A stretch of 64,000 nt of DNA, from IMG/VR virus record IMGVR_UViG_3300020576_005251, positions 1-64,000 of that record, one strand, 5' to 3'. The translations under genes were made by a program, and so were the position numbers. The notes below the pieces were generated by a model. The model worked only from the letters and a program-made list of their open reading frames with translations, did no database searches and was not told the DNA's origin. Shown piece by piece: positions 1 through 64,000 of this stretch; within the stretch, counting starts at the first letter, position 1; each line of letters starts with the position of its first letter. This DNA comes from a virus. Lineage: Duplodnaviria; Caudoviricetes.

Positions 1-6
1 GGGCGG

Positions 7-714
7 TCAGGAGGGCTGGGCGGCGGGGGAGGCGGGGGCGGCGGGCTGGGCGGCGGGGGCGGCGGGCGTGGTGGCGGGCGCGTCCACGGGCTTGGCGGAG
101 GTGATCACGACGCCCTCGCTGCTGTGCGGCGGAGGCGCCCCGAGCAGGGCGTTGAGGGCGTTGGCCGTGGCCGCCGCCGCCGCCCGCTGGGGCGAGTCGG
201 ACGGAGTCGACGCAGCGGCGAAGGCCACCATGGTGGTGGCCGCGTGCGCGACCACCTTGACCCCGGCGCTCAGCTCGCTCACGACCTCCGTGAGACGGCC
301 GAGCTCGAACCGGAGGCGCCGCGCCTCCAGGAGGGTCCGCGACTCCTTCTCGGCCTCCAGGGCCTCCGAGGGGACGGAGGATCCGAAGAGCGAGGCGCGG
401 GCGAGCGCCCACCGCCAGTAGCCGACCTCGGCCGCTTCCATCGCGTGGCGCTTCCGCCACGCGATGCCCGCCTCTCCCCCGACGAACCCCGCCATGCAGA
501 GCGCGTAGAGGCGCCGATCTTCGAGGGTCTTGATCTCCTTCGGGAACGCCAGCTTCGCGGGGTCCACCTCCGTGGTCACCGTCGCGCTGACCAGCGCCGC
601 GATCAGCGGGGCGTTGAACAGGTTGACCGGCGAGGCCGGGGCGGCGGCGGCGGTCGTGGTCGTGGTGGTGGTGGTCGAGGGGGCGGGGGTGGTGGCGGTC
701 TTGGCGAGGGTCAT
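7..714 (-). CDS. Hypothetical protein with low-complexity T/A/P-rich ends; possible early gene
   Basis: ORF track 7..744. ATG at 714 has an AGGAGA SD (plus-strand tctcct 721-726). No recognisable motif. Confidence 0.6.
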   Translation of the reverse strand: MTLAKTATTPAPSTTTTTTTTAAAAPASPVNLFNAPLIAALVSATVTTEVDPAKLAFPKEIKTLEDRRLYALCMAGFVGGEAGIAWRKRHAMEAAEVGYWRWALARASLFGSSVPSEALEAEKESRTLLEARRLRFELGRLTEVVSELSAGVKVVAHAATTMVAFAAASTPSDSPQRAAAAATANALNALLGAPPPHSSEGVVITSAKPVDAPATTPAAPAAQPAAPASPAAQPS

Positions 715-756
715 GGCGATTCTCCTGGTGGCGTAAGAGCCCACTGCTCCTACACC

Positions 757-774
757 TTCTTATACCCGAAAAGA
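757..774 (-). promoter_or_regulatory. Putative promoter element (TTTTCGGGTATAAGAA on the minus strand) upstream of 7..714
   Basis: AT-rich TATAAG box in intergenic DNA. Similar GGTA(T/G)AAG elements occur near 6763-6776 and 54579-54593. Confidence 0.45.
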
Positions 775-823
775 CCCCCTGTTTTCGGACCCCTATACGG
801 CGTATTCGACCTACCCTTCTGGC

Positions 824-1192
824 ATGAACCCCATCATCGCCTTCCTCACCCAGAACTGGCAGTGGCTGTTCTGGCCCATCGTCAGCGCCACCCTGGCCGT
901 CCTCTCTCGCAAGAAGACGGCCCAGGAGTGGGAGACCTGGGCCCTGGAGAGCCCGGTCCTGGCCTTCCTGATCGAGATCGCCCGTGCGGCCGGTTTCGAC
1001 ATCGTCAAGATGATGTCCGCCTTCAAGCGGTACGCCGACCGCCGCGCCGGGGCCATCCCCAACGAGATCTGGGAGCGGCTCCCGGTGAGCAACGCCCTGA
1101 AGGCGCACCTCGCCGACCCCGCCAAGCGCCGCCAGCTGGAGGCGCTCGTGCAGGAGTTCAGCCAGACGCCCTCTACGCCTTCGACTCCCTGA
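824..1192 (+). CDS. Small membrane protein (holin-like candidate)
   Basis: Hydrophobic N-terminus (IIAFLTQNWQWLFWPIVSATLAVL) followed by RKK. TACCCT lies 6 nt before the ATG. Confidence 0.5.
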   Translation: MNPIIAFLTQNWQWLFWPIVSATLAVLSRKKTAQEWETWALESPVLAFLIEIARAAGFDIVKMMSAFKRYADRRAGAIPNEIWERLPVSNALKAHLADPAKRRQLEALVQEFSQTPSTPSTP

Positions 1193-2483
1193 CCACCCCC
1201 CGCTTCCAGAGCAGATCCAGGGCGGCTTCCATCAGCTTGTGGATGTTGTCCACGTGGCCGATGGTACCGTCATCGGACCCGTCCAGGTGCGCCGCCTCGT
1301 GGATGTACACCCCCAGCGCCTTCCCGAAGGATGCCAGCGTACTGCGCGCGAGGAACACCTGCCCATCGCGCATCAGCCCCTCCGTCGTGGCGCCCTTGAA
1401 GTCGACGACCGAAGGCAGCACGTCGATCTTGAGCGATTCCCCGACCTCCAGCAGGCCGCGAACGATCTCGCGCTCCCGCGCTTCGAGGTCTTCCACGGCG
1501 TAGGTCTTGGTGATCTTCCTCCGAGTCTCCTGGAGGATCGTTGTGATCGAGGGCAGCGGGCTGCGCACCAGGGCGCAGAGGCTGGTGGGCAGGCTCACCG
1601 GGACCATCCCGCTGTGCTCCAGCTGGACGCCCTCTCCGACAGAGCTCACGGGGTAGGCGTTCTCGCCGTGCTTCTCTCGGAACACGGCCAGGAGCTTGCC
1701 CGAGAGCCCCGGCGTGTACATGTGCTCCAGCCCCGAGAACTCCCCCGCGCCCCGCGCCATGGCGTTGTAGCACGCCTTCGCGTTGTCGGGGTCACGCGCC
1801 GCTTCCGCCCACATCTCGCCGATGCGCCGTGTGGCCTCGTCCTGCCGGTAGGACTTGCGATCCCGGCCAATGTCCAGGTCGATGAAGTCGTACCCGAACT
1901 TGCTGTCTCGGACCATGTCCACGAACACACCCCTGGAGAAGCGGCGCCCCGCGTACTCCTGGTCCAGGAGGATGGTACCCTTTGTGGTCTGGATCTTCTC
2001 CACGGGGGGCATGAGGCGCAGAAACAGCTGCTGAATCTGGTACCACGCGTCGTCGTCCAGTCCGGGGATCTCCACGGACACCATGCCACGAGACTTGATG
2101 CTTCGCGTAGTGATGACGAAGGAGGAGAGGTCGTTGGCGTCCTTCTCGAAGGATGGCGTCCAGGTCTCGTCGTCATTGACGACACGAACGGGGATCTGAA
2201 GCCGTGCGAAGATGAGGAGCGCCAGCTTGAGCCCCTCGCCGAACTGACCGATCAGCCCGCCGCCGCCGCCGCGCTTCGACGTACCGCCGAAGTAGAGCGC
2301 TTCAGGGGGCATCTTGACGCCCTGGTTCTCGACGTAGAGGGTGCCCTGTGCGAAGCGGATCACGCAGGGTGACTTGCGCTGAGCCTCGGCATCGAGTCCG
2401 TTTGCGATGATCTCGCGGATGCCGTCGAACAGCGTCCACCCATGGACGTACTCTGCCAATGCCATGTACCGATAGACGGCCAT
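1173..2483 (-). CDS. GHKL (HATPase_c) ATPase fused to a C-terminal HExxH metallopeptidase-like domain
   Basis: REIIANGLDA (N box), ENQG, GGTSKR...IGQFGEGLKLA (G boxes), and C-terminal IHEAAH...GH. Start placed at ATG 2483. Confidence 0.75.
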   Translation of the reverse strand: MAVYRYMALAEYVHGWTLFDGIREIIANGLDAEAQRKSPCVIRFAQGTLYVENQGVKMPPEALYFGGTSKRGGGGGLIGQFGEGLKLALLIFARLQIPVRVVNDDETWTPSFEKDANDLSSFVITTRSIKSRGMVSVEIPGLDDDAWYQIQQLFLRLMPPVEKIQTTKGTILLDQEYAGRRFSRGVFVDMVRDSKFGYDFIDLDIGRDRKSYRQDEATRRIGEMWAEAARDPDNAKACYNAMARGAGEFSGLEHMYTPGLSGKLLAVFREKHGENAYPVSSVGEGVQLEHSGMVPVSLPTSLCALVRSPLPSITTILQETRRKITKTYAVEDLEAREREIVRGLLEVGESLKIDVLPSVVDFKGATTEGLMRDGQVFLARSTLASFGKALGVYIHEAAHLDGSDDGTIGHVDNIHKLMEAALDLLWKRGVVRESKA

Positions 2484-2526
2484 AGTGCCTACTTTCAGAC
2501 GGGAGTTGTTGAGGATTGGGGATGAA

Positions 2527-2961
2527 CTACTGAGACAGTGCCCGGCGAATGCGGGCACGGTAGCCGAGGACTTGCTCGGCGTATGCCGCGCCGTGACCGG
2601 CGCGACAAGCAGGATCAGGACCGCAGACCCACGAGGTCAGGTAGCTGCGCAAGGCAGGAATACGCCGTACGACGCCGATGGTGCGTGCGGTGTAGTTGGC
2701 CTGGGCGGAGTAGTCGCGGACCACGCAGAGCCCTCGGCGCCTACGCCTCTCCGTGCTATCGGGGGCGCAGGTTTCGTAGATCTGGACCCCGCAGAGCAGG
2801 TGCCGCACGTGGACGGTGCCCACTTGCGACTCCTTGACCGCGATGGCCACCACCGTAGCCAGATCAGCTCCGTGGGTGTGCACCGCGTCTTGCAGGGTGT
2901 TGAGCGTAGCCGGGTCAGCGTGGATTCCGAACAGGGTGATCAGTACTTGAGCGAGGGTCAT
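2527..2961 (-). CDS. Putative lytic transglycosylase (SLT/lysozyme-like)
   Basis: HGADLATVVAIAVKES matches SLT motif I with the catalytic Glu; C-terminal YAEQVL resembles YVxKVL. Confidence 0.5.
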   Translation of the reverse strand: MTLAQVLITLFGIHADPATLNTLQDAVHTHGADLATVVAIAVKESQVGTVHVRHLLCGVQIYETCAPDSTERRRRRGLCVVRDYSAQANYTARTIGVVRRIPALRSYLTSWVCGPDPACRAGHGAAYAEQVLGYRARIRRALSQ

Positions 2962-3301
2962 GCGGAGGATGCTCCGGGGCGAAGGGGCTCACGCCGAGGT
3001 GGCCGTGGCCTCGATGAACCTTCCAGCCGTTCACCAGCTGAGCTTCCTCGCGTAGGAACTCAGACTCGAAGAACGCCCGGAAGGCTCCTGAGATACGTTC
3101 GTCGCACTCGACCGTCTCAGGGTGACGTAGGTAGAGAGTGGCTTGGTCTCCTTCGTGTTGGACGTAGCCCTCGACCGCGTGTCCGAGGGGGGTGTAGGGG
3201 GAGAGCGTGTGCAGCACCTCTCCCGACTTGCGCGCTCGCTCGACCGCTTCATTCAAAGCAGCCGCGCGGAAGAGGAGATAGAGGCGCTGGGCGTGTGTCA
3301 T
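2915..3301 (-). CDS. Hypothetical protein (MTHAQRLYLL...)
   Basis: C-terminal part of ORF 2915..3610; ATG at 3301 overlaps the stop of 3298..3645 (ATGA coupling). Confidence 0.5.
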   Translation of the reverse strand: MTHAQRLYLLFRAAALNEAVERARKSGEVLHTLSPYTPLGHAVEGYVQHEGDQATLYLRHPETVECDERISGAFRAFFESEFLREEAQLVNGWKVHRGHGHLGVSPFAPEHPPHDPRSSTDHPVRNPR

Positions 3302-3645
3302 CGGTTCTGCGAGTAGTACGCGAACGCAGCCTTGCGCGCCTTGGCGATCTGAGCAGGCGCCTCGGGCACGTCGGCGAGGTTGAAGGTGTTCAGCGCCATC
3401 AGCTCCTGCGCGTAAGCCACCTCCACGGGCGTGAGGCCCGACTCCAGACGCAGGAGGTTCAGGAACTTGATGAGGTCCTCCGTGATCTTCTTGGCTCGAC
3501 CCCAGGGGTCCTTGGGGTCGGGCACGTACGGCGTATCGAACCCCCACGGATCCTTCACGTCGCGCTCCGCGAGGCTCTCGTCTGGTGCGAGCGTCGCGAG
3601 TCCCGCCCACTGCTCCTGCCTCTTCAGGCGAGCTTCGTCGCTCAC
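3298..3645 (-). CDS. Hypothetical protein
   Basis: Part of a chain of 4-nt-overlapping minus-strand genes; protein-like composition. Confidence 0.6.
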   Translation of the reverse strand: MSDEARLKRQEQWAGLATLAPDESLAERDVKDPWGFDTPYVPDPKDPWGRAKKITEDLIKFLNLLRLESGLTPVEVAYAQELMALNTFNLADVPEAPAQIAKARKAAFAYYSQNR

Positions 3646-3872
3646 GGATCCCTCCGCTGCTGACAGCCGCGCACGATCTGATCAGGGTAGACGATCATGG
3701 GCTCCGCCAGAGGGCCCTTCACGACGCGCGCGCCCTCAGGACGGTCGGGATCCCCCTGGAGGTATCCCGACTTGGCCGCGCACCACCCGTAGGGCGCGCT
3801 ACGTTCCCGCACACCCCCCTGCACCTTGCGGTCTTGATAGTGGAGACATTCAGAGCAGGGAGCGTCGTTCAT
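3642..3872 (-). CDS. Small Cys-rich protein (CxxC...C...C)
   Basis: CSEC, WC and GC; translationally coupled to its neighbours. Confidence 0.55.
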   Translation of the reverse strand: MNDAPCSECLHYQDRKVQGGVRERSAPYGWCAAKSGYLQGDPDRPEGARVVKGPLAEPMIVYPDQIVRGCQQRRDP

Positions 3873-4333
3873 GCGATCCTCAGGATGTTCAATCGGTAGG
3901 TGGACAGCGCGGCCTTACAGCGTGGGTCGGATACTACCAGGGTGCTCAAGGCCAGCGCAAGTCGATCGATCGCCATCGCTCGGGCGAGGCGTTCGTCGGT
4001 GGAAGACGCCACCGCGTAGAGGGTGAGAACCCCCAGATCGAGTTCGACGCAGGGACTCAGGGGGCGTTGATCGAAGGTGATCTTCTGCTTCTGGAGGAGC
4101 TGCACGCAGAGGGGCGTGATCTCCCGCAGTTCATTCAGACACTCGCCCAGGGTTTGTGTCGCGATGCCAAGGGCCTTCTCCTCGTCCTTCAGGCGGAAGG
4201 GTAGCGCCACGACCAGTGCGTACGCACGTCCGTTGAAGCGGACAGGCTGGGTGCCTGCCGTCGCGTTCTCCAGCGGGTTCTCTTCGGGCTGTGCCCGCTC
4301 GACCCAGGGGGAGATGATGCCGCCGCGACTCAC
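3869..4333 (-). CDS. Hypothetical protein
   Basis: Coupled ORF in the minus-strand operon. Confidence 0.6.
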   Translation of the reverse strand: MSRGGIISPWVERAQPEENPLENATAGTQPVRFNGRAYALVVALPFRLKDEEKALGIATQTLGECLNELREITPLCVQLLQKQKITFDQRPLSPCVELDLGVLTLYAVASSTDERLARAMAIDRLALALSTLVVSDPRCKAALSTYRLNILRIA

Positions 4334-4752
4334 AGGATGATCCTTGTCCGGTCGACACCCTTGGAACCGTCACGGTCGTCACAGCGGATGTGTGCGTACT
4401 CCGCCTCCTCCTTGACCTTGACGTTGGGATGTCCCGCCACCGGGTCGTGATCGATCTCTTGTACTCGAAGGACTTCCCCGAGGAGGTCCCCTCTGCGGAA
4501 CGGCTCTCCACACTTCAGACACTGGTAGCTCGGTGCTGTCGGCATGACCAATCCTAGCCTTTCTACCTTGAGGCGTCCCGGGTTGAGCTGCTTGTGAACC
4601 CAGGGCAGCTTCGGGTTCCCGCAGTCTGTGTGGTAGGCCAGCGGAGCGTCCTGACCTTGTGGACGCCCGTTGCGCATGTGAGAGAAGCGGTGGGCCTGCC
4701 CCACCTTGTCTTCTTTCGCCAGCCGCTGTCCGCAGAAGGGGCAGTCCATCAC
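4330..4752 (-). CDS. Zn-ribbon-containing hypothetical protein
   Basis: CPFC...HTDC and CLKC...HIRC motifs. Confidence 0.6.
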   Translation of the reverse strand: MMDCPFCGQRLAKEDKVGQAHRFSHMRNGRPQGQDAPLAYHTDCGNPKLPWVHKQLNPGRLKVERLGLVMPTAPSYQCLKCGEPFRRGDLLGEVLRVQEIDHDPVAGHPNVKVKEEAEYAHIRCDDRDGSKGVDRTRIIL

Positions 4753-6734
4753 GCCCCCGTAGCCTGCGCCCCCAGGGCACGCAGGATGTTCAGGACCATG
4801 GCCTTGTCTTGCAGGTACGGGTGGGGGAGCGACCCCCTCACCCGTCCCGCGTATGCCTTGGCCTTGGCGGGCGCCGGGGGCTTGGAGTGGGCCCTCAGGT
4901 CGAGGAGCGCCACCACGCCACGGTCGTCCTCGGTGCGGATCAAGCGTCCGCCGCCCTGCTTGAGGTCCATCACGGCCTCCTGAAGATCGAACGCCTCCCA
5001 GGAGCGGATCTCAGCCGTCTTCTGCGCGATCCCGTTGGCCACCATCGCATTGATGTACACCTCCTTCCGAGCACCCAGGAGGATGTCGGCACGGTTCGGG
5101 AACGGGAGGCGTGGGATGATCACGAGGCGCAAGGTGTCGCCCGGAATGTCGACGCCCTCCCAGAAGGTCTTCAGCCCCATGAGGACGTTGTTCTTGGCGG
5201 ACTTGAACCAGTTGATCGTGTCTTCGAACGAGACGCCAGGGCGCTGATGCGTCAGCGTGTAGGGCAGCGGGTAGTACATCTTCCGGATGGCCTCGTAGAG
5301 CTCGCGCATGTCATCCGTGGAGGAGCAGAGCACGAACGCGCCGCCGTTCGATGCGACGAGAAGCTCGTGGATGCACGTCGCCATCTTCCGGTAGTAGTCC
5401 CCGCCGCGTTCCGCAGGGTCCGGGGAGTCCGCTGCGACGTAGAGCGCGGACTTGGTCTTGTAGTCGAAGGGCGACGGCAGGATCACCGAGTGCTTGATCT
5501 GCGAGGGCGCCAGACCATACTCGCGCGCCATGTAGTCCATGCGATCGAAGACGGACAGCGTGGCGCTGGTCACCACGACGCGACCGATGCCGAGGAGCGC
5601 CGGAGCGACGAGGGGGCCGATCTCGACCGGACATGTCACGATGTTCCACTCATCGCGCGCGCCCTTCTCGATGTACTTGACCCAATCCACCCGATCGCCC
5701 AACGGGTGCTGGTATTCGCCGAGCGTGACCTCGGCGAGCGTGCGCATCTGCGTGAGCATCTGCGAGGCGCTCCGCAGCTGCGCCTTGATGCGGGCGCTGG
5801 TTTCGTCGCCGCCCATGAAGCCCTCGTCGTCGTCGATCATGTCCGCGCGTTGCATGCCCGAGAGCGCCTTGCCCGCGAGGTCCCGCAGCTGGACGAAGTG
5901 CGAGGCGAGGGGGCCGCTCATCCCCAGGTGTTGGTTGCGCTTCGGAACCTCCGCGAAGATCGCGTCGTAGATCGCGAACAGACGCGTCCCAGGGTCGTAC
6001 TGCGTGTCCTTCAGCAGTCGAGCGAGGTGCTCCGGCTGGCGCGGCGTCAGGCGGAGGGAGTAGGCATCGCGGAAGAACTTCGGGGCTTGGTGGGCCTCGT
6101 CGATGATCAATACGTCGTACGGGCCGAGGATCTTGCCCCCGCCGATCGCGAGGTCCTGGGCGAGCAGGGCGTGGTTGACCACGAGCACCTGCGCGAAGGT
6201 GCCCTTGTTGCGCGACTTGAGGTAGCCACATCCTTCGGCGTACGGGCACGCGCTGCGCACACACTCGCTGACACGCGCGTGGTGCAGCCACTTGTAGTCG
6301 GGCAGGCCGCTCATGTCGGCGTCTTCGGACTGATCCAGCCACGCCTGGAAGATCTTCGCCTCCTCCGGGTTGACATCTTGAAAGGCGGTCGTGGATGCGA
6401 GGTCGGCCCAGCGGAGACGGCAGGCGTGGTTGCCCTTGCCCTTCATGCTCGCGTAGGGCCGCGCGTTGATGAGCGAGGCGACGTGAGGGAGGTCCGCGCC
6501 GATCAGCTGTTGCTGGAGGGCCTTCTTGGCGGTGGAGATCACCACACGCTTGTCCGACGCCATCGCAGGCACCGAGTAGGCGAAGCTCTTGCCGGTGCCC
6601 GTACCGGCCTCGATGAAGGCGATGCCGCCGTTCTGGATGATGTCATCGACGGTCTTCGCCATGGTGACTTGGGCGGGTCGCACAGAGCGAACGAGCCCCT
6701 TCGCGGGATCAGTGAACCAGTCTTCGATTGCCAT
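4749..6734 (-). CDS. dinG: DinG/YoaA-family SF2 helicase with Fe-S cysteines
   Basis: RPAQ Q-motif, EAGTGTGKS, DEAH, SATL, FWEGVDIPG, RLPF and QGGGRLIR; Cys pattern C...C-x4-C-x5-C. Confidence 0.9.
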   Translation of the reverse strand: MAIEDWFTDPAKGLVRSVRPAQVTMAKTVDDIIQNGGIAFIEAGTGTGKSFAYSVPAMASDKRVVISTAKKALQQQLIGADLPHVASLINARPYASMKGKGNHACRLRWADLASTTAFQDVNPEEAKIFQAWLDQSEDADMSGLPDYKWLHHARVSECVRSACPYAEGCGYLKSRNKGTFAQVLVVNHALLAQDLAIGGGKILGPYDVLIIDEAHQAPKFFRDAYSLRLTPRQPEHLARLLKDTQYDPGTRLFAIYDAIFAEVPKRNQHLGMSGPLASHFVQLRDLAGKALSGMQRADMIDDDEGFMGGDETSARIKAQLRSASQMLTQMRTLAEVTLGEYQHPLGDRVDWVKYIEKGARDEWNIVTCPVEIGPLVAPALLGIGRVVVTSATLSVFDRMDYMAREYGLAPSQIKHSVILPSPFDYKTKSALYVAADSPDPAERGGDYYRKMATCIHELLVASNGGAFVLCSSTDDMRELYEAIRKMYYPLPYTLTHQRPGVSFEDTINWFKSAKNNVLMGLKTFWEGVDIPGDTLRLVIIPRLPFPNRADILLGARKEVYINAMVANGIAQKTAEIRSWEAFDLQEAVMDLKQGGGRLIRTEDDRGVVALLDLRAHSKPPAPAKAKAYAGRVRGSLPHPYLQDKAMVLNILRALGAQATGA

Positions 6735-6788
6735 TCAGAGCCTCCGGGGGTAAAGACAGACACTTCTACCACGAAAGGTGGCGTTTTC

Positions 6789-7358
6789 ATGGCAATCCAA
6801 GCACCGGGCAAGTATGACATCGACGAGATCGAGGCGGGCGTACGCGGTACGCCTTCCGACACCCTGGTGGCCGACGTGGCACCTCCGGTGAAGGAGGAGA
6901 AGCCGATCACCTGGGAGGATCGACTCAAGGCCGTTGGGATCTCGGTCGATCAGGCCCATGAGATCCTGACACAGATGCTCACGAAGGGCTACTTCGAGAA
7001 GACCTTCCAGATCTACGGAGGGAAGCTCTCGGTGACGCTGCGCTCGCGACTCGCGTGGCACCGCACGCGACACAACGAGGCCCTCGACGCGCTGCGGTCG
7101 AATGACCCCAACGTGCACGCCGAGCTGGCCTTCCGCTACGCGCTCGCTGGCTCGCTCGTGCGGATCGGCTCCACCACGTTCCCCGTCGTGGAACGTTCGG
7201 ACGAGCCTGCCGTCGCGTCGAAGAAGCTCGATCAGGCGTTCGCGCAGATCGCACAGATTCAGGACTCGCTCCTGGGGCAGGCGCTCTACCCCCTGGTGTC
7301 TCGCTTCGATGCGGCGGTCTACGCGGCGCTCTCGCAAGACGCGCCCTCAAGTTTCTGA
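6789..7358 (+). CDS. Probable tail assembly chaperone (gpG-like position)
   Basis: Coding part of ORF 4659..7358 (ATG 6789, AGGT SD); lies two genes upstream of the tape-measure-like gene. Confidence 0.5.
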   Translation: MAIQAPGKYDIDEIEAGVRGTPSDTLVADVAPPVKEEKPITWEDRLKAVGISVDQAHEILTQMLTKGYFEKTFQIYGGKLSVTLRSRLAWHRTRHNEALDALRSNDPNVHAELAFRYALAGSLVRIGSTTFPVVERSDEPAVASKKLDQAFAQIAQIQDSLLGQALYPLVSRFDAAVYAALSQDAPSSF

Positions 7359-7402
7359 GCCGCCCGGCGGGTGCAATCCGGGGGAAGGCTCTGGCGTCCG
7401 GA

Positions 7403-7774
7403 GTGCCTCTCCCGCCCCCGGGCAGTTTCCAGGACGTGATCATGCAGGAGATGCTCTTCAGAGAGCGCAACCGGGAGTACATCAAGCAGGTAACCACCCT
7501 CTCTGCCTTCGAGATCCTCACACAAGAGGTGACGGCGTTGCTGTGGCCGCGCGACGTGGACGACACCGTACGCAAGGAGGCGTACAACCACATCAAGGCC
7601 CGCTTTGCACGTCTCACCAAACTGGTGGAAGACGAGATCTTCGAGGAAGCCTACATGCCCGAGCGCATCCGAGAGGAGGAGCGCATGTCAAGAGAGAAGC
7701 GGATGGCCGAGATCCGCAGGCAGGCTGAGCAAGCCGAACTCGTGAAGCGCGTCGCAGGTTTCACGGACAGGTAG
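7403..7774 (+). CDS. Probable second tail chaperone segment (gpT-like), possibly reached by -1 frameshift
   Basis: The -1 frame is open across the upstream stop; no well-spaced SD; directly precedes the tape-measure-like gene. Confidence 0.45.
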   Translation: MPLPPPGSFQDVIMQEMLFRERNREYIKQVTTLSAFEILTQEVTALLWPRDVDDTVRKEAYNHIKARFARLTKLVEDEIFEEAYMPERIREEERMSREKRMAEIRRQAEQAELVKRVAGFTDR

Positions 7775-7793
7775 TTTGACGTAGACTACCTAC

Positions 7794-10700
7794 GTGCCGG
7801 ATTACAACTCGATGCAGGCGCAAGCGGGGCTCATGCCCAGCTCCGGCGCTCCTCCCGCCCCTCAGATGATCTTCCCTGGGCAGTTCGCGGCCATGATCGC
7901 GATGCAAGGGAACCAGATGCTGAACGGGGGCGGGATGTTCCCCACGAACACCTACACGCCTGGGTTCGGCACGTCTCCGCTCTTCCAAGGGCCCACGGGG
8001 TTCATCACGCCGATGGGCGCCGGGGCGCCGTTCAACCCCTACGCGCCCGCGAGCCCCTATTCGAACATGCTCTCGTACGGGAGCCCGATGGGGCGCCCGT
8101 CCCCCTTCGCGGCCTTCGCGCCTACGCCACCCCCTGCGTACGCGGGTCTCCAGGGTCTCGGGGCCGCGCCCTACGCGCCTCCCCCCATCCAGCCTGCCTT
8201 CGATACGCCGTACGGGTCCCGCGTCGCCCAGATGCAGGCCAACCACATGCGCGGGTGGGCGTTGGGCCAAGCCAACATGGGCTCGGCCATCCACGCTGGC
8301 ACCACGCTGGGGATGGCCGCGATCGGCGGCATGATGGGAGGGCCTATCGGCGCTGCCGGGGGCGCGCTCCTCTCAGAGTCGATGGGCATCGGGCGCGGCG
8401 CGCAGAACATGTACGGCAGCTACGTCAGCGCGCCGCGTCTGGCGATCCAGGGCGCCGCGCAAGGTCTCGAACACCTCTCGCAATCGTTCGTCCACTCTGG
8501 CACGAACCTGCATCCGAGCGGGGCTGGGTTCTCCCACCATGCGTCGCTTGAGGCGGCGCAGGGCTTGGGGAACATGGCGAATGACTCCAGCTTTCGGCGG
8601 GAGACGTTCAACCGATTCAACCAGCAGGACGTGTTCAAGATCACGCAGTCCTCGGCGGAGAACGGACTTCTCTCGGGTACGACCTCACCGCAGAACCTCA
8701 CGTCGCGTGTGCGCGAGATCGCCAAGAGCGTGTCTGCATTCATGGAGCTGGCACGCGAGCCTGACATCCAGCGAGCAATCCAGACGATGGGTTCTCTTCG
8801 GAACTCGGGCCTGAACCTGCAAGAGACCATGTCGGCGGTGTCAGCAGGGCGCACCTTCGCACGCATGGCAGGCACCTCGTTTCAGGGTCTGTCGGAGATC
8901 GGTGGCGCGCTCGGTTCGCAGATGTATCAGAGCATGGGCCTCAGCCAGGGCCTCGGTGTTCAGGTCGGCATGGGGGCCTACGGACAGGCTTCGTCTTCCA
9001 TCAACCAGGGCGCCCTCTCGCCTCAACTCGCTTCGCTGGTTGGCGGACGTGAGGGACTCTCGATGCTGAACTCGACGTTCTCCGCGTCGCAGTTGCAGCT
9101 GCCCATGACCGCGATGGGGCTCATGGGCGCCAGTGGCGGTCTCAGCGGCGGTGCAGTCCAGTCCTATCTGCGCGGCGGAACCGACGTGTTTGGCCTCACC
9201 AGCCGAGGCCCCGGGACGCTCAGTGGCATCGCGGGGCGTCTCGGTGTGGGCGGCATGGGCATGGCCGTGGGCATGCAGCCGATGATCCAAGATACCGTGG
9301 GGCGTCTCATCGAACAGCAGGGCCCGTTCGCACGCCGCAACCTCGAAGACCGCTCGATCATGAACATTTCCCGACAGATGGGGATGGGCGGCGCGGAAGG
9401 CTTCATGACTGCGGCGCAGATGAGTGGCATGCAGGGAACCGCCGCGCTCGCGCGCCTCAATGAACTCCAGTCGGGATCCTACTGGGAGACGCAGCAAGAT
9501 CAGTTGCGCACTGAGCAGCGTGAGTCGCGCGCCAACGCTGACCGCAACCGCCGTATGCGTGCGCCGCGCACGATCGACACCATGCTTCGCAACACCGCGC
9601 TGGGAGGCATTGGCGGCGCTGTCGGCCACGCGTTCCACCACGCAGAGGTCGGGCTGAGCCGCGCCTTCGGCGGTGAAGAGACCATGGATGGTGACGGGGC
9701 ACCGACCACCGACGCCGGTCGCCGTCGCCTGGATGAAGTGGTGCGTAGCTCTGAGTTTCGCCAGTATCTCGATGGGCGATCTGGCGGAGCACGTGGGCTA
9801 CCGGGCGGCGTGGCCGGTGTCGGCTACGGCACCAACCTCGCCTGGGCCGGTGGTTCTCGTGGCGCGCTCGCCGCGATTGACGGGCTCTTCATGGGCAGCG
9901 ACGCCTTCCGCAACCGAGCCGCCCGCGACTACGCAGCAGGCGGCGACTACGCGAGCGGCATGCTCAGTACCACGTCCGCAGAGCAGCGCCGTGCGATGGG
10001 TCGCGTCAACGAGACCTTCGGTGGGATGGAGGGGCTCTCGCAGTTCTCGCAGCGCGCGTCCGAACTCGCACAGAACGCCAACGGCGCGGGACGTGTGGCG
10101 CTCGGGAACCTCACCGGGATGGTGGGGTCTCGCGCCATCGCGGGCTCTTCGTTGGAGCGCGTCTTTCGCGATACGCTCCGAGCGCAGGGCGTCGGCGACA
10201 CCGAGATCAGCCGTCGCTGGCAGTCGGAGCAGTCGAGCATTCGAGCGCAGCACTCAGTCATGCGCCGGATGTACGGTGAGACGGACGCAGAGCGGGAAGC
10301 CTGGGAGACCACAGGCGAAGGCGCCTCGCGCTTCGGGCAGGCTGGGGCTCCCATGCGCCGGATGCGCGACGACGCCGAGTCCGGGTACCGCCGACTCATG
10401 GGTGACGTTGGTCGAGAAGGCCAAGCCGCATTCCGCACGATCTCAGATGAATCGGAAGGGCTGGGGGCCGAGGGGTCGACTCGTAACCGGCTGACGCGAC
10501 AGTTGACCACGGGGATGGCGCTCGCCCAGATCGGGAACATGCAACGGGACGGGTCCCTGGGACGCGCGGGTAGACATTCGATCGATCGAATGGTGCGACA
10601 GGCCCTCGATCAGGGCATGTCTCGGGAAGATCTCGCAGTCATCACCGAACGCGCCTCTGGGATCAGTCGGCGTCACCTCAACACGGACGGAGCGCAAGAA

Positions 10701-11369
10701 GCTGCGCGCGGGTTCATCGGGCGCGGCTCAGGGCTCACGGACATTGGTGAGACCGAGCAGGCCCGCCTTCGTGATGTTGGCGGGCGGCGCGTCCTGGCGG
10801 GCTTCGCGGGGCTCAGGGGCGCAGGCGGCGAGATCGGAGACGCCTTCAGCGGCTTGACCGAGTCGAACTTCAGCGAGGCCCGCCTGCGAGAGATCGCCAA
10901 CGGTCTCTCCCCCGATGCCATCAGGCGCATGCGGCAGCAGCGCGGAGGCGAGGGCTACGCGCGGGCGCTCGAACAGATCCGTAGTGGCGACCAGCGCGGC
11001 TTCGCGAACATCTACTCGCGCGCCGAGCGCGATGGGCGCGACACCGAGCGCCTGGAGTCCGAGTACAACTCCACCGACGGCCTCGGCAAGGGGGCTGGCG
11101 CATGGTTCCGCCGCATGGTCGGCAGCGAGGACAACGCCCGCGCGCGCTGGGTGGCAGAGCAGCTGCGCACGTCGAGCCCTGAGGAGCGGGAGGCACGGAT
11201 GCGACGCGGTGAGAGCCGCGACACTGAGGGCGTGGTTCGTGGCGCAGGCATCGGGCAGGCGGGGGACGCCCTGTTGGAAGCGTCGCGGGAGCTCAACGAC
11301 GTTGCGCGTAACCTAAGGGAAGTGGCGAGCGGCAACAACATCTCCTCGCTCGTTGGGAGGCCCATGTGA
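7794..11369 (+). CDS. Tape-measure-like protein
   Basis: 1191 aa, G/A/M/R-rich and probably helical; sits between chaperone-like and baseplate genes. Confidence 0.6.
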   Translation: MPDYNSMQAQAGLMPSSGAPPAPQMIFPGQFAAMIAMQGNQMLNGGGMFPTNTYTPGFGTSPLFQGPTGFITPMGAGAPFNPYAPASPYSNMLSYGSPMGRPSPFAAFAPTPPPAYAGLQGLGAAPYAPPPIQPAFDTPYGSRVAQMQANHMRGWALGQANMGSAIHAGTTLGMAAIGGMMGGPIGAAGGALLSESMGIGRGAQNMYGSYVSAPRLAIQGAAQGLEHLSQSFVHSGTNLHPSGAGFSHHASLEAAQGLGNMANDSSFRRETFNRFNQQDVFKITQSSAENGLLSGTTSPQNLTSRVREIAKSVSAFMELAREPDIQRAIQTMGSLRNSGLNLQETMSAVSAGRTFARMAGTSFQGLSEIGGALGSQMYQSMGLSQGLGVQVGMGAYGQASSSINQGALSPQLASLVGGREGLSMLNSTFSASQLQLPMTAMGLMGASGGLSGGAVQSYLRGGTDVFGLTSRGPGTLSGIAGRLGVGGMGMAVGMQPMIQDTVGRLIEQQGPFARRNLEDRSIMNISRQMGMGGAEGFMTAAQMSGMQGTAALARLNELQSGSYWETQQDQLRTEQRESRANADRNRRMRAPRTIDTMLRNTALGGIGGAVGHAFHHAEVGLSRAFGGEETMDGDGAPTTDAGRRRLDEVVRSSEFRQYLDGRSGGARGLPGGVAGVGYGTNLAWAGGSRGALAAIDGLFMGSDAFRNRAARDYAAGGDYASGMLSTTSAEQRRAMGRVNETFGGMEGLSQFSQRASELAQNANGAGRVALGNLTGMVGSRAIAGSSLERVFRDTLRAQGVGDTEISRRWQSEQSSIRAQHSVMRRMYGETDAEREAWETTGEGASRFGQAGAPMRRMRDDAESGYRRLMGDVGREGQAAFRTISDESEGLGAEGSTRNRLTRQLTTGMALAQIGNMQRDGSLGRAGRHSIDRMVRQALDQGMSREDLAVITERASGISRRHLNTDGAQEAARGFIGRGSGLTDIGETEQARLRDVGGRRVLAGFAGLRGAGGEIGDAFSGLTESNFSEARLREIANGLSPDAIRRMRQQRGGEGYARALEQIRSGDQRGFANIYSRAERDGRDTERLESEYNSTDGLGKGAGAWFRRMVGSEDNARARWVAEQLRTSSPEEREARMRRGESRDTEGVVRGAGIGQAGDALLEASRELNDVARNLREVASGNNISSLVGRPM

Positions 11370-11557
11370 GTCTCGAAACTCCCGTACGCCGTATTCCGGC
11401 CTCCACGACGATCCTGCTCACCTCTCGGCACGAGGCGCTCGTCTCCGCGTATCTCGCCGACCGCACCCCCGCGAGCGATCTCCCTTCGGTGTACCGACTG
11501 GCGCGCGAGGTCGTGCGGCGCCAGGGGCACCTTGAGCTCTACCAGAGCACGAGCTGA
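11366..11557 (+). CDS. Small hypothetical protein
   Basis: GTGA overlap with the upstream stop, GGGAGG SD, and abuts the next gene. Confidence 0.5.
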   Translation: MSLETPVRRIPASTTILLTSRHEALVSAYLADRTPASDLPSVYRLAREVVRRQGHLELYQSTS

Positions 11558-11559
11558 GC

Positions 11560-12762
11560 ATGTCACGACTTCTTCCGGGTGGCGATGGCCCTGGCGGCTC
11601 CAGCGCCAAGGGGGTGTTCGCGCGTGACTTCCAGGGGATGACCCCCAAGTACGCCAAGAACAACGGCGACGGGCGCCCCGACAACTTCCGCGACACCCTG
11701 TGTCGGTTCTTCATTCGGGTTGACCCCAACGAGATCGATCTGTTCAAGAGCTCGGTGTCGGACCCGGTGATCGCGCGCGACGCGGTGCTCAATCGATTGA
11801 TCGGGGACCCTCGCGGCTCCAAGGGCTACGTCGACTTCGTCCTCCAGGGTGCAGGACTCCCCTTCCAGGAACTGATCCAGGTTGGTCAGGCGCTCTCTGG
11901 CAACTACGTCGCCTACGCCTTCGATCAGGCCCCGGTGTCCGTGCCGCTTCAGGGGTTCTTCATCAACAGCGTCCAGGACGATCAGGCGACGTACTTCGTG
12001 CGCCTCTACCTGAACCTGCTGCGCGCAACGGCCCTGGCGCGGCGCCAGAAGGTCGTCAGCCTCAAGGTGGATTCGTTCATCCTGACGGGCGCGCTGACTT
12101 CGCTGAACATCAACCTCGAATCCAAGTTCGAGGTGATGGTTCCATTCCAGATGACGCTGCTCCTCAAGCGGCTGACCATCGTGGAATACACCTCATCCTG
12201 GATCCCGACCTCCGTCGGTACACCATTCGCGACGGATCTCAACGCAGTCCCGATGGACTCCCGAGTGGTGGTGGAGCGCCCTATCCACACGTCCACTGTG
12301 CGCACGCCGAACGACCTGGACGAGCAGATCGAGCGCGGGGAGACAGACGCACGCGTCGCCGAGACGCCTGCGGCGCCCTCGGATCTGGTTGTGTCGCCGG
12401 AGGAGGCGGCAGGGGTGACGGATGCGCAGAGTGCGTTGAGGATGGCTCAGTCGCAGCTTGCGGTCACTGAGGGGCGGGTGAATGACCTGGATCGACGCGC
12501 CAACACGCTCCTGTCGGATGCGGGACGTGGGGGTGATCTCACCGCGTATCTCGCGACGACAGCAGAACGGGATGTCGCACGCGCGGATCTCGCGCGGGCC
12601 CGTACTGCGGTCGCCGCTGCCCAGACTGAGTTGACCGCCGCCAACGGGCGCATGGCCCGTCCCGCGCCTCAGACCAACGTTGCCCCGACCCCCACCCCGA
12701 CCCAGCTGCCGCCCGCTGTCCGTAGCGCACCCAACCCTGAGACGACAGGGCACGGAACATGA
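11560..12762 (+). CDS. Hypothetical tail/baseplate protein with C-terminal coiled coil
   Basis: Position in the tail operon; beta-rich N-terminal domain and heptad-like C-terminus. Confidence 0.55.
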   Translation: MSRLLPGGDGPGGSSAKGVFARDFQGMTPKYAKNNGDGRPDNFRDTLCRFFIRVDPNEIDLFKSSVSDPVIARDAVLNRLIGDPRGSKGYVDFVLQGAGLPFQELIQVGQALSGNYVAYAFDQAPVSVPLQGFFINSVQDDQATYFVRLYLNLLRATALARRQKVVSLKVDSFILTGALTSLNINLESKFEVMVPFQMTLLLKRLTIVEYTSSWIPTSVGTPFATDLNAVPMDSRVVVERPIHTSTVRTPNDLDEQIERGETDARVAETPAAPSDLVVSPEEAAGVTDAQSALRMAQSQLAVTEGRVNDLDRRANTLLSDAGRGGDLTAYLATTAERDVARADLARARTAVAAAQTELTAANGRMARPAPQTNVAPTPTPTQLPPAVRSAPNPETTGHGT

Positions 12763-13805
12763 GGTCAACGCTTCAGTCCACCTCCCCCGAATATCGGGCG
12801 GTTGTCGCCGCCAACACGCCGATCGTCGCTGTGTTCTCGATCGAGCTCAACGCGAGTGGGCGTTCGCTGGCGATGAAGGTCGGCGGCGTGACGGTCCTCG
12901 CGTGGGATGGAACGACTACGACGATCTCGTCCGGGTACGGGGGCTCCGTGACTCTCAGCGGCGACACACTCACCGCCACGCTGACGAAGACGGGAGGTTG
13001 GACACACGCGGCGGGCGTCGTGTGGTCGGTGAGCTACACCGACAGCGTGACGAACAGCATTCAGCGCGACGGCGCGCACGTCTATCTCACGGAGACGCTG
13101 GAGAACGCCGAGCCCACAGCCGGATCCCGGGACGTGGCACGCAGGCCCTGGGTTCTCACCGAAGCCAGCGTTGACGGCGGGACCGTCGTCGGTATGGACC
13201 TCCAGGTGAACGGGGAGAACGCCATCGAAGAGGGTGTCATCAACAGCCCCAACTACGAGGGCTTCACTGGCGTGATCGACGCCAAGGGCTACGCCATCGT
13301 ACGCCCGCGTCGCTTCTACCAGTACAACCAGAGTGTGGTCATTCGCGCACGGCTCCGCGTCAGCGTCAGCTCGATCGTCTATCGCGGATCCCTCTCGCGA
13401 ACCCTGGTTGTCGGTGAGCGCCCGCTGCGGATCGGCGCGCTGCCCGACATCACCCCGACCAGTCATCCACTCCTGGAGGCCGCGCGTAGGCTCGTCGAGG
13501 GCGCGCTCCGTCCCTCCTCTGACGGCCCCAACCTCGCCTCCCTGATGCCGTATTACGTACGGCGTACGGAGATCGGCGGGCTCATCCGTTGGTACGGCGA
13601 GAACACCCCGGATCCGGCCTCCGCCGACCTCCCAAGCTACGCGACGCTGATCGAACTCGTGGCAGATGTGCGCCCCCTGGCGGTCCCGCTGTTCAACGAG
13701 TGCGCGCACCCGGCCGAACTGGATTCCCTGCTCGCGGCGTGGCGTTCTGACTCTGTGGTGGAGCAAGTTGGCGCGCTCTGTGTTCTACTCGTGTCTCACC
13801 GCTGA
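12759..13805 (+). CDS. Hypothetical virion protein
   Basis: Coupled ORF with a beta-rich N-terminus, in the tail operon. Confidence 0.55.
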   Translation: MRSTLQSTSPEYRAVVAANTPIVAVFSIELNASGRSLAMKVGGVTVLAWDGTTTTISSGYGGSVTLSGDTLTATLTKTGGWTHAAGVVWSVSYTDSVTNSIQRDGAHVYLTETLENAEPTAGSRDVARRPWVLTEASVDGGTVVGMDLQVNGENAIEEGVINSPNYEGFTGVIDAKGYAIVRPRRFYQYNQSVVIRARLRVSVSSIVYRGSLSRTLVVGERPLRIGALPDITPTSHPLLEAARRLVEGALRPSSDGPNLASLMPYYVRRTEIGGLIRWYGENTPDPASADLPSYATLIELVADVRPLAVPLFNECAHPAELDSLLAAWRSDSVVEQVGALCVLLVSHR

Positions 13806-13813
13806 GGAGCACC

Positions 13814-16800
13814 ATGGCTTTCGACCCCAACGCCGCCCGCTCTGGGTCGGTCCTCTCGACTAATCCGCTCTACCTCGCCGCCTGGGTTTGCTACATCAAC
13901 GGCCTCTACACCCCGATCATCGGCTTCGATGTCGATTACGGCGTATGGGCGTTCCCGACCTTCCGTATCCACCTCCTCCCGGACCCGTCCATCGAGCGCC
14001 TGGGGGCCGAGGACCGCGTTCAGGTAGCGATCTTCTACCTGGATCACTGGTACGATCCGAGCAAGCCGGAGCCCCGACTCCTGGTTGATGGCGAGATCAC
14101 CTCGTGGGGCTTCACGAACGTGGGCGGCGGTCGCGCGATCACGTTCAACTGCGTCGCGCACGCGCGCATCTTTGAGCAGCTCTACTTCTATTACATGACC
14201 AATGTCGACGACATCGTCGCCTCGCGGTCACCAGATGTTGCGGCCACTTCCGTCGCGACGACCCCGGGCCCCTTCTACCCCTACGGACTCTTCCACCAGG
14301 GGCTTACACCCACCGCAGAACAAGCGGCATCTGAGACCGCTGGCTACTCCGGCGCTGCGCCTGCGTCGAGTGCGGAGGTGTCTCCGTCCACGCCGATCCA
14401 GGCGCCCTACGAGTTCGTCACGAACGTGATTCGTGGCTGCATCTCTTCTGAGGTGCCCGACTCTCGACGCTCGGCGCCGATGATGAACTTCTTCGCGCGA
14501 TGGATTCGAACCACCAGCTTCCACAACCGATGGGTGCGCCTGCCCATGCTGGAAGACCCAGCCAACCTGAGCCAGCGGATCGGGGTGTTCCCGATCTTCA
14601 ACGCGGCCAGGAACTCCGAAGCGCTGACGGCCATGCAGCGCCACGTGAGCTCTCAGGTCGGGAACTCGGGCAACATCTGGAATCTCTTTCAGCAAGTGCT
14701 CGGGCTTGTGAACATGGAGATCGGGATGATCCCGAACCCGTGCTCCGTGATGGTGCAGCTGAATGACACCAGCGGCGGTGCCACCTCCAACCCCACCGAT
14801 GGTCGAATCATCGAGGCGCCGCGCTACGCCACGCCCCTACGCGACCAGAGGTCGATCTCGGAGCGCGCTCCTCTGCCCGAGTTCAACCCCGCACCTGTGG
14901 GTCCGACTCCGCTCCCCTCGATCGAGGCGGATCTCTATCGCGCCTCTCAGCCTGGAGACAGCGTTCGCATGCCTGCGAACTCTCAGGGCGGCGTTGAGCA
15001 GGGCATAAACCCCACCACGCCCATCCGACTGGCGCAATACTTCGTCAAGCCGCAGAACTTCTTCGGGGAGCCGCCTGCCTGCAACATCATCTTCCCCAGC
15101 ATGATCAGTGAAGGCTGGGGGTTCAACGAGGACTTCGCAGGCCAGCCGACGCGCAGCCTCGTGAACGATTCCGTGATGACCAACCTCCTGCGCGCGACCG
15201 GCCCCAACCGCGAGTTCATGCTGCACGCGCTGTCGGTGGGGTACCCCGAAGAGGTCAACGCGATCCTGCATCACCGAGTCGGATCGGACAACCAGACGGC
15301 CAGTGGCCCCTCGGAGTCTGGGAAGAATCTCCTCATCTGGCCGGAGGAGTTCTTCAAGGGGCCCGTGGTCACGAAGGTGGATCTGCCTGCGTGGTTTCAG
15401 ATGCTGCGGCAGTTCTCGAATGCGCAGGCGGACCCGGTTACAGGCGAGCCCGCGCCCACCACCAACAACCCCCGGGAACCTCAGGCCACTCCGGTTAGTA
15501 CCACTCCCGTAGCATCTGTCCTTCAGGGGCTTACCGCTGAAGCTACTGCAAGCGCATCTCCACCCATCGCGCAAGACCGACGCGGAGGGCGTGCGCGCGG
15601 TGGAGAGGTACGTGCTGAGGAGAGCCCCTCGTACCCCTACCGATGGCTACTGCCTGATGAAATCGAGGCCACTGGGCGGGAACAACGTACGACGTATACC
15701 CGGGTACGTAAGTCCGCCAGCGGTGACGGGTTGACCCAGCAGAGCACCGACTTCGTGGAGCCGCATCGTGGTACGAAGGCGTTTCGCGACTACCTCTACA
15801 CGAGGTTCCCGGATGTCTTCTCACGGCGGGAGCAGCGCCCCAACAGGACGATTGGGTTGGTGAGTCCGCGTGATCGACGACCCGTGCTCGCGGTGGGCGC
15901 CAACGTCGATGACCACAATGCCGGAATGGCGCTTGACCTGACCGTTCCGCCGATTCAAGGACGCCCCAACCTGGAAGTCGGTACCCGCGTTGCGAACTGG
16001 CTGGTCCAGAACGCGCAGGCGCTGGGTATTGCGTATATTGTGTATGCTCGAACAATCTGGGGCGCTGGGAGGCCCTCTCGTCACTACACCTCTCCAGGTG
16101 CGTCCATGGATCACTTCGATCACATCCACGTGACCCTGGAGAGAGAGGTGGCGCTTGGGCGTGGCGGTATTCTCTCTCGGAACAACCCGCTACCGTACCC
16201 CTCTACTGCTGTGACGAACGTGGTTCGTAGAGCCCCTACGGTGGCGGTACATCCGGGGGCTCCCGGTACGTCCACGCAGACAACCACGCAGAACGTGACG
16301 AGTCGCCCTGATACCACGACCACGACGGGAGAAGCCCAGAGCGGCGACTCCTTCGCCGACCTCTTCGGCATCTACGCGCAGTTCGAGTACATCAGGTCCC
16401 GCTACTCCAAGCGCAACGCCAGCGCACAGCTCTTCTTCAACCCCTACATCATCCCAGGCTTCCCGGGGATGATCTTCGATTCGATGGCGACGGGAATCCA
16501 CTGCGTGGGCTACGTCCAGCGCGTGACGCACTCTGCCTCCATCTCCACGGGCGGAGCGCGCTGGGGCACGTCTGTGCAGTTCGGCTACGCACGCACGTTC
16601 TACGAGATGCTCACCGACATCAAGGCGGACGCGTACCGCTTTGCGGCCCGCGTGACCAGCGCACCTGCGGACATCATTCCGGAGTTGCGCGAGGTCTTTC
16701 AGGATGAGACAGCGGCCGAGGAGTTCTACAGCAAGCTGCTGTACGGCTCGCGCAACCTCAACCCGGTGACGATCAACAACCCGACGACCGCTGCGGCGTA

Positions 16801-17485
16801 CAGCGACAGCCAGCGACGCCGAGCCACCGCGTTCCGCTGGGCCGACGCCATTGGATACGCCGAGGCGAATGGGCGCGTGTCCGAGATCGTGATCGAGGGG
16901 CGTTCGACGCAGGCCCAGGTTCGGGCGGAGCGCGACGGGACAGACCTGACCACGACGCAAACCTTCTCCGAAGGGATCGACCCGAATCGAGTGCTCGCCG
17001 CGCGTGAAAACGGGTACGCCGAAGCGTTCGCGAGCTACGACGTGGCCATGCAGTACGCCGCGCGTCCGTGCTGCACGCTCGACGAGTACATCCGCTTCTG
17101 GCACGGCGGGAAGCAGATCGGCTTGCTCCAGTCGGAAGCAGGCGGGTTCCAGGTTGGTCCCGTGCGGAATGACTTCTCGTACACCGGAGAGAACGTCCCG
17201 GACGTGCTCAAGTCGACACGTACCAGCGCCACGGGCTTCAGCCTCACCAGCGGTGAGCGGCGGCGTGAGACGGCGGCATTCTACGACCACATCTACGTAC
17301 TTCGGCCGGGCCCTGGGCCTGAGCCAACCGCAGAGCAGCGCGGGTACACTTCCCCGCCCGACATCCAGCCTACGGGGACGGTCTCGGGCCTCCCTGCGGA
17401 TTACCCACAGACGCGCGCCGACTGGACGGTCGCGCTACGCTACTATCGCGACAAGATCCGTAACCGAGTGAGTCCTTCCGTATGA
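13814..17485 (+). CDS. Baseplate-hub-like protein with an inserted M15/Hedgehog-type peptidase domain
   Basis: GAGGAG SD; DDHNAGMALDL (H-x6-D) and DHFDHIHV (HxH) Zn-ligand motifs at about 15900-16130; FNPYIIPGFPG and GYVQRVTHS resemble hub-protein segments. Confidence 0.55.
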   Translation: MAFDPNAARSGSVLSTNPLYLAAWVCYINGLYTPIIGFDVDYGVWAFPTFRIHLLPDPSIERLGAEDRVQVAIFYLDHWYDPSKPEPRLLVDGEITSWGFTNVGGGRAITFNCVAHARIFEQLYFYYMTNVDDIVASRSPDVAATSVATTPGPFYPYGLFHQGLTPTAEQAASETAGYSGAAPASSAEVSPSTPIQAPYEFVTNVIRGCISSEVPDSRRSAPMMNFFARWIRTTSFHNRWVRLPMLEDPANLSQRIGVFPIFNAARNSEALTAMQRHVSSQVGNSGNIWNLFQQVLGLVNMEIGMIPNPCSVMVQLNDTSGGATSNPTDGRIIEAPRYATPLRDQRSISERAPLPEFNPAPVGPTPLPSIEADLYRASQPGDSVRMPANSQGGVEQGINPTTPIRLAQYFVKPQNFFGEPPACNIIFPSMISEGWGFNEDFAGQPTRSLVNDSVMTNLLRATGPNREFMLHALSVGYPEEVNAILHHRVGSDNQTASGPSESGKNLLIWPEEFFKGPVVTKVDLPAWFQMLRQFSNAQADPVTGEPAPTTNNPREPQATPVSTTPVASVLQGLTAEATASASPPIAQDRRGGRARGGEVRAEESPSYPYRWLLPDEIEATGREQRTTYTRVRKSASGDGLTQQSTDFVEPHRGTKAFRDYLYTRFPDVFSRREQRPNRTIGLVSPRDRRPVLAVGANVDDHNAGMALDLTVPPIQGRPNLEVGTRVANWLVQNAQALGIAYIVYARTIWGAGRPSRHYTSPGASMDHFDHIHVTLEREVALGRGGILSRNNPLPYPSTAVTNVVRRAPTVAVHPGAPGTSTQTTTQNVTSRPDTTTTTGEAQSGDSFADLFGIYAQFEYIRSRYSKRNASAQLFFNPYIIPGFPGMIFDSMATGIHCVGYVQRVTHSASISTGGARWGTSVQFGYARTFYEMLTDIKADAYRFAARVTSAPADIIPELREVFQDETAAEEFYSKLLYGSRNLNPVTINNPTTAAAYSDSQRRRATAFRWADAIGYAEANGRVSEIVIEGRSTQAQVRAERDGTDLTTTQTFSEGIDPNRVLAARENGYAEAFASYDVAMQYAARPCCTLDEYIRFWHGGKQIGLLQSEAGGFQVGPVRNDFSYTGENVPDVLKSTRTSATGFSLTSGERRRETAAFYDHIYVLRPGPGPEPTAEQRGYTSPPDIQPTGTVSGLPADYPQTRADWTVALRYYRDKIRNRVSPSV

Positions 17486-18177
17486 GTGAGCTTCGCGCGC
17501 GCGATCAGATCCTGTGGGAGCAGTGGAACCGGACGCGGAGCAACGCGGACCTCGACGCGTTGGTCAAGCAGCTCAACCCGCTCATCCAGCAGAAGGTGAA
17601 CCAGTGGGCCAGCGTCGCCCCGCGCTTCCTGCTGGAGAACGAGGCGAAGGCGCTGGCCATCAAGGCCATCAGCACCTACCGACCCGGCGCGTCGCAGCTC
17701 TCGACGCACGTGACGAGTCACCTGATGAAGCTGTCGCGTACGGCGTACGCAAGACAATCTACGTTGGCAGTCCCCGAGGCCACTCGCCTCTCATTCAACA
17801 GCATCAACGGCGCGAAGACACGACTCGCCGATCAGCTGGGGCGCCCGCCATCCCTGGATGAACTGTCGGACCACCTTCGCCTTCCGCCCGCGCGCATCCA
17901 GAAGCTGATGCAGGAAGTGGGCAAGCGCGAGCTGATGGAATCCGGCGAAGGGCCCTCCTTCGTGCAGCACTTCGACGACCCGGAGGTCCTGCACCTCGCG
18001 TGGCACGACATGCCTCCGATCCAACGCAAGGTGTTCGAGATGCGTACGGGGTATAACGGCACCCCCGTCGCGACCGGCGCTCAGATCATGAAGGCGACGA
18101 ACCTCACGCAGGGCCAACTGTCGCACCAGCTCGGCAAGATCAAGACGCTCCTCGATCAGGCACAGAAACTCCGATGA
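17482..18177 (+). CDS. Sigma70-family RNA polymerase sigma factor (FliA/WhiG-like)
   Basis: Region 2-like LVKQLNPLI...AIKAISTYRPG..LSTHV, region 3 LGRPPSLDELSDHL, region 4-like PPIQRKVFEMR and an HTH. Confidence 0.75.
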   Translation: MSELRARDQILWEQWNRTRSNADLDALVKQLNPLIQQKVNQWASVAPRFLLENEAKALAIKAISTYRPGASQLSTHVTSHLMKLSRTAYARQSTLAVPEATRLSFNSINGAKTRLADQLGRPPSLDELSDHLRLPPARIQKLMQEVGKRELMESGEGPSFVQHFDDPEVLHLAWHDMPPIQRKVFEMRTGYNGTPVATGAQIMKATNLTQGQLSHQLGKIKTLLDQAQKLR

Positions 18178-19301
18178 CGCGCCCGTCCGAAGTGCTGAGA
18201 AACGCGCACACCCAGATCGCGAGCACGCGCCGCGAGGGGGCTGTTCGTTATCTCAACCGGGCTGCGCCTGCGGGACAAGCCTCGGGCGGTTGGTTGTCGG
18301 ATGTGGGGTTCTACGTCGCGCGCCCCTTTGCCTATGCACGCGCCGACACGTCGAACCTCATGCCCACGCCGGAGGATCCGCGCGAGGTGACCGAGATCGA
18401 GTTTGTCTTGTACGGTGTGAAGCGCGACGCGGAACGCTTGGCGTCCTCCGCACCTCTCCGCACGACCCGTGCCTCCGGCGCGACCGGGATCGCCCCATTC
18501 CCCACCGACGCCGAGTACGTGGGGGCGGCGGACCTGGGCGATGACACGACCGTTGCGGAGAAGACGACTTCGCTCTTGGCGCGTATTCGTAGCGCAGGCT
18601 CCGGTGACGCTTACCACGTTGTCGTGACGCGTAATGGCGCGGTCTACGTCGCGGCGTCCGTTGCGCAAGAGGTCGCGTCGGAGGGTGCCGTTGGCAAGGT
18701 GCGTGTGGCGGTAGAGGGCGCAGCGTATCGCCTCCGAACAGCTACGGAGATCCTGGACGTGCCTCCCACCCAGGCGCAGCTTGAGTCCCTCGCGGTGGCG
18801 GTCGCAAAGCTGCGGGCCATCTACCCCGGAGTCCCTCTCACCTATCAGATTCGCGCCGAAGAACCTGTCGCTTCGATCACTGCGCTCTGGTGGGACCGTG
18901 TCGAATCAGCGCAGACTGACTTCGAAGCTCTCGTGACCAATGAGGGTGTGTACGACGCTTCCGCCGAGGTGTTTCGCGCTTCGCCGCCCGCGCAGTCGCA
19001 TCGCGCAGAAGCGCAGATTGTGCTCGGGCACCTGGAGACGCTGGGCGAGTCTTCTCTGGTCATGGCGGCGTATGCCGACATCGCCGCCGCTGATCGATCC
19101 GAGCAGATGCAACAGCCGGGGCGTGTGCGACACTTCGTGCAACGCGCCCGTGCTTCTCTCCAAGACGCCGACCACTCTGGGGAGGCGGCGGGACATGTGG
19201 CCGCTGCGGATAGCTTCACTCCCGTGATCGCACCGGCCACCAACAGTGGGCCGTTCGTCTACAACTATCGTACAGGTCGGTGGGGTGACAATGAGCGTTG
19301 A
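18174..19301 (+). CDS. Virion protein with a degenerate N-acetylmuramoyl-L-alanine amidase-like domain
   Basis: AYHVVVTRNGAVY, VAVEG and PTQAQLESL match the Amidase_2 scaffold; the N-terminal Zn-ligand His is not evident. Confidence 0.45.
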   Translation: MTRPSEVLRNAHTQIASTRREGAVRYLNRAAPAGQASGGWLSDVGFYVARPFAYARADTSNLMPTPEDPREVTEIEFVLYGVKRDAERLASSAPLRTTRASGATGIAPFPTDAEYVGAADLGDDTTVAEKTTSLLARIRSAGSGDAYHVVVTRNGAVYVAASVAQEVASEGAVGKVRVAVEGAAYRLRTATEILDVPPTQAQLESLAVAVAKLRAIYPGVPLTYQIRAEEPVASITALWWDRVESAQTDFEALVTNEGVYDASAEVFRASPPAQSHRAEAQIVLGHLETLGESSLVMAAYADIAAADRSEQMQQPGRVRHFVQRARASLQDADHSGEAAGHVAAADSFTPVIAPATNSGPFVYNYRTGRWGDNER

Positions 19302-19731
19302 TCTGCACATCCAGCTGAAGGATCCCTCACGTCAGCGCCCACGCGCCGTGTTCACCCTGGACACGACCAACCCACAGATCGTGGAAGGGCTTCAGAAGCT
19401 GATCAACCGCTGGCTCAAGCTGTTCCTGACGAAGAAGGGGTCGCATCCCGTACGGCGTACGGAGGGGACTATCTTCTCGAACCTCGTCGGGGGCAACATC
19501 GCGGACCTGCGTGGCACCGAAGTCTACGTGATCGAGGCCATCGAAGACGCCAACGATCAGATCTTCGTGTACGACCGTCTCAACGTCACAGCGCCAGCCG
19601 AGGAGCGTCTCGGCAGCGCGGCCCTCGCGCAGTTCGTAGAGGTCCCACCGTCCGGGATCGAGTTCTGGGTCACGCTGCGCAACGCGGCGGGTGACAGCGC
19701 GCAGGTGGTTCTGCCTTACGCTTACGCCTGA
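19291..19731 (+). CDS. gp25/GpW-like baseplate wedge subunit
   Basis: GLQKLINRWLKLFLTKKGSHP..EGT pattern; directly upstream of the J-like gene. Confidence 0.6.
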   Translation: MSVDLHIQLKDPSRQRPRAVFTLDTTNPQIVEGLQKLINRWLKLFLTKKGSHPVRRTEGTIFSNLVGGNIADLRGTEVYVIEAIEDANDQIFVYDRLNVTAPAEERLGSAALAQFVEVPPSGIEFWVTLRNAAGDSAQVVLPYAYA

Positions 19732-19753
19732 GGACGCGTATCCTTTCTGTGCG

Positions 19754-21790
19754 ATGACCGCACCTACGCTTCCGGAGATCTCCGCCACCGCCGAACGGCT
19801 ACGCGACATCCTCCAGACACAGACGACGGGGGACTACTCCCCGTCGTCGGTTCTGGGCGACTTGGTCGTCGACCCTCACGCGATCGTGATGTCGGATCTG
19901 CACGCCCAGATCCGAGGGTTGCGGACCCGCCAGTCTCTCGCGGATCTCCGGGGACTCCCCGCCAGCCCCGAGGCGAACGACGCAGTCGACGCGCTCCTTG
20001 CGAACCTGTTCGTCGCTCGCAGCGTCGGCACCTTCGCGCGCGGCTGGGCGACGCTTCACTTCACGCAACGTGTGGACACGCTCCTCCCGAGGAACACGCG
20101 TCTGGTGAAGGCGGGCGGGCTCGTCTATTACCCGAACATCGCGGAGAACCGTCTGATCGAAGCGCGCGAGCTCCGGCCCCGCTACGATGATCGCGGGGTC
20201 GTCACGTCGTGGACCATCGACATCAGTGTCATCGCGTCCCGCACGGGTTCCGCCTACCGAGTCGCGCGTGGCCGCTTTCAATCGATCGATGCGATCAGCC
20301 CATACCTCGCCTACGCCGAGAACGTGGAGGACTTCGTCGCCGGGGAAGATCCGGACACGAACGAGAGCGCGGTCGCGAACGCCGAGACCGCGCTCTCTCT
20401 GCGCGCGCTGGTCAACGCTCGCTCGAACGACGCCACGCTACGCAACCGATTCACGGAGATTACTCGCGTCCGTTCGGTGGGCATGGGCGAGCCCGAGATG
20501 CGACGAGACCTGATCCTCCCGGGCATCTTTGGTGCTCCGGTGCATCGCGGCGGACATGTCGACCTCTATGTGGATCTGCCGATCCAAACGGTCACTGAGC
20601 GCCTCGTCGTAGGGGAGCCTACGCGCCGTGCCGATGGGCGGGTGATCACCCTGGCGGACAGCGCCCCCACGGGCAGCACATTCATCGGAGCAGGTGTCGT
20701 TCCGGGGGACATTCTGAACGTCACCTCAGGCATCCCCGAGGCTCCGATGACGTTCCGTATCGCCGCCGTGCGCGCGTACGAACTGGACGTGGTGGCTGAC
20801 GTTCCGTTCTCGATCGCCACGGACGAAAACGGGTCCCCCGCCCTCACCTACTCCATCGGATACAACTACCCCGCATTCGACAACCGTACGGCGGCGCACG
20901 TCGCAGCGGGGGCTACGACCACGCGCCTCTTCTCGATCGAGAACGCAGTCGTACTCCCCGCAGGCCCCCTGGGGAACATCCTGCGCGTCGAGGTGCCCGA
21001 TCCACCTGCGTCGCTCACTCCTTTCTTGGACTCTACGACGGGGGCAGCGGCCTACACGGTGCGGCGGAACAGCCCGCTCACACGTGCGCCTGTGGCGGGG
21101 GAGCCGCTGTCGTTCCAGACGATCGTCCAGGCCCCCTCCGAGTCACAGTCGCTGCTGGCTGTTCAGTACCTGGACCTGGGCTGGCCCGGCGCCTCTCTCG
21201 CAGGCACCGAGGTCCTCGTGACCTACGAAACGATGCTCGGCTTCGATGTGATCGATGCCCTGGTCCGTTCGGATTCGGAGCGCGTTCTAAACGCGAACTA
21301 CCTGACGCGCGCGGCCTTCCTGGTCTATGTGAGCTGCACGATTCCGTACCGGCAGCGCACCATTCCCCAGCTCGACGCGGCGGGGAACCTTCGTACCGAC
21401 AGCACCCAAGCCATCGCAGCGGTGAATGAAGTAGCTGTAGTCGCCGCCGTCGTCGCTGCGGTGGAAAGCGCTTCGGTCAACGGCCTCTCTACCAGCGACA
21501 TCACGGCTGCGGTGCTGCGGAGCGACCCCAACATCTCCAGCGTTTACCCGGTGACGCTTCGGTACAACGTGACCCTGCCTGACGGTCGTGTGGTCTACTA
21601 CGAGAGCGATGATCGAGTGGAGCTGATTCCAGGCTCAGACACCAGTGCGCGCATCACCAACTACCTGGACCTGGGGCTGGCGCAAGGCGACGTTCAGGGG
21701 TTCGCGCGCCTGCTGCGAACGCTCGGTCTGTCGACGCGAATCGCTCGCTTTCGTACCACGTCTGACCTGATCTCCATGGAGCTTCGCTGA
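19754..21790 (+). CDS. Baseplate J-like protein
   Basis: SVLGDLVV, DALLANLFVARSVGTFARG, ASRTGSAY, GEDPDTN and GGHVDLYV follow the baseplate-J pattern. Confidence 0.7.
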   Translation: MTAPTLPEISATAERLRDILQTQTTGDYSPSSVLGDLVVDPHAIVMSDLHAQIRGLRTRQSLADLRGLPASPEANDAVDALLANLFVARSVGTFARGWATLHFTQRVDTLLPRNTRLVKAGGLVYYPNIAENRLIEARELRPRYDDRGVVTSWTIDISVIASRTGSAYRVARGRFQSIDAISPYLAYAENVEDFVAGEDPDTNESAVANAETALSLRALVNARSNDATLRNRFTEITRVRSVGMGEPEMRRDLILPGIFGAPVHRGGHVDLYVDLPIQTVTERLVVGEPTRRADGRVITLADSAPTGSTFIGAGVVPGDILNVTSGIPEAPMTFRIAAVRAYELDVVADVPFSIATDENGSPALTYSIGYNYPAFDNRTAAHVAAGATTTRLFSIENAVVLPAGPLGNILRVEVPDPPASLTPFLDSTTGAAAYTVRRNSPLTRAPVAGEPLSFQTIVQAPSESQSLLAVQYLDLGWPGASLAGTEVLVTYETMLGFDVIDALVRSDSERVLNANYLTRAAFLVYVSCTIPYRQRTIPQLDAAGNLRTDSTQAIAAVNEVAVVAAVVAAVESASVNGLSTSDITAAVLRSDPNISSVYPVTLRYNVTLPDGRVVYYESDDRVELIPGSDTSARITNYLDLGLAQGDVQGFARLLRTLGLSTRIARFRTTSDLISMELR

Positions 21791-24700
21791 TGCCTCTCAC
21801 GCCGCAGAACAGCGCCACGTTCTTGAAGGCGCTCTCCGACTTCTGGCCTATGTACTTCCAGGACCAGGGGTTGCTGAAGGCGTACGCGAACGGCATCTCC
21901 GTGAACGTGGCGCAAGCCTATCAGCTGTTTCTGGAGACGGTGCTCGGCACGAGCCTCCGGGACATCCCATTGTTCCAGCGCGAGTTCTACCGGCCGTACT
22001 ACGTGCGTGAAGACCTTGTCCGGTACCGCGAGGGCGCCTCCGCTGAGGATGACCGCTACGAGTTTCTTGCGGGGGACTCCGTCCAATCTATTCGATTCCT
22101 GGCTAACCGCGTGCTCAGTCCTACAGCGTCCCTCCTGGAACTGCGGGACTTCACCGTGCGCCCTGGCGTGATCCAGTTCTTCACAAACCCCTTCGCGGGG
22201 GCGCTCGAATCGTTTCCGAGTCGCACCATCCAGGGGGTATCTCCTGCGGTTTGGCGGAACCCACTCCAGCAGACTTTCTCCTCAGTGCGCCCCGGCGACA
22301 CTCTCCGCTGGCGCGTTGGGAACAGCGTTGTGACCTCGACCATCACCGGGGTAGACGGCGCGACGCTTCACCTGAACGACGCACCTCCTGGGGTCACCCA
22401 GGAGATTGCACGGAGAGGCGGCGTTGCCTACGTGACGCGTACGCCGTACGACAACACCGCGACCAATCGGCCCCTCTTCGATCACCCTACGCGCGTCACC
22501 CGACTCTCTGCGGACGCATCCGACGGGATCACGATCGCGAGCAGCCGCGAGATGAACGTGAGCGGTCTCGCGAACTACCGTGGCGCTTGGGCCATCGCTA
22601 CTACCTACGCCGTGGGCGACCTCGTCTGGCAGTCGGGCCGGGTGTGGCGCGCTCTGTCTGCCCACGTCTCGGGGGGCAGCTTCGACGCTGCTCTCTGGGA
22701 CGACCTCGCCACCGGGTACGTCTACATCCAGTGCCCGGCCCGCCCCCGTTACGCGCAGCTGGTTGCCCTCGAAACGCCCAGCGCCGCAGGGCGTATCAAA
22801 CTCGCGCTCGGTGAGTTCAGCGAGGCCACGTCCACCTTCGTCTACCGGGTGACGTACGTCGCAACGACGGGGGATCGCCCCACCCTCCCGCTGGAGCACA
22901 AGCACATCACTCCCGGGACCGTCTCCGTTCAAGCCCGACGCAAGCTCGCGCACACCACGGTCGACGTGCTGGGCGCCGCCACCACCTACCCCGCTGGGGA
23001 GGTGGTTCGGGAGGGTGTGGACTTCACCCTGGACTACACCGAGGGGCGCCTGACGGTGCTGACGGCGTGGGACCCCCTACTCCCCGCCCGCCTGGGGTAC
23101 GAGTGGTCCCTGGAGGTCGCCCGCCAGCAGTACCGCTGGAGGGGCGCCTACGCCAATGCTACAGCATACCTGCGGGGGGATCTGGTGACCAGCGCCTCCG
23201 TGGTGTACGTCGTGACGCGCGACCACACCTCGGATGGAGTCCTCGCCTCCGACACCTACGTCCGTCTGGTGGAGCCGGTGACCCTCGATGTCTCACGCAC
23301 CGTTCGTGAGTACGCCGTATGGGCGACCGACGCGCTGGTGGACGAGAAGCGCCTCGCGAAGAACTTCGGTGACCTCCTCCTGCGGGAGGCAGAGTCGAGC
23401 GAGGCGCAGCGCGCCTTCTTGCAGGCCGTCTCGCGCCTCTTCCTCGCGGGACCGAGCTTCTCGCTGATGACCTCGGCCGTCAACGCGATCCTGGGACTCC
23501 CGCTCACGCGAGAGGCCAACGAACTGCTCCTCGGGTACGACAGCGGGCTCCCGTACAACGGCAGCGGGGCGCGCGTCTTCGACACGCAGCAGGGCACTAC
23601 GGGCGCGCTGTCCCACATCACAGGGCGCTTCAGCGCGGCCGGAGCCCTGTTCCTCGCGTCGGACGTTGGTGGGTCGCTACTGGTGTTCGAAGACGGGGCC
23701 ACCACGCCGTACGTGATCACCGGCTACGTCTCAGCGACGACCGTGGCCGTCTCGCCCGCACCTGCGGTCAGCTCTTCGGATCTTCAGTGGGAGAGCCGTC
23801 ACCGCGTCTACACGAGCCGTCTGCGCGTGAACCCGTCGGACTACGCCTTCAGCGCGGCCGACGTGGGGGCCTGGATCAAGCTCAGTGGCGCGATCGCCCG
23901 CAACCAGGGAACGTTCCGTATCGTCGGCGTGGACGACCCCACTACCATCGAACTGGATACGCCGTACGCGTTGATCGACGCGGGAGGGATCTCTTGGTCC
24001 CTGTCTCCGCGCGGTACGCAGCGCGTCACCACCCATCGCGGCGTCTACGACCTTCCGCTCAACGTGCCTGTGCGCGGGGACCTGCGCAACAGCGCTAACT
24101 GGGGGCGCCTCCGTTTGCCTGCTCTCGACCCCATCTCTGAGGCGGTGCAGATCGATGACTACCTCACCGACCCTACGTGGTGGCACCACATCCAGATCCC
24201 CGAGGAGCTCTTCGAGGGCACCCCCGCGCAGCGAACCGTCACTCCAGCGCTGATCGAGCACGTCTACGGCGCGCTCGACGACGCGCACATCGGTGACGCA
24301 GGCATCTACATCGGCGCAGATGACCACTCAAGAGAGAGCACGCCGCGCCCCTTCACCGCTGTCTGGTACGGCGGCACTGCCATCAACTTGGTTGTGACCG
24401 CTCCAGGGCCTGCGCTGACCGCGAAGGACAGCGGTACCTACGTGACTCTGGAGACCGAGGGGTTCGCAGGTGCGTTCAAGATCCTCCAGGTTCACTCCGA
24501 CAATCGCACTGTCACGCTGGAGAACTTCCCACCTCCGGAAGCCCGGGGACGCGTAGCCCCACGCGCGATCACGGGACGCCTCCCCCCGCTGGTATTCCGA
24601 CGCTCCGTCGCGTTCATCTTGATGGATCAGGCCCTCAAGTACCACTGCGCGCGTCTCCGGATTGACCCCAGTGTGGACTTCTCTCGTGGCGTCATCTCGG

Positions 24701-25308
24701 ACGTGTCGAGCATTGTTCGGGCGTCGAAGCCCTCGCATGTGTTCGTGTTCGTGGAGGCTGGGACGACGTTCGCGGACACGTTGGAGGTGGACGAAGAGCT
24801 GACGATCGACCTGGGCCTCTCGCGTCCCGAGCTGATTCAGATCATCGACAGCCTCGCGTACATCTCACCGAGCATGTTGCTGCGGACGGGCGACGCCTTC
24901 CGCTTCGAAGCGCTCACGACAACGATCACCCCCGCTGCGGGTACTTCCTACACACTCCCGGTGACACTCCCGTCAGGGACTGCGGTCGTGGCCACGCTCG
25001 TGAAGGTGGGGTTCGAAGACGCAGCTCGTGTCGGCAGTCGAAAGCCTGCGGAGGGTGTCGACTACACGGTCGACTACAACGCGGGGGTGCTGACGATCCA
25101 CGGGTCTACCACGATCACCCCAAGCCCCGTTGATGTGGAGTACCTCGTGTGCATCCGCCGCAGCGTGACCTATGGGGACCCTCTCGATGCAGGTGAGGGC
25201 TACGTCGCCTATGGCGGTAGCGACCCCACGATCGTGCGGGCGCTCGGCCAAGCCCCCACCACTGCGGGCTTGATCGATCGGGCGGTACAACTTACCTTTG
25301 GTCCGTGA
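21790..25308 (+). CDS. Large baseplate/tail protein with two ChiC/CBM5-12-like repeats
   Basis: RGAWAIATTYAVGDLVWQSGRVWRA and RGAYANATAYLRGDLVT repeats; C-terminal KPSH resembles tail protein I KPAH. Confidence 0.55.
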   Translation: MPLTPQNSATFLKALSDFWPMYFQDQGLLKAYANGISVNVAQAYQLFLETVLGTSLRDIPLFQREFYRPYYVREDLVRYREGASAEDDRYEFLAGDSVQSIRFLANRVLSPTASLLELRDFTVRPGVIQFFTNPFAGALESFPSRTIQGVSPAVWRNPLQQTFSSVRPGDTLRWRVGNSVVTSTITGVDGATLHLNDAPPGVTQEIARRGGVAYVTRTPYDNTATNRPLFDHPTRVTRLSADASDGITIASSREMNVSGLANYRGAWAIATTYAVGDLVWQSGRVWRALSAHVSGGSFDAALWDDLATGYVYIQCPARPRYAQLVALETPSAAGRIKLALGEFSEATSTFVYRVTYVATTGDRPTLPLEHKHITPGTVSVQARRKLAHTTVDVLGAATTYPAGEVVREGVDFTLDYTEGRLTVLTAWDPLLPARLGYEWSLEVARQQYRWRGAYANATAYLRGDLVTSASVVYVVTRDHTSDGVLASDTYVRLVEPVTLDVSRTVREYAVWATDALVDEKRLAKNFGDLLLREAESSEAQRAFLQAVSRLFLAGPSFSLMTSAVNAILGLPLTREANELLLGYDSGLPYNGSGARVFDTQQGTTGALSHITGRFSAAGALFLASDVGGSLLVFEDGATTPYVITGYVSATTVAVSPAPAVSSSDLQWESRHRVYTSRLRVNPSDYAFSAADVGAWIKLSGAIARNQGTFRIVGVDDPTTIELDTPYALIDAGGISWSLSPRGTQRVTTHRGVYDLPLNVPVRGDLRNSANWGRLRLPALDPISEAVQIDDYLTDPTWWHHIQIPEELFEGTPAQRTVTPALIEHVYGALDDAHIGDAGIYIGADDHSRESTPRPFTAVWYGGTAINLVVTAPGPALTAKDSGTYVTLETEGFAGAFKILQVHSDNRTVTLENFPPPEARGRVAPRAITGRLPPLVFRRSVAFILMDQALKYHCARLRIDPSVDFSRGVISDVSSIVRASKPSHVFVFVEAGTTFADTLEVDEELTIDLGLSRPELIQIIDSLAYISPSMLLRTGDAFRFEALTTTITPAAGTSYTLPVTLPSGTAVVATLVKVGFEDAARVGSRKPAEGVDYTVDYNAGVLTIHGSTTITPSPVDVEYLVCIRRSVTYGDPLDAGEGYVAYGGSDPTIVRALGQAPTTAGLIDRAVQLTFGP

Positions 25309-25793
25309 GGAAACTACGCGTCAGCCGCCGCAACAAGCTCCCCCTCCGTGGTGAGATCTCGCTCACAATACGGCGTACGGACGGGCCCACCACTCGCTTG
25401 ACCGTGCGTAACACCATCACCTACGTCGGAATGAACGCCCTCCTGGCGCTCTTCGCGCAGGTCGGTATCACGGCGAGCGACTACGCCCCCAGCAAGCTGG
25501 TGCCCGGGACCAACGGGACTCCCCCCACACCCGGCGACATCGCGATGGGCGCCCCGGTGGGCGGTCCGGATCAAGTCACGCTCAACGGCGCCAGCTTCTC
25601 CCACAACACAGCGGCGCGCGAGCTGGTGATCACGGGGACCCTCGCGACCACCCAGGCGAACGGGCAGACTCTCGCGGAGGTGGGGCTGGTGTTGGCCAAC
25701 GGGACCCTCTTCGCTCGCCAAGTACACCCGGCCTTTCTGAAGGACGGAACGATGTCCGTGACCTACACGTGGCGCATCAGCACCACAGCGTGA
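25305..25793 (+). CDS. Tail-fibre attachment/collar-like protein
   Basis: RNTITYVG...ANGQTLAEVGL...LFAR...YTWRI pattern of phage tail-collar proteins. Confidence 0.6.
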   Translation: MRKLRVSRRNKLPLRGEISLTIRRTDGPTTRLTVRNTITYVGMNALLALFAQVGITASDYAPSKLVPGTNGTPPTPGDIAMGAPVGGPDQVTLNGASFSHNTAARELVITGTLATTQANGQTLAEVGLVLANGTLFARQVHPAFLKDGTMSVTYTWRISTTA

Positions 25794-25797
25794 ACCC

Positions 25798-28440
25798 ATG
25801 AAGAACTACGACCAACAGATCACGTTCCGCCAGGGCGGGGACAGCGGGCAGGCTGACAACACCTCGATCCAGCCGTACGCGACAGAGCCGTTCGTGCCTG
25901 ACGTGTCCAACCGCCCTCCCAACAACCTGCGCGCCAGGACCGAGACGCTCCGGCGCGCGCTGGAGGACCTCAACTACCTCGCGGACTACGACCGATCGCT
26001 GATCCTGCGCGCGGACAGTGCGTTCACGTTCAGTGAGCCTTCCAGCGGTCAGTACGCCCTCACGATCGCTTCGGGGAACCTGTGGATCTACCCCGCGCTC
26101 ACGCCGGGTCGACAGAGCGGCGGGCGCAACGAAGGTGGGCGTGTCTACTGTGCGAATGCCTCCGCATCCGGGGCGTGGACCCCGTACTCGGGTACACCTA
26201 CGGTCGATGATCTCGTCCTGACCGCCCATCGGCAGTACACCGGACAGCGGGGGTACTTCGATGCGGACAGCCTCACAACCACCGCAGGCGGGCGCTCGCT
26301 CGGCGCCAATCGGATCCAGGTCGATCTCATCGCAGATCCTGCGGTGGTGGGCGGTGTGGGTACGATCACCGCAACGATCACCCAGGCCCCGCGCACCAAG
26401 ATTCGCATCGTCTACGGCACGCTGACTACCGCAACGACGCTCGCGAACCTCATCGCGTTCATCAACGGAGACCGCACGTCGCAGGGCGCGTACGGTGTCG
26501 CGGACTTCCTGCGTGCGTCTTCCACGGGCACGACGACGAACGTGCCAGTTCCGTTCACCGGGGGTGAGGTGCAAGGTGCCTATGACGCCGAGGCACACCA
26601 GATCACCAAGGCGCAGATCGATGCGTTCTTCGCGATCCAGGACGGGAGCGGGGCTTACGTCAACCGTCTGCGTGAGGGCGAAGGGCTTGCCATCGCGTAC
26701 CCGATCGGGCTCGTGGATCGGACCAGCGTCGGCCTCAACGGCGGGAAGCGTCAGGCGCTGTGGGACCTACCCACGGACCGCATCGGTACGCGCAGCCAGA
26801 ACACGACGCCTGCCTCGGGGTACCTCCTCTTTTCGACGGGACGTGAGCCGGAGAAGATCCCGGGCGCGCTGCCGATCGGCAAGGTGATCGAGGGTGAGTT
26901 CGTGTTCACCGAGGGGACGCGCCTCGCGGCGGGTGAGACCCTGGAACTGGGCGAGAGTCGCATTATGCGCAACGCCCTCTCAGCCACGACGAGCGGCGCA
27001 GATGGCTCGCGTCGCGTGGGGTACGAAGGCAGCGGCTCGTGGCATTCCGACGCATCCGCCACCTCGAACCCGAACCTCGCGGCGGGTACGGTCAACGCGG
27101 CCCTGAGCGCCATCGTGTCGCAGCTGGCGAACTCGACCACGAACCAGTCTGCCTCTCGACGCGTCGGCGTCGAGGCAGTCACGGGGACTCCTGCAAGCGG
27201 TAACTCAGCGCTCTCGGTGGCATCTGGCTCGCTGCGACAGGCCATCGACAAGCTGCTGAACGGCCTCGACGGTGCGAGCCAGCTCATCGGCATCAACGGG
27301 CGCGTGTCGGAGCTCGGGCACCGGCTGCGCGGGCTGCTCCCGATCCGCAAGGAGTTCGAAGCGGCAGGCATGCCCAGCGCGGGCGCGGTGATGACGCTCG
27401 CCGACCTCCACGCGGCCAGCAACACGCTCTCTGCGACACCGGCTGGTGTGCGCGAAGAGGCGCACATGGTGATGCAGCCCCTGGCGTTCGACGATGGTGG
27501 TGGCGGCTACCTGACCGTCGAAGAGGACATCGAGGATGGCGGTGGCGGAGAGGTGCTTCTGCCGATTGCCTCCATGTCGAACGCACGCTTCATCAAGGTG
27601 GTCGCGTCCTTCCCCGTGGCTTCGGACGGCTTGAGCGGCACCGTGCCGCTGATCTACGCCAAGGTCAGCGGACTCACAGGTGCGGCAGACGCAGAGGATG
27701 GGTGGTACACCGTCAAGTCGTGCAACACCGGCACGAACAAGGTGACGCTGCTGAACCTCGATGGCACCAACCCGGATTTCACGGGGATGGACCCGGCGAC
27801 CATCACGTTCTACTCAGGCGTGATCACCGGCAACGACCGGCGCCACACGCGCTTCCGCGCCTACCACCACAGCACGGCGAACGCGGCACCCCTGGGTGTG
27901 ATCGGCGTCGGCGCAGACACGCAGCAGATCCTCGACGTGGTGGTGCCCAACGGCAACACCGGCACGGTGACGCTGCGTGTGAAGCCCAAGAGCATCGCGT
28001 TCGAGGGCGTGGAGATGAACGCTGCGAAGGTGGGGGCGATCCAGTCGTTCGCCCTGAACGAGGTCGCGCACGACAGTGCTTTGGCGTTGAACTTCACCAG
28101 CCCGCGCACGATCGCGGTAGGCGCCGCCGCAGGCGGGAGGACACTCGTTGGGGTGTTCCTGCACATCAGCGCGACAGTCGTGTCGAACGCCGCAGGTACT
28201 GTCGAGTATGAACTGGTGTTGAGCCGCAGCGGTGCCGCAGTGACGACGTTCGCACTGCGAACGGCCTGGGTGGCTGCGGGAGCCGATGAGGCCCGCACGA
28301 TCTCGGCTTCGGGTTTCGTACCTCTGAATGGCACGACGAACGTGGTGCTTACGCGCCTCACCAATACCAATACGAAGCCGGGGCATGCCTCGGCCCGGAT
28401 TGATATCATCGAAGTGGGGCGCCTCCTCGGCTTCAGCTGA
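25798..28440 (+). CDS. Putative tail fibre / virion structural protein
   Basis: 880 aa, G/T/S/A-rich; N-terminal NRPPNNLRARTETL; last gene of the tail block. Confidence 0.55.
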   Translation: MKNYDQQITFRQGGDSGQADNTSIQPYATEPFVPDVSNRPPNNLRARTETLRRALEDLNYLADYDRSLILRADSAFTFSEPSSGQYALTIASGNLWIYPALTPGRQSGGRNEGGRVYCANASASGAWTPYSGTPTVDDLVLTAHRQYTGQRGYFDADSLTTTAGGRSLGANRIQVDLIADPAVVGGVGTITATITQAPRTKIRIVYGTLTTATTLANLIAFINGDRTSQGAYGVADFLRASSTGTTTNVPVPFTGGEVQGAYDAEAHQITKAQIDAFFAIQDGSGAYVNRLREGEGLAIAYPIGLVDRTSVGLNGGKRQALWDLPTDRIGTRSQNTTPASGYLLFSTGREPEKIPGALPIGKVIEGEFVFTEGTRLAAGETLELGESRIMRNALSATTSGADGSRRVGYEGSGSWHSDASATSNPNLAAGTVNAALSAIVSQLANSTTNQSASRRVGVEAVTGTPASGNSALSVASGSLRQAIDKLLNGLDGASQLIGINGRVSELGHRLRGLLPIRKEFEAAGMPSAGAVMTLADLHAASNTLSATPAGVREEAHMVMQPLAFDDGGGGYLTVEEDIEDGGGGEVLLPIASMSNARFIKVVASFPVASDGLSGTVPLIYAKVSGLTGAADAEDGWYTVKSCNTGTNKVTLLNLDGTNPDFTGMDPATITFYSGVITGNDRRHTRFRAYHHSTANAAPLGVIGVGADTQQILDVVVPNGNTGTVTLRVKPKSIAFEGVEMNAAKVGAIQSFALNEVAHDSALALNFTSPRTIAVGAAAGGRTLVGVFLHISATVVSNAAGTVEYELVLSRSGAAVTTFALRTAWVAAGADEARTISASGFVPLNGTTNVVLTRLTNTNTKPGHASARIDIIEVGRLLGFS

Positions 28441-28445
28441 CAGCC

Positions 28446-28483
28446 AAAGAAAAGGCCCAGGGTCCTCACCGGACCCTGGGCCT
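28446..28483 (-). terminator. Intrinsic terminator between convergent genes
   Basis: 13-bp perfect stem AGGCCCAGGGTCC-tcacc-GGACCCTGGGCCT; the A-run at 28446-28452 is the U-tract on the minus strand after nrdJ. Confidence 0.8.
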
Positions 28484-28509
28484 CCTCTCAGACCTTCCTC
28501 AGATCCCTC

Positions 28510-31275
28510 TCAGCCGCAGCCGCCGCTCGCTCCGCACGACGGGCACGTGTAGCACGCCCCCGTACGCACCATGATCGTGCCGCAAACGCGGCAGGCGGGC
28601 GAGTCGTTGGACTGCATCGCGGCCTGAGCGCTGGGCGACAGGAGCGTGATGACCTGGGCACGCTGAGGCACTTCCTCCTCGACCTCCCCCTGCACGTGCT
28701 GGAGGTCCGTGCGCTTGAGGTAGTGCACCGCCAGCACGCGCATCACGAGGTCGACGATCGAGGTCGATCGGCGGATCGTGTCGTGCTTCTGGACCGTGCC
28801 CGAGGGCTCGAAGCGGGTGAAGGTGAACGCCTCGACGAAGGTCGCCAGCGGTACGCCGTATTGCAAGCCGAGGCTCAGCGCCTTGGCCCACATGCCGACG
28901 AGACCGCCCAGGGTCGAGCCCTGCTTGGCGAGGTCCACGAAGACCTCACCGAGGGCGCCGTCCTCGAACTCCCCCGAGCGGATGTAGATCTTGTGGCCGT
29001 CGAGGTTGACGGCCCAGGTCAGCCCGCGACGGACCGTGGGGAGCTTGTGACGCTGGCCTTCGCGGAGGGGGCGCTCGACGCTGAACTCCTCCAGAGCCTC
29101 GACGAGACTCGGGCCCTCGGCCTTTGTCTCCTCCACGCCCTTCGCCTTGGTCGTCACAGGCTGGCTGTTCTTGCACCCATCCCGATAGACCGCGAGCGCC
29201 TTGATGCCGCTCGACCACGCCTGGAGGTAGTAGCTCCCGATCTCCTCTGCCGTGGTGTCGTTGGGCAGGTTGACCGTCTTGGAGATGGCGCCGCTGAGGA
29301 ACGGCTGGACCGCCGCCATCATCGCGAGGTGGCCGTGGGCCGAGATCACGCGACCTCCCGGCGTCGGTGCGAGGGCGGTGTCGAACACCGGGAGGTGCTT
29401 GGGGTCCAGCCCCGGAGCACCCTCCACGGAGCCCGTCTGTTCGAGATGCTGGAGGATGCTGGCCACCGCCTCCGGCGCGTACCGCAGCGCCTCCAGCGTC
29501 ATGCGCGTCAGCGGCGACGCGATGCGCACGTCGCCGCCGCCCGCGAGCTGCTTGTACTGCACGTGACTCAGGAGCGGCTCAATCCCCGTGGTCGTACAGT
29601 CCATCAGGAAGCTGATGGTTCCCGTCGGCGCGAGGAGCGTGAGCTGTGCGTTGCGCAGTCCGTAGGTCTGGATGAGGTCCGCCGCCAGATCCCAGGTAAG
29701 GTGCCCGCCGCCGTGCAGGTGCTTGGTGTGCTTCTGGAACACGTGCCACACCCCCTCCTTGTCGGCCTCGTACCCCGCGAACGGCCCCATCCGCGCCGCC
29801 AGCTGGGCGCTGGTCAGGAACGCTGCGCCCATCATCGACGCCGTGATGTTCTGGGCGAACGCGCGGCCCTGGTCGCTGTCGTAGGCCATTCCCCGGATCG
29901 CGAGGAGCGCGCCCAGGTTGGCGTAGCCGAGGCCCAGCTGGCGGTACTTGTTGGCACCTTCCGCGATGGCCTTGGTGGGGTAGCTGGAGAAGGACACCAG
30001 GATGTCCTGGGCGATGATGAACACGCGCGCTGCGGCCTGGAGCTTGTCGTGGTCGAAGTACCCCTGATCGAGGAACTTCACGAGATTCAGGCTCGCGAGG
30101 TTGCACGCGGAGTTGTCCAGGTGGGCGTACTCCGAACAGGGGTTGGTCGCGTTGATCCGCCCACCGTTCGGGGTGGGGTTCCAGGCGTTGAACGTGTCGT
30201 CGAAGTGGATGCCGGGGTCGGCGCAGAACCACGCGGCGTACGCGAGCTTGTCCCACAGCGCGCGGGCCCTCACCGTCTTGACGACGCGCCCATCGACGCG
30301 CGACGTGAGGTTGAACTCCGCGTTGTCCACGACTGCACGCATGAACTTGTCAGACACGCGCACCGAGTTGTTGGCGTTCTGACCATCCACGGTCTTGTAC
30401 GCCTCCCCCTCCATGTCCCCGCTCCATCCGGCCGCGATGAGGTCTCGCGCCTTCTTCTCCTCCTTCACCTTCCAGTCGATGAACTCCTCGATCTCGGGGT
30501 GATCGACATCCAGCACGACCATCTTGGCCGCACGACGGCTGGTGCCGCCCGAGGCCACGGAGCCCGCCGCCCGGTCGAACACCGGGAGGAACGACATCAG
30601 GCCCGAGGCGCGGCCCCCGGGCGAGAGCTTGGCGTCCTTCTCCCGGAGCTTGGAGAAGTTTGCGCCCGAACCCGATCCGAACTTGAAGAGGCGCATCTCC
30701 GCCTTGACGAAGTCCGCGATCCCTCCCGGCTCGACGAGGGAGTCGTCGATCGTGTGGATGAAGCAGGCCGAGCACTGCGGGCGCTTGTAGGCGGCGTCCA
30801 CCTGCTCGACTTCGCCGTTCTCGTTCACGGCCCAGTTGCCCGGACCTCCGGGGATCTTGTAGGCGTGCCAGCGGCGCACGTTGAACCAGACCGGGGAGTT
30901 GAAGGCGCCGTACTGGTGGATGAGCAGGTAGGCGAGGTCGTTCTCGAAGGCGATGCGCTCATTCGTGTGCCTGAAGTACCCGAACGTGTGCCCTGCCATG
31001 CCGATCGTCTTCACCACGCCTTCGATCATCGCGAAGACGCTGTCCTCCGTAACCGCCTCGGTGTGGATGAAGTACTTCTGCGCCGCGAAGTTGACGGCGG
31101 TGTCAGACCAGAAGTCGGGCGCTTCGACGTTCTCCTGCTTGAAGATGACCTCGCCGTTCATCCGGGCGATCCGAGCCGTCCGTCGCGTACGGTGGATCGC
31201 ACTGAAGGGGGAGTCGGTCTTGCAGAAGTAGGGCTCGTAGGTCCAGGACTGTGTCTTGCTCTTTGTTTCTGTCAT
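28510..31275 (-). CDS. nrdJ: Class II (adenosylcobalamin-dependent) ribonucleotide reductase with C-terminal TSCPD-like domain and Zn ribbon
   Basis: FNSPVWFN, QCSACFI, GSGSGAN, RRAAKM, TNPCSEY, ACNLASLN, LGLGYANLG, APTGTIS, GAISKTVN, YRDGCK and C-terminal CRVC...CPSCG. ATG 31275 has a GAAGG SD. Confidence 0.95.
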   Translation of the reverse strand: MTETKSKTQSWTYEPYFCKTDSPFSAIHRTRRTARIARMNGEVIFKQENVEAPDFWSDTAVNFAAQKYFIHTEAVTEDSVFAMIEGVVKTIGMAGHTFGYFRHTNERIAFENDLAYLLIHQYGAFNSPVWFNVRRWHAYKIPGGPGNWAVNENGEVEQVDAAYKRPQCSACFIHTIDDSLVEPGGIADFVKAEMRLFKFGSGSGANFSKLREKDAKLSPGGRASGLMSFLPVFDRAAGSVASGGTSRRAAKMVVLDVDHPEIEEFIDWKVKEEKKARDLIAAGWSGDMEGEAYKTVDGQNANNSVRVSDKFMRAVVDNAEFNLTSRVDGRVVKTVRARALWDKLAYAAWFCADPGIHFDDTFNAWNPTPNGGRINATNPCSEYAHLDNSACNLASLNLVKFLDQGYFDHDKLQAAARVFIIAQDILVSFSSYPTKAIAEGANKYRQLGLGYANLGALLAIRGMAYDSDQGRAFAQNITASMMGAAFLTSAQLAARMGPFAGYEADKEGVWHVFQKHTKHLHGGGHLTWDLAADLIQTYGLRNAQLTLLAPTGTISFLMDCTTTGIEPLLSHVQYKQLAGGGDVRIASPLTRMTLEALRYAPEAVASILQHLEQTGSVEGAPGLDPKHLPVFDTALAPTPGGRVISAHGHLAMMAAVQPFLSGAISKTVNLPNDTTAEEIGSYYLQAWSSGIKALAVYRDGCKNSQPVTTKAKGVEETKAEGPSLVEALEEFSVERPLREGQRHKLPTVRRGLTWAVNLDGHKIYIRSGEFEDGALGEVFVDLAKQGSTLGGLVGMWAKALSLGLQYGVPLATFVEAFTFTRFEPSGTVQKHDTIRRSTSIVDLVMRVLAVHYLKRTDLQHVQGEVEEEVPQRAQVITLLSPSAQAAMQSNDSPACRVCGTIMVRTGACYTCPSCGASGGCG

Positions 31276-31282
31276 GGGTCCT

Positions 31283-31849
31283 TCAGATGCTGGGTGTGAG
31301 GCGCACGCGCGGGGCCCTCTTGGGGGGCGGCGTGCGCAGTTGCTTGAGCACTTCGGCGGCGTGCCTTGTGCTCGGGAGACACTTTGTTGTGAAGCTGTAA
31401 GCAAGGTGCGCGAGGATCGCCGCGTCAGCGGCGTCGTCATCATCTTCGCCAACCTCGGCGCGTAGCTTCCGTACGGCGTATTGGATCATGTCCGCCTTCT
31501 CCGCCGCACCATTGCCAGTGGCGTACTTCTTCAGTGAAGAGGGAGGGACAACGAGGGCCTCGACGCCGTATCGCTCATGAATGAGTTGCCGGAGCACTCC
31601 CGAAGCCTCGCCCATGTCGTACTCTCGATGGGTGCTGGCGAGGCTCGGACCTTCGATCGCAGCGGAGTGTGCCTCCGGGAACTCTTGAAGCACCGCCAGG
31701 GCTTCCGCGCGGATCTTGCTAAGTCGAGCTGCCCCTCGTATGGTAGATCCTATGCTAAGGGTGACCGCGCGACGGGGCTCTCCGTCTACCGCTACTGACA
31801 GCGCAGGCGCTCGCAAACCCGGATCGACCCCAACCGACACATGAGCCAC
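31283..31849 (-). CDS. ruvC: RuvC-like Holliday junction resolvase
   Basis: VGVDPG, AAIEG, PSSLKKYATGNGAAEK and DDAADA. GTG 31849 has a GGAG SD. Confidence 0.85.
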   Translation of the reverse strand: MAHVSVGVDPGLRAPALSVAVDGEPRRAVTLSIGSTIRGAARLSKIRAEALAVLQEFPEAHSAAIEGPSLASTHREYDMGEASGVLRQLIHERYGVEALVVPPSSLKKYATGNGAAEKADMIQYAVRKLRAEVGEDDDDAADAAILAHLAYSFTTKCLPSTRHAAEVLKQLRTPPPKRAPRVRLTPSI

Positions 31850-32764
31850 GACGTAACACTCCGGATCAGGCAACAAGGGTACGTTCGCTCGAACGGCTAT
31901 CAGGCGGTCCAGTGGGCGGTCACTGTGCCGGTGGTCGACCCCATCGGGACTCCGGCCATCGCCACCGACCCGGGCAGCTACGCCCCGCTCTACGTGATCG
32001 ACACCGCTGGAGAGCGCGAGACATTACGGCGTATTGCCACCCTCCAGGACTATCAGGCGCTCCCCCGCTCCGAGCTGAAGTACTTCGACGTGCGGACGCT
32101 GGGTGCTGAAGGGCTCTCATGGTTCACCGATATGCAACTTGGCGACACGTTGCGCATCTTGGGACAGCCGCCCCACTGGGTACAGGATCAGGTTCCGTAC
32201 ACCGACTGGGACTTTGTCATTGATGACGTATCGTATCGCACCACAGGCGGGTCACCAAGCGTTCAAGTCGGAAAGACCATCACGCTGCCTGGGTACACCT
32301 TCACACCGGATGACATCGGACGCTGGGTGGAGCTGGTCGGGTTCGCAACCACGCAGTACAACGGGTTGACGCAGATCCTGAGCTACACCGGCAACGTCGC
32401 CACCGTGGACAAGAACTTCACCACCAATCAGTCTGGGTCAACGTGGCGATTCCCCTGGGTCCGCGTCCAGGAGGTGTTCTCTGGTCAGGAACCGCGCTAC
32501 TTCCCTACGCGGATGAAGAACCTGTCCTGGGCTCGCATTCGCGACGGCCTCACCATCTGCTCTGGCGTGGGCGGCGGCGCTACCTGCCGCGAGACCTCCG
32601 GAGCGCTCGTGAGGTCAGTCCGCTACACGGAACTCGCCCCCACACTTGAGGAGGGGCTTGCTCTCCTCGAATATTCGTACGCCGAAGTCCAGCGCCTCCA
32701 GCGCCAAGCTGTCCTCAGCGTCGACAGCTTCCTCCCCCTCACCACGCGAACGGTGGGCCCGTGA
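31841..32764 (+). CDS. Hypothetical virion protein
   Basis: FTPDDIGRWVEL..FATTQYNG..QILS resembles FSAADVGAWIKL..NQGTFRIV in 21790..25308, suggesting a shared structural module. Confidence 0.6.
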   Translation: MSHDVTLRIRQQGYVRSNGYQAVQWAVTVPVVDPIGTPAIATDPGSYAPLYVIDTAGERETLRRIATLQDYQALPRSELKYFDVRTLGAEGLSWFTDMQLGDTLRILGQPPHWVQDQVPYTDWDFVIDDVSYRTTGGSPSVQVGKTITLPGYTFTPDDIGRWVELVGFATTQYNGLTQILSYTGNVATVDKNFTTNQSGSTWRFPWVRVQEVFSGQEPRYFPTRMKNLSWARIRDGLTICSGVGGGATCRETSGALVRSVRYTELAPTLEEGLALLEYSYAEVQRLQRQAVLSVDSFLPLTTRTVGP

Positions 32765-33141
32765 CCGCACCCTGGGTAGAGATTCGTGAAGCGCGTGATC
32801 GGGACGGAGACCTCTACCGCGTCACGCTCACGATCGCGCAAGCACGTGAGATCCCCGACTGTCTGTTTGTGCTGGAGCGAGAGACTGACGCGTTCAATCG
32901 AGTCGCTTCCGTTCCGGACCTGGAGGTACTGCCGCGCACGAGCGAAGACGCCTTCTCGCAGCACCAGCCGCGCTACCTGAGCGCGACCGCCACCAAGAGC
33001 TTCGAGCGCCCCGGGGCCCTGGTGGAGTTCCTCAGTCACGTCAGGCTGCGTATCACCGACCTGACCCAGGTGTGGGCGGGTGAGGTCGATCTGGATATCC
33101 CCGGGCTGTCCGTGTACACTCTTCCGTCGGAGCCCATGTGA
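32761..33141 (+). CDS. Hypothetical protein
   Basis: Coupled ORF; RVASVPDL is similar to RIATLQDY and RVANVDDL in its neighbours. Confidence 0.6.
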   Translation: MTAPWVEIREARDRDGDLYRVTLTIAQAREIPDCLFVLERETDAFNRVASVPDLEVLPRTSEDAFSQHQPRYLSATATKSFERPGALVEFLSHVRLRITDLTQVWAGEVDLDIPGLSVYTLPSEPM

Positions 33142-34106
33142 CCACCCCTATTGCGATCCAGACGCGCCGTGTCGCCCCACAAGCTGACGGCAGTACGGCG
33201 TATGAGGTCACGACCCGGGTAACGGAGAAGCACGACCTACCCACGGCGAGCCTCTTCGTCGTGTCGATCACGGACCCGCTGAACCCCAAGTCGGACGCCC
33301 TCGCACGCGTCGCGTCCCCGATCGACTTGCGACGGCTGTCGGGGCTGCTCTATGTCCGAGTTGACGCGGCCTCGATCAACTACATCAACGCGGACCCCTT
33401 CGCCCGCGTCGCCAACGTCGACGACCTCACGGCCTACCAGACCGACCGGGCAGAGGCGGTGAGGCGTGGGCAAGGATTCTACCTCACGGACGCGTTCAGC
33501 GCGCTCTACACGGATCCGGCCACGGCCGACGCCGCCTACCGGCAGATCATCGCTCGCCTCTCTGAGCTGGTGACCAACTGGCGCGCGTACACGGCAGGGT
33601 TCGAGACCAATCCCACGCAGAGCTACCCGCTCCCATCTACGCCGCTCTCCGTGGAGGACCTGCGGCGCGCGGCGTACAGCGATGCAGTCACGATTCGGCA
33701 GCGCGCGGAAGCTGTTCACGAGGCAGCACAGGCCGCGTACGAGCACTGCGTCACCGACTGCGCCCTCGATCGCGCAGTCCACGCGATCTTGCTGAGGGAT
33801 GTGACCTTTCTGGAGCGCGCTCGGGCCCGAGTCGTTGCGATCACCGAGACCGACACCACGAACGCCAAGGACTTCGTGCTGAAGATCGGAGCGTTCGCCT
33901 CTGACTCGGAGAGCTACGAGAACCTTCTCACGCAGAAGCGCACAGATCTGAACACGTACGCCGTACGCGTCCAAGCCTGCCAGGACACCTGCGCACAGTT
34001 GCAAGTGTCTCGCGACAGCGCCCAGGCTGACGTGCGCCGCGCCCTGGCTGATGAACAACGGGCGCTCGCCGACGTGCGTGCCGTCTGTCCCACTTTCGTC
34101 CCCTGA
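33138..34106 (+). CDS. Hypothetical protein with C-terminal Cys-containing coiled coil
   Basis: Coupled ORF with a GGAG SD. Confidence 0.6.
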   Translation: MTTPIAIQTRRVAPQADGSTAYEVTTRVTEKHDLPTASLFVVSITDPLNPKSDALARVASPIDLRRLSGLLYVRVDAASINYINADPFARVANVDDLTAYQTDRAEAVRRGQGFYLTDAFSALYTDPATADAAYRQIIARLSELVTNWRAYTAGFETNPTQSYPLPSTPLSVEDLRRAAYSDAVTIRQRAEAVHEAAQAAYEHCVTDCALDRAVHAILLRDVTFLERARARVVAITETDTTNAKDFVLKIGAFASDSESYENLLTQKRTDLNTYAVRVQACQDTCAQLQVSRDSAQADVRRALADEQRALADVRAVCPTFVP

Positions 34107-34113
34107 GGAACCC

Positions 34114-35115
34114 ATGATCGACTTCTACAGCGACGCCGCCCACGCACACCTCCGCAAGCTCCTGGACCAGTTCCCCGGCACGCACGGGCTCCTGAAGAAC
34201 GCCGAGTTCGAAGACACCCGGGAAGAGATCCCTGTGAGCGCCTTCGCCGACTTGTCGGCGCAGCGCTTCCCCACGCACACCCCGGAGCATGCCGTGGTGT
34301 CGTTCCTCTACGCCCACGACCAGGGGGCGCCTGCGGGGGTCATGCACAAGATCGCGGAAGCGCTCTACGCCTACGGGGTCGATGCCAGCATCTTCGTCCC
34401 CGTCGAGAACGTGAAGGTCGCCTCGGCGTCGCGCAGCATCTTCGAGGATGGTACCTACCCCGTCAACACGGTGGAGCAGGTCAAGATGGCCGAGATGCGC
34501 CTCTTCGAGGAGGCGCACAAGATCAACCTGGACGCACGTGCCCGGGTGTTCAACAAGCTCGCGCACGCTGCCGAGGAGCTCGGGGTGGAGCTCACGCCAC
34601 GCGCCCAGGCGTGGGGCATGGCCGCGTACTGCAACCCGGAGGATCTGGCCCAGGCGGTGGAGGCCAGGAGCGCCCTGTGCAAGACCGCAGAGCTGAAGGT
34701 CGCGTACCGGGACCTCGCGAACAGCATCCACGAAGACCCCCACGCTGTGCGCGAATACGCCGTACGGGTCAAGGTCGCGGAGACCCTGGCGGAGATGGAT
34801 CAGCGGGCGGGCCTGGACGCCTACTACGAGCGGGCGATCCCCGACCCGCTGTGCAGCGTGTTCAACCGCCCCGCCAAGCTGGGCGAACAGCTGATGCACC
34901 TGGGCCCGAACACCTACGAGGCCAACCGCATCCTGGGCCTCCCCCTGAGCTTCTTTCACGACACGCTGGGTCCCGAGATCGTGTCGGAAGTCGCCCCTGG
35001 TGGCGTCCTCGATCCGGAGCTGCTGATGGCCATCCTGCCCACGCTGCCCGCCGACATGCTCGGGCCCCTGGAGCAAGGTCTCCAGAGCGCGGGGGTCCAG
35101 CCGACTGGCCTGTGA
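34114..35115 (+). CDS. Hypothetical head-associated protein rich in K-x-A motifs
   Basis: GAGGA SD, ATG 34114; contains KIA, KVA (three), KMA, KLA and KTA. Confidence 0.6.
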   Translation: MIDFYSDAAHAHLRKLLDQFPGTHGLLKNAEFEDTREEIPVSAFADLSAQRFPTHTPEHAVVSFLYAHDQGAPAGVMHKIAEALYAYGVDASIFVPVENVKVASASRSIFEDGTYPVNTVEQVKMAEMRLFEEAHKINLDARARVFNKLAHAAEELGVELTPRAQAWGMAAYCNPEDLAQAVEARSALCKTAELKVAYRDLANSIHEDPHAVREYAVRVKVAETLAEMDQRAGLDAYYERAIPDPLCSVFNRPAKLGEQLMHLGPNTYEANRILGLPLSFFHDTLGPEIVSEVAPGGVLDPELLMAILPTLPADMLGPLEQGLQSAGVQPTGL

Positions 35116-35789
35116 TGAGCGCCCACGAAGTCCTCCAACACCACCACGCTGCGTGCTCCTCCGCGTGGCGTGCGGTCGTCAAGCTGCTGGGTCCTGTGGC
35201 CCTCAACTTCGAGCCCGACACCTTTCGGATCGAGCTGGAACGGCGCGGCGTCGAGTGGACACCGAGCGTGGCCGCGAAGATCCTGGGCGCCCAGACGATC
35301 CAGGTCAGCCGCGAGTGGGTTCACAACTACGACGTGCTCTTCGCCTTTGCGGTCGCGGCCAGCGGCGTGTCCGCATCCAGCGACGGACACCACCATCCGA
35401 CCCCCGCTGAGCTTGCGTGGGCCGTGCTCGACATCGAAGAGCTCGTCGGCCAGAAGATGACCGACGACCACGGGTTCGATCCGGACCATGTGGATTCCGC
35501 CATCGCTGTGGTTCTTCACGACGATGGCTGGGTGTACACCCCGGATGCACTTCGATTCGCTCAGGCGTCGTTGGACCTGATCAATCACGACCCCAAGCAC
35601 ACGCTGCGCGATGAGGTCGCCCGGAAGTGGTCAGAGGTCAAAACCTTGGACGCCGAAACAGTACGCCGCGCCTACGCAGAGATCCCGGACAACGCGGTCA
35701 AGGTGCAGCTGGGCCACCTCTACGATTGCGCGACGGAGCTGAGCGCACGAGCGGCGCTGAGGGAACGACACCGCCATGAGCTCGCCTGA
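35115..35789 (+). CDS. Hypothetical protein upstream of the terminase
   Basis: C-terminal part of ORF 34611..35789; ATG 35115 overlaps the upstream TGA. Confidence 0.6.
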   Translation: MSAHEVLQHHHAACSSAWRAVVKLLGPVALNFEPDTFRIELERRGVEWTPSVAAKILGAQTIQVSREWVHNYDVLFAFAVAASGVSASSDGHHHPTPAELAWAVLDIEELVGQKMTDDHGFDPDHVDSAIAVVLHDDGWVYTPDALRFAQASLDLINHDPKHTLRDEVARKWSEVKTLDAETVRRAYAEIPDNAVKVQLGHLYDCATELSARAALRERHRHELA

Positions 35790-37440
35790 GGTAATCCGAC
35801 TCACGCGGTCGCAGATCGTCGAGCGGACGATCATGTGGGAGAACAAGCCTCTCTCCCTCAAGAACTACCCCATGTTCGTGGCCCCGTACGACGGGGTCTA
35901 CAAGAAAACGCTCCTGAAGTGTTCGCGTCAGGTCGGCAAGTCCATCAAGTTGATGGCCGACCTCATAACGGACTCGATCGGGAACGACTTCTACAAGTCG
36001 CTCTTCTCCACACCGTCGGAGGAGCAGACGAACAAGTTCTCTACGCTGCGCGTCGGCAAGGCGATCAAGTACTCGCCTCTGATCACCGCACGCTTCATCG
36101 ACCCCAGCCAGCCCAATCGAACCCTCACCCGTACGTTCACCAACGGGTCCGAGATCATCTTCACCTATGCCTGTGAGGATGGAGACCGCGTACGCGGTAA
36201 TCACGCCGACCACGTGATGCTGGACGAGGTGCAGGACACCCAGCTGGAGTCAGTCTACCCCGAGATTCGTGAGGTCCTGTCGAACAGCGAGATTCGTCGT
36301 GAGTCGTTCTGTGGCACGCCCAAGACCATGGAGAACGGCATCGAGCTGCTCTGGTCAAAGTCGTCGCAGACCGAGTGGGCGATGCCTTGCCAGGGGTGTG
36401 GTAAGTACTCAGTCATCGTCTCCGAGAAGCAGCTGGGGAAGTACGGCCCCATCTGCGGGCACTGCGGGAAGCACCTCAACCCGCGCCTGGGTATCTGGGT
36501 CGACACCAACACCGACAAAGATGTGGAGTACAAGGGCTTCCACATCAACCGACCCATCATGCTTCGCTGCGTGCAGGAAGCCTGGACCGACGAGGAGCGG
36601 AGAGAGAAGGCGCGCAAGGAGTGGACCGAGGATGTTCTCGGAAAGCTCTACGGAAGCATGCCCTACCCGCTGCCGAAGTTTCGCAACGAGGTGCTGGGGG
36701 TCTCGGACTCGATGGGGCTGCGCCTTGTCACCGAGGAGATGCTGTGGGAGGCGGCGGTCGGCCCTCCGATGTCCGACACACCCAACCCCACCTTGATGAA
36801 GGGTGTCATTCGGCGGTCGGCCGGGGTCGACTGGTCAGGCGGCGGGAAAGACGGCAAGTCTTTCACTGTGCTGGTCATCCTCGGACGCCTGGACACTGGG
36901 AAGATGCGCGTGCTGTTCTTCAAGATCTTCCCCGGCATCCACGCCGTGGAGGAGAACAAGGAGATCGTCCGCATCATCAAGAACTTCGATGTGGGCCAAG
37001 CGCTATTGGTGGGTGGCGACGCGGGCGAAGGCAACATGAACATGGACATGCTGCGCTCCGTACTGACGCCGAGGGAGCGGGTCGTCAAGTTCCGGTACGT
37101 GGGCCCCAACGCCAAGCACTACGTCGCATGGGACAAGCAGCGGGTGAGCTACCAGCTGAACCGCACGGTGGCGATCGATTCCATGATGATGGCGCTGGTG
37201 CGTCGCGAGATCGAGTTCCCCCGGGAGCCTACCGCGCTGCTGAAGACGGCCTTCGCGCACATCCTTGCGGAGTACGAAGAGACCACCTCACGCGAGGCAG
37301 GCGCCCGGAAGTTGTGGCGTCACTCGAACGTGGATCCTGATGACTTTCTGCACGCGCTGACGTTCGCACGTACCGCGCTACAGATCGCGAGCGGGGAGCT
37401 CAACCAGGGCAGTCAAGTCCCCGCCTACGAAGACGATTGA
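35776..37440 (+). CDS. terL: Terminase large subunit (GpA-like)
   Basis: Walker A CSRQVGKS, Walker B HVMLDEVQD, GTPK coupling motif, CxxC pairs, and nuclease GVDW...DDFLHA. Confidence 0.85.
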   Translation: MSSPEVIRLTRSQIVERTIMWENKPLSLKNYPMFVAPYDGVYKKTLLKCSRQVGKSIKLMADLITDSIGNDFYKSLFSTPSEEQTNKFSTLRVGKAIKYSPLITARFIDPSQPNRTLTRTFTNGSEIIFTYACEDGDRVRGNHADHVMLDEVQDTQLESVYPEIREVLSNSEIRRESFCGTPKTMENGIELLWSKSSQTEWAMPCQGCGKYSVIVSEKQLGKYGPICGHCGKHLNPRLGIWVDTNTDKDVEYKGFHINRPIMLRCVQEAWTDEERREKARKEWTEDVLGKLYGSMPYPLPKFRNEVLGVSDSMGLRLVTEEMLWEAAVGPPMSDTPNPTLMKGVIRRSAGVDWSGGGKDGKSFTVLVILGRLDTGKMRVLFFKIFPGIHAVEENKEIVRIIKNFDVGQALLVGGDAGEGNMNMDMLRSVLTPRERVVKFRYVGPNAKHYVAWDKQRVSYQLNRTVAIDSMMMALVRREIEFPREPTALLKTAFAHILAEYEETTSREAGARKLWRHSNVDPDDFLHALTFARTALQIASGELNQGSQVPAYEDD

Positions 37441-38142
37441 TCAGAAGAGGATCCCACCCGGCTCGCGCAGACGGCGCTCAGCCCAGACGGTCACCGCCTC
37501 CTTGACCGCGTCGTTGTTGACCTTGAAGTCAGGCCAGATCTCGGGGAACTGGGCCTTTCCCTCCGCCAGCACCCAGAGGGTGCGCAGCACGTCGGCCTCG
37601 GCACGGTGGGGCGGGAGCGGCGGGCCCTTGCAGACCTCCTCGTAGGTCGTGGAGAGCTTCCAGCCCCGACGCCCGGCCTTCTTCATGATCGCCCGCGAGA
37701 AGTCCATCACGTCCCAGCTGTGGCCCTCCCAGGGGGAGCCCTTGATGTCGTCCCCGTCGTACGGCGTACTGCCGCCCACCCGGGTGACCTTGTGGCGGGC
37801 GAGCTCCTCCCAGATGAACCCGGTGTCGAAGCGGGTGTTGTAGCCGACGATGGGCGCGCGGTGGAGGGTCTTCGCCATCTCGGCCCAGAGCTCGACGGCC
37901 TCCGGGGTGTCGCACTCCGGGGCGTCCTCCCAGTCGGCGTGCTTGGGGCGGTAGCCGTTGACCTCGTACGCCCGCGCCTCCCCGCGCGCGTAGTCTTCGA
38001 GGGACGGCCGGAACCGCACCGTGTGGATCAGGAAGTTGTCCCAGTTGTCATCATCGATGCGCGCGGCGGAGACCTCGATGATGCGGTGACGCTTGGGGTC
38101 GAGGCCAGTGGTCTCAGTGTCGGCTACGCTGATCGTTGTCAT
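37441..38142 (-). CDS. DEDDh 3'-5' exonuclease (DnaQ-like)
   Basis: ADTETTGL, GYNTRFD and HRAEADV motifs. Confidence 0.85.
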   Translation of the reverse strand: MTTISVADTETTGLDPKRHRIIEVSAARIDDDNWDNFLIHTVRFRPSLEDYARGEARAYEVNGYRPKHADWEDAPECDTPEAVELWAEMAKTLHRAPIVGYNTRFDTGFIWEELARHKVTRVGGSTPYDGDDIKGSPWEGHSWDVMDFSRAIMKKAGRRGWKLSTTYEEVCKGPPLPPHRAEADVLRTLWVLAEGKAQFPEIWPDFKVNNDAVKEAVTVWAERRLREPGGILF

Positions 38143-38164
38143 GCTGTGCTCGCTTTCTCGGGGG

Positions 38165-41100
38165 TTACCCGACCGTCAGATCCTGACTCGTCTCTCGGGT
38201 CAGGTCGAACTCTTCGTGGTTGATGAGGTTGTACTCGATATCTTCTTCGTTATAGCCATCCAAAGCCGCCTCGGGTACAGGCGGAGGGAGCGCGGCGATG
38301 TAGTCCTTGGCCTTCTGATATTCGCCGTAACTTGGGCCCAGGGCCACATCCCAGCGGTAGGGGCTCTTGAGCCAGGGGCACTCCTTCGCGACGCGCTTGG
38401 TCCCCTGCTCCAAGAACAGGTCGGGGATCTGGTGCGCGTACTTCTTCGGGACCTGGAAGCCGATCGAGTCGTGCACCGTGAGGAGCACCCGACCGCCCAT
38501 GTCCCGCTCCAAGATCTCAGCGATCCAACACAGCACCATCAGCACGATGTCCGAGTTGGTGCGCTGGATCTTGAAGTTGATGCCCTGACGCTGGAATCGA
38601 GCGAGAAGCCCCTTCGGTATCTTCGACACGTCCATCGGACAGCGACGGCGCCCACCATGGAAGGTCTCGACCAGCCCGAACTGCTGGACCTCCCACTTGG
38701 TGTGCTCCATGTACGTCGGAATGGACGGGAACTTCGAGAACAGAAGGTCTCGAATCTTCTGCGCCAGCTCCAGCGAGATGCCTGCGATCTCCGAGATCTT
38801 GGTGATCCCAGCACCGAACAGCATCCCGAACACGACGCGCTTGATGTTGTCGCGGAGTGCGTCAAGCTGGAGCGCGTAGCGAACCAGGGAGGGCGTTTCC
38901 CAGGTCTTGGGGTCGTCGAAGTTCCCGTTGCCGACGCCCTTCTTCTTGTATGTCTCCCGCGTAAAGAAGTCCTCGTACGACCACGCGTGATCGTCGTCGA
39001 TACCCGCGCGCTCCAGGGCGAGTCGGCGATCCTCCCCCTGAAGACCCGCTGCAACCAGCTGAGGATTGAGCGCCTCGCTGCCGAAGAAGCAGTGCGGATC
39101 CATCCCTCCGATCAGGGCGTTGACCAGCGCCTCGCCACCGTCGAACGCTGCGGCGTACGTACCGAAGATGGTCACCTCGGCGCCCTTCGCGTCCGCGTTG
39201 CCGAAGCACATCGAAGGGTCGTCGGGGATGATCAGCTTCTTGCAGTTGACACCGTCGAAGATCGGAACACCCTGATCGTCCAGGGCCAGACGCCCGCGCG
39301 TATCCCGAAGAGCCCCGAGAAGGCCCTTGGGTACGTTCTGCCAGTTGAAGCCGATCTTGCGAACGCCCGACGATGAGGACAGTCGGTCGGTCGCAGTGCC
39401 TGTCAGGTTGTACCCACCGTGAAGGTGGTTGTCCCCGAACATGGTCGCGAGTTGGTAGGCGTTCCCGAAGACCGAGACGCGCGCCTTCTCCGCCTTCTTG
39501 CGCGAAAGGATAAGGTTGGACAGAGGACACTTGTAGCGACTCACGAGCGCCTGGAGCACGGGGGCGCCGGTCTGGATCTGGTGCGTCGCGGTAAAGGCAA
39601 GCGGTCGGTAGGTGATTCGTCCGTTCTGATAAAGGACCGTGTCGGGGTTGGCCTTGGCGATCTCCTCCGCGTGCTCAGGGTTGGGGTGGATGTAGCCCAC
39701 GCCACCGAAGAAGAGATGGTTGGCGATCTGTCGAGGCGTCAGGTCAAAGGTCTCGCCGCACATCTCAAAGATCTGTGCCCCGGACGCGCCCACCACCATC
39801 TCAAGTTTCTCGGCGCCCCACTTGAGATAGTCGAGGTCGATATTCACGCCCTGGTCTTCGATCTTCGCGAGCTCCACTTGCCGAGGCAGCTTGAACTCGC
39901 GAAGGATCTTGATCTGAGGTGATTGATCGGGACACAGTCGCAACACCCGATACTTGGGTGTCCCGCCCATGCGCTCCTCCAGCGTGATGTCGTCCTCGGT
40001 GCGCCTGCGCGCCAGTTCCAGGGCCGTGTCCTCCTTCTCCATGCGCTCGGCCTGCACCAAGGCGAGTCGGCGCGTCACATCGCAGTCCACGGCGTTATAG
40101 AACAGGAGGTCGGGCAGCGCCGCGCCCTGATAGCCGCCCATCTGCTCAGCCTTGAGCTGCTCAGCTTTCTGGGCAGCTTTCTTGGCTTTCTGGTTGAACT
40201 CCCCACCAGCGTGAGCCTTCAGGAGGATCTGGAGGTCTTGACGATGGAGGTCTTGGAGCGTTTGGCTAGCCAGTAGCTTCTCGATCGTGCTGGGGCGGAA
40301 CTTGGCGCTGCCGATGAGCTTAGCCGCGATGGCGCGCTGGAGGGCTTCGAGCACAGCGGGCGGGAGGTTGAGCACCTCCGTGCCCTTGATCTCGACCGCG
40401 CCCTCCGTCACGCCGTTCAAGGCACCATCCTGGGATTCGAGGGTCGCTTGCAGCTGATCCTCGTAGCCCGAGAGCGCCGGGAAGAAGCGCTTCACCAAGG
40501 GCTTGAGGCCGTACTCCTCCGGCTTCGCCTCCTCGATGATGTGCTCCGCGAGCATCGTGTCCCAACCGGGTCGGCCGATCATGCGCCGTGGCAGCTTGAG
40601 GCCGTGCCACAGCGCTTTCTGGTCGTACTTGCCGTTGTGCCAGATCCACTTCTTGTCCGCCTCAAACGCGCGTTTGAGCTCCCGCTTTACGTACACGGGA
40701 TCGTACGGCGTATCGGGGTGATCCACCGCGATTGCCGTGGCCTTGCCAGTATCCCAGGAGAAGCCTACTGACAGGAGCTTGTAGCCGACCCAGTGTGGGT
40801 GAAGCGTGTTCGTCTCGGTGTCTGACGCGACCGACCAGTCTCGGGGGCTGATACCTCCTGCGCTGTAGTTCAAGACGAGGTCAATGACCTCGGTCACCTC
40901 CTTCTCATCGCGGGGGAAGATGTACCCCCGCATCAGGTCCTCGCGGCTGATGGTTGCGGGGGCAACACCTTTCGCGATCTTGACGGCGCGCTCCACGTCG
41001 GCCAGCAGCGTGTTGTACTTGCCGATGGCCGAGGCGTACGCGCTCAGGCTGCGAGTGGGAATGACGCGAAGCGGGATGCCTTCGTATGTGACCTCGAAGA

Positions 41101-41641
41101 CACGACCGAGGGCCTCCTTCTCCTTACGGACGTGGATGCCGAGCGCGTGGACCACGTCGACCCCGCACGCAAGGATGGTCAAGCCCTCGGGGTAACCGAG
41201 GGCCACTCGGCGCCGATGGATGAACTGAAGATCCCCGTCGATGTTGCTCTTGCACGCGATCGCGACGCGCTTGGGTACCTTCTCCATCGCGCAACGAACG
41301 AGGTACAGCGCCTTGTACGAGATGTTGTGGAACCCACCTTCTCGCACGATCTGCTCAAACGCTTCGATAACGACCTTCGCCCCGTCCTCCTTGAAAGGCT
41401 GGTGATGGTTCGGTACGTTGTACCTGGGCAAGCTGGTCTTCCCGAAGAACTTCCTCGGGGCTTGTGGCGCGGTCGCGAGGATGATCACATCCCCGCTATC
41501 GTCGCCCGTTCCGTACGGCGTATAGTGGGTGTCTTTGAAGGCAGGGCACCCCATGCACCCTGGGCCCGCCTTCTCAGGAAACGTGTTCTTCTGACAGACC
41601 TCGCACTCCGACACAGGGAGCGTGGGGATGGGTTGACCCAT
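38165..41641 (-). CDS. polA: Family A DNA polymerase with N-terminal degenerate UDG-like domain and 3'-5' exonuclease domain
   Basis: Exo I DTET, Exo II HNGKYD, Exo III YNAVD; TATDRLSSS, NWQNVP, motif A ADAKGAE, motif B RDNIKRVVFGMLFG and motif C TVHDS. Confidence 0.9.
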   Translation of the reverse strand: MGQPIPTLPVSECEVCQKNTFPEKAGPGCMGCPAFKDTHYTPYGTGDDSGDVIILATAPQAPRKFFGKTSLPRYNVPNHHQPFKEDGAKVVIEAFEQIVREGGFHNISYKALYLVRCAMEKVPKRVAIACKSNIDGDLQFIHRRRVALGYPEGLTILACGVDVVHALGIHVRKEKEALGRVFEVTYEGIPLRVIPTRSLSAYASAIGKYNTLLADVERAVKIAKGVAPATISREDLMRGYIFPRDEKEVTEVIDLVLNYSAGGISPRDWSVASDTETNTLHPHWVGYKLLSVGFSWDTGKATAIAVDHPDTPYDPVYVKRELKRAFEADKKWIWHNGKYDQKALWHGLKLPRRMIGRPGWDTMLAEHIIEEAKPEEYGLKPLVKRFFPALSGYEDQLQATLESQDGALNGVTEGAVEIKGTEVLNLPPAVLEALQRAIAAKLIGSAKFRPSTIEKLLASQTLQDLHRQDLQILLKAHAGGEFNQKAKKAAQKAEQLKAEQMGGYQGAALPDLLFYNAVDCDVTRRLALVQAERMEKEDTALELARRRTEDDITLEERMGGTPKYRVLRLCPDQSPQIKILREFKLPRQVELAKIEDQGVNIDLDYLKWGAEKLEMVVGASGAQIFEMCGETFDLTPRQIANHLFFGGVGYIHPNPEHAEEIAKANPDTVLYQNGRITYRPLAFTATHQIQTGAPVLQALVSRYKCPLSNLILSRKKAEKARVSVFGNAYQLATMFGDNHLHGGYNLTGTATDRLSSSSGVRKIGFNWQNVPKGLLGALRDTRGRLALDDQGVPIFDGVNCKKLIIPDDPSMCFGNADAKGAEVTIFGTYAAAFDGGEALVNALIGGMDPHCFFGSEALNPQLVAAGLQGEDRRLALERAGIDDDHAWSYEDFFTRETYKKKGVGNGNFDDPKTWETPSLVRYALQLDALRDNIKRVVFGMLFGAGITKISEIAGISLELAQKIRDLLFSKFPSIPTYMEHTKWEVQQFGLVETFHGGRRRCPMDVSKIPKGLLARFQRQGINFKIQRTNSDIVLMVLCWIAEILERDMGGRVLLTVHDSIGFQVPKKYAHQIPDLFLEQGTKRVAKECPWLKSPYRWDVALGPSYGEYQKAKDYIAALPPPVPEAALDGYNEEDIEYNLINHEEFDLTRETSQDLTVG

Positions 41642-41649
41642 TCATGACC

Positions 41650-44600
41650 TCACACATTCGTCTTGGGGGATGGGGCGGTGGCGGAGGGCGCTTGCGTGTC
41701 CGTCGGTTGCGCAGGCTTCCTCTGCGTGCTCTCTCGAAGAAGAGTCACAACCTCCTTGAAGTGAATCACGGAGATCAGCATGGTGGGTGCAGGGTTTCCG
41801 CACGCCGCCATGAACTCCCGAACTTGCAACTCTGCGTACTCTGCCTGCGGGACTGCGAGCGGATGTTGGTCAAGTAGATGCTTGAGTCGGAATGCCTGCT
41901 CACGAGAGTACTCGGTCCGGTGGAGGATTCCGCCGTTCGACTGGACCGCGATCCAATCGATGACGAGAACCCCCTTCGACTCATCGTAGAGCACCCCGTG
42001 GGAGGTGCTGTTCAGACGAGGGGTATTCTCCCGATCTCCCAGCAGGTTGATCACAGACGTGAAGTGGTTGCCGAGGCGAATAGAGCTCGAACGGATAAGC
42101 GTCTCCATCAGGATCAAGTGCGGAGACGACTGCTGATAAAGCTCCTGCGTCCCGAGGCGAACTCTTGCCGAAGAGATGACCAGCTCTCGCCAGTTACCGC
42201 CCAACATGTCGCACATCGCAGCGGGTCCGTAGAAGTTACGGACAAATCGGGTGTCCACATCGAACGGGAAGAACCCCTTGGTGTTCATCTCACGCACCAC
42301 ATCGGCGTAGTGCTTGCGGTAGAGATCGTGGAACTTGAACAGCCCCACGTTGAGCACCCGCCGCATCTCCGCGAACTCTTCCGGTGTAACGTTCGCGGAG
42401 ATGTGTGTCGTGGGATTGGGGTGTCCCTTCTTGGCAACCGTCTGAATCTCCAGGCGCCGGTTGGCGTCCTGGACGTTCTTGGGGAGGTGGACGGAGGTAG
42501 CGATCGTGTTGAACCAAAGCGTCAAGTACGTCGTCTGCCCGTTGATGACGCGGCTGATCTGCGCGCCACCCTCAAAGCCTGACTGTCGGAACAACTCAAG
42601 CAGGTTGTTGACCTGTCGCGACTTCATCTCGTTGTCCGCCTCGGCGGAAAACTCATCCAGCGCGCAGGTGTTCGAGGCGCCGTTGAAGCCATTGTAGATC
42701 GACGCAGGGCTGTAGTTCGTAAGGTACTGGATAAAGTCCAGGAGCTGGAGGTGCGGAATCTGACCCCCGCAGAACAAGGCCATCAGGCTGGACTTGCCCG
42801 TCTGCGACGGGCCGACAATGTGAAGGTGGACCTTCTCCGGACGGAAGTGGGGCATCGCAAGATCCGCCAAGAAGTATGCGATGAGCAGTGAGTCGCTGTT
42901 GCCGCCCTTGAGGCTCCAAGCAGGCATGATCTTGGTCGCGATGTCCTTGACCACCTGCTTGACGCGCGCGAGCGTCACATTGTTCCCCTCCTCCAGATCT
43001 GCCAAGGAGTTGATCACGGTTCGATGCTTGACCGGGGTCGTGGCGAAGATCCGATTGCCGTCCGTAGGTCCGTCGAGCGTGCGCCACTGCATCGTGCCGT
43101 CTGCGCGGTAATGCCCCGAGTAAACAACCGTCCCCAGGTTCAGGTACTGGATCGTCCCGCCAAACCCATCGTCGCGGCTGTGGGGACCCAGGCCGATGTA
43201 TTCACAGGAGTTCTTTGCCGGGATCCCCTGGTAAAGCGCCTGAAGCGCGATCCCGGTGTAGTCACCCAGTGAGCGCTGAAGCTCCTTGATGACTGACGCC
43301 GTCTTCTCGACTCGTGACTCAACCAACCACAGCGGAATACCAATACGCTGCTGGAAGTAGGTATAGATATCGCCCACCACGTTCGAGAGCGCGGCCAGCG
43401 TACCCGGGTTGTCCCCCGCCATGAACGCCACCGGCTTGCGACTCTCTCGATGGTAGGTAGTCACCTTGGCGCCGCGAGGGGTGTCCTCTCGATAAAGGAA
43501 GTAGAAGTCGTTGCTCAGCGTCTCAACGACCCGCTGGATGAAGCCCGCCTCGTCGTCCTGCCCCTTGATGATGAGGGCCCGGATCTCGGCCGGGGAGAGC
43601 GACAGCACCTGGGCAATCCGGTCCAGGTAGCTGGCCAACTGCGCGGGGTGGCGAACGCACTCACCGAACTTGGCCGCGAGGTCGGTCTTCTCGCGAACCC
43701 CGGAGATCTCCAGCGCGTCAACGCTTGCACGTTGAAACGCCCACTCGTCACAAGTGACGAACACCTTCCGGTAGTTCGCCAGGACGCACTCCCGAAAGTG
43801 CTCAAAGCCCAGGATGCGAACAACGTCATCGGGATCCTTCACGAAGCCGTTACTGGACGCGAGGTTGTCCCATTGATTGAAGACAAAGGCGTTCAGCTGT
43901 GCGCAGCTTGAGAGTCGGTCGCGAAGCCACACCTCGCCGCGCCCACGGCTCGGAGAGGGGTGGTCATGAAGGAAGTAGGCGCTGTCGAAGCCCGCCTGCG
44001 TGAGTGAGTCCGTGTCATTGGCGAGTCCGCACGTACCGATGACCAGCCAGCCCTCGTTGCTGTTTTCGATCAGCGCTTCCGCGATGGTCAGCGTGTCGTT
44101 CTCACCCTCCACCACCAGGAGCTTGAGGCTCTCACGCTCCTTGTAAGAGATGTTGGCGAGGTGGGGTGCGTAAAGCCCAAAGTATCCGTTGGGTTCGTCT
44201 TCCGAGAATCCAGGCAACACCAGGATGTTGCCATCCTTCTGGTTCTCGGTGTCCGGACGCCGCAGGCGAATGCGAGCAGGTGTTGAGATGTCGTGCCCGG
44301 TGATGAACACAACCGCGTGGCTCCACTCCGCACCGGGGTGCTTCGCCAGCTCGCGGACCACGTCCAGGATCTTGTCCCTTCGCTCTGCGGAGTAGCGCGA
44401 AGGGGCGTCGCTCGCATACCCCTGACTGGCGAGTGAGAGGACCCGTTGTTCGCACAGGGAGATCAGGGTCGCAGGGGTCGGCCATACGCCGTACGGCATC
44501 GTATGGATCAGGTCGCGCTTGTGCCCGCGTTGCTCGAAGAGCCAGTCGATCGCGGCCTCGCCAAGCCGTGCGGTGAGGCCCGCTCCTTTGTCCCCTGCGC

Positions 44601-45060
44601 CTTCCTGGGGGTGGGTGAGGTCGATCAGATGCTTGTTGGTCGCCCACGCGATTGCCTTCAAGGCTTCCCTGTGGATATCGAGGCGGTCGTACTGAGCTTC
44701 GAGCTTCTCCGGAACCAGCCGAACGCCTGTGACCGCCTGGAGTTCCTTCAGGGATTGCGCGTACCCCCATCCGAGCTTCGAGTCCTGGAACAACTGAAGG
44801 AGGTTGCGCGTCCGGTAGTGACAGACGTTGCAGCTTGCGACGCCCGTGCGGAAGTCAACCTCGAACGAGGGGTGGTGGTCTGGGTGCCCCGGGAGCACAC
44901 AGTGCATGCGCAGACGCTGAGCCCCCTTCTGCTGAGGGTCAGAGTCTGGCAGGTAGCGGCGAAAGACATGCCCCAGCTGAGAGATGTCTACGCGTCGGAA
45001 CAGCTCAACCGCGTCCCGATTGGAGAGCGACGGCGTAGAGGCACCTTTGCCACGAGACAT
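41650..45060 (-). CDS. Primase-helicase (DnaG-like Zn finger, TOPRIM, C-terminal P-loop NTPase)
   Basis: CVLPGHPDHHPSF...CNVC, VVEGENDTL, KDPDD, GPSQTGKS and CALDEF. Confidence 0.8.
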   Translation of the reverse strand: MSRGKGASTPSLSNRDAVELFRRVDISQLGHVFRRYLPDSDPQQKGAQRLRMHCVLPGHPDHHPSFEVDFRTGVASCNVCHYRTRNLLQLFQDSKLGWGYAQSLKELQAVTGVRLVPEKLEAQYDRLDIHREALKAIAWATNKHLIDLTHPQEGAGDKGAGLTARLGEAAIDWLFEQRGHKRDLIHTMPYGVWPTPATLISLCEQRVLSLASQGYASDAPSRYSAERRDKILDVVRELAKHPGAEWSHAVVFITGHDISTPARIRLRRPDTENQKDGNILVLPGFSEDEPNGYFGLYAPHLANISYKERESLKLLVVEGENDTLTIAEALIENSNEGWLVIGTCGLANDTDSLTQAGFDSAYFLHDHPSPSRGRGEVWLRDRLSSCAQLNAFVFNQWDNLASSNGFVKDPDDVVRILGFEHFRECVLANYRKVFVTCDEWAFQRASVDALEISGVREKTDLAAKFGECVRHPAQLASYLDRIAQVLSLSPAEIRALIIKGQDDEAGFIQRVVETLSNDFYFLYREDTPRGAKVTTYHRESRKPVAFMAGDNPGTLAALSNVVGDIYTYFQQRIGIPLWLVESRVEKTASVIKELQRSLGDYTGIALQALYQGIPAKNSCEYIGLGPHSRDDGFGGTIQYLNLGTVVYSGHYRADGTMQWRTLDGPTDGNRIFATTPVKHRTVINSLADLEEGNNVTLARVKQVVKDIATKIMPAWSLKGGNSDSLLIAYFLADLAMPHFRPEKVHLHIVGPSQTGKSSLMALFCGGQIPHLQLLDFIQYLTNYSPASIYNGFNGASNTCALDEFSAEADNEMKSRQVNNLLELFRQSGFEGGAQISRVINGQTTYLTLWFNTIATSVHLPKNVQDANRRLEIQTVAKKGHPNPTTHISANVTPEEFAEMRRVLNVGLFKFHDLYRKHYADVVREMNTKGFFPFDVDTRFVRNFYGPAAMCDMLGGNWRELVISSARVRLGTQELYQQSSPHLILMETLIRSSSIRLGNHFTSVINLLGDRENTPRLNSTSHGVLYDESKGVLVIDWIAVQSNGGILHRTEYSREQAFRLKHLLDQHPLAVPQAEYAELQVREFMAACGNPAPTMLISVIHFKEVVTLLRESTQRKPAQPTDTQAPSATAPSPKTNV

Positions 45061-45068
45061 GAAACCTC

Positions 45069-45950
45069 CTAGACGCCAGGGTTGACGCCACTTCGCTTCG
45101 CCTTGCGCTCAGCCACCTGCTCGGCGCCCTTCGGACAGAGCGCCTCGTCGTTGTAGCCGCAGTACTCACATTGCCACCCCGTGGAGGGGGTGGGTTCGTC
45201 TCGATCAACCAAAAGAAGCGGAGAAGCCAGCTTGCTAAGGTAGCGCGTGAGCCACGGCTCCACGTGCTTCTTGATGTCGTCCCGGGTCCAGGGCCCCGGC
45301 CGACCGCTGAATGTAGGGAACCAGTCGAGCTCCGGCGCCCCGAAGTAGTTGATCGCACACTGCACACCCAGGATGTCGGGCATGTTGGCAATGGCGAGCA
45401 GCATGTACACATAGAACTGCATCGAGTGCTGCTCGATGGGCTTGCGCTTCCCCGACTTGTGATCGACCAGGAGCAGCACACCAGCCTCGGTGTGAAGCCC
45501 GTAGTCGAGAACGCCTCGGATGAGGCACTTCGGGTCATCGAACGAACAGCCCTGGAAGTCCGCCGTCATGGCGAGCTTCGCCTCGATGTACTCCTTCTTG
45601 GCCCCGTACATCTCCTTGATTCGCTTCATGTTCTTCACGAAGTCGACGATGCCGGGGATCTTTCCGGAGACCTCGACCACCTCAGACTCGGTGAGTTGAT
45701 CGATCTGCATCTGCTCGCGAGAGAATGCGGTGAGCACCTCGGGTTCCGGCAGACGCAAGAGCGCGAACTCTTGAATGGTGTGTGCCGTCACACCCACCCG
45801 CGCCTGCGTCCCCTTGTGGGACTCTTTCACCTTGCGCACGTACTTGAACGTGAACTGAGAAGAACAACGCGCAAGGACTTCGGCCTTGCTCAAAGACCAG
45901 GGTGCGTACTTGAGCACGAGCGGCGATAGGATCACAGCAACCTCACTCAA
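45069..45950 (-). CDS. PD-(D/E)XK nuclease (RecB/Cas4-like)
   Basis: WSLSK...C, GVTAH, RGVLD...VDHKSG, QFYVY and CEYC...C. Confidence 0.8.
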   Translation of the reverse strand: MSEVAVILSPLVLKYAPWSLSKAEVLARCSSQFTFKYVRKVKESHKGTQARVGVTAHTIQEFALLRLPEPEVLTAFSREQMQIDQLTESEVVEVSGKIPGIVDFVKNMKRIKEMYGAKKEYIEAKLAMTADFQGCSFDDPKCLIRGVLDYGLHTEAGVLLLVDHKSGKRKPIEQHSMQFYVYMLLAIANMPDILGVQCAINYFGAPELDWFPTFSGRPGPWTRDDIKKHVEPWLTRYLSKLASPLLLVDRDEPTPSTGWQCEYCGYNDEALCPKGAEQVAERKAKRSGVNPGV

Positions 45951-45963
45951 AAGAAACGGAACC

Positions 45964-46004
45964 GGCGCGCACCCACAACGCCGTATGCGTTGTGGGTGCG
46001 CGCC
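45964..46004. repeat. Perfect 18-bp inverted repeat (hairpin); probable minus-strand terminator or processing site
   Basis: GGCGCGCACCCACAACGC-cgtat-GCGTTGTGGGTGCGCGCC, followed on the minus strand by GGTTCCGTTTCTTTT. Confidence 0.75.
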
Positions 46005-46013
46005 AGCAGGGGG

Positions 46014-46241
46014 TCAGGGGTCGATCTGGCGGAGAAGCGCCTCACCCTTCGGAGTCAGGCGGTAGCTCGTGTACGGGATGTCCGAGCGGGTCCCTCCAAA
46101 GCTGACACAAGCCTCCAAAAGGCCGAGGCGGATTGCGCGCCTGCGTGCGTTCGCCGCTTGGCACGTACGGATGTCAGAGACCCCCCTTCGGAAGTATTCC
46201 AACACCCCAGGCGGCAACTCTTCTGCGGATACGCTCGCCAT
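46014..46241 (-). CDS. Small winged-helix-like protein
   Basis: C-terminal 75 aa of ORF 46014..46769; ATG overlaps the upstream stop; YRLTPKG wing signature. Confidence 0.45.
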   Translation of the reverse strand: MASVSAEELPPGVLEYFRRGVSDIRTCQAANARRRAIRLGLLEACVSFGGTRSDIPYTSYRLTPKGEALLRQIDP

Positions 46242-47464
46242 CAGACGTTGACCTTCGGCGCCGCCGCCGAGAGATCCGGCAGCTTGGGCGCCGGGCCACT
46301 TCCGATGCCCAGACCCGCCGCGAGCGCGGAGCCATCGGTGACGTTGGTGCTGGGGGTCTCGGGCGTCTTCGGGTTGTCGGAGAGGTTGTAGATGCGGCGC
46401 GTCGAGGGCCACACCTCGATGGTCTCGACCAGCTGCGCGAAGACCCGCAACGCGCTGCTGAGGTTCTCGGGCGTGTGATCCTCGCCGATCGTGGCCACCG
46501 GCTCGTACCACTTGATCGTGCTGTCCGTCGTGGACACCTCGATCTTGGACGTGAACGAGACCTTGCGCGACCAGAGAGACTTCCAGCCGCCGCTCTGGAA
46601 CTTCTTCACCAGCATCCGCGCGGTGGCCATCGCGGTCTTCGAGAACCGCATGCGGTAGACGCCGCTGAAGTCGGCGGGGACGACGTAGAACTGGATCTCG
46701 TTCGTGCACGCGAGCTCCGGCTTGGGGGCGTTCTTGACGTAGACGGGCTTGTAGGCGCACGCCTCGCATACGCCGTACGCGGACCCGCGCTTCTGGTCGA
46801 GCGAGGAGCAGAGCGGGAGCTTCGACGCGTTGTCGTCGGGCTCGCCGTCCTTCTTCTTGGGCTCCCAGAGGGAGCGGCCCTCGACCACGCCGACCACGTA
46901 GACCTCGAACGCCTGGGGGAGGTTCATGGCCTTCGCCATGGCCGCGCTCCCGGCGCTCAGGATGCGCTCGTCGCGCGAGTAGTAGCCGCCCTGGGGGGCG
47001 GTCTCCGGGCGCTGCTGGTCGTTGCCGGTGCCCTGGTTGAGCTTGGCGTCGAAGAACTGCATCGCACGCTCGCGCGCGAGGTGCATGCCCGTGGTGTCGG
47101 GGTTCATCCGCTCGAAGGCGGCGATCATGTTGGCGCGGAAGGGCTCGGGGAGCTCCTCGATCACCGCCATGACGCGCTCGGGAGTGACTGCCACGTAGCG
47201 CTGGAGGCTCTTGGTGGCGTGCGGGAACCGCTTCAGGAGGATCAGCTTGGCGTAGGGGCCGTACGGATCGAACTCGACCTGCGTGTCGAGGACGGCCGGG
47301 TACTCGGGCTCCGCCTGCGTGATGATGGCCGCAGGAGCGGCGACGACGATCTCCGTCGCGGCTGCGGGAGCCTCAGCGGGTGCAGGCACGGTCTCGGTGG
47401 GCACGGTCTCCGGAGCCTCGGTGGTCTCGACGGCCTTCTCAGTCTTCTCGGTCTTCTTGGTCAT
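46241..47464 (-). CDS. Hypothetical replication/recombination protein (SSB or annealing candidate)
   Basis: Strong GC3 codon bias, C..CEAC..C cluster, located in the replication operon; function inferred from context only. Confidence 0.55.
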   Translation of the reverse strand: MTKKTEKTEKAVETTEAPETVPTETVPAPAEAPAAATEIVVAAPAAIITQAEPEYPAVLDTQVEFDPYGPYAKLILLKRFPHATKSLQRYVAVTPERVMAVIEELPEPFRANMIAAFERMNPDTTGMHLARERAMQFFDAKLNQGTGNDQQRPETAPQGGYYSRDERILSAGSAAMAKAMNLPQAFEVYVVGVVEGRSLWEPKKKDGEPDDNASKLPLCSSLDQKRGSAYGVCEACAYKPVYVKNAPKPELACTNEIQFYVVPADFSGVYRMRFSKTAMATARMLVKKFQSGGWKSLWSRKVSFTSKIEVSTTDSTIKWYEPVATIGEDHTPENLSSALRVFAQLVETIEVWPSTRRIYNLSDNPKTPETPSTNVTDGSALAAGLGIGSGPAPKLPDLSAAAPKVNV

Positions 47465-47528
47465 GTTGTCTCACTTGCTCGACTTGTTGATGTTACCCAC
47501 CCCAGAAGCTATATGGTATATCAAGATC

Positions 47529-48323
47529 ATGCGGAACACCACTGAACGTTACTTCGCAGAGGTCAGCGCACACGCCCTCCCGACGCCTCAAGAGGCAAAG
47601 AAGAACTTTACGCGGTACGCGGAACTCAAGCAGAAGCTGTACGTGGCGTCCACGGATCATGCGAAGCACCAGATCCAAACGCAGATGACTGCGTTGAGCG
47701 GGCGCATCGCCAAAGGGTATCTGCGGTTTGTGATCGGGGAGGCGAGGAAGCGCACACGCGATGCCGAACTTCTGCCAGACCTGATCAGCGCAGGGAACGA
47801 GGGGCTTCTCTGCGCGATCCAGAAGTTCGAACTCTCGGTGGGGACGCAGTTTCTGACATTCGCCTACTACTGGGTACGCGTGAAGATCAACGGTGTCCTG
47901 TATCGGAAGGAGGATGTGAACATCTCCGTACACCGTAGACGGAAGGACGCAAAGGCCGTAGACGAGGGAGGCAAAGAACAGGGGGATGGCATCCCGCCGA
48001 CGATCTCCTCTTTGGACGACTACGAACTCGCATCCGACGCTGATACTGCACGCGACGCCAGCGCCAACGACGCCCGCGCCATGCGCTACCTCACCGCTGC
48101 CGAGCTTCCGCTTCGGGAGCGTCTGGTAGTGCTGTACGTCCTGGGTATGCGGAGCACACCCAAGACGTTTCAGGAGATTGCACTGATCTTCTACACCCTC
48201 GATCGCTCACTGGTGATGCCCAGTGAGGTCGAGGTGTTGTATGAGCGCGGCATCGCCCGCCTGAGGGATTGGGCCGCGCTCTGCGGAGAGGACTCGATCA
48301 GAGAAGATCTTGGGACGGAGTGA
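47529..48323 (+). CDS. Sigma70-family RNA polymerase sigma factor
   Basis: YLRFVIGEARK, DLISAGNEGLLCAIQKFE and FLTFAYYWVR (region 2); LPLRERLVV...KTFQEIA (region 4). Confidence 0.85.
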   Translation: MRNTTERYFAEVSAHALPTPQEAKKNFTRYAELKQKLYVASTDHAKHQIQTQMTALSGRIAKGYLRFVIGEARKRTRDAELLPDLISAGNEGLLCAIQKFELSVGTQFLTFAYYWVRVKINGVLYRKEDVNISVHRRRKDAKAVDEGGKEQGDGIPPTISSLDDYELASDADTARDASANDARAMRYLTAAELPLRERLVVLYVLGMRSTPKTFQEIALIFYTLDRSLVMPSEVEVLYERGIARLRDWAALCGEDSIREDLGTE

Positions 48324-49508
48324 TCACTCCTCGGTCTCGGTCTCGGTCTCGGCCCCCTCGGGAGCCTCCTCCTCGTCGACCTTCTTGAAGCCCTCGGGGA
48401 TCTCGGTGGCGCTGAACGCCATCATGATGCCCTCGCGCAGGCCCTTGAGGTACTGCGCCCGCGCGTTCGCCTTGATGAAGCGCTCGGTGTCGCCGCTCGA
48501 CTTGTAGGACTTGGCGTGCGCGGCCTTGACCTTCGCGGCGGCATCCACGTTCGAGAGGACGGTGCGGACCACACCGAGGTCGCAGGGGTCCAGGGCGACC
48601 TCGCTGAAGTCGAGGCGGCGGACGCGCGGCGTCGGCGGCGTCTCGGTCTTGTCCTTGCCCTTCTTCTGCGCCGCCTCCAGCTCCTCCTGGATGTGCTTGT
48701 TCATGTCCTCGCCCGACCACCCCTTCTCGACGGCGAGGTTGGCCATCCGGATGACGTAGTCCGGATCCGCCGCGTGCGGGCGCAGGTGCCGCGCGTGCGT
48801 CACGGTGATCGCCTCGTCCCGGTACATCGCCTGGACCGGCTCGGGGAGCGCGAACACGGCGACGTAGTGCGAGACCTTCCCGGCGCTCACGCTGGGCGAG
48901 AGCGCCGTGGCGATCTCGGCCTGGGTCTTCCCGGCGAGCGAGAAGCGGTGCACGGTGCACGAGAGGTCCCACTGGCTCTGGTTCTTCCGGGCGACGTTCT
49001 CGACGTGCGCGTCGGTCACCATCTGAGTCCAGTTCTCGTAGGACGCGAGGGTCGCCTGCATCTCGGTGAAGCCGTGGTGCAGACCGGCGCGCGTACGGCA
49101 GCGGCCGAAGCTGAGGACGTTGTAGACCTCCCCCCTCTTCAGCTTGATCATCTCGCCCGGGATCGGCGACACCGGGTACTCCCCGTCGGGGCCGATGAAG
49201 CGCATGCGCGTGAAGCGCACCGGAGACGTGATCCCCGTCTTCGTGGTCTCGAAGAGGGCGGACAGCTGCTTGTCGGTGGGCGGCTCGGCGCGCGTGTCGA
49301 AGATCGACAGGAGTGTGGAGGTCTTCACGGTCACCTGACCGGGCTCGACGGGGGTGAACTCCCAGGGGCTGAACGCGGTCGCGAAGCCCTGGTCAGACGC
49401 TTCGGCGGTGGCGCGTGATGCCTTCTTCTTCGACGCTTCGGGCGCCGCCTCGGTCTCGGCGGGCTTCTTGGTCTCGGTCTTCTTCTTGTCGTTGGTGCTC
49501 TTGGTCAT
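48324..49508 (-). CDS. parB: ParB/Spo0J-like DNA-binding protein
   Basis: FGRCRTRA (GxxRxxA CTP-binding motif), ENVARKN, and HTH TQAEIATAL...VSHYVAVFALPEPVQ...ITVTHAR. Confidence 0.75.
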   Translation of the reverse strand: MTKSTNDKKKTETKKPAETEAAPEASKKKASRATAEASDQGFATAFSPWEFTPVEPGQVTVKTSTLLSIFDTRAEPPTDKQLSALFETTKTGITSPVRFTRMRFIGPDGEYPVSPIPGEMIKLKRGEVYNVLSFGRCRTRAGLHHGFTEMQATLASYENWTQMVTDAHVENVARKNQSQWDLSCTVHRFSLAGKTQAEIATALSPSVSAGKVSHYVAVFALPEPVQAMYRDEAITVTHARHLRPHAADPDYVIRMANLAVEKGWSGEDMNKHIQEELEAAQKKGKDKTETPPTPRVRRLDFSEVALDPCDLGVVRTVLSNVDAAAKVKAAHAKSYKSSGDTERFIKANARAQYLKGLREGIMMAFSATEIPEGFKKVDEEEAPEGAETETETEE

Positions 49509-49769
49509 GATCGCGGTCCTCTTGTTGATATCCGATGGGTTGCTGCTCGCGACGTAGAATCCGCCCTAGCGCGGCAGCTATGGGTTGAACTGGCACGACG
49601 GTGACGGGGATGCGATCCACACGTCCTCCTTCTGCCAGATGGCGGTAGCAGTGATAGAAGTCCTGGGCAATCGCTGCGTCTGACGCAGGGGCTGCGACCA
49701 AAACAAAGAAGAGGTGCCCCACGAGCTGCCGGTGCAGCTCGGCGTCGGCGAAGACGTACTCCCCACGAA

Positions 49770-49958
49770 TCAGCGCTCGAAAGGCGCTGTCCCGCAGTTC
49801 GGGCATCTCCGCAGACTGGACTCGGGGCTTGGGGGCGGCACGGGACTTTGGCATTGGGGGCACGAGGTAGGTTGTGCCACGACTCCAATACGGCGTAAAG
49901 TCTTCGGTGCGGGCTCTTCTACCAGATCTTCGTCTGTTTTTACGCCGTACTTATCCAC
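49770..49958 (-). CDS. Small Zn-ribbon protein
   Basis: CPQC...CPNCG. Confidence 0.55.
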   Translation of the reverse strand: MDKYGVKTDEDLVEEPAPKTLRRIGVVAQPTSCPQCQSPVPPPSPESSLRRCPNCGTAPFER

Positions 49959-50313
49959 GGGGCTTGATCCCCCAGGCTTCGATGCCCGACACCGGCTGCG
50001 GGGCGTCCGGGTCGAACGGGCGCGATGAGTGCGGCTGCGGACGCTGAGGGAGCGGGATCAGGTCGTCGGAGCTCCGTGGGTGGGCACGCTTGGGTTCGGG
50101 CAGTTCGGAGGGCGTCTTGACGACGATCGGCGTCTCGGTGATGCGAGGCACCTCGACGATGGGCGTTTCGCTGAGCGACACGCTGACCTCGACGATCGGG
50201 ATGGGGTCGTGGGCGATGCCCTCCGGCGCGATCTGCCCGGGGAACCGCTTGCGCAGATCCAGCCCGATCAGCTTCGCGATGTCTTCCCCTGAGTACTCGA
50301 TCTTCATCTTCAT
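49951..50313 (-). CDS. Hypothetical Pro-rich protein
   Basis: Coupled to the SNF2 gene stop (ATGA). Confidence 0.5.
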   Translation of the reverse strand: MKMKIEYSGEDIAKLIGLDLRKRFPGQIAPEGIAHDPIPIVEVSVSLSETPIVEVPRITETPIVVKTPSELPEPKRAHPRSSDDLIPLPQRPQPHSSRPFDPDAPQPVSGIEAWGIKPRG

Positions 50314-52286
50314 ACTTCTTCCACCTTCGCAATGGGTTTGGTGACTGAGGCCGCGTACTTGCAGCCCTTCCCGAATGGGACGATCTGTTCGTCATAGCAC
50401 GTGTCGATGCGGTCGCACGAGGTGCACGCGATCGCATCCGACATGGTGAGGCCGACGCTCCGCTTGAACCGGAACGACGCCTCGACAAAGCGGTCGGCAA
50501 CGACGCCGCTCTTCCTGGAGCTGAGCAGTCGGTAGACCGTCATCTTGCGCAACTGTCCCGGGCGGTTGTTCCGCTCCAAGGCTTGATCGTACTGGAGCGG
50601 CTTCCAGGGCAGAGAGTACACCATCGTGTAGTTCGCCTGCTGAAGATTGATGCCCACCGCAGCGCTGATGATGCCGATCAGCACGCGGCACTCCGGGTCT
50701 TCTCGGATCGCGGCTTCGATCAGTCCGGTCTTCCCAGATGTCGAGCCGTCGAGTCGAACGGTCTTGACACCCATGGACTTTGCGACGCGCTCCATGTCGT
50801 CGAGCTCGGGCCCGAAACACCCCCAGCACAGGACTTTATTGGTCGGGTCTTCCTGAAGGATCGTGCGCAAGAGATCCTCGAACACCTCCAGCTTGGGGTT
50901 CTCCACGTCCCGAATCGCCTTTGGCTTGATCGCCTTGGGGAACGGAACGCACTTCTTGGTGTACGGCTTGATGTCCTCTTCGACGCAGTGCTGCATGCGC
51001 GGACACGCATCGCACACCATCGTGTCCGCCTTGTCGTACATGAACCCCGACACCAGCTGCAACAGCTTGTTGACCCGGGCGGCGCCGTGGGGGACCTGGA
51101 AGAGCGGGTCGAGATCCGACCCCATACGCTCTTCGACGGGTTGCAGATACTGACCATCCGGGGTGATGGACGCGCGCATCGTCGCGACGAGTTCGTTGTA
51201 GCGTGCCCGCTGGTTTCGTCCCAGATCGTACGTGACATCCACGATCACCTGCTCGGGCAGATCCAGGCAATCTTTCTTCTTCATCCGGGTGACGACCGAG
51301 TCAACGACCGCGTTGATCTCCTGGAGGTTCTGGTAGCCGACCAGCACTTTGCGGGTGCCGCGCGCATTGAACACGTAGTAGCGCTCCTGAAACTTCGTCC
51401 AGGAGTAGGGCAGGAGCCAGGAGGCGAGAAACTTGATCTGCGCGTAGATCTTCCCCGGCGTCTCGCCGGGAGTGCCGGTGAGAGCAATACGCCGTACGGC
51501 GCGCGAGGCGAGCTCGAAAACTGCCGTCGTCGGCTTGCTCTCCGGGTTGCCCAGGACGTGGGACTCGTCCACGATGATCGTGTCGTAGTCCAGTTCGAGC
51601 AGGCGACTGCGCTCAGGGGCGTGGATAACATCGACGCCGATAAGCGGATCTCCTACCTCGAACTGCGCCTCCAGCTGACAGCGCGTGTACGTCGCGAGGA
51701 CGATGTCGGCCGTCTTCGCCGCCTCACACGCTTCGTCGGAGCCGTCCCATCTCACGACCTTCCACTGGTTGCGTGTCGCGCGGAGCGCTTCGCGGGCCCA
51801 GCCGTCCATGACCACAGGCGGACCGATCACGAGAGCACGCTTGAAGTGGCCATCGTGCCGCAAGACGCGCAGCCCGTCGATGGCGGTGCGCGTCTTGCCC
51901 GTGCCCATGTCCCACTGGAACCAGCATCGGGGCCAGTGTCGGATTCGTGCGATGCCCGCACGCTGGTAGCTGTACGGAGGGAAGTCCGACGAGAAGAAGT
52001 CGGGAGGCAAGTCCGCGAGGTCCGATGATGCCGGGTCCTCCCACTTGGTGGCTTCCGTCTGTAGATTCCGCTCGTGAGCCTGTGCGGCGGCGTCCTGGTG
52101 CAATACGCCGTATACGACGCGGAGGTCGCGCAGGACGCGCAACCCAAAAGGGTAGTACGCCGGGAACACCCACGCGTTGAGCTCGGGGATGTAGGTGCCG
52201 TGGCTCACGCGCTTGGTGCCGTCCTGAGGCTCGCCGCGCACCACGAACGCGGCGGCGCCTTGAATCATTGTGCCACTTACGATCAT
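50310..52286 (-). CDS. SNF2-family helicase/ATPase
   Basis: YQ Q-motif, DMGTGKT, VDESH, LTGTP, GINLQ and QALERNNRPGQ; ATG 52286 has an AGGA SD. Confidence 0.9.
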   Translation of the reverse strand: MIVSGTMIQGAAAFVVRGEPQDGTKRVSHGTYIPELNAWVFPAYYPFGLRVLRDLRVVYGVLHQDAAAQAHERNLQTEATKWEDPASSDLADLPPDFFSSDFPPYSYQRAGIARIRHWPRCWFQWDMGTGKTRTAIDGLRVLRHDGHFKRALVIGPPVVMDGWAREALRATRNQWKVVRWDGSDEACEAAKTADIVLATYTRCQLEAQFEVGDPLIGVDVIHAPERSRLLELDYDTIIVDESHVLGNPESKPTTAVFELASRAVRRIALTGTPGETPGKIYAQIKFLASWLLPYSWTKFQERYYVFNARGTRKVLVGYQNLQEINAVVDSVVTRMKKKDCLDLPEQVIVDVTYDLGRNQRARYNELVATMRASITPDGQYLQPVEERMGSDLDPLFQVPHGAARVNKLLQLVSGFMYDKADTMVCDACPRMQHCVEEDIKPYTKKCVPFPKAIKPKAIRDVENPKLEVFEDLLRTILQEDPTNKVLCWGCFGPELDDMERVAKSMGVKTVRLDGSTSGKTGLIEAAIREDPECRVLIGIISAAVGINLQQANYTMVYSLPWKPLQYDQALERNNRPGQLRKMTVYRLLSSRKSGVVADRFVEASFRFKRSVGLTMSDAIACTSCDRIDTCYDEQIVPFGKGCKYAASVTKPIAKVEEV

Positions 52287-52303
52287 GTGCCTATCCTTCC
52301 CTG

Positions 52304-54001
52304 GTGTACGACGAATCATTCATGAGTTTTGGCGGGCCTCGGGGGAACACACACCCGAACCCGATGTACGACTACTTCACGGCGCTGACCCCCAGGCGCC
52401 TGAAGGAGCTCTTCAAGCTCGCGCAGTTCGTCGGCATCAACAGCGCCCACATCTACGGAGTCCTGCGCAAGTTCGGTGAGATCCCGATCACGCGCTTGGT
52501 GTTCGAGACCGTCGTCGAGACCGAGCTCAAGCAGCACGAGAAGCTCTTCAACGAGCAGCTTCGGCTGTGCGGCTTTCTGACGATGGCCTCGTTCGACCTC
52601 CAGCTGACCGGGAACTCCATCGTCACGATGTACGAACCGATTCAGCGTGACCTGATCTGCACTCGATGCCACACGCCAGAGAACATCGAGGCGGCGGACT
52701 ACTCGTTCAACCTCGACAAGACCGAGTTCCGTCACGACTGCCGCAAGTGCGGGGTGACGCGAGTCCTGTCGAAAGTGAAGGACACACAGCTCAAGGACTC
52801 CTCCAAGATCCGGCTGCTGCGGCTCGATCCTCTGCTCGTGGACATCGACCAGAACCGTACCACAGGGGAGACCGAGTACTACTACCAGATCCCGCGCGCC
52901 GATGTGGTCAAGGTGCGTGCAGGCGTCAAGCTCCACATCAATCACACGCCGATCGAAGTCCTCCAGGCCATGCGCAACGGCAAGGTCATCAAGCTGGACC
53001 CGTCGAACGTGTATCACATGCGTAAGCCTGCGCCTGCGGGGCTGGATGGCCAGTGGGGTCTCCCGCCGCTCGTGGCGGCAATCAAGCTGTTCATGTTCGC
53101 GGCAACTCTGCGGCGTGCGAACGAGGCGATCGCGCTGGAGTACATCACTCCCTTCCGCGTGATTCACCCCATGGCGGCGAGCGGTCAGGGCGACCCGATA
53201 ACGACTCTGAACCTGGGGCGTTGGAAGGATGAGATCCAGGAGAACATGCGGATGCACCGGAGAGATCCGCTGCGCGCGATGTTCGCCCCCATCCCCATCG
53301 GCGTGCAGAACATCGGCGGCGACGGGCGTACTCTCCTGACACTCGGCGAGCTACAAGAGGCCGAGAAGTCAATCATCCTCTCGCTGGGCGTTCCCTATGA
53401 GTTCGCGGTGGGCGGCATGGGGCGGCGCAGCGGCGAGGTCGATCTGCGGATGATCGAGAACCAGCTCCGCACGCACACCGAAGACCTCAACGGTCTGGTG
53501 GCGTGGGTCGAGCGACGTGCGACCACGTTCCTCGGCTGGAAGAGCGTTCCGACCAAGCTCGTGGAGTTCAAGCTCCTCGACGATCTGACCAACAAGCAGC
53601 TGCTCATCCAGCTCTGGCAGGCCGGATCGGTGAGCAAGACGACGGTCTCTCAGTCGGTGGACGTGGACCTCGCGCATGAGCGTGAACTCATCAAGCAGGA
53701 GACGCTGAGCGACGCACGCTCGCGCGCTGAGACGGAGATCTTGATCGCCAAGGAGCAGTCGTCGCTCTCCGCATCCGCGCAGCGCAAGGCGTTGATGGGT
53801 GGCGGCGGTACGGCGTACGATCAACAGCAGGTGTTCAGCATGAACGCCCCGCTGGCGCAAGAACTGGCTGCGCTGGATCCGAGTTCGCGAAAGAGTCGTT
53901 TGATCGCCCTGGAAAAGGAAGACCGGGTTGCTTACGCGGTCGTGATGGTAATCTTGGCGGATCTGGAGCGCGGAGGCGCCCAGCAAGGAGCGCCCGTATG
54001 A
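52304..54001 (+). CDS. Probable portal protein with Zn-finger insert
   Basis: About 565 aa; VYHMR...WGLPPL...RANEAIA portal-like segment and CTRC/CRKC; in-frame GTG 52304 lies 6 nt after TATCCT. Confidence 0.6.
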   Translation: MYDESFMSFGGPRGNTHPNPMYDYFTALTPRRLKELFKLAQFVGINSAHIYGVLRKFGEIPITRLVFETVVETELKQHEKLFNEQLRLCGFLTMASFDLQLTGNSIVTMYEPIQRDLICTRCHTPENIEAADYSFNLDKTEFRHDCRKCGVTRVLSKVKDTQLKDSSKIRLLRLDPLLVDIDQNRTTGETEYYYQIPRADVVKVRAGVKLHINHTPIEVLQAMRNGKVIKLDPSNVYHMRKPAPAGLDGQWGLPPLVAAIKLFMFAATLRRANEAIALEYITPFRVIHPMAASGQGDPITTLNLGRWKDEIQENMRMHRRDPLRAMFAPIPIGVQNIGGDGRTLLTLGELQEAEKSIILSLGVPYEFAVGGMGRRSGEVDLRMIENQLRTHTEDLNGLVAWVERRATTFLGWKSVPTKLVEFKLLDDLTNKQLLIQLWQAGSVSKTTVSQSVDVDLAHERELIKQETLSDARSRAETEILIAKEQSSLSASAQRKALMGGGGTAYDQQQVFSMNAPLAQELAALDPSSRKSRLIALEKEDRVAYAVVMVILADLERGGAQQGAPV

Positions 54002-54405
54002 GCACCACAGACCCGTACAAGAAAGCCTTCGGTACCCAGGCCCGGAGCTATGAAGAGGACCAACCCGGAGCGCCGCGCGGACCGATGGGTCCGCAGGCTC
54101 CCATGCGCCCGCTGTCCGCGCACATGGAAGTCTTCGTCATCTACCGCCCGCTGATGACCTGCGTGTTCTGCAAGCGGCGGCTCTTCAGCAGCGAAGATGA
54201 AGACGAGAAACGTGAAACGACAGACCTGATTCCCGACAACAACGAGGAGTACATCTGCCCGCACACGCGTCTGAAGGATCTTCAGCGCTTGATGGCGCGG
54301 GCCAGTGCAGGAGAGGTCGTGATCGGGACGAGCGTTCCGAACACGCTGGTGAACGGAGTCACGCAGGTTCTGGTCTCCTGGGTGGTCTTATCCCCAAAGA
54401 GATGA
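53998..54405 (+). CDS. Hypothetical protein (CxxC...CPH)
   Basis: ATGA-coupled to the portal gene. Confidence 0.6.
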   Translation: MSTTDPYKKAFGTQARSYEEDQPGAPRGPMGPQAPMRPLSAHMEVFVIYRPLMTCVFCKRRLFSSEDEDEKRETTDLIPDNNEEYICPHTRLKDLQRLMARASAGEVVIGTSVPNTLVNGVTQVLVSWVVLSPKR

Positions 54406-54413
54406 TGTCGCGA

Positions 54414-54440
54414 AGGCCCCCGGGGTTTCCCCAGGGGCCT
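54414..54440. terminator. GC-rich hairpin after 53998..54405
   Basis: AGGCCCC-C-GGGG-ttt-CCCC-A-GGGGCCT; no long U-tract on either strand. Confidence 0.5.
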
Positions 54441-54610
54441 CCACAACTCGAAGCCGTCATTCTCCCGGTGCTCTAGCGCCCCACGCCTGGGGCGTCGCTC
54501 AGAGCAGTACGATCAGGAACTTGAACACAGAGACGATGGTCACTACGTACCTCTGCGGAGGGGAAACTGTCCGCATTGTCTTCTACCCGAATACGCCGTA
54601 AACTTCTGGG

Positions 54611-57600
54611 GTGTCAGAACCCACGCCTATCTTGACCGACGCCAGCGTGATCCGTCAGCGCATGCACGAGAAGTCGATCTCGGCGATCGCGTCGACCTTC
54701 CCGCTCACGCTCCGCAACGGGACGCTGGAGGTGCAAGACCTCAAGGTCGTCACGCGGCAGTTCAGCCCGATCGACCAGTACAACGCGCTGATGCGCGAAG
54801 GCACCCTTCAGGAAGCGGTGAAGGGCACCCTCGTCCTCAAGGACAAGGAGGGCAAGGTCGTCGACACGGCGAAGAACTTCACCCTCGTACACGTGCCCCA
54901 TCTGACCGAGCGTCACACGTTGATCATGGGCGGCAACGAGTATCAAGTCGCCAACCAGCTTCGGCGCAAGCCGGGCGTGTACACGGCGCGCGCCGACAAC
55001 GGCGAGCTGCGGGCGATCTTCAACCTGGGGCGCGGCAGCAACTTCAACCTGGGCTTCACACCCGACAAGGGCACCTTCCACGTCCAGCTGGGGACCTCCA
55101 ACATCCCGCTCTACCCCGTGCTCCGCGCGGCGGGCGTCAGCCACGAGACCATCGCCCACCACCTCGGCGACGCGGTGGCCAAGGCCAACCAGACCTACCA
55201 CGGCAAGGAGGAGGAACGCGCGACCGGGAAGCTCTACGCGAAGCTGGAGCACCCCGCGCTGTTCAACGCGAACCTCCCGCACGCGGAGAAGGTGGAGGCG
55301 ATCCGCAAGAAGTGGGACGTGACCACGCTCGACCCCCACGTGACGGAGGCGACTCTCGGTACGGCGTATTCAAAAGTCACCCCCGAGGCGCTGCTGACGG
55401 CGGCACGGAAGGTGCTCGATGTCCACGGCGGTCACAAGGCCACCGATGACACCGACGCGTTGACCTACAAGACCTTCCACTCGCTGGACGACTTTCTGCA
55501 CGAACGGATCAAGCTCACCGCGCGCGCCTGGGTGCCGAAGGCGAAGCTCGCCCTCGCGACCAAGGGCACGATTCACGAGGCGTTGCGCCCTGCGCCCTTC
55601 TCGGATGGCGTGCGAAAGTTCATCACGACCGGCTCGCTGGCGGCGGTGCCGACTGCGATCAACCCGCTCGAACTGATCGATCACGCGGTGAAGGTGACGA
55701 GCCTTGGAGAGGGTGGAATCCCCTCGGATCGAGCCATTCCGCTTGACGCGCGCATGATCCACAACACGCACTTCGGAGCACTGGATCCGATCCGTACGCC
55801 TGAGTGTTTTCCGCCTGACGTCGAAGTCTGCACTCAACGGGGGTGGGCGCGTTGGGACGATGTGAGTGACTCGGACGCGTTCCTGACGATGGCGGGGGAC
55901 CTCCGCGTATTCCAGCTCCCTGAGCGTATCGTGCGTGAGCCCTACGAAGGGCTCATGTGTCACATGACAGGTGAGCATATCGACTGCGTGGTCACACCGA
56001 ACCACCGTGTATACGGGCGTGCGACCGAGCTTGCAGATGACGCCTTCGTGCAAGCGTGGGAACTTCAGGGCGCGACCCAGTGGTACTTCCCTACGGAGGA
56101 CCCGAACTTCGACTCCGTGTATGAGAGCGCACTCAGCACCTCAGTACAGCCCTATCGCGGCATGGTCTACTGCGCGACCGTCCCTGGGGGGCTCCTCTAT
56201 GTCCGCCGAAACGGTTGTACGCCGTATTGGACCGGCAACTCCAGTCACTCCGGAGTGGACATTCGCGCCACCATCGCCGCCCACCGCGACGAGGCTGGCA
56301 ACCTCTACACCGTCGCCACGAACGTGAAGACGAAGCGTGAGGAGTTCCTGCGCGCCGGAGACCTGCGGAAGTACGTGGTGGCGTTCCCCGGCGAAGAGCT
56401 CAAGGGGACGGTCGACGCCTTCAAGAACGGGCGTGTCGAGCGCGTGCCTGCGAGCACGGTGACGCACCAAATCGCTCACACCTCGCACCTCTATTCCCCT
56501 GCGACCACACTCCTGCCGCTGATCCACGGCATGCAGGGCAACCGCGCGATCATGGCGTCGAAGATGGGCACCCAGGCGTTGCCGCTCATCGAGCGGGAAG
56601 CCCCCTTCGTGCAGTCGAAGAGCCACCTGCCGGGTGAGATCAGCTTCGAGGCGATGTACGGGCACATGATCGCGCCGAGGGCGCCGGTCAGTGGGAAGGT
56701 GGTGAAGATCGAGGATGGGTGGATTCACATTCGGCCGGAGGGGGTGAAGAAGGCGACACACGCGGATGTGCGACACATCTTCGTCACGGGTCATTCGGGC
56801 TCCGGGAAGTCGACCTACGCCAAGAGTCTGTCGTCTGAAACGGGACTACCCGTTCACCGGCTCGACGACGCCCCCGGGCTGTTGGCCGCGCGCAAGTTGG
56901 GGGACACACCAACCGCAGAACGCCTGTCGCGCGAGGCGGTCGACCGTAGTTTGACGCTGTCGGTACCGCACATCATCGAAGGCACGTCCGCGTTGTTGAC
57001 GCCGGATCGTATGGCAGGGCACCGCGTTGTCTTGATGGACGCCCCGCGCGAGCACATTCTCAACGCGAGACTCCAGCGCGAAGTGGCGCAGGCGGCATCA
57101 CGCGGGGTTCCCGAGGATGTGGGGCGGCGCCAAGCACACGGAGCCGGTCTGTACGACTACTACGCACCACACGTTGATGCCGTGCGGCGTCTGTCGAACG
57201 TCGAAGTTCGAGCGCCGGGGTATGTGCCTACCGCTAAAGAGGCGGCTGAGTTCGTGGCGTATGTCGAAAAGACCGCCGAAGACCGCCCCACCGTCAAGGT
57301 TCGCTCTTTCGGCCCGTTCACGTTCCACGTCGAGATCCCCAAGGGCGCCAAGCCCTTCGGCCACCCGTTCCCCTGCGACTACGGCTACCTCCCGGGGTAC
57401 GTCGGTCCCGACGGCGACTCCCTCGACTTCTGGGTGGGGTCGGACAAAGACGGCGCGTTCGTTTCCGTCGACACCGAGGAGCAGAACGCGAAGGGTGTGT
57501 GGGTCAAGCGGGACACGAAGTACGTCGTCGGGGTGCCAAGCAATGAGGTGCATCTCGTCCTCACGCAGATCGAGCGCAAGCCCAAGACCCGGTGCGTCAA

Positions 57601-60600
57601 CCGACGCGACTACGCGTCGTGGGACGCGCTGACCAAGAGCATCGCGCACTTCAAGGACGAGGACGATCAGGTCGAGAAGACCGCCGCGACAAAGGACGAC
57701 GGACTCGTCCGCGTGCCGTACAGCCAGAACTTCCCGTTCCCTTCGAAGACCAGTCTGAACCACACGCTGAGCGTCAAGCCCGGCGACACTGTGGTAGCTG
57801 GGCAGCGCATGGGCGATTCCAACTACACGAAGGACGGCGTCCTCGCGCTCGGGCGCAACCTCCGCGTGGCGTACGTCCCCCACTACGGCCTGAACTCGAA
57901 CGACGCCGTGGTGATCAGCGAGGCGTGCGCCAAGAAGCTCACGAGCGAGCACGTGTACCGCGAGGTGTTCTCCATCCCGGTCGGCATGGAGTTCAGCAAG
58001 GAGCGGCACCAGTTCTACTACGGGACGAAGTACAGCCCTGCGCAATACGGCGTACTGGACACGCATGGCGTGGTCAAGAAGGGGGTGCGGGTCAACCCGA
58101 AGGACCTCCTGGTCTGCGGACTCGTGAAGACCCAGGTTGTCGGCACCGATGCCATCCTGGGGCGCATCTCCAAGGCGCTCGCCCGCCCCTATCAGGAGGT
58201 CGCGCTCACCTGGAACCACGGCACTCCGGGTGAGGTGATCGACGTGGTCCGTACGGGATCCCAGATCGCGGTCCTGGTGAAGACCATCGAGCAGATGCAG
58301 GTGGGGGACAAGCTCGCGGGTCGCCACGGCAACAAGGGCGTCGTGGCGAAGATCCTCCCTGATCACGAGATGCTGAAGGACGAAGCGGGCAACACGATCG
58401 ACCTCCTCCTGACGAGCGCAGGCGTGATCTCGCGCATCAACCCCTCACAGGTGTTGGAGACCGCGCTGGGCAAGGTCGTTGAGAAGACGGGCAAGCCGAT
58501 CGTCTTCGACAACAACATGCCGAGGAACCTGGAAGCCTGGACCGCTGAGCAGCTCAAGAAGCACAACATCAAGGACAAGGAGCACCTCTACGACCCGGTG
58601 TTGAAGCGTCACATCAAGGGCCCGGACGGCGCGGGCGTGTTCGTCGGGCGCCAGTTCATCTACAAGCTGTTCAAGAGCACCGACACGAACTTCTCGGGGC
58701 ACGGTGTTGGGCCGTACGATCTCAATGAACAGCCCCTGAAGACCGGGGGCGAAGAGTCCGCCAAGGGTATCGGGAAGATGGAGTTCGACGCGTTGATCGC
58801 GCACAACGCGCGCAACTTCCTGCGCGAGGCGTCCGCGATCAAGGGGCAGAAGAACGACGAGTTCTGGCGGGCGATCCAGCTGGGCCTCCCGCTCCCTGCC
58901 GCGAAGTCCCCGTTCGCCTTCAAGAAGTTCGTGGGGATGCTGGAGGGCGCGGGGCTGAAGGTGGATCAGCGTGGCTCCAAGTTCCAGCTGCTGCCGCTCA
59001 CCGACAAGGACATCCTGGCGCGATCGACCGGCGAGATCAAGAAGCCGGAGACGCTCATCGCGAAGAACCTCAAGCCCGAGGCTGGGGGTCTGTTCGACCC
59101 GAGGCTCACCGGGGGGCTTGGTGGGACGTTGTATTCGCACATCGACCTCCACGAGCCCATCCCTCACCCGGTGTTCAAGGAGCCGGTGCGGCGCCTGCTC
59201 GGGCTCACGGAGAAGGGCTTCGACGAGAAGCTCCAGACGCACGGTGGCGCGTGGTTTCACAAGGAACTGAAGGCGCTCGACACCGACCAGAAGCTCAAGG
59301 ATCTGCACGCGCGCCTGAAGACCGCGAAGGGCGCAGACCTCAACGACACCGTCAAGCAGATCAAGTACCTCGACGCACTGAACGCTCACGGCTACAAGCC
59401 GCACGACGCGTACGTCGTATCGAAGGTGCCTGTGGTGCCTCCGGTGTTTCGACCGATCATCGCTCAGCCGAACAACCCTGGGGAGCTGATGATCGCAGAC
59501 GCCAACAAGCTGTACATGCACGTGATGGATTCGAACCACACGCTGAAGAACACAGCGCTGGAGTCCGACATCGGCAAGCACCGCCGTCAGATGTTCAACG
59601 CAGTGGCGGCGCTCTACGGCACAGAGGACGTGGAGAACGACGAGCTGCGCGGACAGAGCGTGAAGGGCTTCCTGTCGAACATCGCAGGTGTCGGCACGCC
59701 CAAGGGCGGGTTCTTTCAGCGCAAGGTGATCCGCAAGACCCAGGACGTGTCGGGCCGTGGCACGGCGGTGCCCGATCCGACCTTGGGCATGGACAACGTC
59801 GGCATCCCCGAGCAGATGCTCTGGCAGATGTACGACAAGCTGATCATCGCGCGCATGGTGCGTCAGGGCCACACGGCGCTCGAAGCCAAGGAGGCCGTAC
59901 TCAAGAAGACGCCCTCGGCGAAGGCGGCGTTCATGCAGGAGATCGGCGAGCGGCCGGTGATGATCAATCGGGCGCCGACGCTCCATCGGTGGTCGATCGT
60001 GTCGGCGTACGCCGTACCCGTGCAAGGGAAGACGATTCGGGTGAACCCGTTTATCGAGAAGGGGTTGAATCTTGACTACGACGGGGATAATCAAGATTCA
60101 ACTGTAATCTTGATTCTGGCAAAGCCGCCTTTTGGCGGTTGTCATAATCGTGGTTCATACCTTGACTTCGTTACTGACAGTGCTACAGTGGTACTCCCTG
60201 GAGACCTTCGTCTCCCTCTCATGGAGGATCACATGGCCGCACGCTTCCGTACCGAAGTCCCTGCCCTCATCAACCAAGAGCTCGTCCTCTGCGATCTCGC
60301 GAACTTCCCACACGGGGAGAAGGTCAGTCAGAATGGGCACATCTCCTTCTACGCCGTGCCGGAGAATGTGTCGGTTCTCGCTCTCGACGAGGCTACCGGG
60401 CGCATCTGTGTGCAGCACCCCACGCTCTGGTCCCACCATGCTCAACGGGAGCGCGTCATCATCACGCTCGGCTCCGAACGACAGATCTTCTCCGACGACG
60501 ATCCGCGCGCTGTCTACGGCCTGGATTCGAATCTGAACTACATCAGGCGGCGCCCCTCGGAGTCCGTGGGCGTCTTCGTACCCGTCAGCTACGGCGCTAT

Positions 60601-61897
60601 CGGCGATGGGGGCGGCGCCACACTCGACACCCTCCCGGCAACCGACAAGGCGCCAGCGTTCCTCCTGACTGAAGATGCCGGGCACCTGATCGGAATGTTG
60701 ATCGGCAACGGATGGGTGGAGCCCTATCGTCTGCGTCTCGCCGGGATGAACAAGGGGATCCAGGCGCAGTTCCGCGCCGCCCTGCCCTCACTGTTCCCTG
60801 GGGTACCGATCAAGTTCGTAGTCTATGGGCACGACGCGAGCGGTGGATTCGGGGACTCAGAGGTCACGTGCGCCACCAGTGAACCCGGCACGCTGTTGTC
60901 TTCTCGGTTCCAGGGTATGTTCGGTCATGGTGCTGAGAACAAGCACCTCCCTACGTGGTTCCTGCGTACGACGTACGCATTCCGTCGGGGGCTCCTGGCT
61001 GGCCTCATCGACACAGACGGGTCTGTGTCAGTCAGCCACGGCAAGAAGAAGCCGCAGTGGATGGTGAACTATTCCAGCCGAAGTGGGCGCCTCGCGCGAG
61101 AGATCGTACTGCTGGCTCAATCGCTGGGTTTGCGCGCGAAAGTCACTCCGGCTAAGACGCCGCTGGGTGAGCCTCACTACGTCGTCAACTTCTCCACAGT
61201 CGAGCTCGGCCGCTTCGGACCGCTCCCCCTGGTTCACACTGAGAAGTCAGTGAAGTTCCGGGAGTTTCAAGCAGACCCTCCGGAAGCCAACGCTTCGTAC
61301 AACGCAACGAACCTCCTGCCGGTACCTGCTACGCTCGCGAAGCAGCTCAGCCGCCTCTTCAAGAGCGGTGGTTCGGATTATGCGAAGTGGTACCAGTCTA
61401 TCAAGAAGGGTTACGTGGCGCGCGCATTCGCGGAGGAGACTCTGACACTACATCCCACTCTGCGCGAGACGGATGACGGACTGATGCGGCGCTGGATCGA
61501 GCTCGTTGACAACAAGACGGTACGCTGGGACCAAGTCACGGAGTTTCGGGAGACCGGCATCGTCGAAGACGGCTACGATCTCACGGTCCCCGGCTATGAG
61601 ACGTTCATGAACGTCGAAGGCGTCATTCTCTCCAACACCCTCCAAGTCCACGCCCCCGTCACCCACGACGCCATCGCCGACGCGAAGAAGATGACCCTGT
61701 CCAACATGCTGCTCGCGGACAACACGCGGAACAAGATCCTCGCGTTCCCGCAGCACGAAGCGATCATCGGCTTCACCCATGGCTCGAAGCTAGCCCCCTC
61801 GAACAAGCCCGTGCGCCACTTCAAGTCGATGGAGGAGGCCATCGCGGCTTACAAACGCGGAGAGCTCGCTGCGAACGACCCGATCGAGGTATCCTAG
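54611..61897 (+). CDS. rpoBC: Multisubunit RNA polymerase beta + N-terminal beta' fusion, with two inteins and inserted kinase and pyrophosphatase domains
   Basis: Beta motifs: QLRRKPGVY, DPIRTPE, NRAIMASKMGTQA, LALGRN, GDKLAGRHGNKG, GKMEFDAL. Beta' motifs: GEIKKPET, GLFD, PVVPPVFRP, NRAPTLHR and catalytic NLDYDGD. Confidence 0.95.
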   Translation: MSEPTPILTDASVIRQRMHEKSISAIASTFPLTLRNGTLEVQDLKVVTRQFSPIDQYNALMREGTLQEAVKGTLVLKDKEGKVVDTAKNFTLVHVPHLTERHTLIMGGNEYQVANQLRRKPGVYTARADNGELRAIFNLGRGSNFNLGFTPDKGTFHVQLGTSNIPLYPVLRAAGVSHETIAHHLGDAVAKANQTYHGKEEERATGKLYAKLEHPALFNANLPHAEKVEAIRKKWDVTTLDPHVTEATLGTAYSKVTPEALLTAARKVLDVHGGHKATDDTDALTYKTFHSLDDFLHERIKLTARAWVPKAKLALATKGTIHEALRPAPFSDGVRKFITTGSLAAVPTAINPLELIDHAVKVTSLGEGGIPSDRAIPLDARMIHNTHFGALDPIRTPECFPPDVEVCTQRGWARWDDVSDSDAFLTMAGDLRVFQLPERIVREPYEGLMCHMTGEHIDCVVTPNHRVYGRATELADDAFVQAWELQGATQWYFPTEDPNFDSVYESALSTSVQPYRGMVYCATVPGGLLYVRRNGCTPYWTGNSSHSGVDIRATIAAHRDEAGNLYTVATNVKTKREEFLRAGDLRKYVVAFPGEELKGTVDAFKNGRVERVPASTVTHQIAHTSHLYSPATTLLPLIHGMQGNRAIMASKMGTQALPLIEREAPFVQSKSHLPGEISFEAMYGHMIAPRAPVSGKVVKIEDGWIHIRPEGVKKATHADVRHIFVTGHSGSGKSTYAKSLSSETGLPVHRLDDAPGLLAARKLGDTPTAERLSREAVDRSLTLSVPHIIEGTSALLTPDRMAGHRVVLMDAPREHILNARLQREVAQAASRGVPEDVGRRQAHGAGLYDYYAPHVDAVRRLSNVEVRAPGYVPTAKEAAEFVAYVEKTAEDRPTVKVRSFGPFTFHVEIPKGAKPFGHPFPCDYGYLPGYVGPDGDSLDFWVGSDKDGAFVSVDTEEQNAKGVWVKRDTKYVVGVPSNEVHLVLTQIERKPKTRCVNRRDYASWDALTKSIAHFKDEDDQVEKTAATKDDGLVRVPYSQNFPFPSKTSLNHTLSVKPGDTVVAGQRMGDSNYTKDGVLALGRNLRVAYVPHYGLNSNDAVVISEACAKKLTSEHVYREVFSIPVGMEFSKERHQFYYGTKYSPAQYGVLDTHGVVKKGVRVNPKDLLVCGLVKTQVVGTDAILGRISKALARPYQEVALTWNHGTPGEVIDVVRTGSQIAVLVKTIEQMQVGDKLAGRHGNKGVVAKILPDHEMLKDEAGNTIDLLLTSAGVISRINPSQVLETALGKVVEKTGKPIVFDNNMPRNLEAWTAEQLKKHNIKDKEHLYDPVLKRHIKGPDGAGVFVGRQFIYKLFKSTDTNFSGHGVGPYDLNEQPLKTGGEESAKGIGKMEFDALIAHNARNFLREASAIKGQKNDEFWRAIQLGLPLPAAKSPFAFKKFVGMLEGAGLKVDQRGSKFQLLPLTDKDILARSTGEIKKPETLIAKNLKPEAGGLFDPRLTGGLGGTLYSHIDLHEPIPHPVFKEPVRRLLGLTEKGFDEKLQTHGGAWFHKELKALDTDQKLKDLHARLKTAKGADLNDTVKQIKYLDALNAHGYKPHDAYVVSKVPVVPPVFRPIIAQPNNPGELMIADANKLYMHVMDSNHTLKNTALESDIGKHRRQMFNAVAALYGTEDVENDELRGQSVKGFLSNIAGVGTPKGGFFQRKVIRKTQDVSGRGTAVPDPTLGMDNVGIPEQMLWQMYDKLIIARMVRQGHTALEAKEAVLKKTPSAKAAFMQEIGERPVMINRAPTLHRWSIVSAYAVPVQGKTIRVNPFIEKGLNLDYDGDNQDSTVILILAKPPFGGCHNRGSYLDFVTDSATVVLPGDLRLPLMEDHMAARFRTEVPALINQELVLCDLANFPHGEKVSQNGHISFYAVPENVSVLALDEATGRICVQHPTLWSHHAQRERVIITLGSERQIFSDDDPRAVYGLDSNLNYIRRRPSESVGVFVPVSYGAIGDGGGATLDTLPATDKAPAFLLTEDAGHLIGMLIGNGWVEPYRLRLAGMNKGIQAQFRAALPSLFPGVPIKFVVYGHDASGGFGDSEVTCATSEPGTLLSSRFQGMFGHGAENKHLPTWFLRTTYAFRRGLLAGLIDTDGSVSVSHGKKKPQWMVNYSSRSGRLAREIVLLAQSLGLRAKVTPAKTPLGEPHYVVNFSTVELGRFGPLPLVHTEKSVKFREFQADPPEANASYNATNLLPVPATLAKQLSRLFKSGGSDYAKWYQSIKKGYVARAFAEETLTLHPTLRETDDGLMRRWIELVDNKTVRWDQVTEFRETGIVEDGYDLTVPGYETFMNVEGVILSNTLQVHAPVTHDAIADAKKMTLSNMLLADNTRNKILAFPQHEAIIGFTHGSKLAPSNKPVRHFKSMEEAIAAYKRGELAANDPIEVS
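55805..56239 (+). mobile_element. Mini-intein (145 aa, no endonuclease) in RNAP beta after TPE
   Basis: Starts CFPPDVEV; block B VTPNH; block F VYCATV; ends WTGN followed by Ser. Confidence 0.9.
56770..57225 (+). other. P-loop nucleotide-kinase-like domain inserted in RNAP beta
   Basis: HIFVTGHSGSGKST (Walker A at 56789-56815), IIEG, and VLMDAP...NARLQR lid-like segment. Confidence 0.75.
57290..57660 (+). other. Inorganic pyrophosphatase-like domain inserted in RNAP beta
   Basis: VEIPKG, PCDYGYLPG, DGDSLD and D-x-K match family I PPase signatures. Confidence 0.75.
60089..61636 (+). mobile_element. Non-canonical intein (516 aa) with LAGLIDADG homing endonuclease, directly after the catalytic DYDGD
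   Basis: HLIGMLIGNG and LLAGLIDTDG; block F GYDLTV; ends ILSN followed by Thr. Removing it restores NLDYDGD-TLQVHAP (compare NADFDGDQMAVHVP). Confidence 0.85.
60162..60235 (+). promoter_or_regulatory. Internal sigma70-like promoter, RBS and in-frame ATG inside intein 2
   Basis: TTGACT 60162-67, 16-nt spacer ending TGC, TACAGT 60184-89, GGAGGA 60223-28 and ATG 60233. Confidence 0.55.
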
Positions 61898-61900
61898 AGC

Positions 61901-62455
61901 ATGTTCGAGCAAGAGCTCATCGACGAGATCAACCGACACCTCAAGGCAGCGGAGGATCTCCCCCCGGAGATGGCTCCGCAGCCCGAGATGGCCCCGCAGC
62001 CTGAGTTGCCTCCGCAGCCGCCCGCGCTGCCGCAGGCGATCATCGGGCTGCTCCAGATTCAATACGCCGTACTGCTGGCGTACATGACCTACGGGGACCA
62101 GCTCCAGTGCATCGAGCGCGATGGGCTCTACGAACACTTCAAGACGCACGCGAAAGACCTCAAGGCGTGGATCTACGAGCTCCATCGCACCCTCGCCTCG
62201 ATGGGCACAGAGTCCTATCCCCAGGGCGTGTCTGTGCCCACGGCCCCGCTGAAGGCCGCGCGCCCCGCCATCGAGGCCCTGCTGGGTCTGGAGACACAGG
62301 TCCTCGACGGCTGGGCCAACTGCGCCGCTGTCCTCTCGACCGAACCTCCGGCGACGCAGGGAGAGCTCGCGGCGCTCACGACCTTCTTCGAAGACGGCGG
62401 GCGTAACACCCTGGCGCATGTCCAGGATCTGCGCCGCTACCTTGGGGGTGCGTGA
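61901..62455 (+). CDS. Ferritin-like four-helix-bundle protein (degenerate)
   Basis: QYAVLLAY...FKTHAKDLKAWIYELHRTLASMG...LGLETQ...AHVQDL follows the bacterioferritin/Dps helix pattern; N-terminal PEMAPQ tandem repeat. Confidence 0.5.
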   Translation: MFEQELIDEINRHLKAAEDLPPEMAPQPEMAPQPELPPQPPALPQAIIGLLQIQYAVLLAYMTYGDQLQCIERDGLYEHFKTHAKDLKAWIYELHRTLASMGTESYPQGVSVPTAPLKAARPAIEALLGLETQVLDGWANCAAVLSTEPPATQGELAALTTFFEDGGRNTLAHVQDLRRYLGGA

Positions 62456-62733
62456 TGAATATGGAGGTCAAGCTCCAGCGCCCCATGCGCTCCGGGGGCG
62501 GTCGCTTCTCCAGCGTGGACCACGCCTTCCGCCAGGGCGCGAACGACACCCTGAAGAAGCTCGCGCTGCTCGAACACGCTCCGGATCCGGGGGCATTCCT
62601 CGCGCAGCTCTTTCGCACCTCAAACTTCGGCTACGGCAAGGATCTGGCGACCCCCAAGACCACCTACACGCCGGTCACGCCGCAAGCTGAGCCCCTGATC
62701 CGCTTCTCCCCCTCCACCATCCAGACACGGTGA
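62452..62733 (+). CDS. Hypothetical protein
   Basis: Coupled ORF with a GGGGGT SD. Confidence 0.55.
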   Translation: MMNMEVKLQRPMRSGGGRFSSVDHAFRQGANDTLKKLALLEHAPDPGAFLAQLFRTSNFGYGKDLATPKTTYTPVTPQAEPLIRFSPSTIQTR

Positions 62734-62737
62734 TCCT

Positions 62738-63886
62738 GTGCCCTACGAGAGCCCCTACCAGAGCATGGTCGAAAACGAGGTGCTGTTCCAACAGCAGCCC
62801 TGGCTGAAGCGCATCCCGCACCAGATCCGACACGCAGTGACCCCCGTGAGTGATGCGCTCACCGGCACAGGCGCGGGCCTGATCGCGGGGACGGCGCTGG
62901 GCTCACCCAGGGCAGGAGCCGTCGTGGGCGGTGTGCTGGGCGGTCTCCATGGCGTGCTCGCACACAGCCCCACTCCTGCACAGGAGTGGGCGTACAACAA
63001 CCCCGAGCTCGTGCATGTGCTGAAGGCGCGGGCGGCGTACGACGCGGGGGGTGGGTTTGAGATGGGGAAAGCTGCGAGTTGGGAGAAGCTCGCAGTCAGT
63101 CCTGAGTGGGTCGGCGCGCGGCTGGAGTCGTTGAAGGACAGTACGGATCCTGACGTACGTGATCGCCTGTCAAAGCTCTACGATCTTACGGATGCTGCGG
63201 CCCGTCGCACGTGGTCGAAGGCAGATCAGGTTATGGAACAGAGCCCGCATGCCGATGCGACGCTCGGCCAGATCAAGCGGCTGGCTGCGCAGGGAGAGCC
63301 AGCGGCTGTTCAATACACACAAAGAGTCCAAGAAGCCAACAGGCTCCGTACGATCAACGCGGGGCCTATTGTCGGCGCGATCAATCGGATCGAGAGCAAC
63401 AGCCATCGCAAGTGGACTCAGCTAAAGATGGAGCAAGAGCTGCGGGAGTCGGAGCGTCGATTCGCGGAACAACTCGCGTCTGAATCTGCGGCGCGGTTGG
63501 CTGCGGCAACCAAGGCGCGGGATACCCACATCAAGACCCCCTTGGCCGTCGCGGTAGACAACGCTGAGGCGGCGCGCACCCACGCCTCCGAAGTTAGTCA
63601 GGCGTTCATTCGCATGGGCGAAAAGATGGATGCGCGTGCAGCTGAAACGCCGAAGGCTCCTGCGCCTGCCACGCACGCGCCTGCGCCTGCGCCTGTGCCT
63701 GCGCCTGCCACGCACGCGCCTGCCGCCGCCCCCACGTCCAACCTCCGTCGCAACCTCACCTTGGGTGCTGCGGTCGCTCTCCCGACCCTGGCCTATACGG
63801 CGTATCGGCACTTCGCCGACAAGCCTGACGCAGAGAAGGCTCGCGAAGCGGGCAAGACTGCTATGCTCCGCACCCTGGGGTTCTGA
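62738..63886 (+). CDS. Hypothetical protein with glycine-zipper-like segment, PA-rich linker and C-terminal hydrophobic helix
   Basis: GTGAGLIAG...GGVLGG, (PA)n and LGAAVALPTLAY. Confidence 0.6.
   Translation: MPYESPYQSMVENEVLFQQQPWLKRIPHQIRHAVTPVSDALTGTGAGLIAGTALGSPRAGAVVGGVLGGLHGVLAHSPTPAQEWAYNNPELVHVLKARAAYDAGGGFEMGKAASWEKLAVSPEWVGARLESLKDSTDPDVRDRLSKLYDLTDAAARRTWSKADQVMEQSPHADATLGQIKRLAAQGEPAAVQYTQRVQEANRLRTINAGPIVGAINRIESNSHRKWTQLKMEQELRESERRFAEQLASESAARLAAATKARDTHIKTPLAVAVDNAEAARTHASEVSQAFIRMGEKMDARAAETPKAPAPATHAPAPAPVPAPATHAPAAAPTSNLRRNLTLGAAVALPTLAYTAYRHFADKPDAEKAREAGKTAMLRTLGF
63659..63723 (+). repeat. 26-bp direct repeat encoding a PAPATHAP linker
   Basis: cctgcgcctgccacgcacgcgcctgc at 63659-63684 and 63698-63723. 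Confidence 0.8.
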
Positions 63887-63889
63887 ACC

Positions 63890-64000
63890 ATGGCCAAGAC
63901 GTTCGCGCAGCACCTGATCAACTCGACCCTCCCCGAGGGTTACAAGATGGACGGCCCGGTGACCAACCGTGGCCTCCACGATCACGTGGTCGACCTCGCG
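63890..64000 (+). CDS. Probable C-terminal part of split RNAP beta' (truncated by window end)
   Basis: MAKTFAQHLINSTLPEG...RGLHDHVVDLA resembles the beta' TTxGRxxxNxxLP segment that follows where 54611..61897 ends; only 37 codons are visible. Confidence 0.5.
   Translation, partial: MAKTFAQHLINSTLPEGYKMDGPVTNRGLHDHVVDLA

Follow-up and report, generated by a model that had tools for sequence, protein, structure and literature searches.

An evenly spaced, mostly intragenic palindrome along a 173-kb phage chromosome and its candidate ParB-like reader

We found that a single short palindrome recurs about every 2 kb along the entire chromosome of an uncultured phage (a record of 172,885 bp, ~173 kb), mainly inside genes. 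We give somewhat better than even odds (roughly 0.55) to the reading that a dimeric DNA-binding protein of the phage recognises this palindrome, RTACGSCGTAY, the likeliest candidate being the ParB-like protein encoded at 48324-49508(-), and that the palindrome's copies form a genome-wide lattice of loading sites.

In the window (the whole 64-kb stretch analysed here), the core TACGSCGTA occurs 36 times, compared with 0.14 ± 0.35 expected from dinucleotide-preserving shuffles, and the complete record holds 92 S-centred and 9 W-centred (A/T-centre) copies, 101 sites in total, with Markov models of order 0-4 predicting 0.4-2.7 copies genome-wide against the 92. These counts bear out an earlier note on this DNA, which had placed the word far above chance: all 35 core starts that it listed are real, its wording of that count as a minimum was right (the 36th copy starts at 32025), and its four A/T-centred copies at 6111, 15688, 59411 and 60967 were all recovered. 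Copies with R..Y flanks number 81 genome-wide (reversed control: 1) and 31 of 36 in the window, matching the 31 counted previously, with exceptions at 13937, 32025, 49889, 49941 and 54592. The word is also exact (92 copies vs. 0-9 for each one-mismatch variant), with flanks that are symmetric to ~15 bp out and no orientation bias. Called genes contain 78 of the 101 sites, which use all three reading frames and genes on both strands, as had been described for the window. Shuffles preserving protein sequence and codon usage leave ~25 copies, ~22 of them in DNA outside the shuffle's reach; because TACGSCGTA is removed by these codon-preserving shuffles, the motif is selected rather than a by-product, and codon usage does not explain it, as the earlier note had argued.

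Sites in the window, given here without strand, occur in genes such as those for a Rad3/DEAD-type helicase (4749-6734(-); A/T-centred 6111-6119, ATACGTCGTAC), a sigma-70-like factor (17482-18177(+); 17739-17747, GTACGGCGTAC, retained in 5/9 relatives), class II ribonucleotide reductase (28510-31452(-); 28852-28860, GTACGCCGTAT), a DnaQ-like exonuclease (37441-38142(-); 37760-37768, GTACGGCGTAC), family A DNA polymerase (38165-41641(-); 40704-40712 and 41514-41522, both GTACGGCGTAT), a putative primase-containing protein (41650-45060(-); 44485-44493, ATACGCCGTAC) and an SNF2-family helicase (50310-52319(-); 51488-51496, ATACGCCGTAC, and 52104-52112, ATACGCCGTAT). The fused beta-beta' RNA polymerase (RNAP) gene (54611-61897(+)) contains 55360-55368 (GTACGGCGTAT), 56218-56226 (GTACGCCGTAT), 58046-58054 (ATACGGCGTAC, retained in 4 clade-A relatives), the A/T-centred 59411-59419 (GTACGTCGTAT), 60008-60016 (GTACGCCGTAC) and, in its intein region, the A/T-centred 60967-60975 (GTACGACGTAC). 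Further coding sequences with sites are 2527-2961(-) (2661-2669, ATACGCCGTAC), 3298-3645(-) (3527-3535, GTACGGCGTAT), 7794-11369(+) (8204-8212, ATACGCCGTAC, at an orthologous position in 5/8 alignable relatives), 11366-11557(+) (11385-11393, GTACGCCGTAT), 12759-13805(+) (13558-13566, GTACGGCGTAC), 13814-17485(+) (13937-13945, TTACGGCGTAT, with non-R..Y flanks, and the A/T-centred 15688-15696, GTACGACGTAT), 19246-19731(+) (19451-19459, GTACGGCGTAC), 21790-25308(+) (22440-22448, GTACGCCGTAC; 23311-23319, GTACGCCGTAT; 23958-23966, ATACGCCGTAC), 25305-25793(+) (25369-25377, ATACGGCGTAC), 31841-32764(+) (32025-32033, TTACGGCGTAT), 33138-34106(+) (33194-33202, GTACGGCGTAT; 33957-33965, GTACGCCGTAC), 34051-35115(+) (34756-34764, ATACGCCGTAC), 46241-47464(-) (46769-46777, ATACGCCGTAC), 52268-54001(+) (53809-53817, GTACGGCGTAC) and 61901-62455(+) (62063-62071, ATACGCCGTAC), together with ORF 62738-63886(+) (63796-63804, ATACGGCGTAT), which the crude called gene set leaves uncalled.

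Divergent intergenic DNA holds 31472-31480 (GTACGGCGTAT, between the ribonucleotide reductase gene(-) and 31577-31798(+); retained in 6/13 relatives) and 796-804 (ATACGGCGTAT, between 7-744(-) and 824-1192(+)). The latter had been called a promoter copy, and the site at 54592-54600 (ATACGCCGTAA) had been said to overlap the RNAP gene's -10 box; a sigma-70 consensus scan found no match at either, and the second site ends 10 nt 5' of the RNAP start codon at 54611, in the ribosome-binding region.

The array is under-dispersed, with sites spaced much more evenly than random. Across the genome the coefficient of variation (CV) of spacing is 0.58, whereas 20,000 random placements averaged 0.98 and never fell below 0.70, so that the comparison with random spacing proposed in the earlier note comes out as regular. 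The largest gap genome-wide is 5,166 bp (9,444 bp expected), gaps of 150-550 bp number 1 (21 expected), and spacing CVs span 0.49-0.64 across five genomes. Within the window the largest gap is 3,483 bp, in agreement with the reported absence of gaps above ~3.5 kb when A/T-centred copies are included.

We also compared the sites with those of related phages, in five of which the RTACGSCGTAY core is the most frequent 9-mer. Motif arms are identical at 22/24 sites in G001 (27% background, P = 5e-11), 16/57 in G004 (4%, P = 1e-9) and 13/44 in G003 (5%, P = 6e-8); existing sites are thus under purifying selection. Individual positions turn over, with only 11-24% of sites orthologous at ~50% amino-acid identity. 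As most sites shift position at this protein identity, density and spacing are the conserved property. Sites found only in a relative tend to fall close to sites of the present phage (median 260 bp vs. 476 for random, P = 0.03), and this placement, the spacing and the turnover are all consistent with selection for coverage. More distant relatives, with genomes of 46-69% GC, carry variant motif forms, and one distant relative, Salmonella phage Arash, showed neither a ParB-profile match nor a palindrome lattice.

The motif belongs to the phage, independent of its candidate host, a Rhodoferax lineage assigned by metagenomic binning only. A Rhodoferax metagenome-assembled genome (MAG) contains 34 copies in 6.3 Mb, of which 9 lie on a phage contig (93% TerL identity) and 3 on contig C228, and 60 further genomes of its family contain 0-25 copies each; all are at or below the reversed control, so the motif, being rare in this lineage, is not a host signature. 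We therefore consider it highly improbable, and largely refuted within the limits of a host assignment by binning, that the palindrome is a host-imposed or mutational signature (HIP1-like, or from biased very-short-patch repair), passively inherited and functionless in the phage. HIP1-type palindromes likewise lie within coding DNA, in every frame, and one-mismatch variants are mildly enriched here (up to 9 copies), but phages of 49% and of 63-69% GC share the core, no methyltransferase or Vsr domain was found, and a mutational process yields neither under-dispersed spacing nor purifying selection on existing sites. The HIP1 analogy of the earlier note is not supported, since genomes of the candidate host's family have few copies of the motif and a six-frame search gave no match to PF01555 or PF00145 methyltransferases. 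What has indirect support in that interpretation is an exact dyad, selected and phage-owned, that fits a dimeric DNA-binding protein; the two promoter statements, like the HIP1 analogy, are unsupported.

The ParB-like protein, already named in that note, is the best candidate reader on account of its ParB/Noc/KorB fold with a helix-turn-helix (HTH), its conserved slot and the top-conserved site upstream of its operon. Its gene (48324-49508(-), 394 aa) is an orphan family member in an identical syntenic slot in 11/11 relatives covering that slot, tail-to-tail with a second sigma-70-like factor gene (47283-48323(+)) in all of them, and Pfam scans of the called ORFs found no ParA. It ends a conserved mini-operon that begins with a 36-aa CxxC...CxxC zinc-ribbon ORF (49770-49880(-)) and continues with a small putative coding stretch (49509-49769(-)), whose conservation is codon-like in an alignment of 11 relatives. 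Upstream, 8 nt 5' of the zinc-ribbon start and ~381 bp 5' of the ParB-like start, lies 49889-49897 (ATACGGCGTAAAG), which has the highest positional conservation of the 101 sites: its position is retained in 9/10 alignable genomes (the runner-up, 40704, in 7/12) and its CGTAAAG arm in both clades. The neighbouring 49941-49949 (TTACGCCGTAC), 52 bp from it, makes the window's only tight pair and is common to the closest relative, G001, only.

The protein combines an N-terminal ParB fold, GxxRxxA (GRCRTRA) and ENxxR boxes with invariant G135, R138, E170, N171 and R174, an HTH (PF17762) and, in place of the C-terminal dimerisation domain of canonical ParB, a predicted helical hairpin. Its profile matches Noc (3e-42), Spo0J/ParB (~1e-39) and KorB (2e-15), and its AF2 model (pLDDT ~90 over residues 37-286) has Foldseek matches to Noc, ParB-CTPgammaS and KorB, with the predicted DNA-binding domain superposing on the Noc-NBS complex at TM 0.80. 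Within the family it has diverged: it scores 24.8 bits against TIGR00180, under the 58.45-bit cut-off, and has Cys in place of the first arginine of canonical ParB's GERRxRA patch, and for these reasons its CTP binding is uncertain. Recognition-helix residue differences between motif classes track phylogeny and give no independent covariation signal.

By analogy with ParB-parS, Noc-NBS and KorB-OB, dimers of this protein would bind the dyad via their HTH domains, might close into a nucleotide-dependent clamp and could then slide or spread ~1 kb, such that a site per ~2 kb would keep the entire phage chromosome, and no other DNA, loaded. Selection would act on coverage: an extra site near an existing one would be useless and hence lost, which would give both even spacing and slow turnover of single positions. 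Site 49889 may serve as operator or primary site, and the lattice as a whole could help to organise the chromosome when it is replicated or packaged, control transcription across the genome together with the phage's RNAP and adjacent sigma factor, or shield the phage DNA.

A different, unrecognised phage protein could instead read the site, a possibility we regard as rather doubtful: a dimeric repressor, a nucleoid protein, or a nicking, modifying, priming or repair-directing enzyme needing one site per 1-2 kb (e.g., as an Okazaki-priming or strand-discrimination signal), with the ParB-like gene just happening to have one such site in front. The site, a short exact dyad centred on S and flanked by R/Y, is reminiscent of a type II enzyme word, Okazaki fragments and mismatch-repair tracts are likewise 1-2 kb in scale, a protein with a putative primase domain is encoded close by, and such a reader may hide among the ~60% of ORFs without family assignment. 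Moreover, and counting against the ParB-like protein as reader, the 51-kb fragment G015 carries the set's most canonical ParB-like gene with neither a repeated palindrome nor parS. However, searches found no MutS/L/H or Vsr domains, no Tet_JBP match in six frames, and no HNH nuclease or restriction enzyme in Pfam scans of called ORFs; to our knowledge, known primases recognise 3-nt words, not 9-15-bp dyads; and this alternative leaves unexplained both the cross-clade conservation of the ParB-operon site and the parS-like and OB-like site architecture.

The homologous 11-mer of a sister clade, (W)ACGSCGTAAAG, is asymmetric and shows polarity about the ParB locus: 77/105 copies face away from a single point in the genome (P = 2e-6), and in G011, G010 and G009 alike the orientation switches within ~1.5 kb of the same locus; this test is exploratory, its reference point having been picked post hoc, with per-genome permutation P of 0.05-0.43. 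Such polarity would suit a signal working in the manner of Chi or KOPS, one that guides a DNA translocase or helicase-nuclease or gives protection from it and so identifies phage DNA as self to an SNF2, UvrD or PD-(D/E)XK enzyme of the phage, with the palindrome of the window's clade permitting bidirectional action. Chi, KOPS and uptake sequences are likewise over-represented, evenly spread and independent of gene strand, and genes for two SNF2 helicases, a UvrD-like helicase and a PD-(D/E)XK nuclease are present in the phage, one SNF2 gene adjoining the ParB operon in all relatives. We nonetheless hold this account to be unlikely, since the non-polar, true dyad with symmetric flanks in the window's clade better suits a dimer on double-stranded DNA, and the lack of enrichment in the candidate host means that the motif is not the host's Chi.

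Compared with known systems, ParB-type sites do not show the asymmetry and polarity of the sister-clade motif, which may involve a second factor or a translocase. The earlier note did not recognise the motif as a described phage signal, a point that calls for qualification: a dyad repeat of 17 bp, dispersed through the genomes of Cluster O mycobacteriophages, has been published. It is the nearest case in the literature searched, although its copies are not evenly spaced and not mainly in coding DNA, and that literature contained no description, in this form, of an evenly spaced, mostly intragenic palindrome lattice with a partner-less ParB-type protein. The G006 form of the motif, TT(T)CAC-N3-GTG(A)AA, reuses the half-sites of parS (TGTTNCACGTGAAACA). 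The analogy to Noc-NBS drawn previously is apt, and KorB-OB is nearer still: the KorB operator, TTTAGC(G/C)GCTAAA, is like the phage site a dyad of odd length centred on S.

The motif TACGSCGTA is a genuine, phage-autonomous feature under strong selection, and its copies lie at regular intervals. In the window we count 36 copies of this 9-mer against 0.14 expected from dinucleotide-preserving shuffles; the 35 starts listed in the earlier note are all genuine, as are its four A/T-centred copies, and one extra copy lies at 32025. The complete phage record (G000; 172,885 bp, 64.4% GC, complete by CheckV estimate) holds 92 S-centred (G/C) and 9 W-centred (A/T) copies, with R..Y flanks on 81, compared with a single occurrence of the reversed control word. 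The predicted enrichment holds against Markov models of order 0–4, which give 0.4–2.7 copies in G000 where 92 S-centred copies are observed. The word is also sharply defined: every one-mismatch 9-mer variant occurs only 0–9 times vs. 92 exact copies, and symmetric flanks reach about 15 bp out (S-M-R-TACGSCGTA-Y-K-S).

Most sites are embedded in coding DNA. Gene calling from GC3, a crude method that yielded 184 genes and took in 83% of the genome, places 78 of the 101 sites (77%) within called genes, in all three frames and on both gene strands. When synonymous codons are permuted within each gene, such that proteins and codon usage are preserved, approximately 25 copies remain, approximately 22 of them in DNA untouched by the shuffle, so that neither amino-acid nor codon usage accounts for the motif, as the earlier note had argued. 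Together, the shuffles, Markov models and codon-preserving shuffles rule out chance, composition and codon usage as its source.

The even dispersal described from the sequence is borne out quantitatively, with a coefficient of variation (CV) of gap lengths of 0.58, below every one of 20,000 random placements (mean 0.98, minimum 0.70). No gap exceeds 5,166 bp, whereas 9,444 bp would be expected for the longest, and gaps of 150–550 bp are strongly depleted (1 observed vs. 21 under an exponential distribution). A few tight site pairs, 21–52 bp apart, occur in intergenic DNA. Tight or overlapping pairs, such as 139590/139614, 154418/154439 and 158670/158698 in G000 (21–29 bp) and 105003/105010 and 112950/112957 in the related phage G004 (7 bp), are mostly intergenic, with several at strand switches, and may represent stronger or regulatory sites. 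Separately, the longest motif-free gap of G000 (132,880–137,894) coincides with a region beyond the window, at about 133–137.5 kb, in which DUF6197 is matched by eight ORFs.

A short palindrome strongly over-represented in coding DNA and read in all frames could instead be a signature of the host or of its mutational processes, as with HIP1 (GCGATCGC) of cyanobacteria, a property of the host chromosome that goes with cognate methyltransferases. A single GTDB genome, the MAG of an uncultured Rhodoferax sp. (G017), holds a 16.7-kb phage-like contig (C99; CAZMXB010000099.1, L086) that has 93% TerL identity to G000 and carries 9 motif copies; the host assignment is by metagenomic binning alone, with this contig as the sole host hint. 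The entire 6.3-Mb MAG has 34 motif copies (of which the phage contig holds 9 and contig C228, which may also be phage, 3) vs. 59 of the reversed control, and 60 further genomes of its family have 0–25 copies each, never above the control. Motif density in the phage is approximately 150 times that of the candidate host. Equal abundance in the host, which the earlier note had named as evidence against its reading, is thus not seen in this host known by binning alone, and a host signature is ruled out for the candidate host family, where the motif is at or under the reversed control. In contrast to HIP1, the candidate host family lacks the phage motif and the phage has no match to the methyltransferase families PF01555 or PF00145. 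We largely exclude that the motif is a signature left by the host or by mutation.

We retrieved related phages through a TerL search of IMG/VR, obtaining four at 64–93% identity and then 12 more at 42–52%. In all five genomes of the clade of G000 (clade A; GC 63–69%), TACGSCGTA is the top-ranking 9-mer, occurring once per 1.6–2.7 kb with a spacing CV of 0.49–0.64. Individual positions turn over: orthologous sites number 12/51, 9/41 and 2/18 at about 50% amino-acid identity, and 18/20 at 86% identity. The motif arms are nonetheless kept above background while these positions turn over, being identical in 22 of 24 sites in G001 (27% background, P = 5e-11), 16 of 57 in G004 (4.2%, P = 1e-9) and 13 of 44 in G003 (4.6%, P = 6e-8); existing sites outlast neutral sequence. 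Sites found only in a relative lie a median of 260 bp from the nearest G000 site, vs. 476 bp for random positions (P = 0.03), with a median of 328 bp in a second comparison (P = 0.1), a proximity that hints at local replacement. Density and spacing are the conserved property, as expected from selection for coverage.

Our comparison also revealed variant forms of the motif in more distant relatives. Two phages (G006 and G007) carry TTCAC-N3-GTGAA, with 39 copies in 131 kb (CV 0.54) and a centre that is often GSC, and another (G016, 46% GC) carries TTTAC-N3-GTAAA, with 6 copies vs. 0.07 expected. The sister clade (G009–G012 and G014; 49–63% GC) has an asymmetric 11-mer, (W)ACGSCGTAAAG, once per 2.5–3.4 kb; a fully palindromic form in this clade, TTTACGSCGTAAA, near-identical to the whole KorB operator, proved to be an artefact of a symmetrised logo and was ruled out, as oriented logos are asymmetric. 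Given these variants, a core [T/C]AC-GSC-GT[A/G] changes with phage phylogeny, in genomes that differ widely in GC. A 51-kb fragment (G015) has neither canonical parS nor any repeated palindrome. Note additionally that k-mer statistics of G009 (L063) are dominated by a GGCTAC-type repeat run at about 82.7–84.3 kb, within a gene for a Gly/Tyr-rich repetitive protein, which has no connection with the dispersed motif. Salmonella phage Arash (OQ632216.1), the cultured relative nearest in TerL (30% identity), has no ParB-profile match and lacks a palindrome lattice; the words over-represented in it (GGTATAAGTAA, 13–16 copies; AAACGTTGTAAC, about 10) are asymmetric and resemble promoters.

The candidate reader of the motif is an orphan protein of the ParB family encoded at window 48324–49508 (-). 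Its PF17762 HTH domain is matched above cut-off (E = 8.6e-7), and a profile of 16 orthologues searched against the PDB finds Noc (3e-42), Spo0J/ParB (about 1e-39) and KorB (2e-15). An AF2 model, confident over residues 37–286, gives Foldseek matches to Noc, ParB-CTPgammaS and KorB, and its DNA-binding domain aligns to those of Noc-NBS 6y93 (TM 0.80), ParB-parS 6s6h and KorB-operator 1r71. In the GxxRxxA and ENxxR boxes, residues G135, R138, E170, N171 and R174 are invariant (alignment of 12–16 orthologues), and the G000 box reads GRCRTRA, with Cys replacing the first Arg of canonical GERRxRA; orthologues such as those of G003 and G011 have the complete arginine patch. Scores against TIGR00180 (parB_part; cut-off 58.45 bits) are 61.3 for G011, 59.0 for G006, 111.1 for G015 and 24.8 for G000; against the Noc equivalog (cut-off 315) the G000 protein reaches 32.7 bits, and no orthologue comes near the cut-off. 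The C-terminal dimerisation domain PF23552 finds no match in the protein, and residues 311–364 are modelled as a helical hairpin (pLDDT 76–90) unlike the canonical C-terminal domain. The N-terminus is long, disordered and rich in lysine and glutamate. No homologue was found in cultured phage records by tblastn, and a 5.8-billion word-index search returned five proteins only.

Gene order at the locus is fixed: p407, sigma-like orf346, zinc-ribbon ORF, small ORF, ParB-like gene and SNF2 follow one another in 11 of the 11 relatives whose contigs span it. Two small conserved ORFs share the operon of the ParB-like gene, the first of which encodes a 36-aa zinc-ribbon protein, and a motif copy at 49889–49897 lies 8 nt before the start of that ORF, i.e., 5' of the first ORF of the mini-operon. 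This operon site is the most positionally conserved of the 101 sites in G000, found in 9 of the 10 genomes that can be aligned there, ahead of the next site with 7 of 12, while most other sites are common only to the closest relative. In 10 of 11 genomes it precedes the start codon of the ParB-like gene by about 372–384 bp; in G011 the distance reads as 213 bp, a difference equal to 57 extra N-terminal codons in the ORF call of that genome. Its sequence is ATACGGCGTAAAG, and the form TACGSCGTAAAG is kept in both clades.

As an odd-length dyad centred on S, the site fits the ParB/Noc/KorB family by resemblance. An arm of the sister-clade word (S-CG-TAAA) and the KorB operator arm (S-GC-TAAA) differ in the order of two bases and nothing else, and in the G006 form a 3-bp spacer separates the half-sites known from parS (TGTTNCACGTGAAACA). 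Covariation of the recognition helix with motif class was also considered and ruled out, since differences track phylogeny and are not diagnostic. We favor, with a probability of roughly 0.55, the reading that the lattice is a set of putative genome-wide docking or loading sites for the orphan ParB-type protein of the phage.

Other possible readers were sought in G000. Six-frame searches for PF01555 and PF00145 methyltransferases gave nothing at E <= 1, the scans of called ORFs yielded no methyltransferase family, and Tet_JBP likewise has no six-frame match; a target of a phage methyltransferase or TET/JBP enzyme is ruled out, as no such gene is found in six frames. Scans of called ORFs with Pfam, NCBIfam and PHROGs detected no HNH nuclease or restriction enzyme, and ParA, CbiA and AAA_31 are absent from all Pfam scans of called ORFs. 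ParB proteins do act in a T-dioxygenase pathway, in which they lack an HTH or other DNA-binding domain, act with NTG-type specificity and adjoin a 5mYOX/TET-JBP dioxygenase (PMC13229309). Such a ParB-dependent system (PMC13229309) is ruled out here, as the phage protein has an HTH and the phage no Tet_JBP match. Independently, G000 encodes a nucleotide-metabolism set (dCMP deaminase, dNMP kinase, ThyX, thymidine kinase and class II RNR; 147514–148167, 155827–156540 and 162255–163100, plus the thymidine kinase ORF) that is compatible with altered pyrimidine pools, and no base-modification enzyme was recognised alongside it. That a different, unrecognised protein reads the motif is a less likely alternative: these searches name no such protein, and the most conserved site lies at the ParB-like operon.

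The asymmetric (W)ACGSCGTAAAG of the sister clade has no bias with gene strand but does show polarity: in G011, G010 and G009 the cumulative orientation of its copies switches no more than about 1.5 kb from the ParB operon. The AAAG arm faces away from the ParB locus in 77 of 105 copies (four genomes pooled, P = 2e-6), in an exploratory test whose reference point was picked after inspection and whose per-genome permutation P values range from 0.05 to 0.43. GC-skew extremes do not agree with the polarity switch and were discarded as support for an origin there. This orientation skew keeps alive a reading in which the word guides a translocase in the manner of Chi or KOPS and suggests a second specificity factor, but the polarity is limited to the sister clade and does not apply to the palindromic form in the window, which is a dyad with no bias of centre base (G vs. 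C) by gene strand or genome position, and no association of flank choice (A..C vs. G..T) with gene strand in G000. We consider a guide signal of this type improbable.

The window also holds transcription genes. Genes for sigma-70-like factors lie at window 17482–18177 (+) and 47283–48323 (+), both conserved across the whole phage group, the latter tail-to-tail with the ParB-like gene. A 2,428-aa ORF at window 54611–61897 (+) fuses RNAP beta (Rpb2 domains) to beta' (Rpb1 domains 1–2), with a LAGLIDADG homing-endonuclease/intein insert and an AAA_18 (kinase-like) insert; the observation also takes in G000 63890–65689, and Rpb1 domain 5 is matched by one later ORF. A fused, intein-bearing multisubunit RNAP is unusual for a phage. 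The earlier note had placed the sites at 796 and 54592 at promoters, a role that is not supported, as neither has a sigma-70-like match.

One speculative extension, to which we give only a slim chance, is that a ParB-type clamp on phage DNA would be a mobile platform for the phage transcription machinery. An orphan clamp would be loaded every ~2 kb, coating phage DNA only, and once loaded would serve the fused beta-beta' RNAP and the sigma-like factor encoded next to the ParB-like gene; loading in the sister clade would have a direction and proceed away from the ParB locus. The proposed platform would resemble the gp45 sliding clamp of T4, an activator of late transcription. If true, it would reveal a new principle by which a virus recognises its own DNA and controls genes across its whole genome.

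To our knowledge, few short words are maintained genome-wide by selection, and every one known so far has exposed a DNA-handling machine; such words include Chi, KOPS, uptake sequences, and Noc and KorB sites. Here a virus bears the coding cost of about one exact 9–11-bp dyad per 2 kb, with spacing kept while positions drift. The even spacing offers an in-genome estimate of the working distance of the factor, and the variant motifs of relatives form a natural series for the evolution of ParB-family specificity. Should the link between protein and motif be true, ParB-type clamps would act in lytic phages, beyond plasmid and prophage partition.

We found no mention of TACGSCGTA as a motif in the literature searched. 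Among published phage cases, the closest is a 17-bp dyad repeat, TGTTCGG-N3-CCGAACA, found in Cluster O mycobacteriophages including Corndog; the repeat is absent from the host (PMC6439249), and the authors predicted a dimeric binder for it, without linking it to the ParB-domain protein gp90 of Corndog (PMC4351075, PMC6439249). Of the 34 repeats in Corndog, 14 are counted as intergenic and a further 10 as near the 5' end of a gene (PMC4351075). Both cases have dozens of invariant dyads genome-wide (92 + 9 here vs. 34) in a non-temperate phage with a ParB-domain protein. Our phage differs in the sequence of its dyad and in having 77% genic sites with a CV of 0.58; we reproduced all 34 Corndog sites and found a CV of 1.06 (P = 0.77, not regular), with clustering in the right arm, and gp90 has a ParB N-domain only, with no detectable HTH.

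With canonical ParB-parS, the phage system has in common the family, the N-domain boxes, the HTH, a site beside the parB gene and, in G006, parS half-sites. Unlike it, the phage has neither ParA nor a single centromere or origin-proximal cluster, the half-sites stand 3 bp apart, and the sites number about a hundred over the whole genome.

KorB-OB on RK2 is the closest system in working principle, and Noc the closest in sequence and fold. Noc, the best match of the phage protein on both counts, is likewise an orphan ParB paralogue without ParA (as is VirB an orphan) and reads a short palindrome scattered over the whole chromosome. It has about 70 sites in 4.2 Mb, irregularly spaced and with none in the terminus region, and its N-terminal helix is membrane-targeting, in place of which the phage protein has its disordered Lys/Glu-rich N-terminus. 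RK2 carries 12 OB sites in about 60 kb, and KorB has small partner proteins, to which the two small conserved ORFs in the phage operon might correspond. The KorB profile match (2e-15) is weaker than that of Noc or ParB, and the phage, lytic-looking and not a plasmid, lacks a ParA/IncC partner and has about 100 sites in 173 kb, 77% of them inside genes and evenly spaced. The KorB operator, TTTAGC(G/C)GCTAAA, is found upstream of target promoters at distances of 4 bp to >1 kb and not within genes, and KorB is a CTP-dependent sliding clamp with targets up to 1.5 kb away (PMC11790492), the same length scale as the phage site spacing. As with KorB-OB, where some OBs are far from promoters, many copies of an odd-length, S-centred dyad are spread across the replicon, and a ParB-family HTH protein is predicted to act away from any single centromere.

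What the first reader, a model, noticed from the sequence alone, without database searches (positions are those of the whole stretch)
56740..57700. RNA polymerase with a built-in nucleotide kinase and inorganic pyrophosphatase
Seen: between RAPVSGKVVKIEDGWIHI and VPYSQNFP...VKPGDTVVAGQ (two halves of a beta sandwich-barrel hybrid motif) lie about 310 in-frame residues. They comprise a P-loop kinase (GHSGSGKST) and a family I PPase-like domain (EIPKG, DYGYLP, DGDSLD). Neither has intein motifs. Established: PPi is the product of NTP addition, and its removal suppresses pyrophosphorolysis. Inference: either the RNAP carries its own PPi sink and nucleotide-recycling module, or this loop is a tolerated cargo site that delivers enzymes together with a virion-packaged RNAP.
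Basis: partly seen in the sequence, partly recalled or inferred. Interest (0 to 1): 0.85.

Follow-up and report, generated by a model that had tools for sequence, protein, structure and literature searches.

The report
Phage RNA polymerase carrying enzyme cassettes
A large phage RNA polymerase subunit has a kinase and a pyrophosphatase-like enzyme built in-frame into one surface loop, and related phages carry other enzyme sets or nothing in that loop, so the polymerase appears to double as a carrier of swappable helper enzymes.

Summary
ORF 54611-61897 (2428 aa) is a phage RNA polymerase subunit: beta fused to the N-terminal half of beta'. It is the ortholog of Salmonella phage Arash Gp206, the protein with most spectra in Arash virions, and like it sits just after the portal gene.

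About 325 in-frame residues (716-1040) interrupt a beta-hairpin turn. They fold confidently (pLDDT about 95) into two domains:
- a P-loop kinase with a shikimate/gluconate/NMP-kinase fold;
- an InPase domain (Pfam PF18823), the hairpin-less family I pyrophosphatase described in phage polyvalent proteins.
Neither is an intein.

Among 121 related polymerases the loop is bimodal. It is 12-43 aa in 53 and at least 99 aa in 68. The long loops hold InPase alone, kinase and InPase in either order, GNAT, glycine-zipper or unknown domains. Every junction carries an EKTAA-like linker. A 99%-identical relative lacks exactly the 519-nt kinase cassette.

Nearly all complete relatives have one InPase, either as a separate gene or in the polymerase. 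The kinase is sporadic.

Best reading: a permissive loop of a virion polymerase that displays polyvalent-protein cassettes. A dedicated pyrophosphate sink is possible for the InPase but unproven. "Nucleotide recycling" has no support. This stretch was also noted in another window of the same genome by this scan.

The parts
54611..61897 (+). RNAP large subunit P0001 (2428 aa): beta fused to the N-terminal half of beta'. Ortholog of Arash gp206.
   Evidence: Pfam Rpb2_6 at E 5.9e-39, plus Rpb1_1, Rpb1_2 and Rpb2_3. 36-37% identity to Arash gp206 and D69 0261. 120 relatives listed.
56678..56752 (+). N-terminal strand of the interrupted hairpin (aa 690-711) plus junction linker J1 (V712-K714).
   Evidence: Alignment A1. 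Linker motif survey. Low pLDDT at 710-716.
56753..57271 (+). P-loop kinase cassette (A715-K887, 519 nt). It is missing, with codon-exact ends, from the near-identical relative L005/P0002.
   Evidence: DNA alignment A5. AF2 pLDDT about 95. Z 13.9 to shikimate kinase. Profile E 2.9e-7.
56789..56815 (+). Walker A motif GHSGSGKST (aa 727-735). Other family-invariant residues are D752, E790, G791 and R823.
   Evidence: Alignment A4 invariant columns.
57263..57278 (+). Junction linker J2 (VEKTAE). First copy of a 16-nt direct repeat.
   Evidence: the repeat finder family D5, 15 of 16 nt identical to the copy at 57671.
57272..57679 (+). InPase cassette (T888-K1023): a family I PPase-like OB-fold domain lacking the K29-R43 hairpin.
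   Evidence: AF2 pLDDT 93.5. All top-50 Foldseek PDB hits are PPases. Profile hits. Pfam PF18823 at E 1.4e-3, below the cut-off. Invariant D923, G925, D934, D939, G943, K970.
57671..57686 (+). Junction linker J3 (VEKTAA). Second copy of the 16-nt direct repeat.
57680..57805 (+). Rest of J3 and the C-terminal strand of the hairpin, where the polymerase sequence resumes (T1024-Q1065).
   Evidence: Alignment A1. Alignment to bacterial RpoB structures.
55805..56239 (+). Mini-intein (C399-N543) in the conserved TPE|S site of beta. Separate from the finding.
   Evidence: Absent from Arash and D69 in alignment A1.
60089..61636 (+). LAGLIDADG intein-like insertion (N1827-N2342) directly after the catalytic DYDGD of beta'.
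   Evidence: Pfam LAGLIDADG_3, Hom_end and Intein_splicing. Alignment A1.
52268..54001 (+). Portal protein gene. The order portal, small ORF, RNAP is conserved.
   Evidence: BLASTP E 7e-88 to Arash portal gp204. Same gene order in Arash, D69 and L005.
63890..64000 (+). Start of a separate 599-aa gene (63890-65689 in the genome). It probably encodes the beta' C-terminal half.
   Evidence: ORF list of the genome. The equivalent gene in L005 has a weak Rpb1_5 hit. Arash gp216 is annotated as beta'.

Best explanation
P0001 is the main catalytic subunit of a virion-associated, bacterial-type phage RNA polymerase. In this clade one surface beta-hairpin turn of the beta module has become an extended flexible loop with an EKTAA-like motif. 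That loop acts as a permissive site for in-frame domain cassettes.

Here the loop holds two cassettes separated by flexible linkers. The first is a P-loop kinase. The second is an InPase domain, a metal-dependent phosphoanhydride hydrolase of the hairpin-less family I PPase type. Both belong to the module repertoire of phage polyvalent proteins.

Shown: the fold and family of both domains; intact catalytic-type residues; the insertion topology; the variability of the loop among relatives; the codon-exact presence or absence of the kinase cassette between near-identical phages; the near-universal presence of one InPase per genome, either as a separate gene or in the RNAP.

Inferred: the polymerase is packaged in the capsid and enters the cell with the DNA, so the tethered enzymes are delivered at the first moment of infection. 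The RNAP does not need the cassettes for catalysis, since 44% of relatives lack them. The InPase supplies a lineage-core function: hydrolysis of PPi or of a nucleotide-like pyrophosphate compound. The kinase is an optional accessory whose substrate is unknown.
For: - Ortholog in virions: Arash Gp206 has the highest spectrum count in purified virions (3516 spectra; PMC10585845). The gene order portal, small ORF, RNAP is conserved.
- Insertion topology: alignment A1. In the AF2 model the two flanking strands are present and the linkers have low pLDDT.
- Folds.
- Loop lengths are bimodal: 53 loops of 12-43 aa and 68 of at least 99 aa, none between.
- Architectures include InPase alone (30), KIN-INP, INP-KIN, KIN alone, INP-INP, GNAT, Gly-zipper and unknown domains.
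- On the core tree there are at least 27 changes of insert state.
- The linker motif is present at all junctions and also in the bare loops of insert-less relatives.
- The 519-nt kinase cassette is absent from L005, with about 98%-identical flanks.
- The kinase and InPase also occur, together or alone, in SNF2, NUDIX, ART and 2H polyvalent proteins and in portal fusions (Iyer 2017).
- InPase location in near-complete relatives: a separate gene only in 5, the RNAP only in 7, both in this genome.
- The kinase is absent from 10 complete relatives, and the same search finds it in this genome as a positive control.
Against: - There is no direct evidence that this phage packages the polymerase. That rests on one distant ortholog (36% identity), and the Arash proteome listed many non-structural proteins.
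- No enzyme activity has been shown for any InPase (PF18823) or for this kinase family.
- InPase is in about 55 of 68 occupied loops. This bias suggests a polymerase-specific role rather than neutral cargo.
- I could not place the loop relative to the secondary channel.
- Read support for the junctions could not be checked.
- The near-complete genomes with an RNAP-only InPase fall into about three subclades, so there are few independent events.
Confidence: 0.6

Rival explanations
1. Integral product-removal module. The InPase is tethered to the polymerase to hydrolyse the PPi released at each nucleotide addition. This would suppress pyrophosphorolysis and drive early transcription. The kinase would regenerate nucleotides nearby.
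For: InPase is by far the commonest cassette, in about 55 of 68 occupied loops. Several sequence-distinct InPase types occur in the loop. Each near-complete genome tends to have one InPase, either separate or in the RNAP. Metal-binding Asp residues and K970 are invariant. Iyer et al. 2017 proposed PPi clearance for early transcription.
Against: 53 of 121 polymerases have no insert. The same InPase family is fused to portals of phages with no known RNAP, such as Pa193 and Serratia MTx, and to helicase- or restriction-type polyvalent proteins. The hairpin holding K29, E31 and R43 is deleted, so PPi specificity is uncertain. The kinase is sporadic and absent from complete relatives, and its nearest folds are shikimate, gluconate and uridine kinases, not NDP kinase. 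From general knowledge, host cytoplasm already has abundant PPase.
Confidence: 0.25
2. Selfish in-frame passenger. The cassettes spread and persist like the two inteins in the same gene. They are tolerated because the loop is permissive, and give the phage no benefit.
For: Distribution is sporadic and there are many state changes on the tree. A cassette is present or absent between 99%-identical genes. Direct repeats sit at the cassette borders. The gene also hosts two inteins.
Against: There are no splicing, endonuclease or transposase motifs. Catalytic-type residues are invariant across homologs of only 30-40% identity. The same domains are maintained in many other phage proteins. InPase is near-universal in the clade.
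Confidence: 0.08
3. Proteolytic release. The EKTAA-like linkers are cleavage sites for a maturation protease. Free kinase and InPase would be released in the capsid, and the polymerase would be split into two chains at this loop.
For: The conserved motif is present at every junction and the linkers are predicted to be flexible. Polyvalent proteins are proposed to be processed into units.
Against: In this genome the motif occurs only in the RNAP among 188 ORFs, which is unlike a general prohead-protease site. Insert-less relatives keep the motif in a short hairpin turn. There are no proteomic data.
Confidence: 0.12
4. Assembly chimera or frameshift artefact joining unrelated genes.
For: None was found. 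Reads could not be inspected.
Against: The ORF is uninterrupted for 2428 codons with uniform G+C. Junctions fall on exact codon boundaries and the hairpin strands resume correctly. Independent assemblies from JGI, ENA and Logan show the same arrangement in the same loop.
Confidence: 0.01

Closest known systems
Phage polyvalent proteins with InPase domains (Iyer, Burroughs, Anand, de Souza, Aravind 2017, J Bacteriol; Pfam PF18823)
   Same: The same hairpin-less family I PPase-like domain, in a multi-enzyme polypeptide of a phage that is predicted to be packaged and delivered. It co-occurs with P-loop kinases, NUDIX, SNF2, ART and 2H domains.
   Different: Described polyvalent proteins are beads-on-a-string fusions. 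The only polymerase listed in them is the N4-like single-subunit virion RNAP. Here the modules are nested inside a hairpin loop of a multisubunit-type beta subunit, with a dedicated repeated linker.
Lineage-specific insertions of bacterial RNAP (beta SI1/SI2, beta' SI3; BBM2 and SBHM repeats)
   Same: Large insertions at surface loops between conserved segments of beta and beta'. They are dispensable for basic catalysis and variable between lineages.
   Different: The known insertions are non-enzymatic structural repeats that are fixed within large lineages. These are enzyme domains, and they differ between phages with 95-99% identical polymerases.
Portal-InPase fusions (Pseudomonas phage Pa193/E217 gp19, Burkholderia BcepF1, Serratia MTx)
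   Same: An InPase domain attached to a virion protein. It is the best PDB sequence hit of the profile (9b41, E 7e-8) and also appears in BFVD.
   Different: There the carrier is the portal and the domain is a C-terminal appendage. It is not resolved in the cryo-EM model, which covers residues 94-528. Here the carrier is the polymerase and the domain is internal.
Salmonella phage Arash Gp206 and Vibrio phage D69 0261 (fused beta-beta'N polymerase next to the portal)
   Same: Orthologous polymerase at 36-37% identity with the same gene neighbourhood. Arash Gp206 is abundant in virions.
   Different: They have a 6-9 residue hairpin turn with no cassette, and no PF18823 domain anywhere in the genome.
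Canonical family I inorganic pyrophosphatase (E. coli Ppa, M. tuberculosis Rv3628; PF00719)
   Same: The same OB-fold barrel. Equivalents of E20, Y55, D65, D67, D70, D102, K104 and K142 are retained (residue mapping partly from memory).
   Different: About 13 residues are deleted, removing K29, E31 and R43. The domain is not an independent oligomeric enzyme. PF00719 does not match P0001.

Membership tests
Multisubunit RNAP beta/beta' (double-psi beta-barrel polymerases) | Beta motif GDK..GRHGNKG and beta' metal-binding motif NxDxDGD | tested here: met
   GDKLAGRHGNKG and NLDYDGD are present in the translation. Pfam Rpb2_6 E 5.9e-39 and Rpb1_2 E 2.1e-14. NCBIfam rpoB and rpoC hits.
InPase (PF18823) | Pfam model score above the gathering cut-off | tested here: inconclusive
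   P0001 scores 18.9 bits against a cut-off of 26.8. Inserts in the same loop of relatives reach 26.8-112.5 bits: P0032, P0081, P0085, P0105, P0121, P0118. The domains link up in one alignment and profile.
InPase (PF18823) | Family I PPase OB fold lacking the beta-hairpin between strands 1 and 2 | tested here: met
   All top-50 Foldseek PDB hits are family I PPases. The profile alignment to M. leprae PPase shows a 13-residue gap at that hairpin. The feature is defined in Iyer 2017.
InPase (PF18823) | Conserved acidic metal-binding residues | tested here: met
   D923, D934 and D939 are invariant, as are G925, G943 and K970. E908, D936 and D968 are conserved as acidic residues across 49 sequences.
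Canonical family I inorganic pyrophosphatase (PF00719) | Full active site including K29, E31 and R43, and a match to PF00719 | tested here: not met
   No PF00719 hit for P0001 at E up to 0.1. The segment carrying these residues is deleted.
P-loop small-molecule/nucleotide kinases (shikimate, gluconate, NMP kinase-like) | Walker A motif, kinase fold with lid, conserved Asp after strand 2 and lid arginines | tested here: met
   GHSGSGKST. Invariant D752, E790, G791 and R823. Z 13.9 to 2iyq and 13.5 to uridine kinase 3asy. Profile E 2.9e-7 to shikimate kinase.
Nucleotide (NMP/NDP) kinase specifically | Membership of a family with a defined nucleotide substrate | tested here: inconclusive
   Only sub-threshold generic hits: AAA_18 at 25.8 bits against a cut-off of 29.4, and AAA_33. 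The NCBIfam hits are far below their cut-offs. Shikimate, gluconate, uridine and adenylate kinases score within one Z unit of each other.
Intein / Hint domain | Hint fold and splicing blocks with nucleophiles at both junctions | tested here: not met
   No Hint or intein Pfam hit in residues 690-1060. The residues fold as a kinase plus a PPase. The junction residues are K|A and K|T.
Polyvalent proteins (Iyer 2017) | Several unrelated effector or enzyme domains in one phage polypeptide drawn from the recurrent module repertoire | tested here: met
   RNAP, kinase and InPase are in one chain. The same kinase and InPase families occur with SNF2, NUDIX, ART and 2H domains.
Polyvalent proteins (Iyer 2017) | Packaged into the virion and delivered to the host | not testable with these tools
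   Only inferred, from the Arash Gp206 proteomics and the position next to the portal gene.

The most novel reading that the evidence does not exclude
In this large, uncultivated phage clade the virion RNA polymerase has a dedicated docking loop with a conserved EKTAA-type linker. The linker would act as the exchange or processing signal for in-frame enzyme cassettes. The InPase would be an obligate partner of the polymerase that removes PPi, or a nucleotide-derived inhibitor, at the site of early transcription. That would be the first multisubunit RNAP with a built-in product-removal enzyme.
Probability: 0.25. Interest if true: 0.85.

Novelty: new variant of a known kind. Interest (0 to 1): 0.7.

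Why it matters
As far as I know, the known insertions in multisubunit RNA polymerases are structural repeats, not enzymes. Here a polymerase loop carries catalytic domains that are exchanged between nearly identical phages.

This matters in three ways:
- It extends the polyvalent-protein idea to a new carrier and a new, nested topology.
- It gives a natural series for experiments: a bare loop, InPase only, and kinase plus InPase, in polymerases that are 95-99% identical. That series can test directly whether a tethered pyrophosphatase helps transcription, a hypothesis raised in 2017 and never tested.
- It identifies a loop that tolerates insertions of 100-540 residues, which could be useful for engineering polymerase fusions.

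InPase is present in nearly all of the near-complete relatives examined, usually at only one of the two locations. This marks it as a core but uncharacterised phage function.

Tried and rejected
- tblastn of the insert against 50,697 deposited phage genomes found nothing, so no isolate with this cassette is on hand.
- General protease-site idea: the [EKQ]K[TK]A[AE] motif occurs only in the RNAP among 188 ORFs of the genome, so I did not adopt it as the main reading.
- Identity of the other cassettes: X153 (P0012) and X207 (P0011) gave no Pfam hit, no usable Atlas hit and no PDB sequence hit.
- Placing the loop on the RNAP structure: only a sequence mapping to bacterial RpoB was obtained. The loop corresponds to the hairpin before the RSNQ-T segment.
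- T4 PNK-like polynucleotide kinase: the Walker A and following Asp look similar from memory, but T4 Pnk is not among the 60 best PDB profile hits, so I make no claim.
- PHROGs gave nothing for the neighbours of the separate InPase gene or of the RNAP.
- NCBIfam gave nothing useful for either domain.

Full report
**What is there.** The window is the first 64 kb of a 172,885-bp IMG/VR virus record rated 100% complete. ORF 54611-61897 (+) encodes 2428 aa. Pfam finds Rpb2 domains 2, 3 and 6 and Rpb1 domains 1 and 2. NCBIfam matches rpoB, then rpoC, along the chain. The protein is therefore beta fused to the N-terminal half of beta'. A separate 599-aa gene at 63890-65689 probably supplies the rest of beta'.

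The nearest deposited phages are Salmonella phage Arash (gp206, 1525 aa) and Vibrio phages D69, D181 and D148, at about 36% identity. In Arash and D69, in a near-identical metagenomic relative (L005) and in this window, the gene follows the portal gene and one small ORF. In Arash, Gp206 was the protein with the most spectra in purified virions (PMC10585845).

**The insertion.** Alignment with the Arash and D69 orthologs shows three extra segments:
- a mini-intein (aa 399-543);
- a LAGLIDADG intein-like element directly after DYDGD (aa 1827-2342);
- the segment in question, aa about 716-1040.

This third segment sits in the turn of a beta-hairpin that is only 6-9 residues long in Arash and D69. 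The hairpin corresponds to the one preceding the conserved RSNQ-T segment of bacterial RpoB.

AlphaFold2 on residues 700-1060, with a 79-row alignment, gave mean pLDDT 86. Two compact domains score about 95. Confidence is low only at the three junctions.
- Domain 1 matches P-loop kinases. VIA-align gives Z 13.9 to shikimate kinase 2iyq, 13.5 to uridine kinase and 13.2 to gluconokinase. Foldseek agrees, and a family profile finds shikimate kinase at E 2.9e-7. Walker A, D752, E790-G791 and a lid arginine are invariant in 42 homologs.
- Domain 2, folded alone (pLDDT 93.5), returns only family I inorganic pyrophosphatases among its 50 best PDB matches. Its profile hits mycobacterial PPases at E about 1e-4, with a 13-residue gap where the K29-R43 hairpin lies. 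It hits the unmodelled C-terminus of the Pa193 portal at E 7e-8.

Domain 2 is the InPase domain (PF18823) that Iyer et al. defined in phage polyvalent proteins. P0001 itself scores below the Pfam cut-off, but inserts in the same loop of relatives score up to 112 bits. D923, D934, D939 and K970 are invariant. No intein features are present.

**Variable loop.** A search with the conserved core returned 120 cluster representatives at 54-99% identity, with lengths of 1457-2682 aa. I anchored on the flanking strands and measured the loop. Its length is bimodal:
- 12-43 aa in 53 proteins;
- at least 99 aa in 68 proteins;
- nothing in between.

The content of the 68 long loops is as follows:
- InPase alone in 30;
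- InPase in about 55 overall;
- the kinase in 8, one of which is a remnant;
- the kinase before or after the InPase, or alone;
- two InPases in tandem;
- a GNAT acetyltransferase (P0024);
- glycine-zipper segments (P0032, P0037, P0039);
- several domains with no match.

On a tree of the adjacent 430 core residues, insert state needs at least 27 changes, InPase at least 29 and the kinase at least 7. The closest relatives already differ. P0002 (99% identical) and P0003 (95%) have InPase only. P0004 (95%) has an unknown domain plus kinase plus InPase.

At the DNA level, the P0002 contig equals the window minus exactly 519 nt (56753-57271). The flanks are nearly identical and only AAG is shared at the breakpoints. 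IMG/VR loci show the same spectrum. In the most distant members the turn is minimal and lacks the motif.

**Linkers.** Every cassette boundary carries a short motif of the form [E/K]-K-[K/T]-A-[A/E]. The same motif makes up the bare loop of insert-less relatives. In P0048 it is simply doubled, with nothing between the copies. In this gene a 16-nt direct repeat (57263 and 57671, 15 of 16 identical) brackets the InPase cassette. The motif occurs nowhere else in the 188 ORFs of the genome. That argues against a general maturation-protease site. It fits an ancestral loop sequence that is duplicated at each insertion and may guide cassette exchange.

**Where else the domains occur.** An exhaustive search with the insert found 242 proteins. 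Only four of the 147 newly listed hits carry the polymerase flanks. The others include SNF2-kinase-InPase, NUDIX plus several kinases, and 2H-ART-kinase proteins. In BFVD, the InPase appears in proteins named portal, tail, 'mega' and 'large polyvalent'. Both domains are therefore standard polyvalent-protein modules.

**One InPase per genome.** This genome has a second InPase, 36% identical, at the N-terminus of a 427-aa protein outside the window. I searched near-complete relatives for InPase copies:
- Five genomes with a bare polymerase loop each have exactly one InPase, in a separate small ORF.
- Seven genomes with an InPase in the polymerase have only that copy.
- One 95%-complete record has none.
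- One 76%-complete record has both, as here.

These cases represent only about three independent subclades. The kinase profile finds nothing in ten complete relatives, and in this genome it finds only the polymerase copy. Arash and D69 have no PF18823 domain.

**Interpretation.** The evidence best fits a permissive, linker-defined loop of a virion polymerase that displays exchangeable polyvalent-protein cassettes. The InPase is a lineage-core function that can be supplied separately or on the polymerase. The kinase is an optional accessory. Whether the InPase acts on the polymerase's own PPi remains open. The strong InPase bias and the mostly one-location pattern favour a link to transcription. 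The missing phosphate-binding hairpin and the fusions to portals of PB1-like phages, which are not known to encode an RNAP, argue for a more general role in the virion or early infection. An artefact is very unlikely, because independent assemblies share the architecture.

**Novelty.** Full-text searches found no report of an enzyme domain nested in a multisubunit RNAP. The 2017 paper lists only N4-like polymerases among polyvalent proteins. I class this as a new variant of a known kind.

Noticed in passing
window, 36 sites from 796 to 63796: The palindrome TACGSCGTA occurs 36 times, about every 1.8 kb and mostly inside genes. Shuffles predict 0.14 copies. None lies inside the kinase/InPase insert (nearest at 56218 and 58046). 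Other first-stage notes report it genome-wide.
   Followed up: partly
window 60089-61636 (aa 1827-2342 of P0001): A LAGLIDADG intein-like element is inserted right after the catalytic DYDGD. It begins with Asn rather than Cys, Ser or Ala and ends with SN|T, so its N-terminus is non-canonical.
   Followed up: partly
window 55805-56239 (aa 399-543): A mini-intein of about 145 aa (C...GN|S) sits in the conserved TPE|S site of beta. The 99%-identical relative P0002 appears to lack it, since its upstream anchor lies about 162 aa earlier, so inteins also come and go between near-identical genes.
   Followed up: partly
L004 583-1866 (-), which is G000:C1 about 97260-98543, outside the window: A second InPase sits at the N-terminus of a 427-aa protein. 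It is followed by a long Pro/Ala-rich low-complexity stretch and a C-terminal segment that is conserved in the separate InPase protein of relative G001 (L087).
   Followed up: partly
P0056 residues 571-605 (relative, not the window): A kinase remnant about 30 aa long ends at ...GHSGAGKTAAD. The Walker A GK(S/T)T appears joined to a KTAA linker, which suggests that cassette loss can occur by recombination between these similar short sequences.
   Followed up: no
window 63890-64000 and beyond (to 65689): The beta' C-terminal half seems to be encoded by a separate 599-aa gene, three ORFs downstream of the beta-beta'N fusion, as in Arash (gp216).
   Followed up: partly
window 53998-54405: A small ORF (135 aa) between the portal and RNAP genes is conserved in position in Arash, D69 and L005. 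It has no PHROG or Pfam family.
   Followed up: partly

Follow-up and report, generated by a model that had tools for sequence, protein, structure and literature searches.

An intein-like family at the catalytic loop of phage RNA polymerases that may splice without a first-residue nucleophile

Results

The window, by which we mean the whole stretch of DNA analyzed here, comprises the opening 64 kb of a 172,885-bp record from an uncultured phage; a blastn search against a phage collection of named phages returned no match. All of the features described below lie on the plus strand. The ORF list and Pfam place at 54611-61897 the gene for a 2428-residue fused RNA polymerase protein, in which the beta subunit continues straight into the N-terminal part of beta' (Rpb2_6, 5.9e-39; Rpb1_2, 2.1e-14; also Rpb2_3 and Rpb1_1). 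Translation shows that the N-extein ends in the catalytic DYDGD (60074-60088), which is the magnesium-binding loop of the phage RNA polymerase, and the pattern D-x-D-G-D is invariant in the family alignment of 117 relatives. Directly after this loop lies an intein-like insert of 516 residues (N1827-N2342; 60089-61636). It begins with Asn and ends with Ser-Asn, and the host protein resumes with the Thr that the family alignment marks as the first residue of the C-extein (Thr+1; 61637-61639). The boundaries of the insert are exact because 13 intein-free relatives (L005, L006, L008-L017, L019, L020) read across the same junction, DGD being followed immediately by T/A-x-x-V/I-H. The first-pass annotation of this DNA had held that precise excision restores the conserved spacing of the polymerase, and these relatives bear it out. 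Some of the insert-free relatives are 66-77% identical to the window in the flanking N-extein. The insert is therefore dispensable, as expected of a mobile element.

The unusual start that had been reported, Asn right after DYDGD, holds up in translation. Moreover, a copy that is 89% identical to the insert begins with the same first residues on a separate contig (L002/L021), which contradicts the suggestion that a sequencing error hides a Cys1 or Ser1 codon. We also considered the low-GC hairpin stretch at 60089-60140 as a small insertion or a translational-bypass gap that would hide Cys18 or Ser23 as the true residue 1. We rejected this reading because residues 1-10 fit the first-strand motif of the family and relatives with shorter linkers are equally devoid of a nucleophile. 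The other reading frames near the junction, when checked by eye, contain stop codons and no block A.

What kind of protein is the insert? An AlphaFold (AF2) model built on 40 family members had a pLDDT of 81 and a pTM of 0.82, with residues 13-61 disordered (pLDDT below 50) and the remainder confident. The top Foldseek matches to this model were the endonuclease-bearing inteins TliVMA (9e-21), PI-PfuI and PI-PkoII, with PI-SceI also among the matches, and in profile searches the insert matched PI-PkoII, PI-PfuI and the DnaB intein. Together, the model and these matches confirmed the predicted Hint fold with a nested homing endonuclease. The LAGLIDADG endonuclease core, which we located by Pfam and alignment at 60680-61021 (motif 1, 60680-60715; motif 2, 60989-61021), matches LAGLIDADG_3 (3.7e-8) and Hom_end, and its structural matches are I-DmoI and PI-SceI. 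The Pfam Intein_splicing profile scores the insert at 19 bits against a cut-off of 35.8, and this sub-cut-off score may explain why the family lacks annotation.

The first Hint beta-strand, an IntN-like piece, is placed by motif and model in residues 1-12 of the insert and includes Asn1 and Gln2 (60089-60124). These residues fit the family motif x-Q-h-x-S/T-V-h-h and form a docked strand in the model (pLDDT about 80). Further downstream, alignments to the family and to PI-PkoII identify W114-S115-H116-H117 (60428-60439) as an NX-type motif, that is, a His some 20-40 residues upstream of block B and usually preceded by Lys or Arg. His117 is present in 117/117 members, and the pattern [WYF][ST]xH occurs in 230/233. 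Profile alignment matches His117 to the R-H of the Ser1 intein PI-PkoII; immediately before it, the window has His, and about 40% of the family has Lys or Arg. In place of block B the insert reads S135-D-D-D-P-R-A-V-Y-G144 (60491-60520), the most conserved stretch of the family. In the PI-PkoII profile alignment, S135 takes the place of the block-B Thr and Asp138 that of the block-B His, so the absence of a block-B His that had been noted where T-x-x-H is expected is genuine. Blocks F and G, taken from the family alignment (61565-61636), hold Asp497 at position F:4, Glu504 at the usual position of the block-F His, and the terminal Ser515-Asn516. They are nearly invariant in the family, and block F matches that of the Ssp DnaB intein in a profile comparison. 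The annotation had described intact LAGLIDADG motifs, a block F with Asp and a terminal Asn, and Pfam and translation agree on each. None of the three usual histidines is kept: Asp stands at position 10 of block B, Glu at the site of the block-F His and Ser at the penultimate position.

This insert belongs to a large family. The same insert turned up in 251 fused polymerases in a word-indexed search. Exhaustive profile searching gave 632 cluster representatives at E<=1e-30, and the top 150 of these all match over the whole profile. We derived the family signature from 117 aligned members and re-counted it on 233. The invariant positions are H117, D136, D138, R140, D497, S515, N516 and Thr+1. 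Nearly invariant are W-S-x-H, T/S135-D-D-D-P/E-R-A-V-Y-G, Arg153, Pro156, both LAGLIDADG motifs, Asp497, Glu504 and the C-terminal Leu-Ser-Asn with the Thr that follows. Block F position 4 is Asp in 217/217 members, and 211 of the 213 readable junctions have Ser-Asn followed by Thr. Thr+1 was found in 116/117 interrupted alleles and, on re-counting, in 212/213, with Ser as the sole exception in each set. Within the same polymerase clade, this position in intein-free alleles is Thr (about 21), Ala (8) or Gln (6), so that Thr accounts for only about 60% of them.

Residue 1 of the insert is Gln in 75 members, Glu in 28, Ala in 24, Asp in 18, Leu in 12, Asn in 7, Cys in 7 and Ser in 6, with others making up the rest. 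Cys or Ser thus occupies this position in just 13/196 members, and homologues that combine the conserved block-B analogue with a non-nucleophilic residue 1 do exist; residue 2 is Gln in 120/196. In a FastTree of 181 inserts, the Cys1 and Ser1 members sit at eight or more separate tips. Because the nucleophile-starting members are scattered on the tree, residue 1 drifts, free of selection as a nucleophile. Three more distant inteins occupy the same polymerase site and group together on the tree (support 98). One of them, L024, starts with Cys, has the block-B His and ends with Asp; the other two, L018 and L027, start with Ser and end with Asp. Since these related same-site inteins keep Cys1 or Ser1, the family descends from ordinary splicing inteins and has lost the residue-1 nucleophile. 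A literature search for inteins at this RNA polymerase site or with this signature found none described, and the word intein is absent from the paper that defined this phage RNA polymerase clade (PMC7481178). The family is large, conserved and apparently undescribed, and its catalytic set and gene architecture differ from those of all studied intein classes.

Is the window's allele simply decayed? Compared with the 89% identical copy, dN/dS is 0.10 over the insert (dS 0.61) and 0.04 in the flanking N-extein. These values indicate that the insert is under purifying selection and has not decayed. The first-pass annotation had named decay as one way in which its reading could fail; the low dN/dS and the occurrence of the signature in >600 cluster representatives contradict this. 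Removal at the RNA level, which had also been raised, is contradicted as well, because an Rfam scan at E<=10 gave chance-level matches only, with no intron among them, and frame and protein motifs are kept in all fused alleles.

Residues 13-48 form a variable linker (60125-60232) that we delimited by model disorder, GC content, codon comparison and RNA folding. In the alignment, the linker is unconserved in both sequence and length across the family. Its GC content is 0.47 compared with 0.61 for the rest of the insert, and a linker of lower GC than the remainder is found in 37/40 loci. RNA folding gives the linker a z-score of -3.4 and predicts two hairpins within 60089-60139, at 60089-60115 and 60124-60139. 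The hairpins differ little between the window and the copy on L021, and the few differences are all in loops. Between these two sequences, the 36 linker codons have no synonymous change (dS 0.000 versus 0.5-0.8 elsewhere). This comparison indicates that the linker is constrained at the nucleotide level.

A promoter scan detected a sigma-70-like promoter in the linker (60162-60189), consisting of a -35 element, a 16-nt spacer and an extended -10 element. It is the single match in 1.1 kb, where shuffles give 0.1. Such promoters are found in 15/40 family linkers, some of them with perfect consensus, versus 0.54 per kb elsewhere. Comparison of loci further identified an SD-like GGAGGA (60223-60228), separated by 4 nt from the ATG of M49 (60233-60235; whole element, 60223-60235). 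An ATG (36) or GTG (4) stands at the end of the linker in 40/40 DNA loci, and 27/40 have an SD core of 5 nt or more situated 4-12 nt upstream, versus 4.1% of other in-frame ATG or GTG codons. The SD core is found in different codon phases and is therefore conserved as nucleotides rather than as amino acids. At the DNA level, the linker reads as a small expression cassette with a predicted internal translation start.

Some alleles are divided at this place. A stop codon in the linker of L030, L055/L046, L082, L248, L249 and L250 leaves the polymerase in two genes. The upstream gene of these split alleles ends with DGD and a tail of 21-49 residues that keeps the first-strand motif, and the downstream gene begins at the homologous Met, often in another frame. 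At least 22 stand-alone proteins of the downstream type are present in databases. Most family alleles are fused in frame. An atypically split intein consists of two separate genes with a short N-fragment; the window's allele is a single gene, fused in frame, that keeps the internal SD and ATG. These gene arrangements point to the architecture of an intein split atypically to give a short N-fragment, and the window carries its in-frame fused form. The natural split alleles, the NX His117, the internal promoter, ribosome-binding site and start, and the class-2-like definition considered below were all absent from the first-pass annotation.

Discussion

Where does this element stand among the inteins? 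It has the general features of one, namely a Hint fold with a nested endonuclease, exact in-frame removal, and a terminal Asn followed by Thr. Class 1 inteins have Cys, Ser or Thr at residue 1 and Thr-x-x-His in block B. In the window, residue 1 is Asn, and block B keeps its Thr/Ser (S135) while the His has become Asp138, which is invariant in the family. The WCT triplet of class 3 (Trp B:12, Cys F:4, Thr G:5) is replaced by Arg140, Asp497 and Leu514. The first-pass annotation had concluded that the insert fits no class. That conclusion stands for classes 1 and 3 and for the KlbA prototype of class 2, but it goes too far for class 2 as defined by sequence. Tori et al. (2010; PMC2807308) defined this class by the lack of both a nucleophile at the N terminus and a WCT triplet, and the insert lacks both, although the Cys+1 first nucleophile of class 2 and the activation of the N-junction by block-B Thr and His are replaced here by Thr+1 and a block-B Asp.

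Several known systems share part of this design. The PolB16 OarG intein and the other cysteine-less inteins with Ser1 and Ser(Thr)+1 (PMC10189870) are likewise cysteine-free with an oxygen nucleophile at +1, and the PolB16 OarG group also comes from phage or metagenome sequences. PolB16 OarG has an NX-type His upstream of block B that is essential, and its block-B His, which is absent here, is dispensable (Pasch et al. 2023; PMC10189870). It is split just after the first strand, with an N-fragment of 15 aa compared with the 21-49 aa of our split alleles. Unlike the insert family, PolB16 has Ser1 and a penultimate His, whereas here any residue may stand at position 1 (Asn in the window), the penultimate residue is Ser, a LAGLIDADG endonuclease sits inside the C-fragment, and most alleles are fused in frame. 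The class 2 Mja KlbA intein resembles the insert in having no N-terminal nucleophile, no WCT triplet and an Asp at F:4 (PMC2807308), and its first step, attack of the +1 residue on the N-junction bond, is the one that we propose here. It differs in its Ala1, Cys+1 and block-B Thr and His, in contrast to Thr+1, a block-B Asp and a penultimate Ser, and KlbA inteins, unlike the insert family, are archaeal mini-inteins in one host protein. Class 3 inteins, such as that of mycobacteriophage Bethlehem DnaB, have a non-nucleophilic residue 1, Thr or Ser at +1, and an association with phages in common with the insert, and one natural split example is known (split AceL NrdHF; PMC7891396), but they are set apart by the WCT positions.

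From the sequence evidence, we consider it moderately likely that the insert works as a cysteine-free intein, atypically split in design, and that it splices in the absence of a nucleophile at residue 1, Thr+1 making the first attack. The most likely route would be a class-2-like pathway run on oxygen chemistry. The family is equipped with a homing endonuclease, and we propose that its single target, within the multisubunit RNA polymerases found in a clade of large phages, is the bond that follows the final catalytic Asp of DxDGD. With the residue-1 nucleophile lost, the usual acyl shift could not start removal. Instead, the hydroxyl of Thr+1 would directly attack the Asp(-1)-Asn1 peptide bond, with Asp497 (F:4) positioning Thr+1 and with His117 of the NX motif and the Asp136-138/Arg140 cluster assisting. 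Cyclization of Asn516 would follow, an O-to-N shift would restore DYDGD-T, and the freed intein would act as a homing endonuclease.

The fixation of Thr+1 in interrupted alleles, compared with its partial occurrence in intein-free ones, argues that the element needs this residue, although the fixation could partly reflect the target preference of the endonuclease or co-conversion. Block B lies at the N-junction in known inteins, and its analogue is the best-conserved part of the family, which argues for chemistry at the N-junction. Where an NX His is present, the block-B His can become dispensable (PMC10189870), which makes its absence here less surprising than at first sight. By analogy with split inteins, the retention of strand 1 as a tail after DGD in the split alleles would also favor splicing. 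Further points in favor are the exact insertion at one site, the purifying selection, the size of the family with its invariant positions, the intein fold, and an ordinary mini-intein with Cys1 that the same polymerase carries. Several considerations count against it. We know of no studied case in which a Thr hydroxyl directly attacks an unactivated amide in the absence of a block-B His. The polymerases of this phage clade are already broken into several genes, at several places, so a nick in the active site might be tolerated and ligation unneeded. Finally, the conserved internal start would give a product without strand 1, which cannot splice in cis.

A bolder form of this proposal, which we find plausible while leaning against it, is that the element truly splices by a route that belongs to none of the three studied classes, in cis and, where the alleles are split, in trans. 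Such a route could be the Thr+1 attack, or it could be one in which the always-present extein Asp(-1) is activated as a cyclic anhydride and catalysis comes from an acidic Asp/Glu cluster and the NX His. In either case, the route would lack the residue-1 nucleophile, the block-F Cys, Cys+1 and all three catalytic histidines. The first-pass annotation had offered a choice between a new splicing chemistry and a cleavage-only element. The family-wide anomaly in sequence supports a non-standard route, which may be direct attack by Thr+1 or cleavage only.

Might the element be processed without any ligation? Cyclization of Asn516 could free the C-terminal polymerase piece and leave an enzyme nicked at its catalytic loop; the N-junction would either stay intact or be hydrolyzed, for which the acidic D136-138/E504 cluster is a possible agent. 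The missing residue-1 nucleophile and the replacement of all three splicing-assisting histidines speak for this possibility, as does a clade that tolerates split polymerase genes and in which split alleles of the element are common. The internal start, too, would yield a C-piece for which C-terminal cleavage is all that is needed. We nevertheless regard processing of this kind as rather unlikely. C-terminal cleavage alone would proceed without Thr, yet Thr+1 is invariant in interrupted and not in intein-free alleles, and conservation within the element is highest in the N-junction motif, the block-B analogue. Were the N-junction left uncut, an appendage of 21-516 residues would hang from the third catalytic Asp inside the active center.

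It is improbable, in our estimate, that an internal oxygen nucleophile acts as in class 3, a Ser or Thr such as Ser115 or Ser515 taking up the N-extein and passing it to Thr+1. That an internal residue can stand in for residue 1 is known from class 3 inteins (PMC2807308), and position 115, two residues away from the invariant His117, is Ser or Thr in 117/117 members; but the class-3 position F:4 is invariably Asp, and the alignment places W-S-x-H on a structural strand of ordinary Ser1 inteins, where the NX His is already explained. We give very little credence to the idea that the insert is dead or domesticated and stays in the polymerase, is removed from the RNA, or is a sequencing artifact. 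The low Intein_splicing score and the stable hairpins of the linker could be read in this way. Purifying selection on the insert, catalytic-type residues that are invariant across hundreds of clusters, and the absence of the insert from close relatives, which marks it as dispensable and mobile, all run counter to it, as do the lack of an Rfam intron match, the retention of frame and protein motifs through the insert in all fused alleles, and the identical first residues in an independent contig.

Why would such an element matter? If the insert splices, known protein-splicing chemistry would be extended by hundreds of natural variants that work without cysteine, a first-residue nucleophile or the canonical histidines, and with a junction fixed by an extein Asp. 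If the route lies outside the studied classes, it would constitute a fourth mechanistic class, widespread in phage RNA polymerases and supplied with ready-made split pairs. The natural split alleles, with their short N-fragments, would be candidate ligation tools with no requirement for an N-side nucleophile. If there is cleavage only, an essential polymerase would work with a nicked catalytic loop. Either way, the maturation of the phage's own transcription enzyme would depend on the element.

Free-standing homing-endonuclease genes that carry their own promoters are also known to break phage genes into pieces, as with nrdA and mobE of phage Aeh1. There, as here, an essential phage gene harbors an endonuclease unit that brings its own promoter, ribosome-binding site and start, and some alleles split the host gene in two. 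Those cases are not known to have a Hint domain or protein-level repair, whereas the endonuclease described here lies within an intein fold to which both halves of the host are fused. The predicted internal promoter and start suggest that an intein and a free-standing endonuclease gene can be one object, which bears on the origin of split inteins.

Other insertions at the DxDGD site

The site occupied by the main insert, the 516-aa endonuclease-bearing intein-like element that follows the last Asp of the catalytic DxDGD loop of RNA polymerase, is also used in other polymerase genes. Three more distant endonuclease-bearing inteins lie at DxDGD|T in database contigs with related polymerase genes (L018, 4796-6283; L024, 1528-3150; and L027, 955-2607). 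In all three the first residue is Ser or Cys, and the last is Asp rather than Asn. The L024 intein retains the block-B His, and its linker, like that of the main insert, contains a Shine-Dalgarno (SD) sequence and an ATG. Another phage polymerase, on contig L156, reads NADFDGD followed by SILGEVLV; a Ser1 intein may occupy the site there too.

In many giant-virus RPB1 genes (contigs L145, L147, L167, L189, L198, L231, L235 and others), the frame is broken one or two codons past NADFDGD and enters a stop-rich stretch, within which a translated pattern recurs. These stretches look like introns at the site used by the phage inteins.

Hairpins in the linker of the main insert

Four small hairpins were noted in the linker region (60089-60139 and 60200-60232, + strand). 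One of them pairs the SD-like GGAGG with an upstream CCUCU and may regulate the internal start of the main insert.

Other in-frame segments and the DNA polymerase

The beta part of the window polymerase gene (54611-61897, +) contains a second intein, a 145-aa mini-intein of ordinary type (55805-56239, +). It is inserted after IRTPE, has Cys1, a block-B TPNH and a Cys at block F position 4, and ends in Gly-Asn followed by Ser. Also in frame in the beta part, at about 56774-57700 (+), are a P-loop kinase-like segment, matched by Pfam AAA_18 and AAA_33 with scores below their cut-offs, and a pyrophosphatase-like motif.

Elsewhere in the window, a 1158-aa family-A DNA polymerase ORF (38165-41641, -) has its Pfam polymerase match split into two stretches; this gene, too, may contain an insert.
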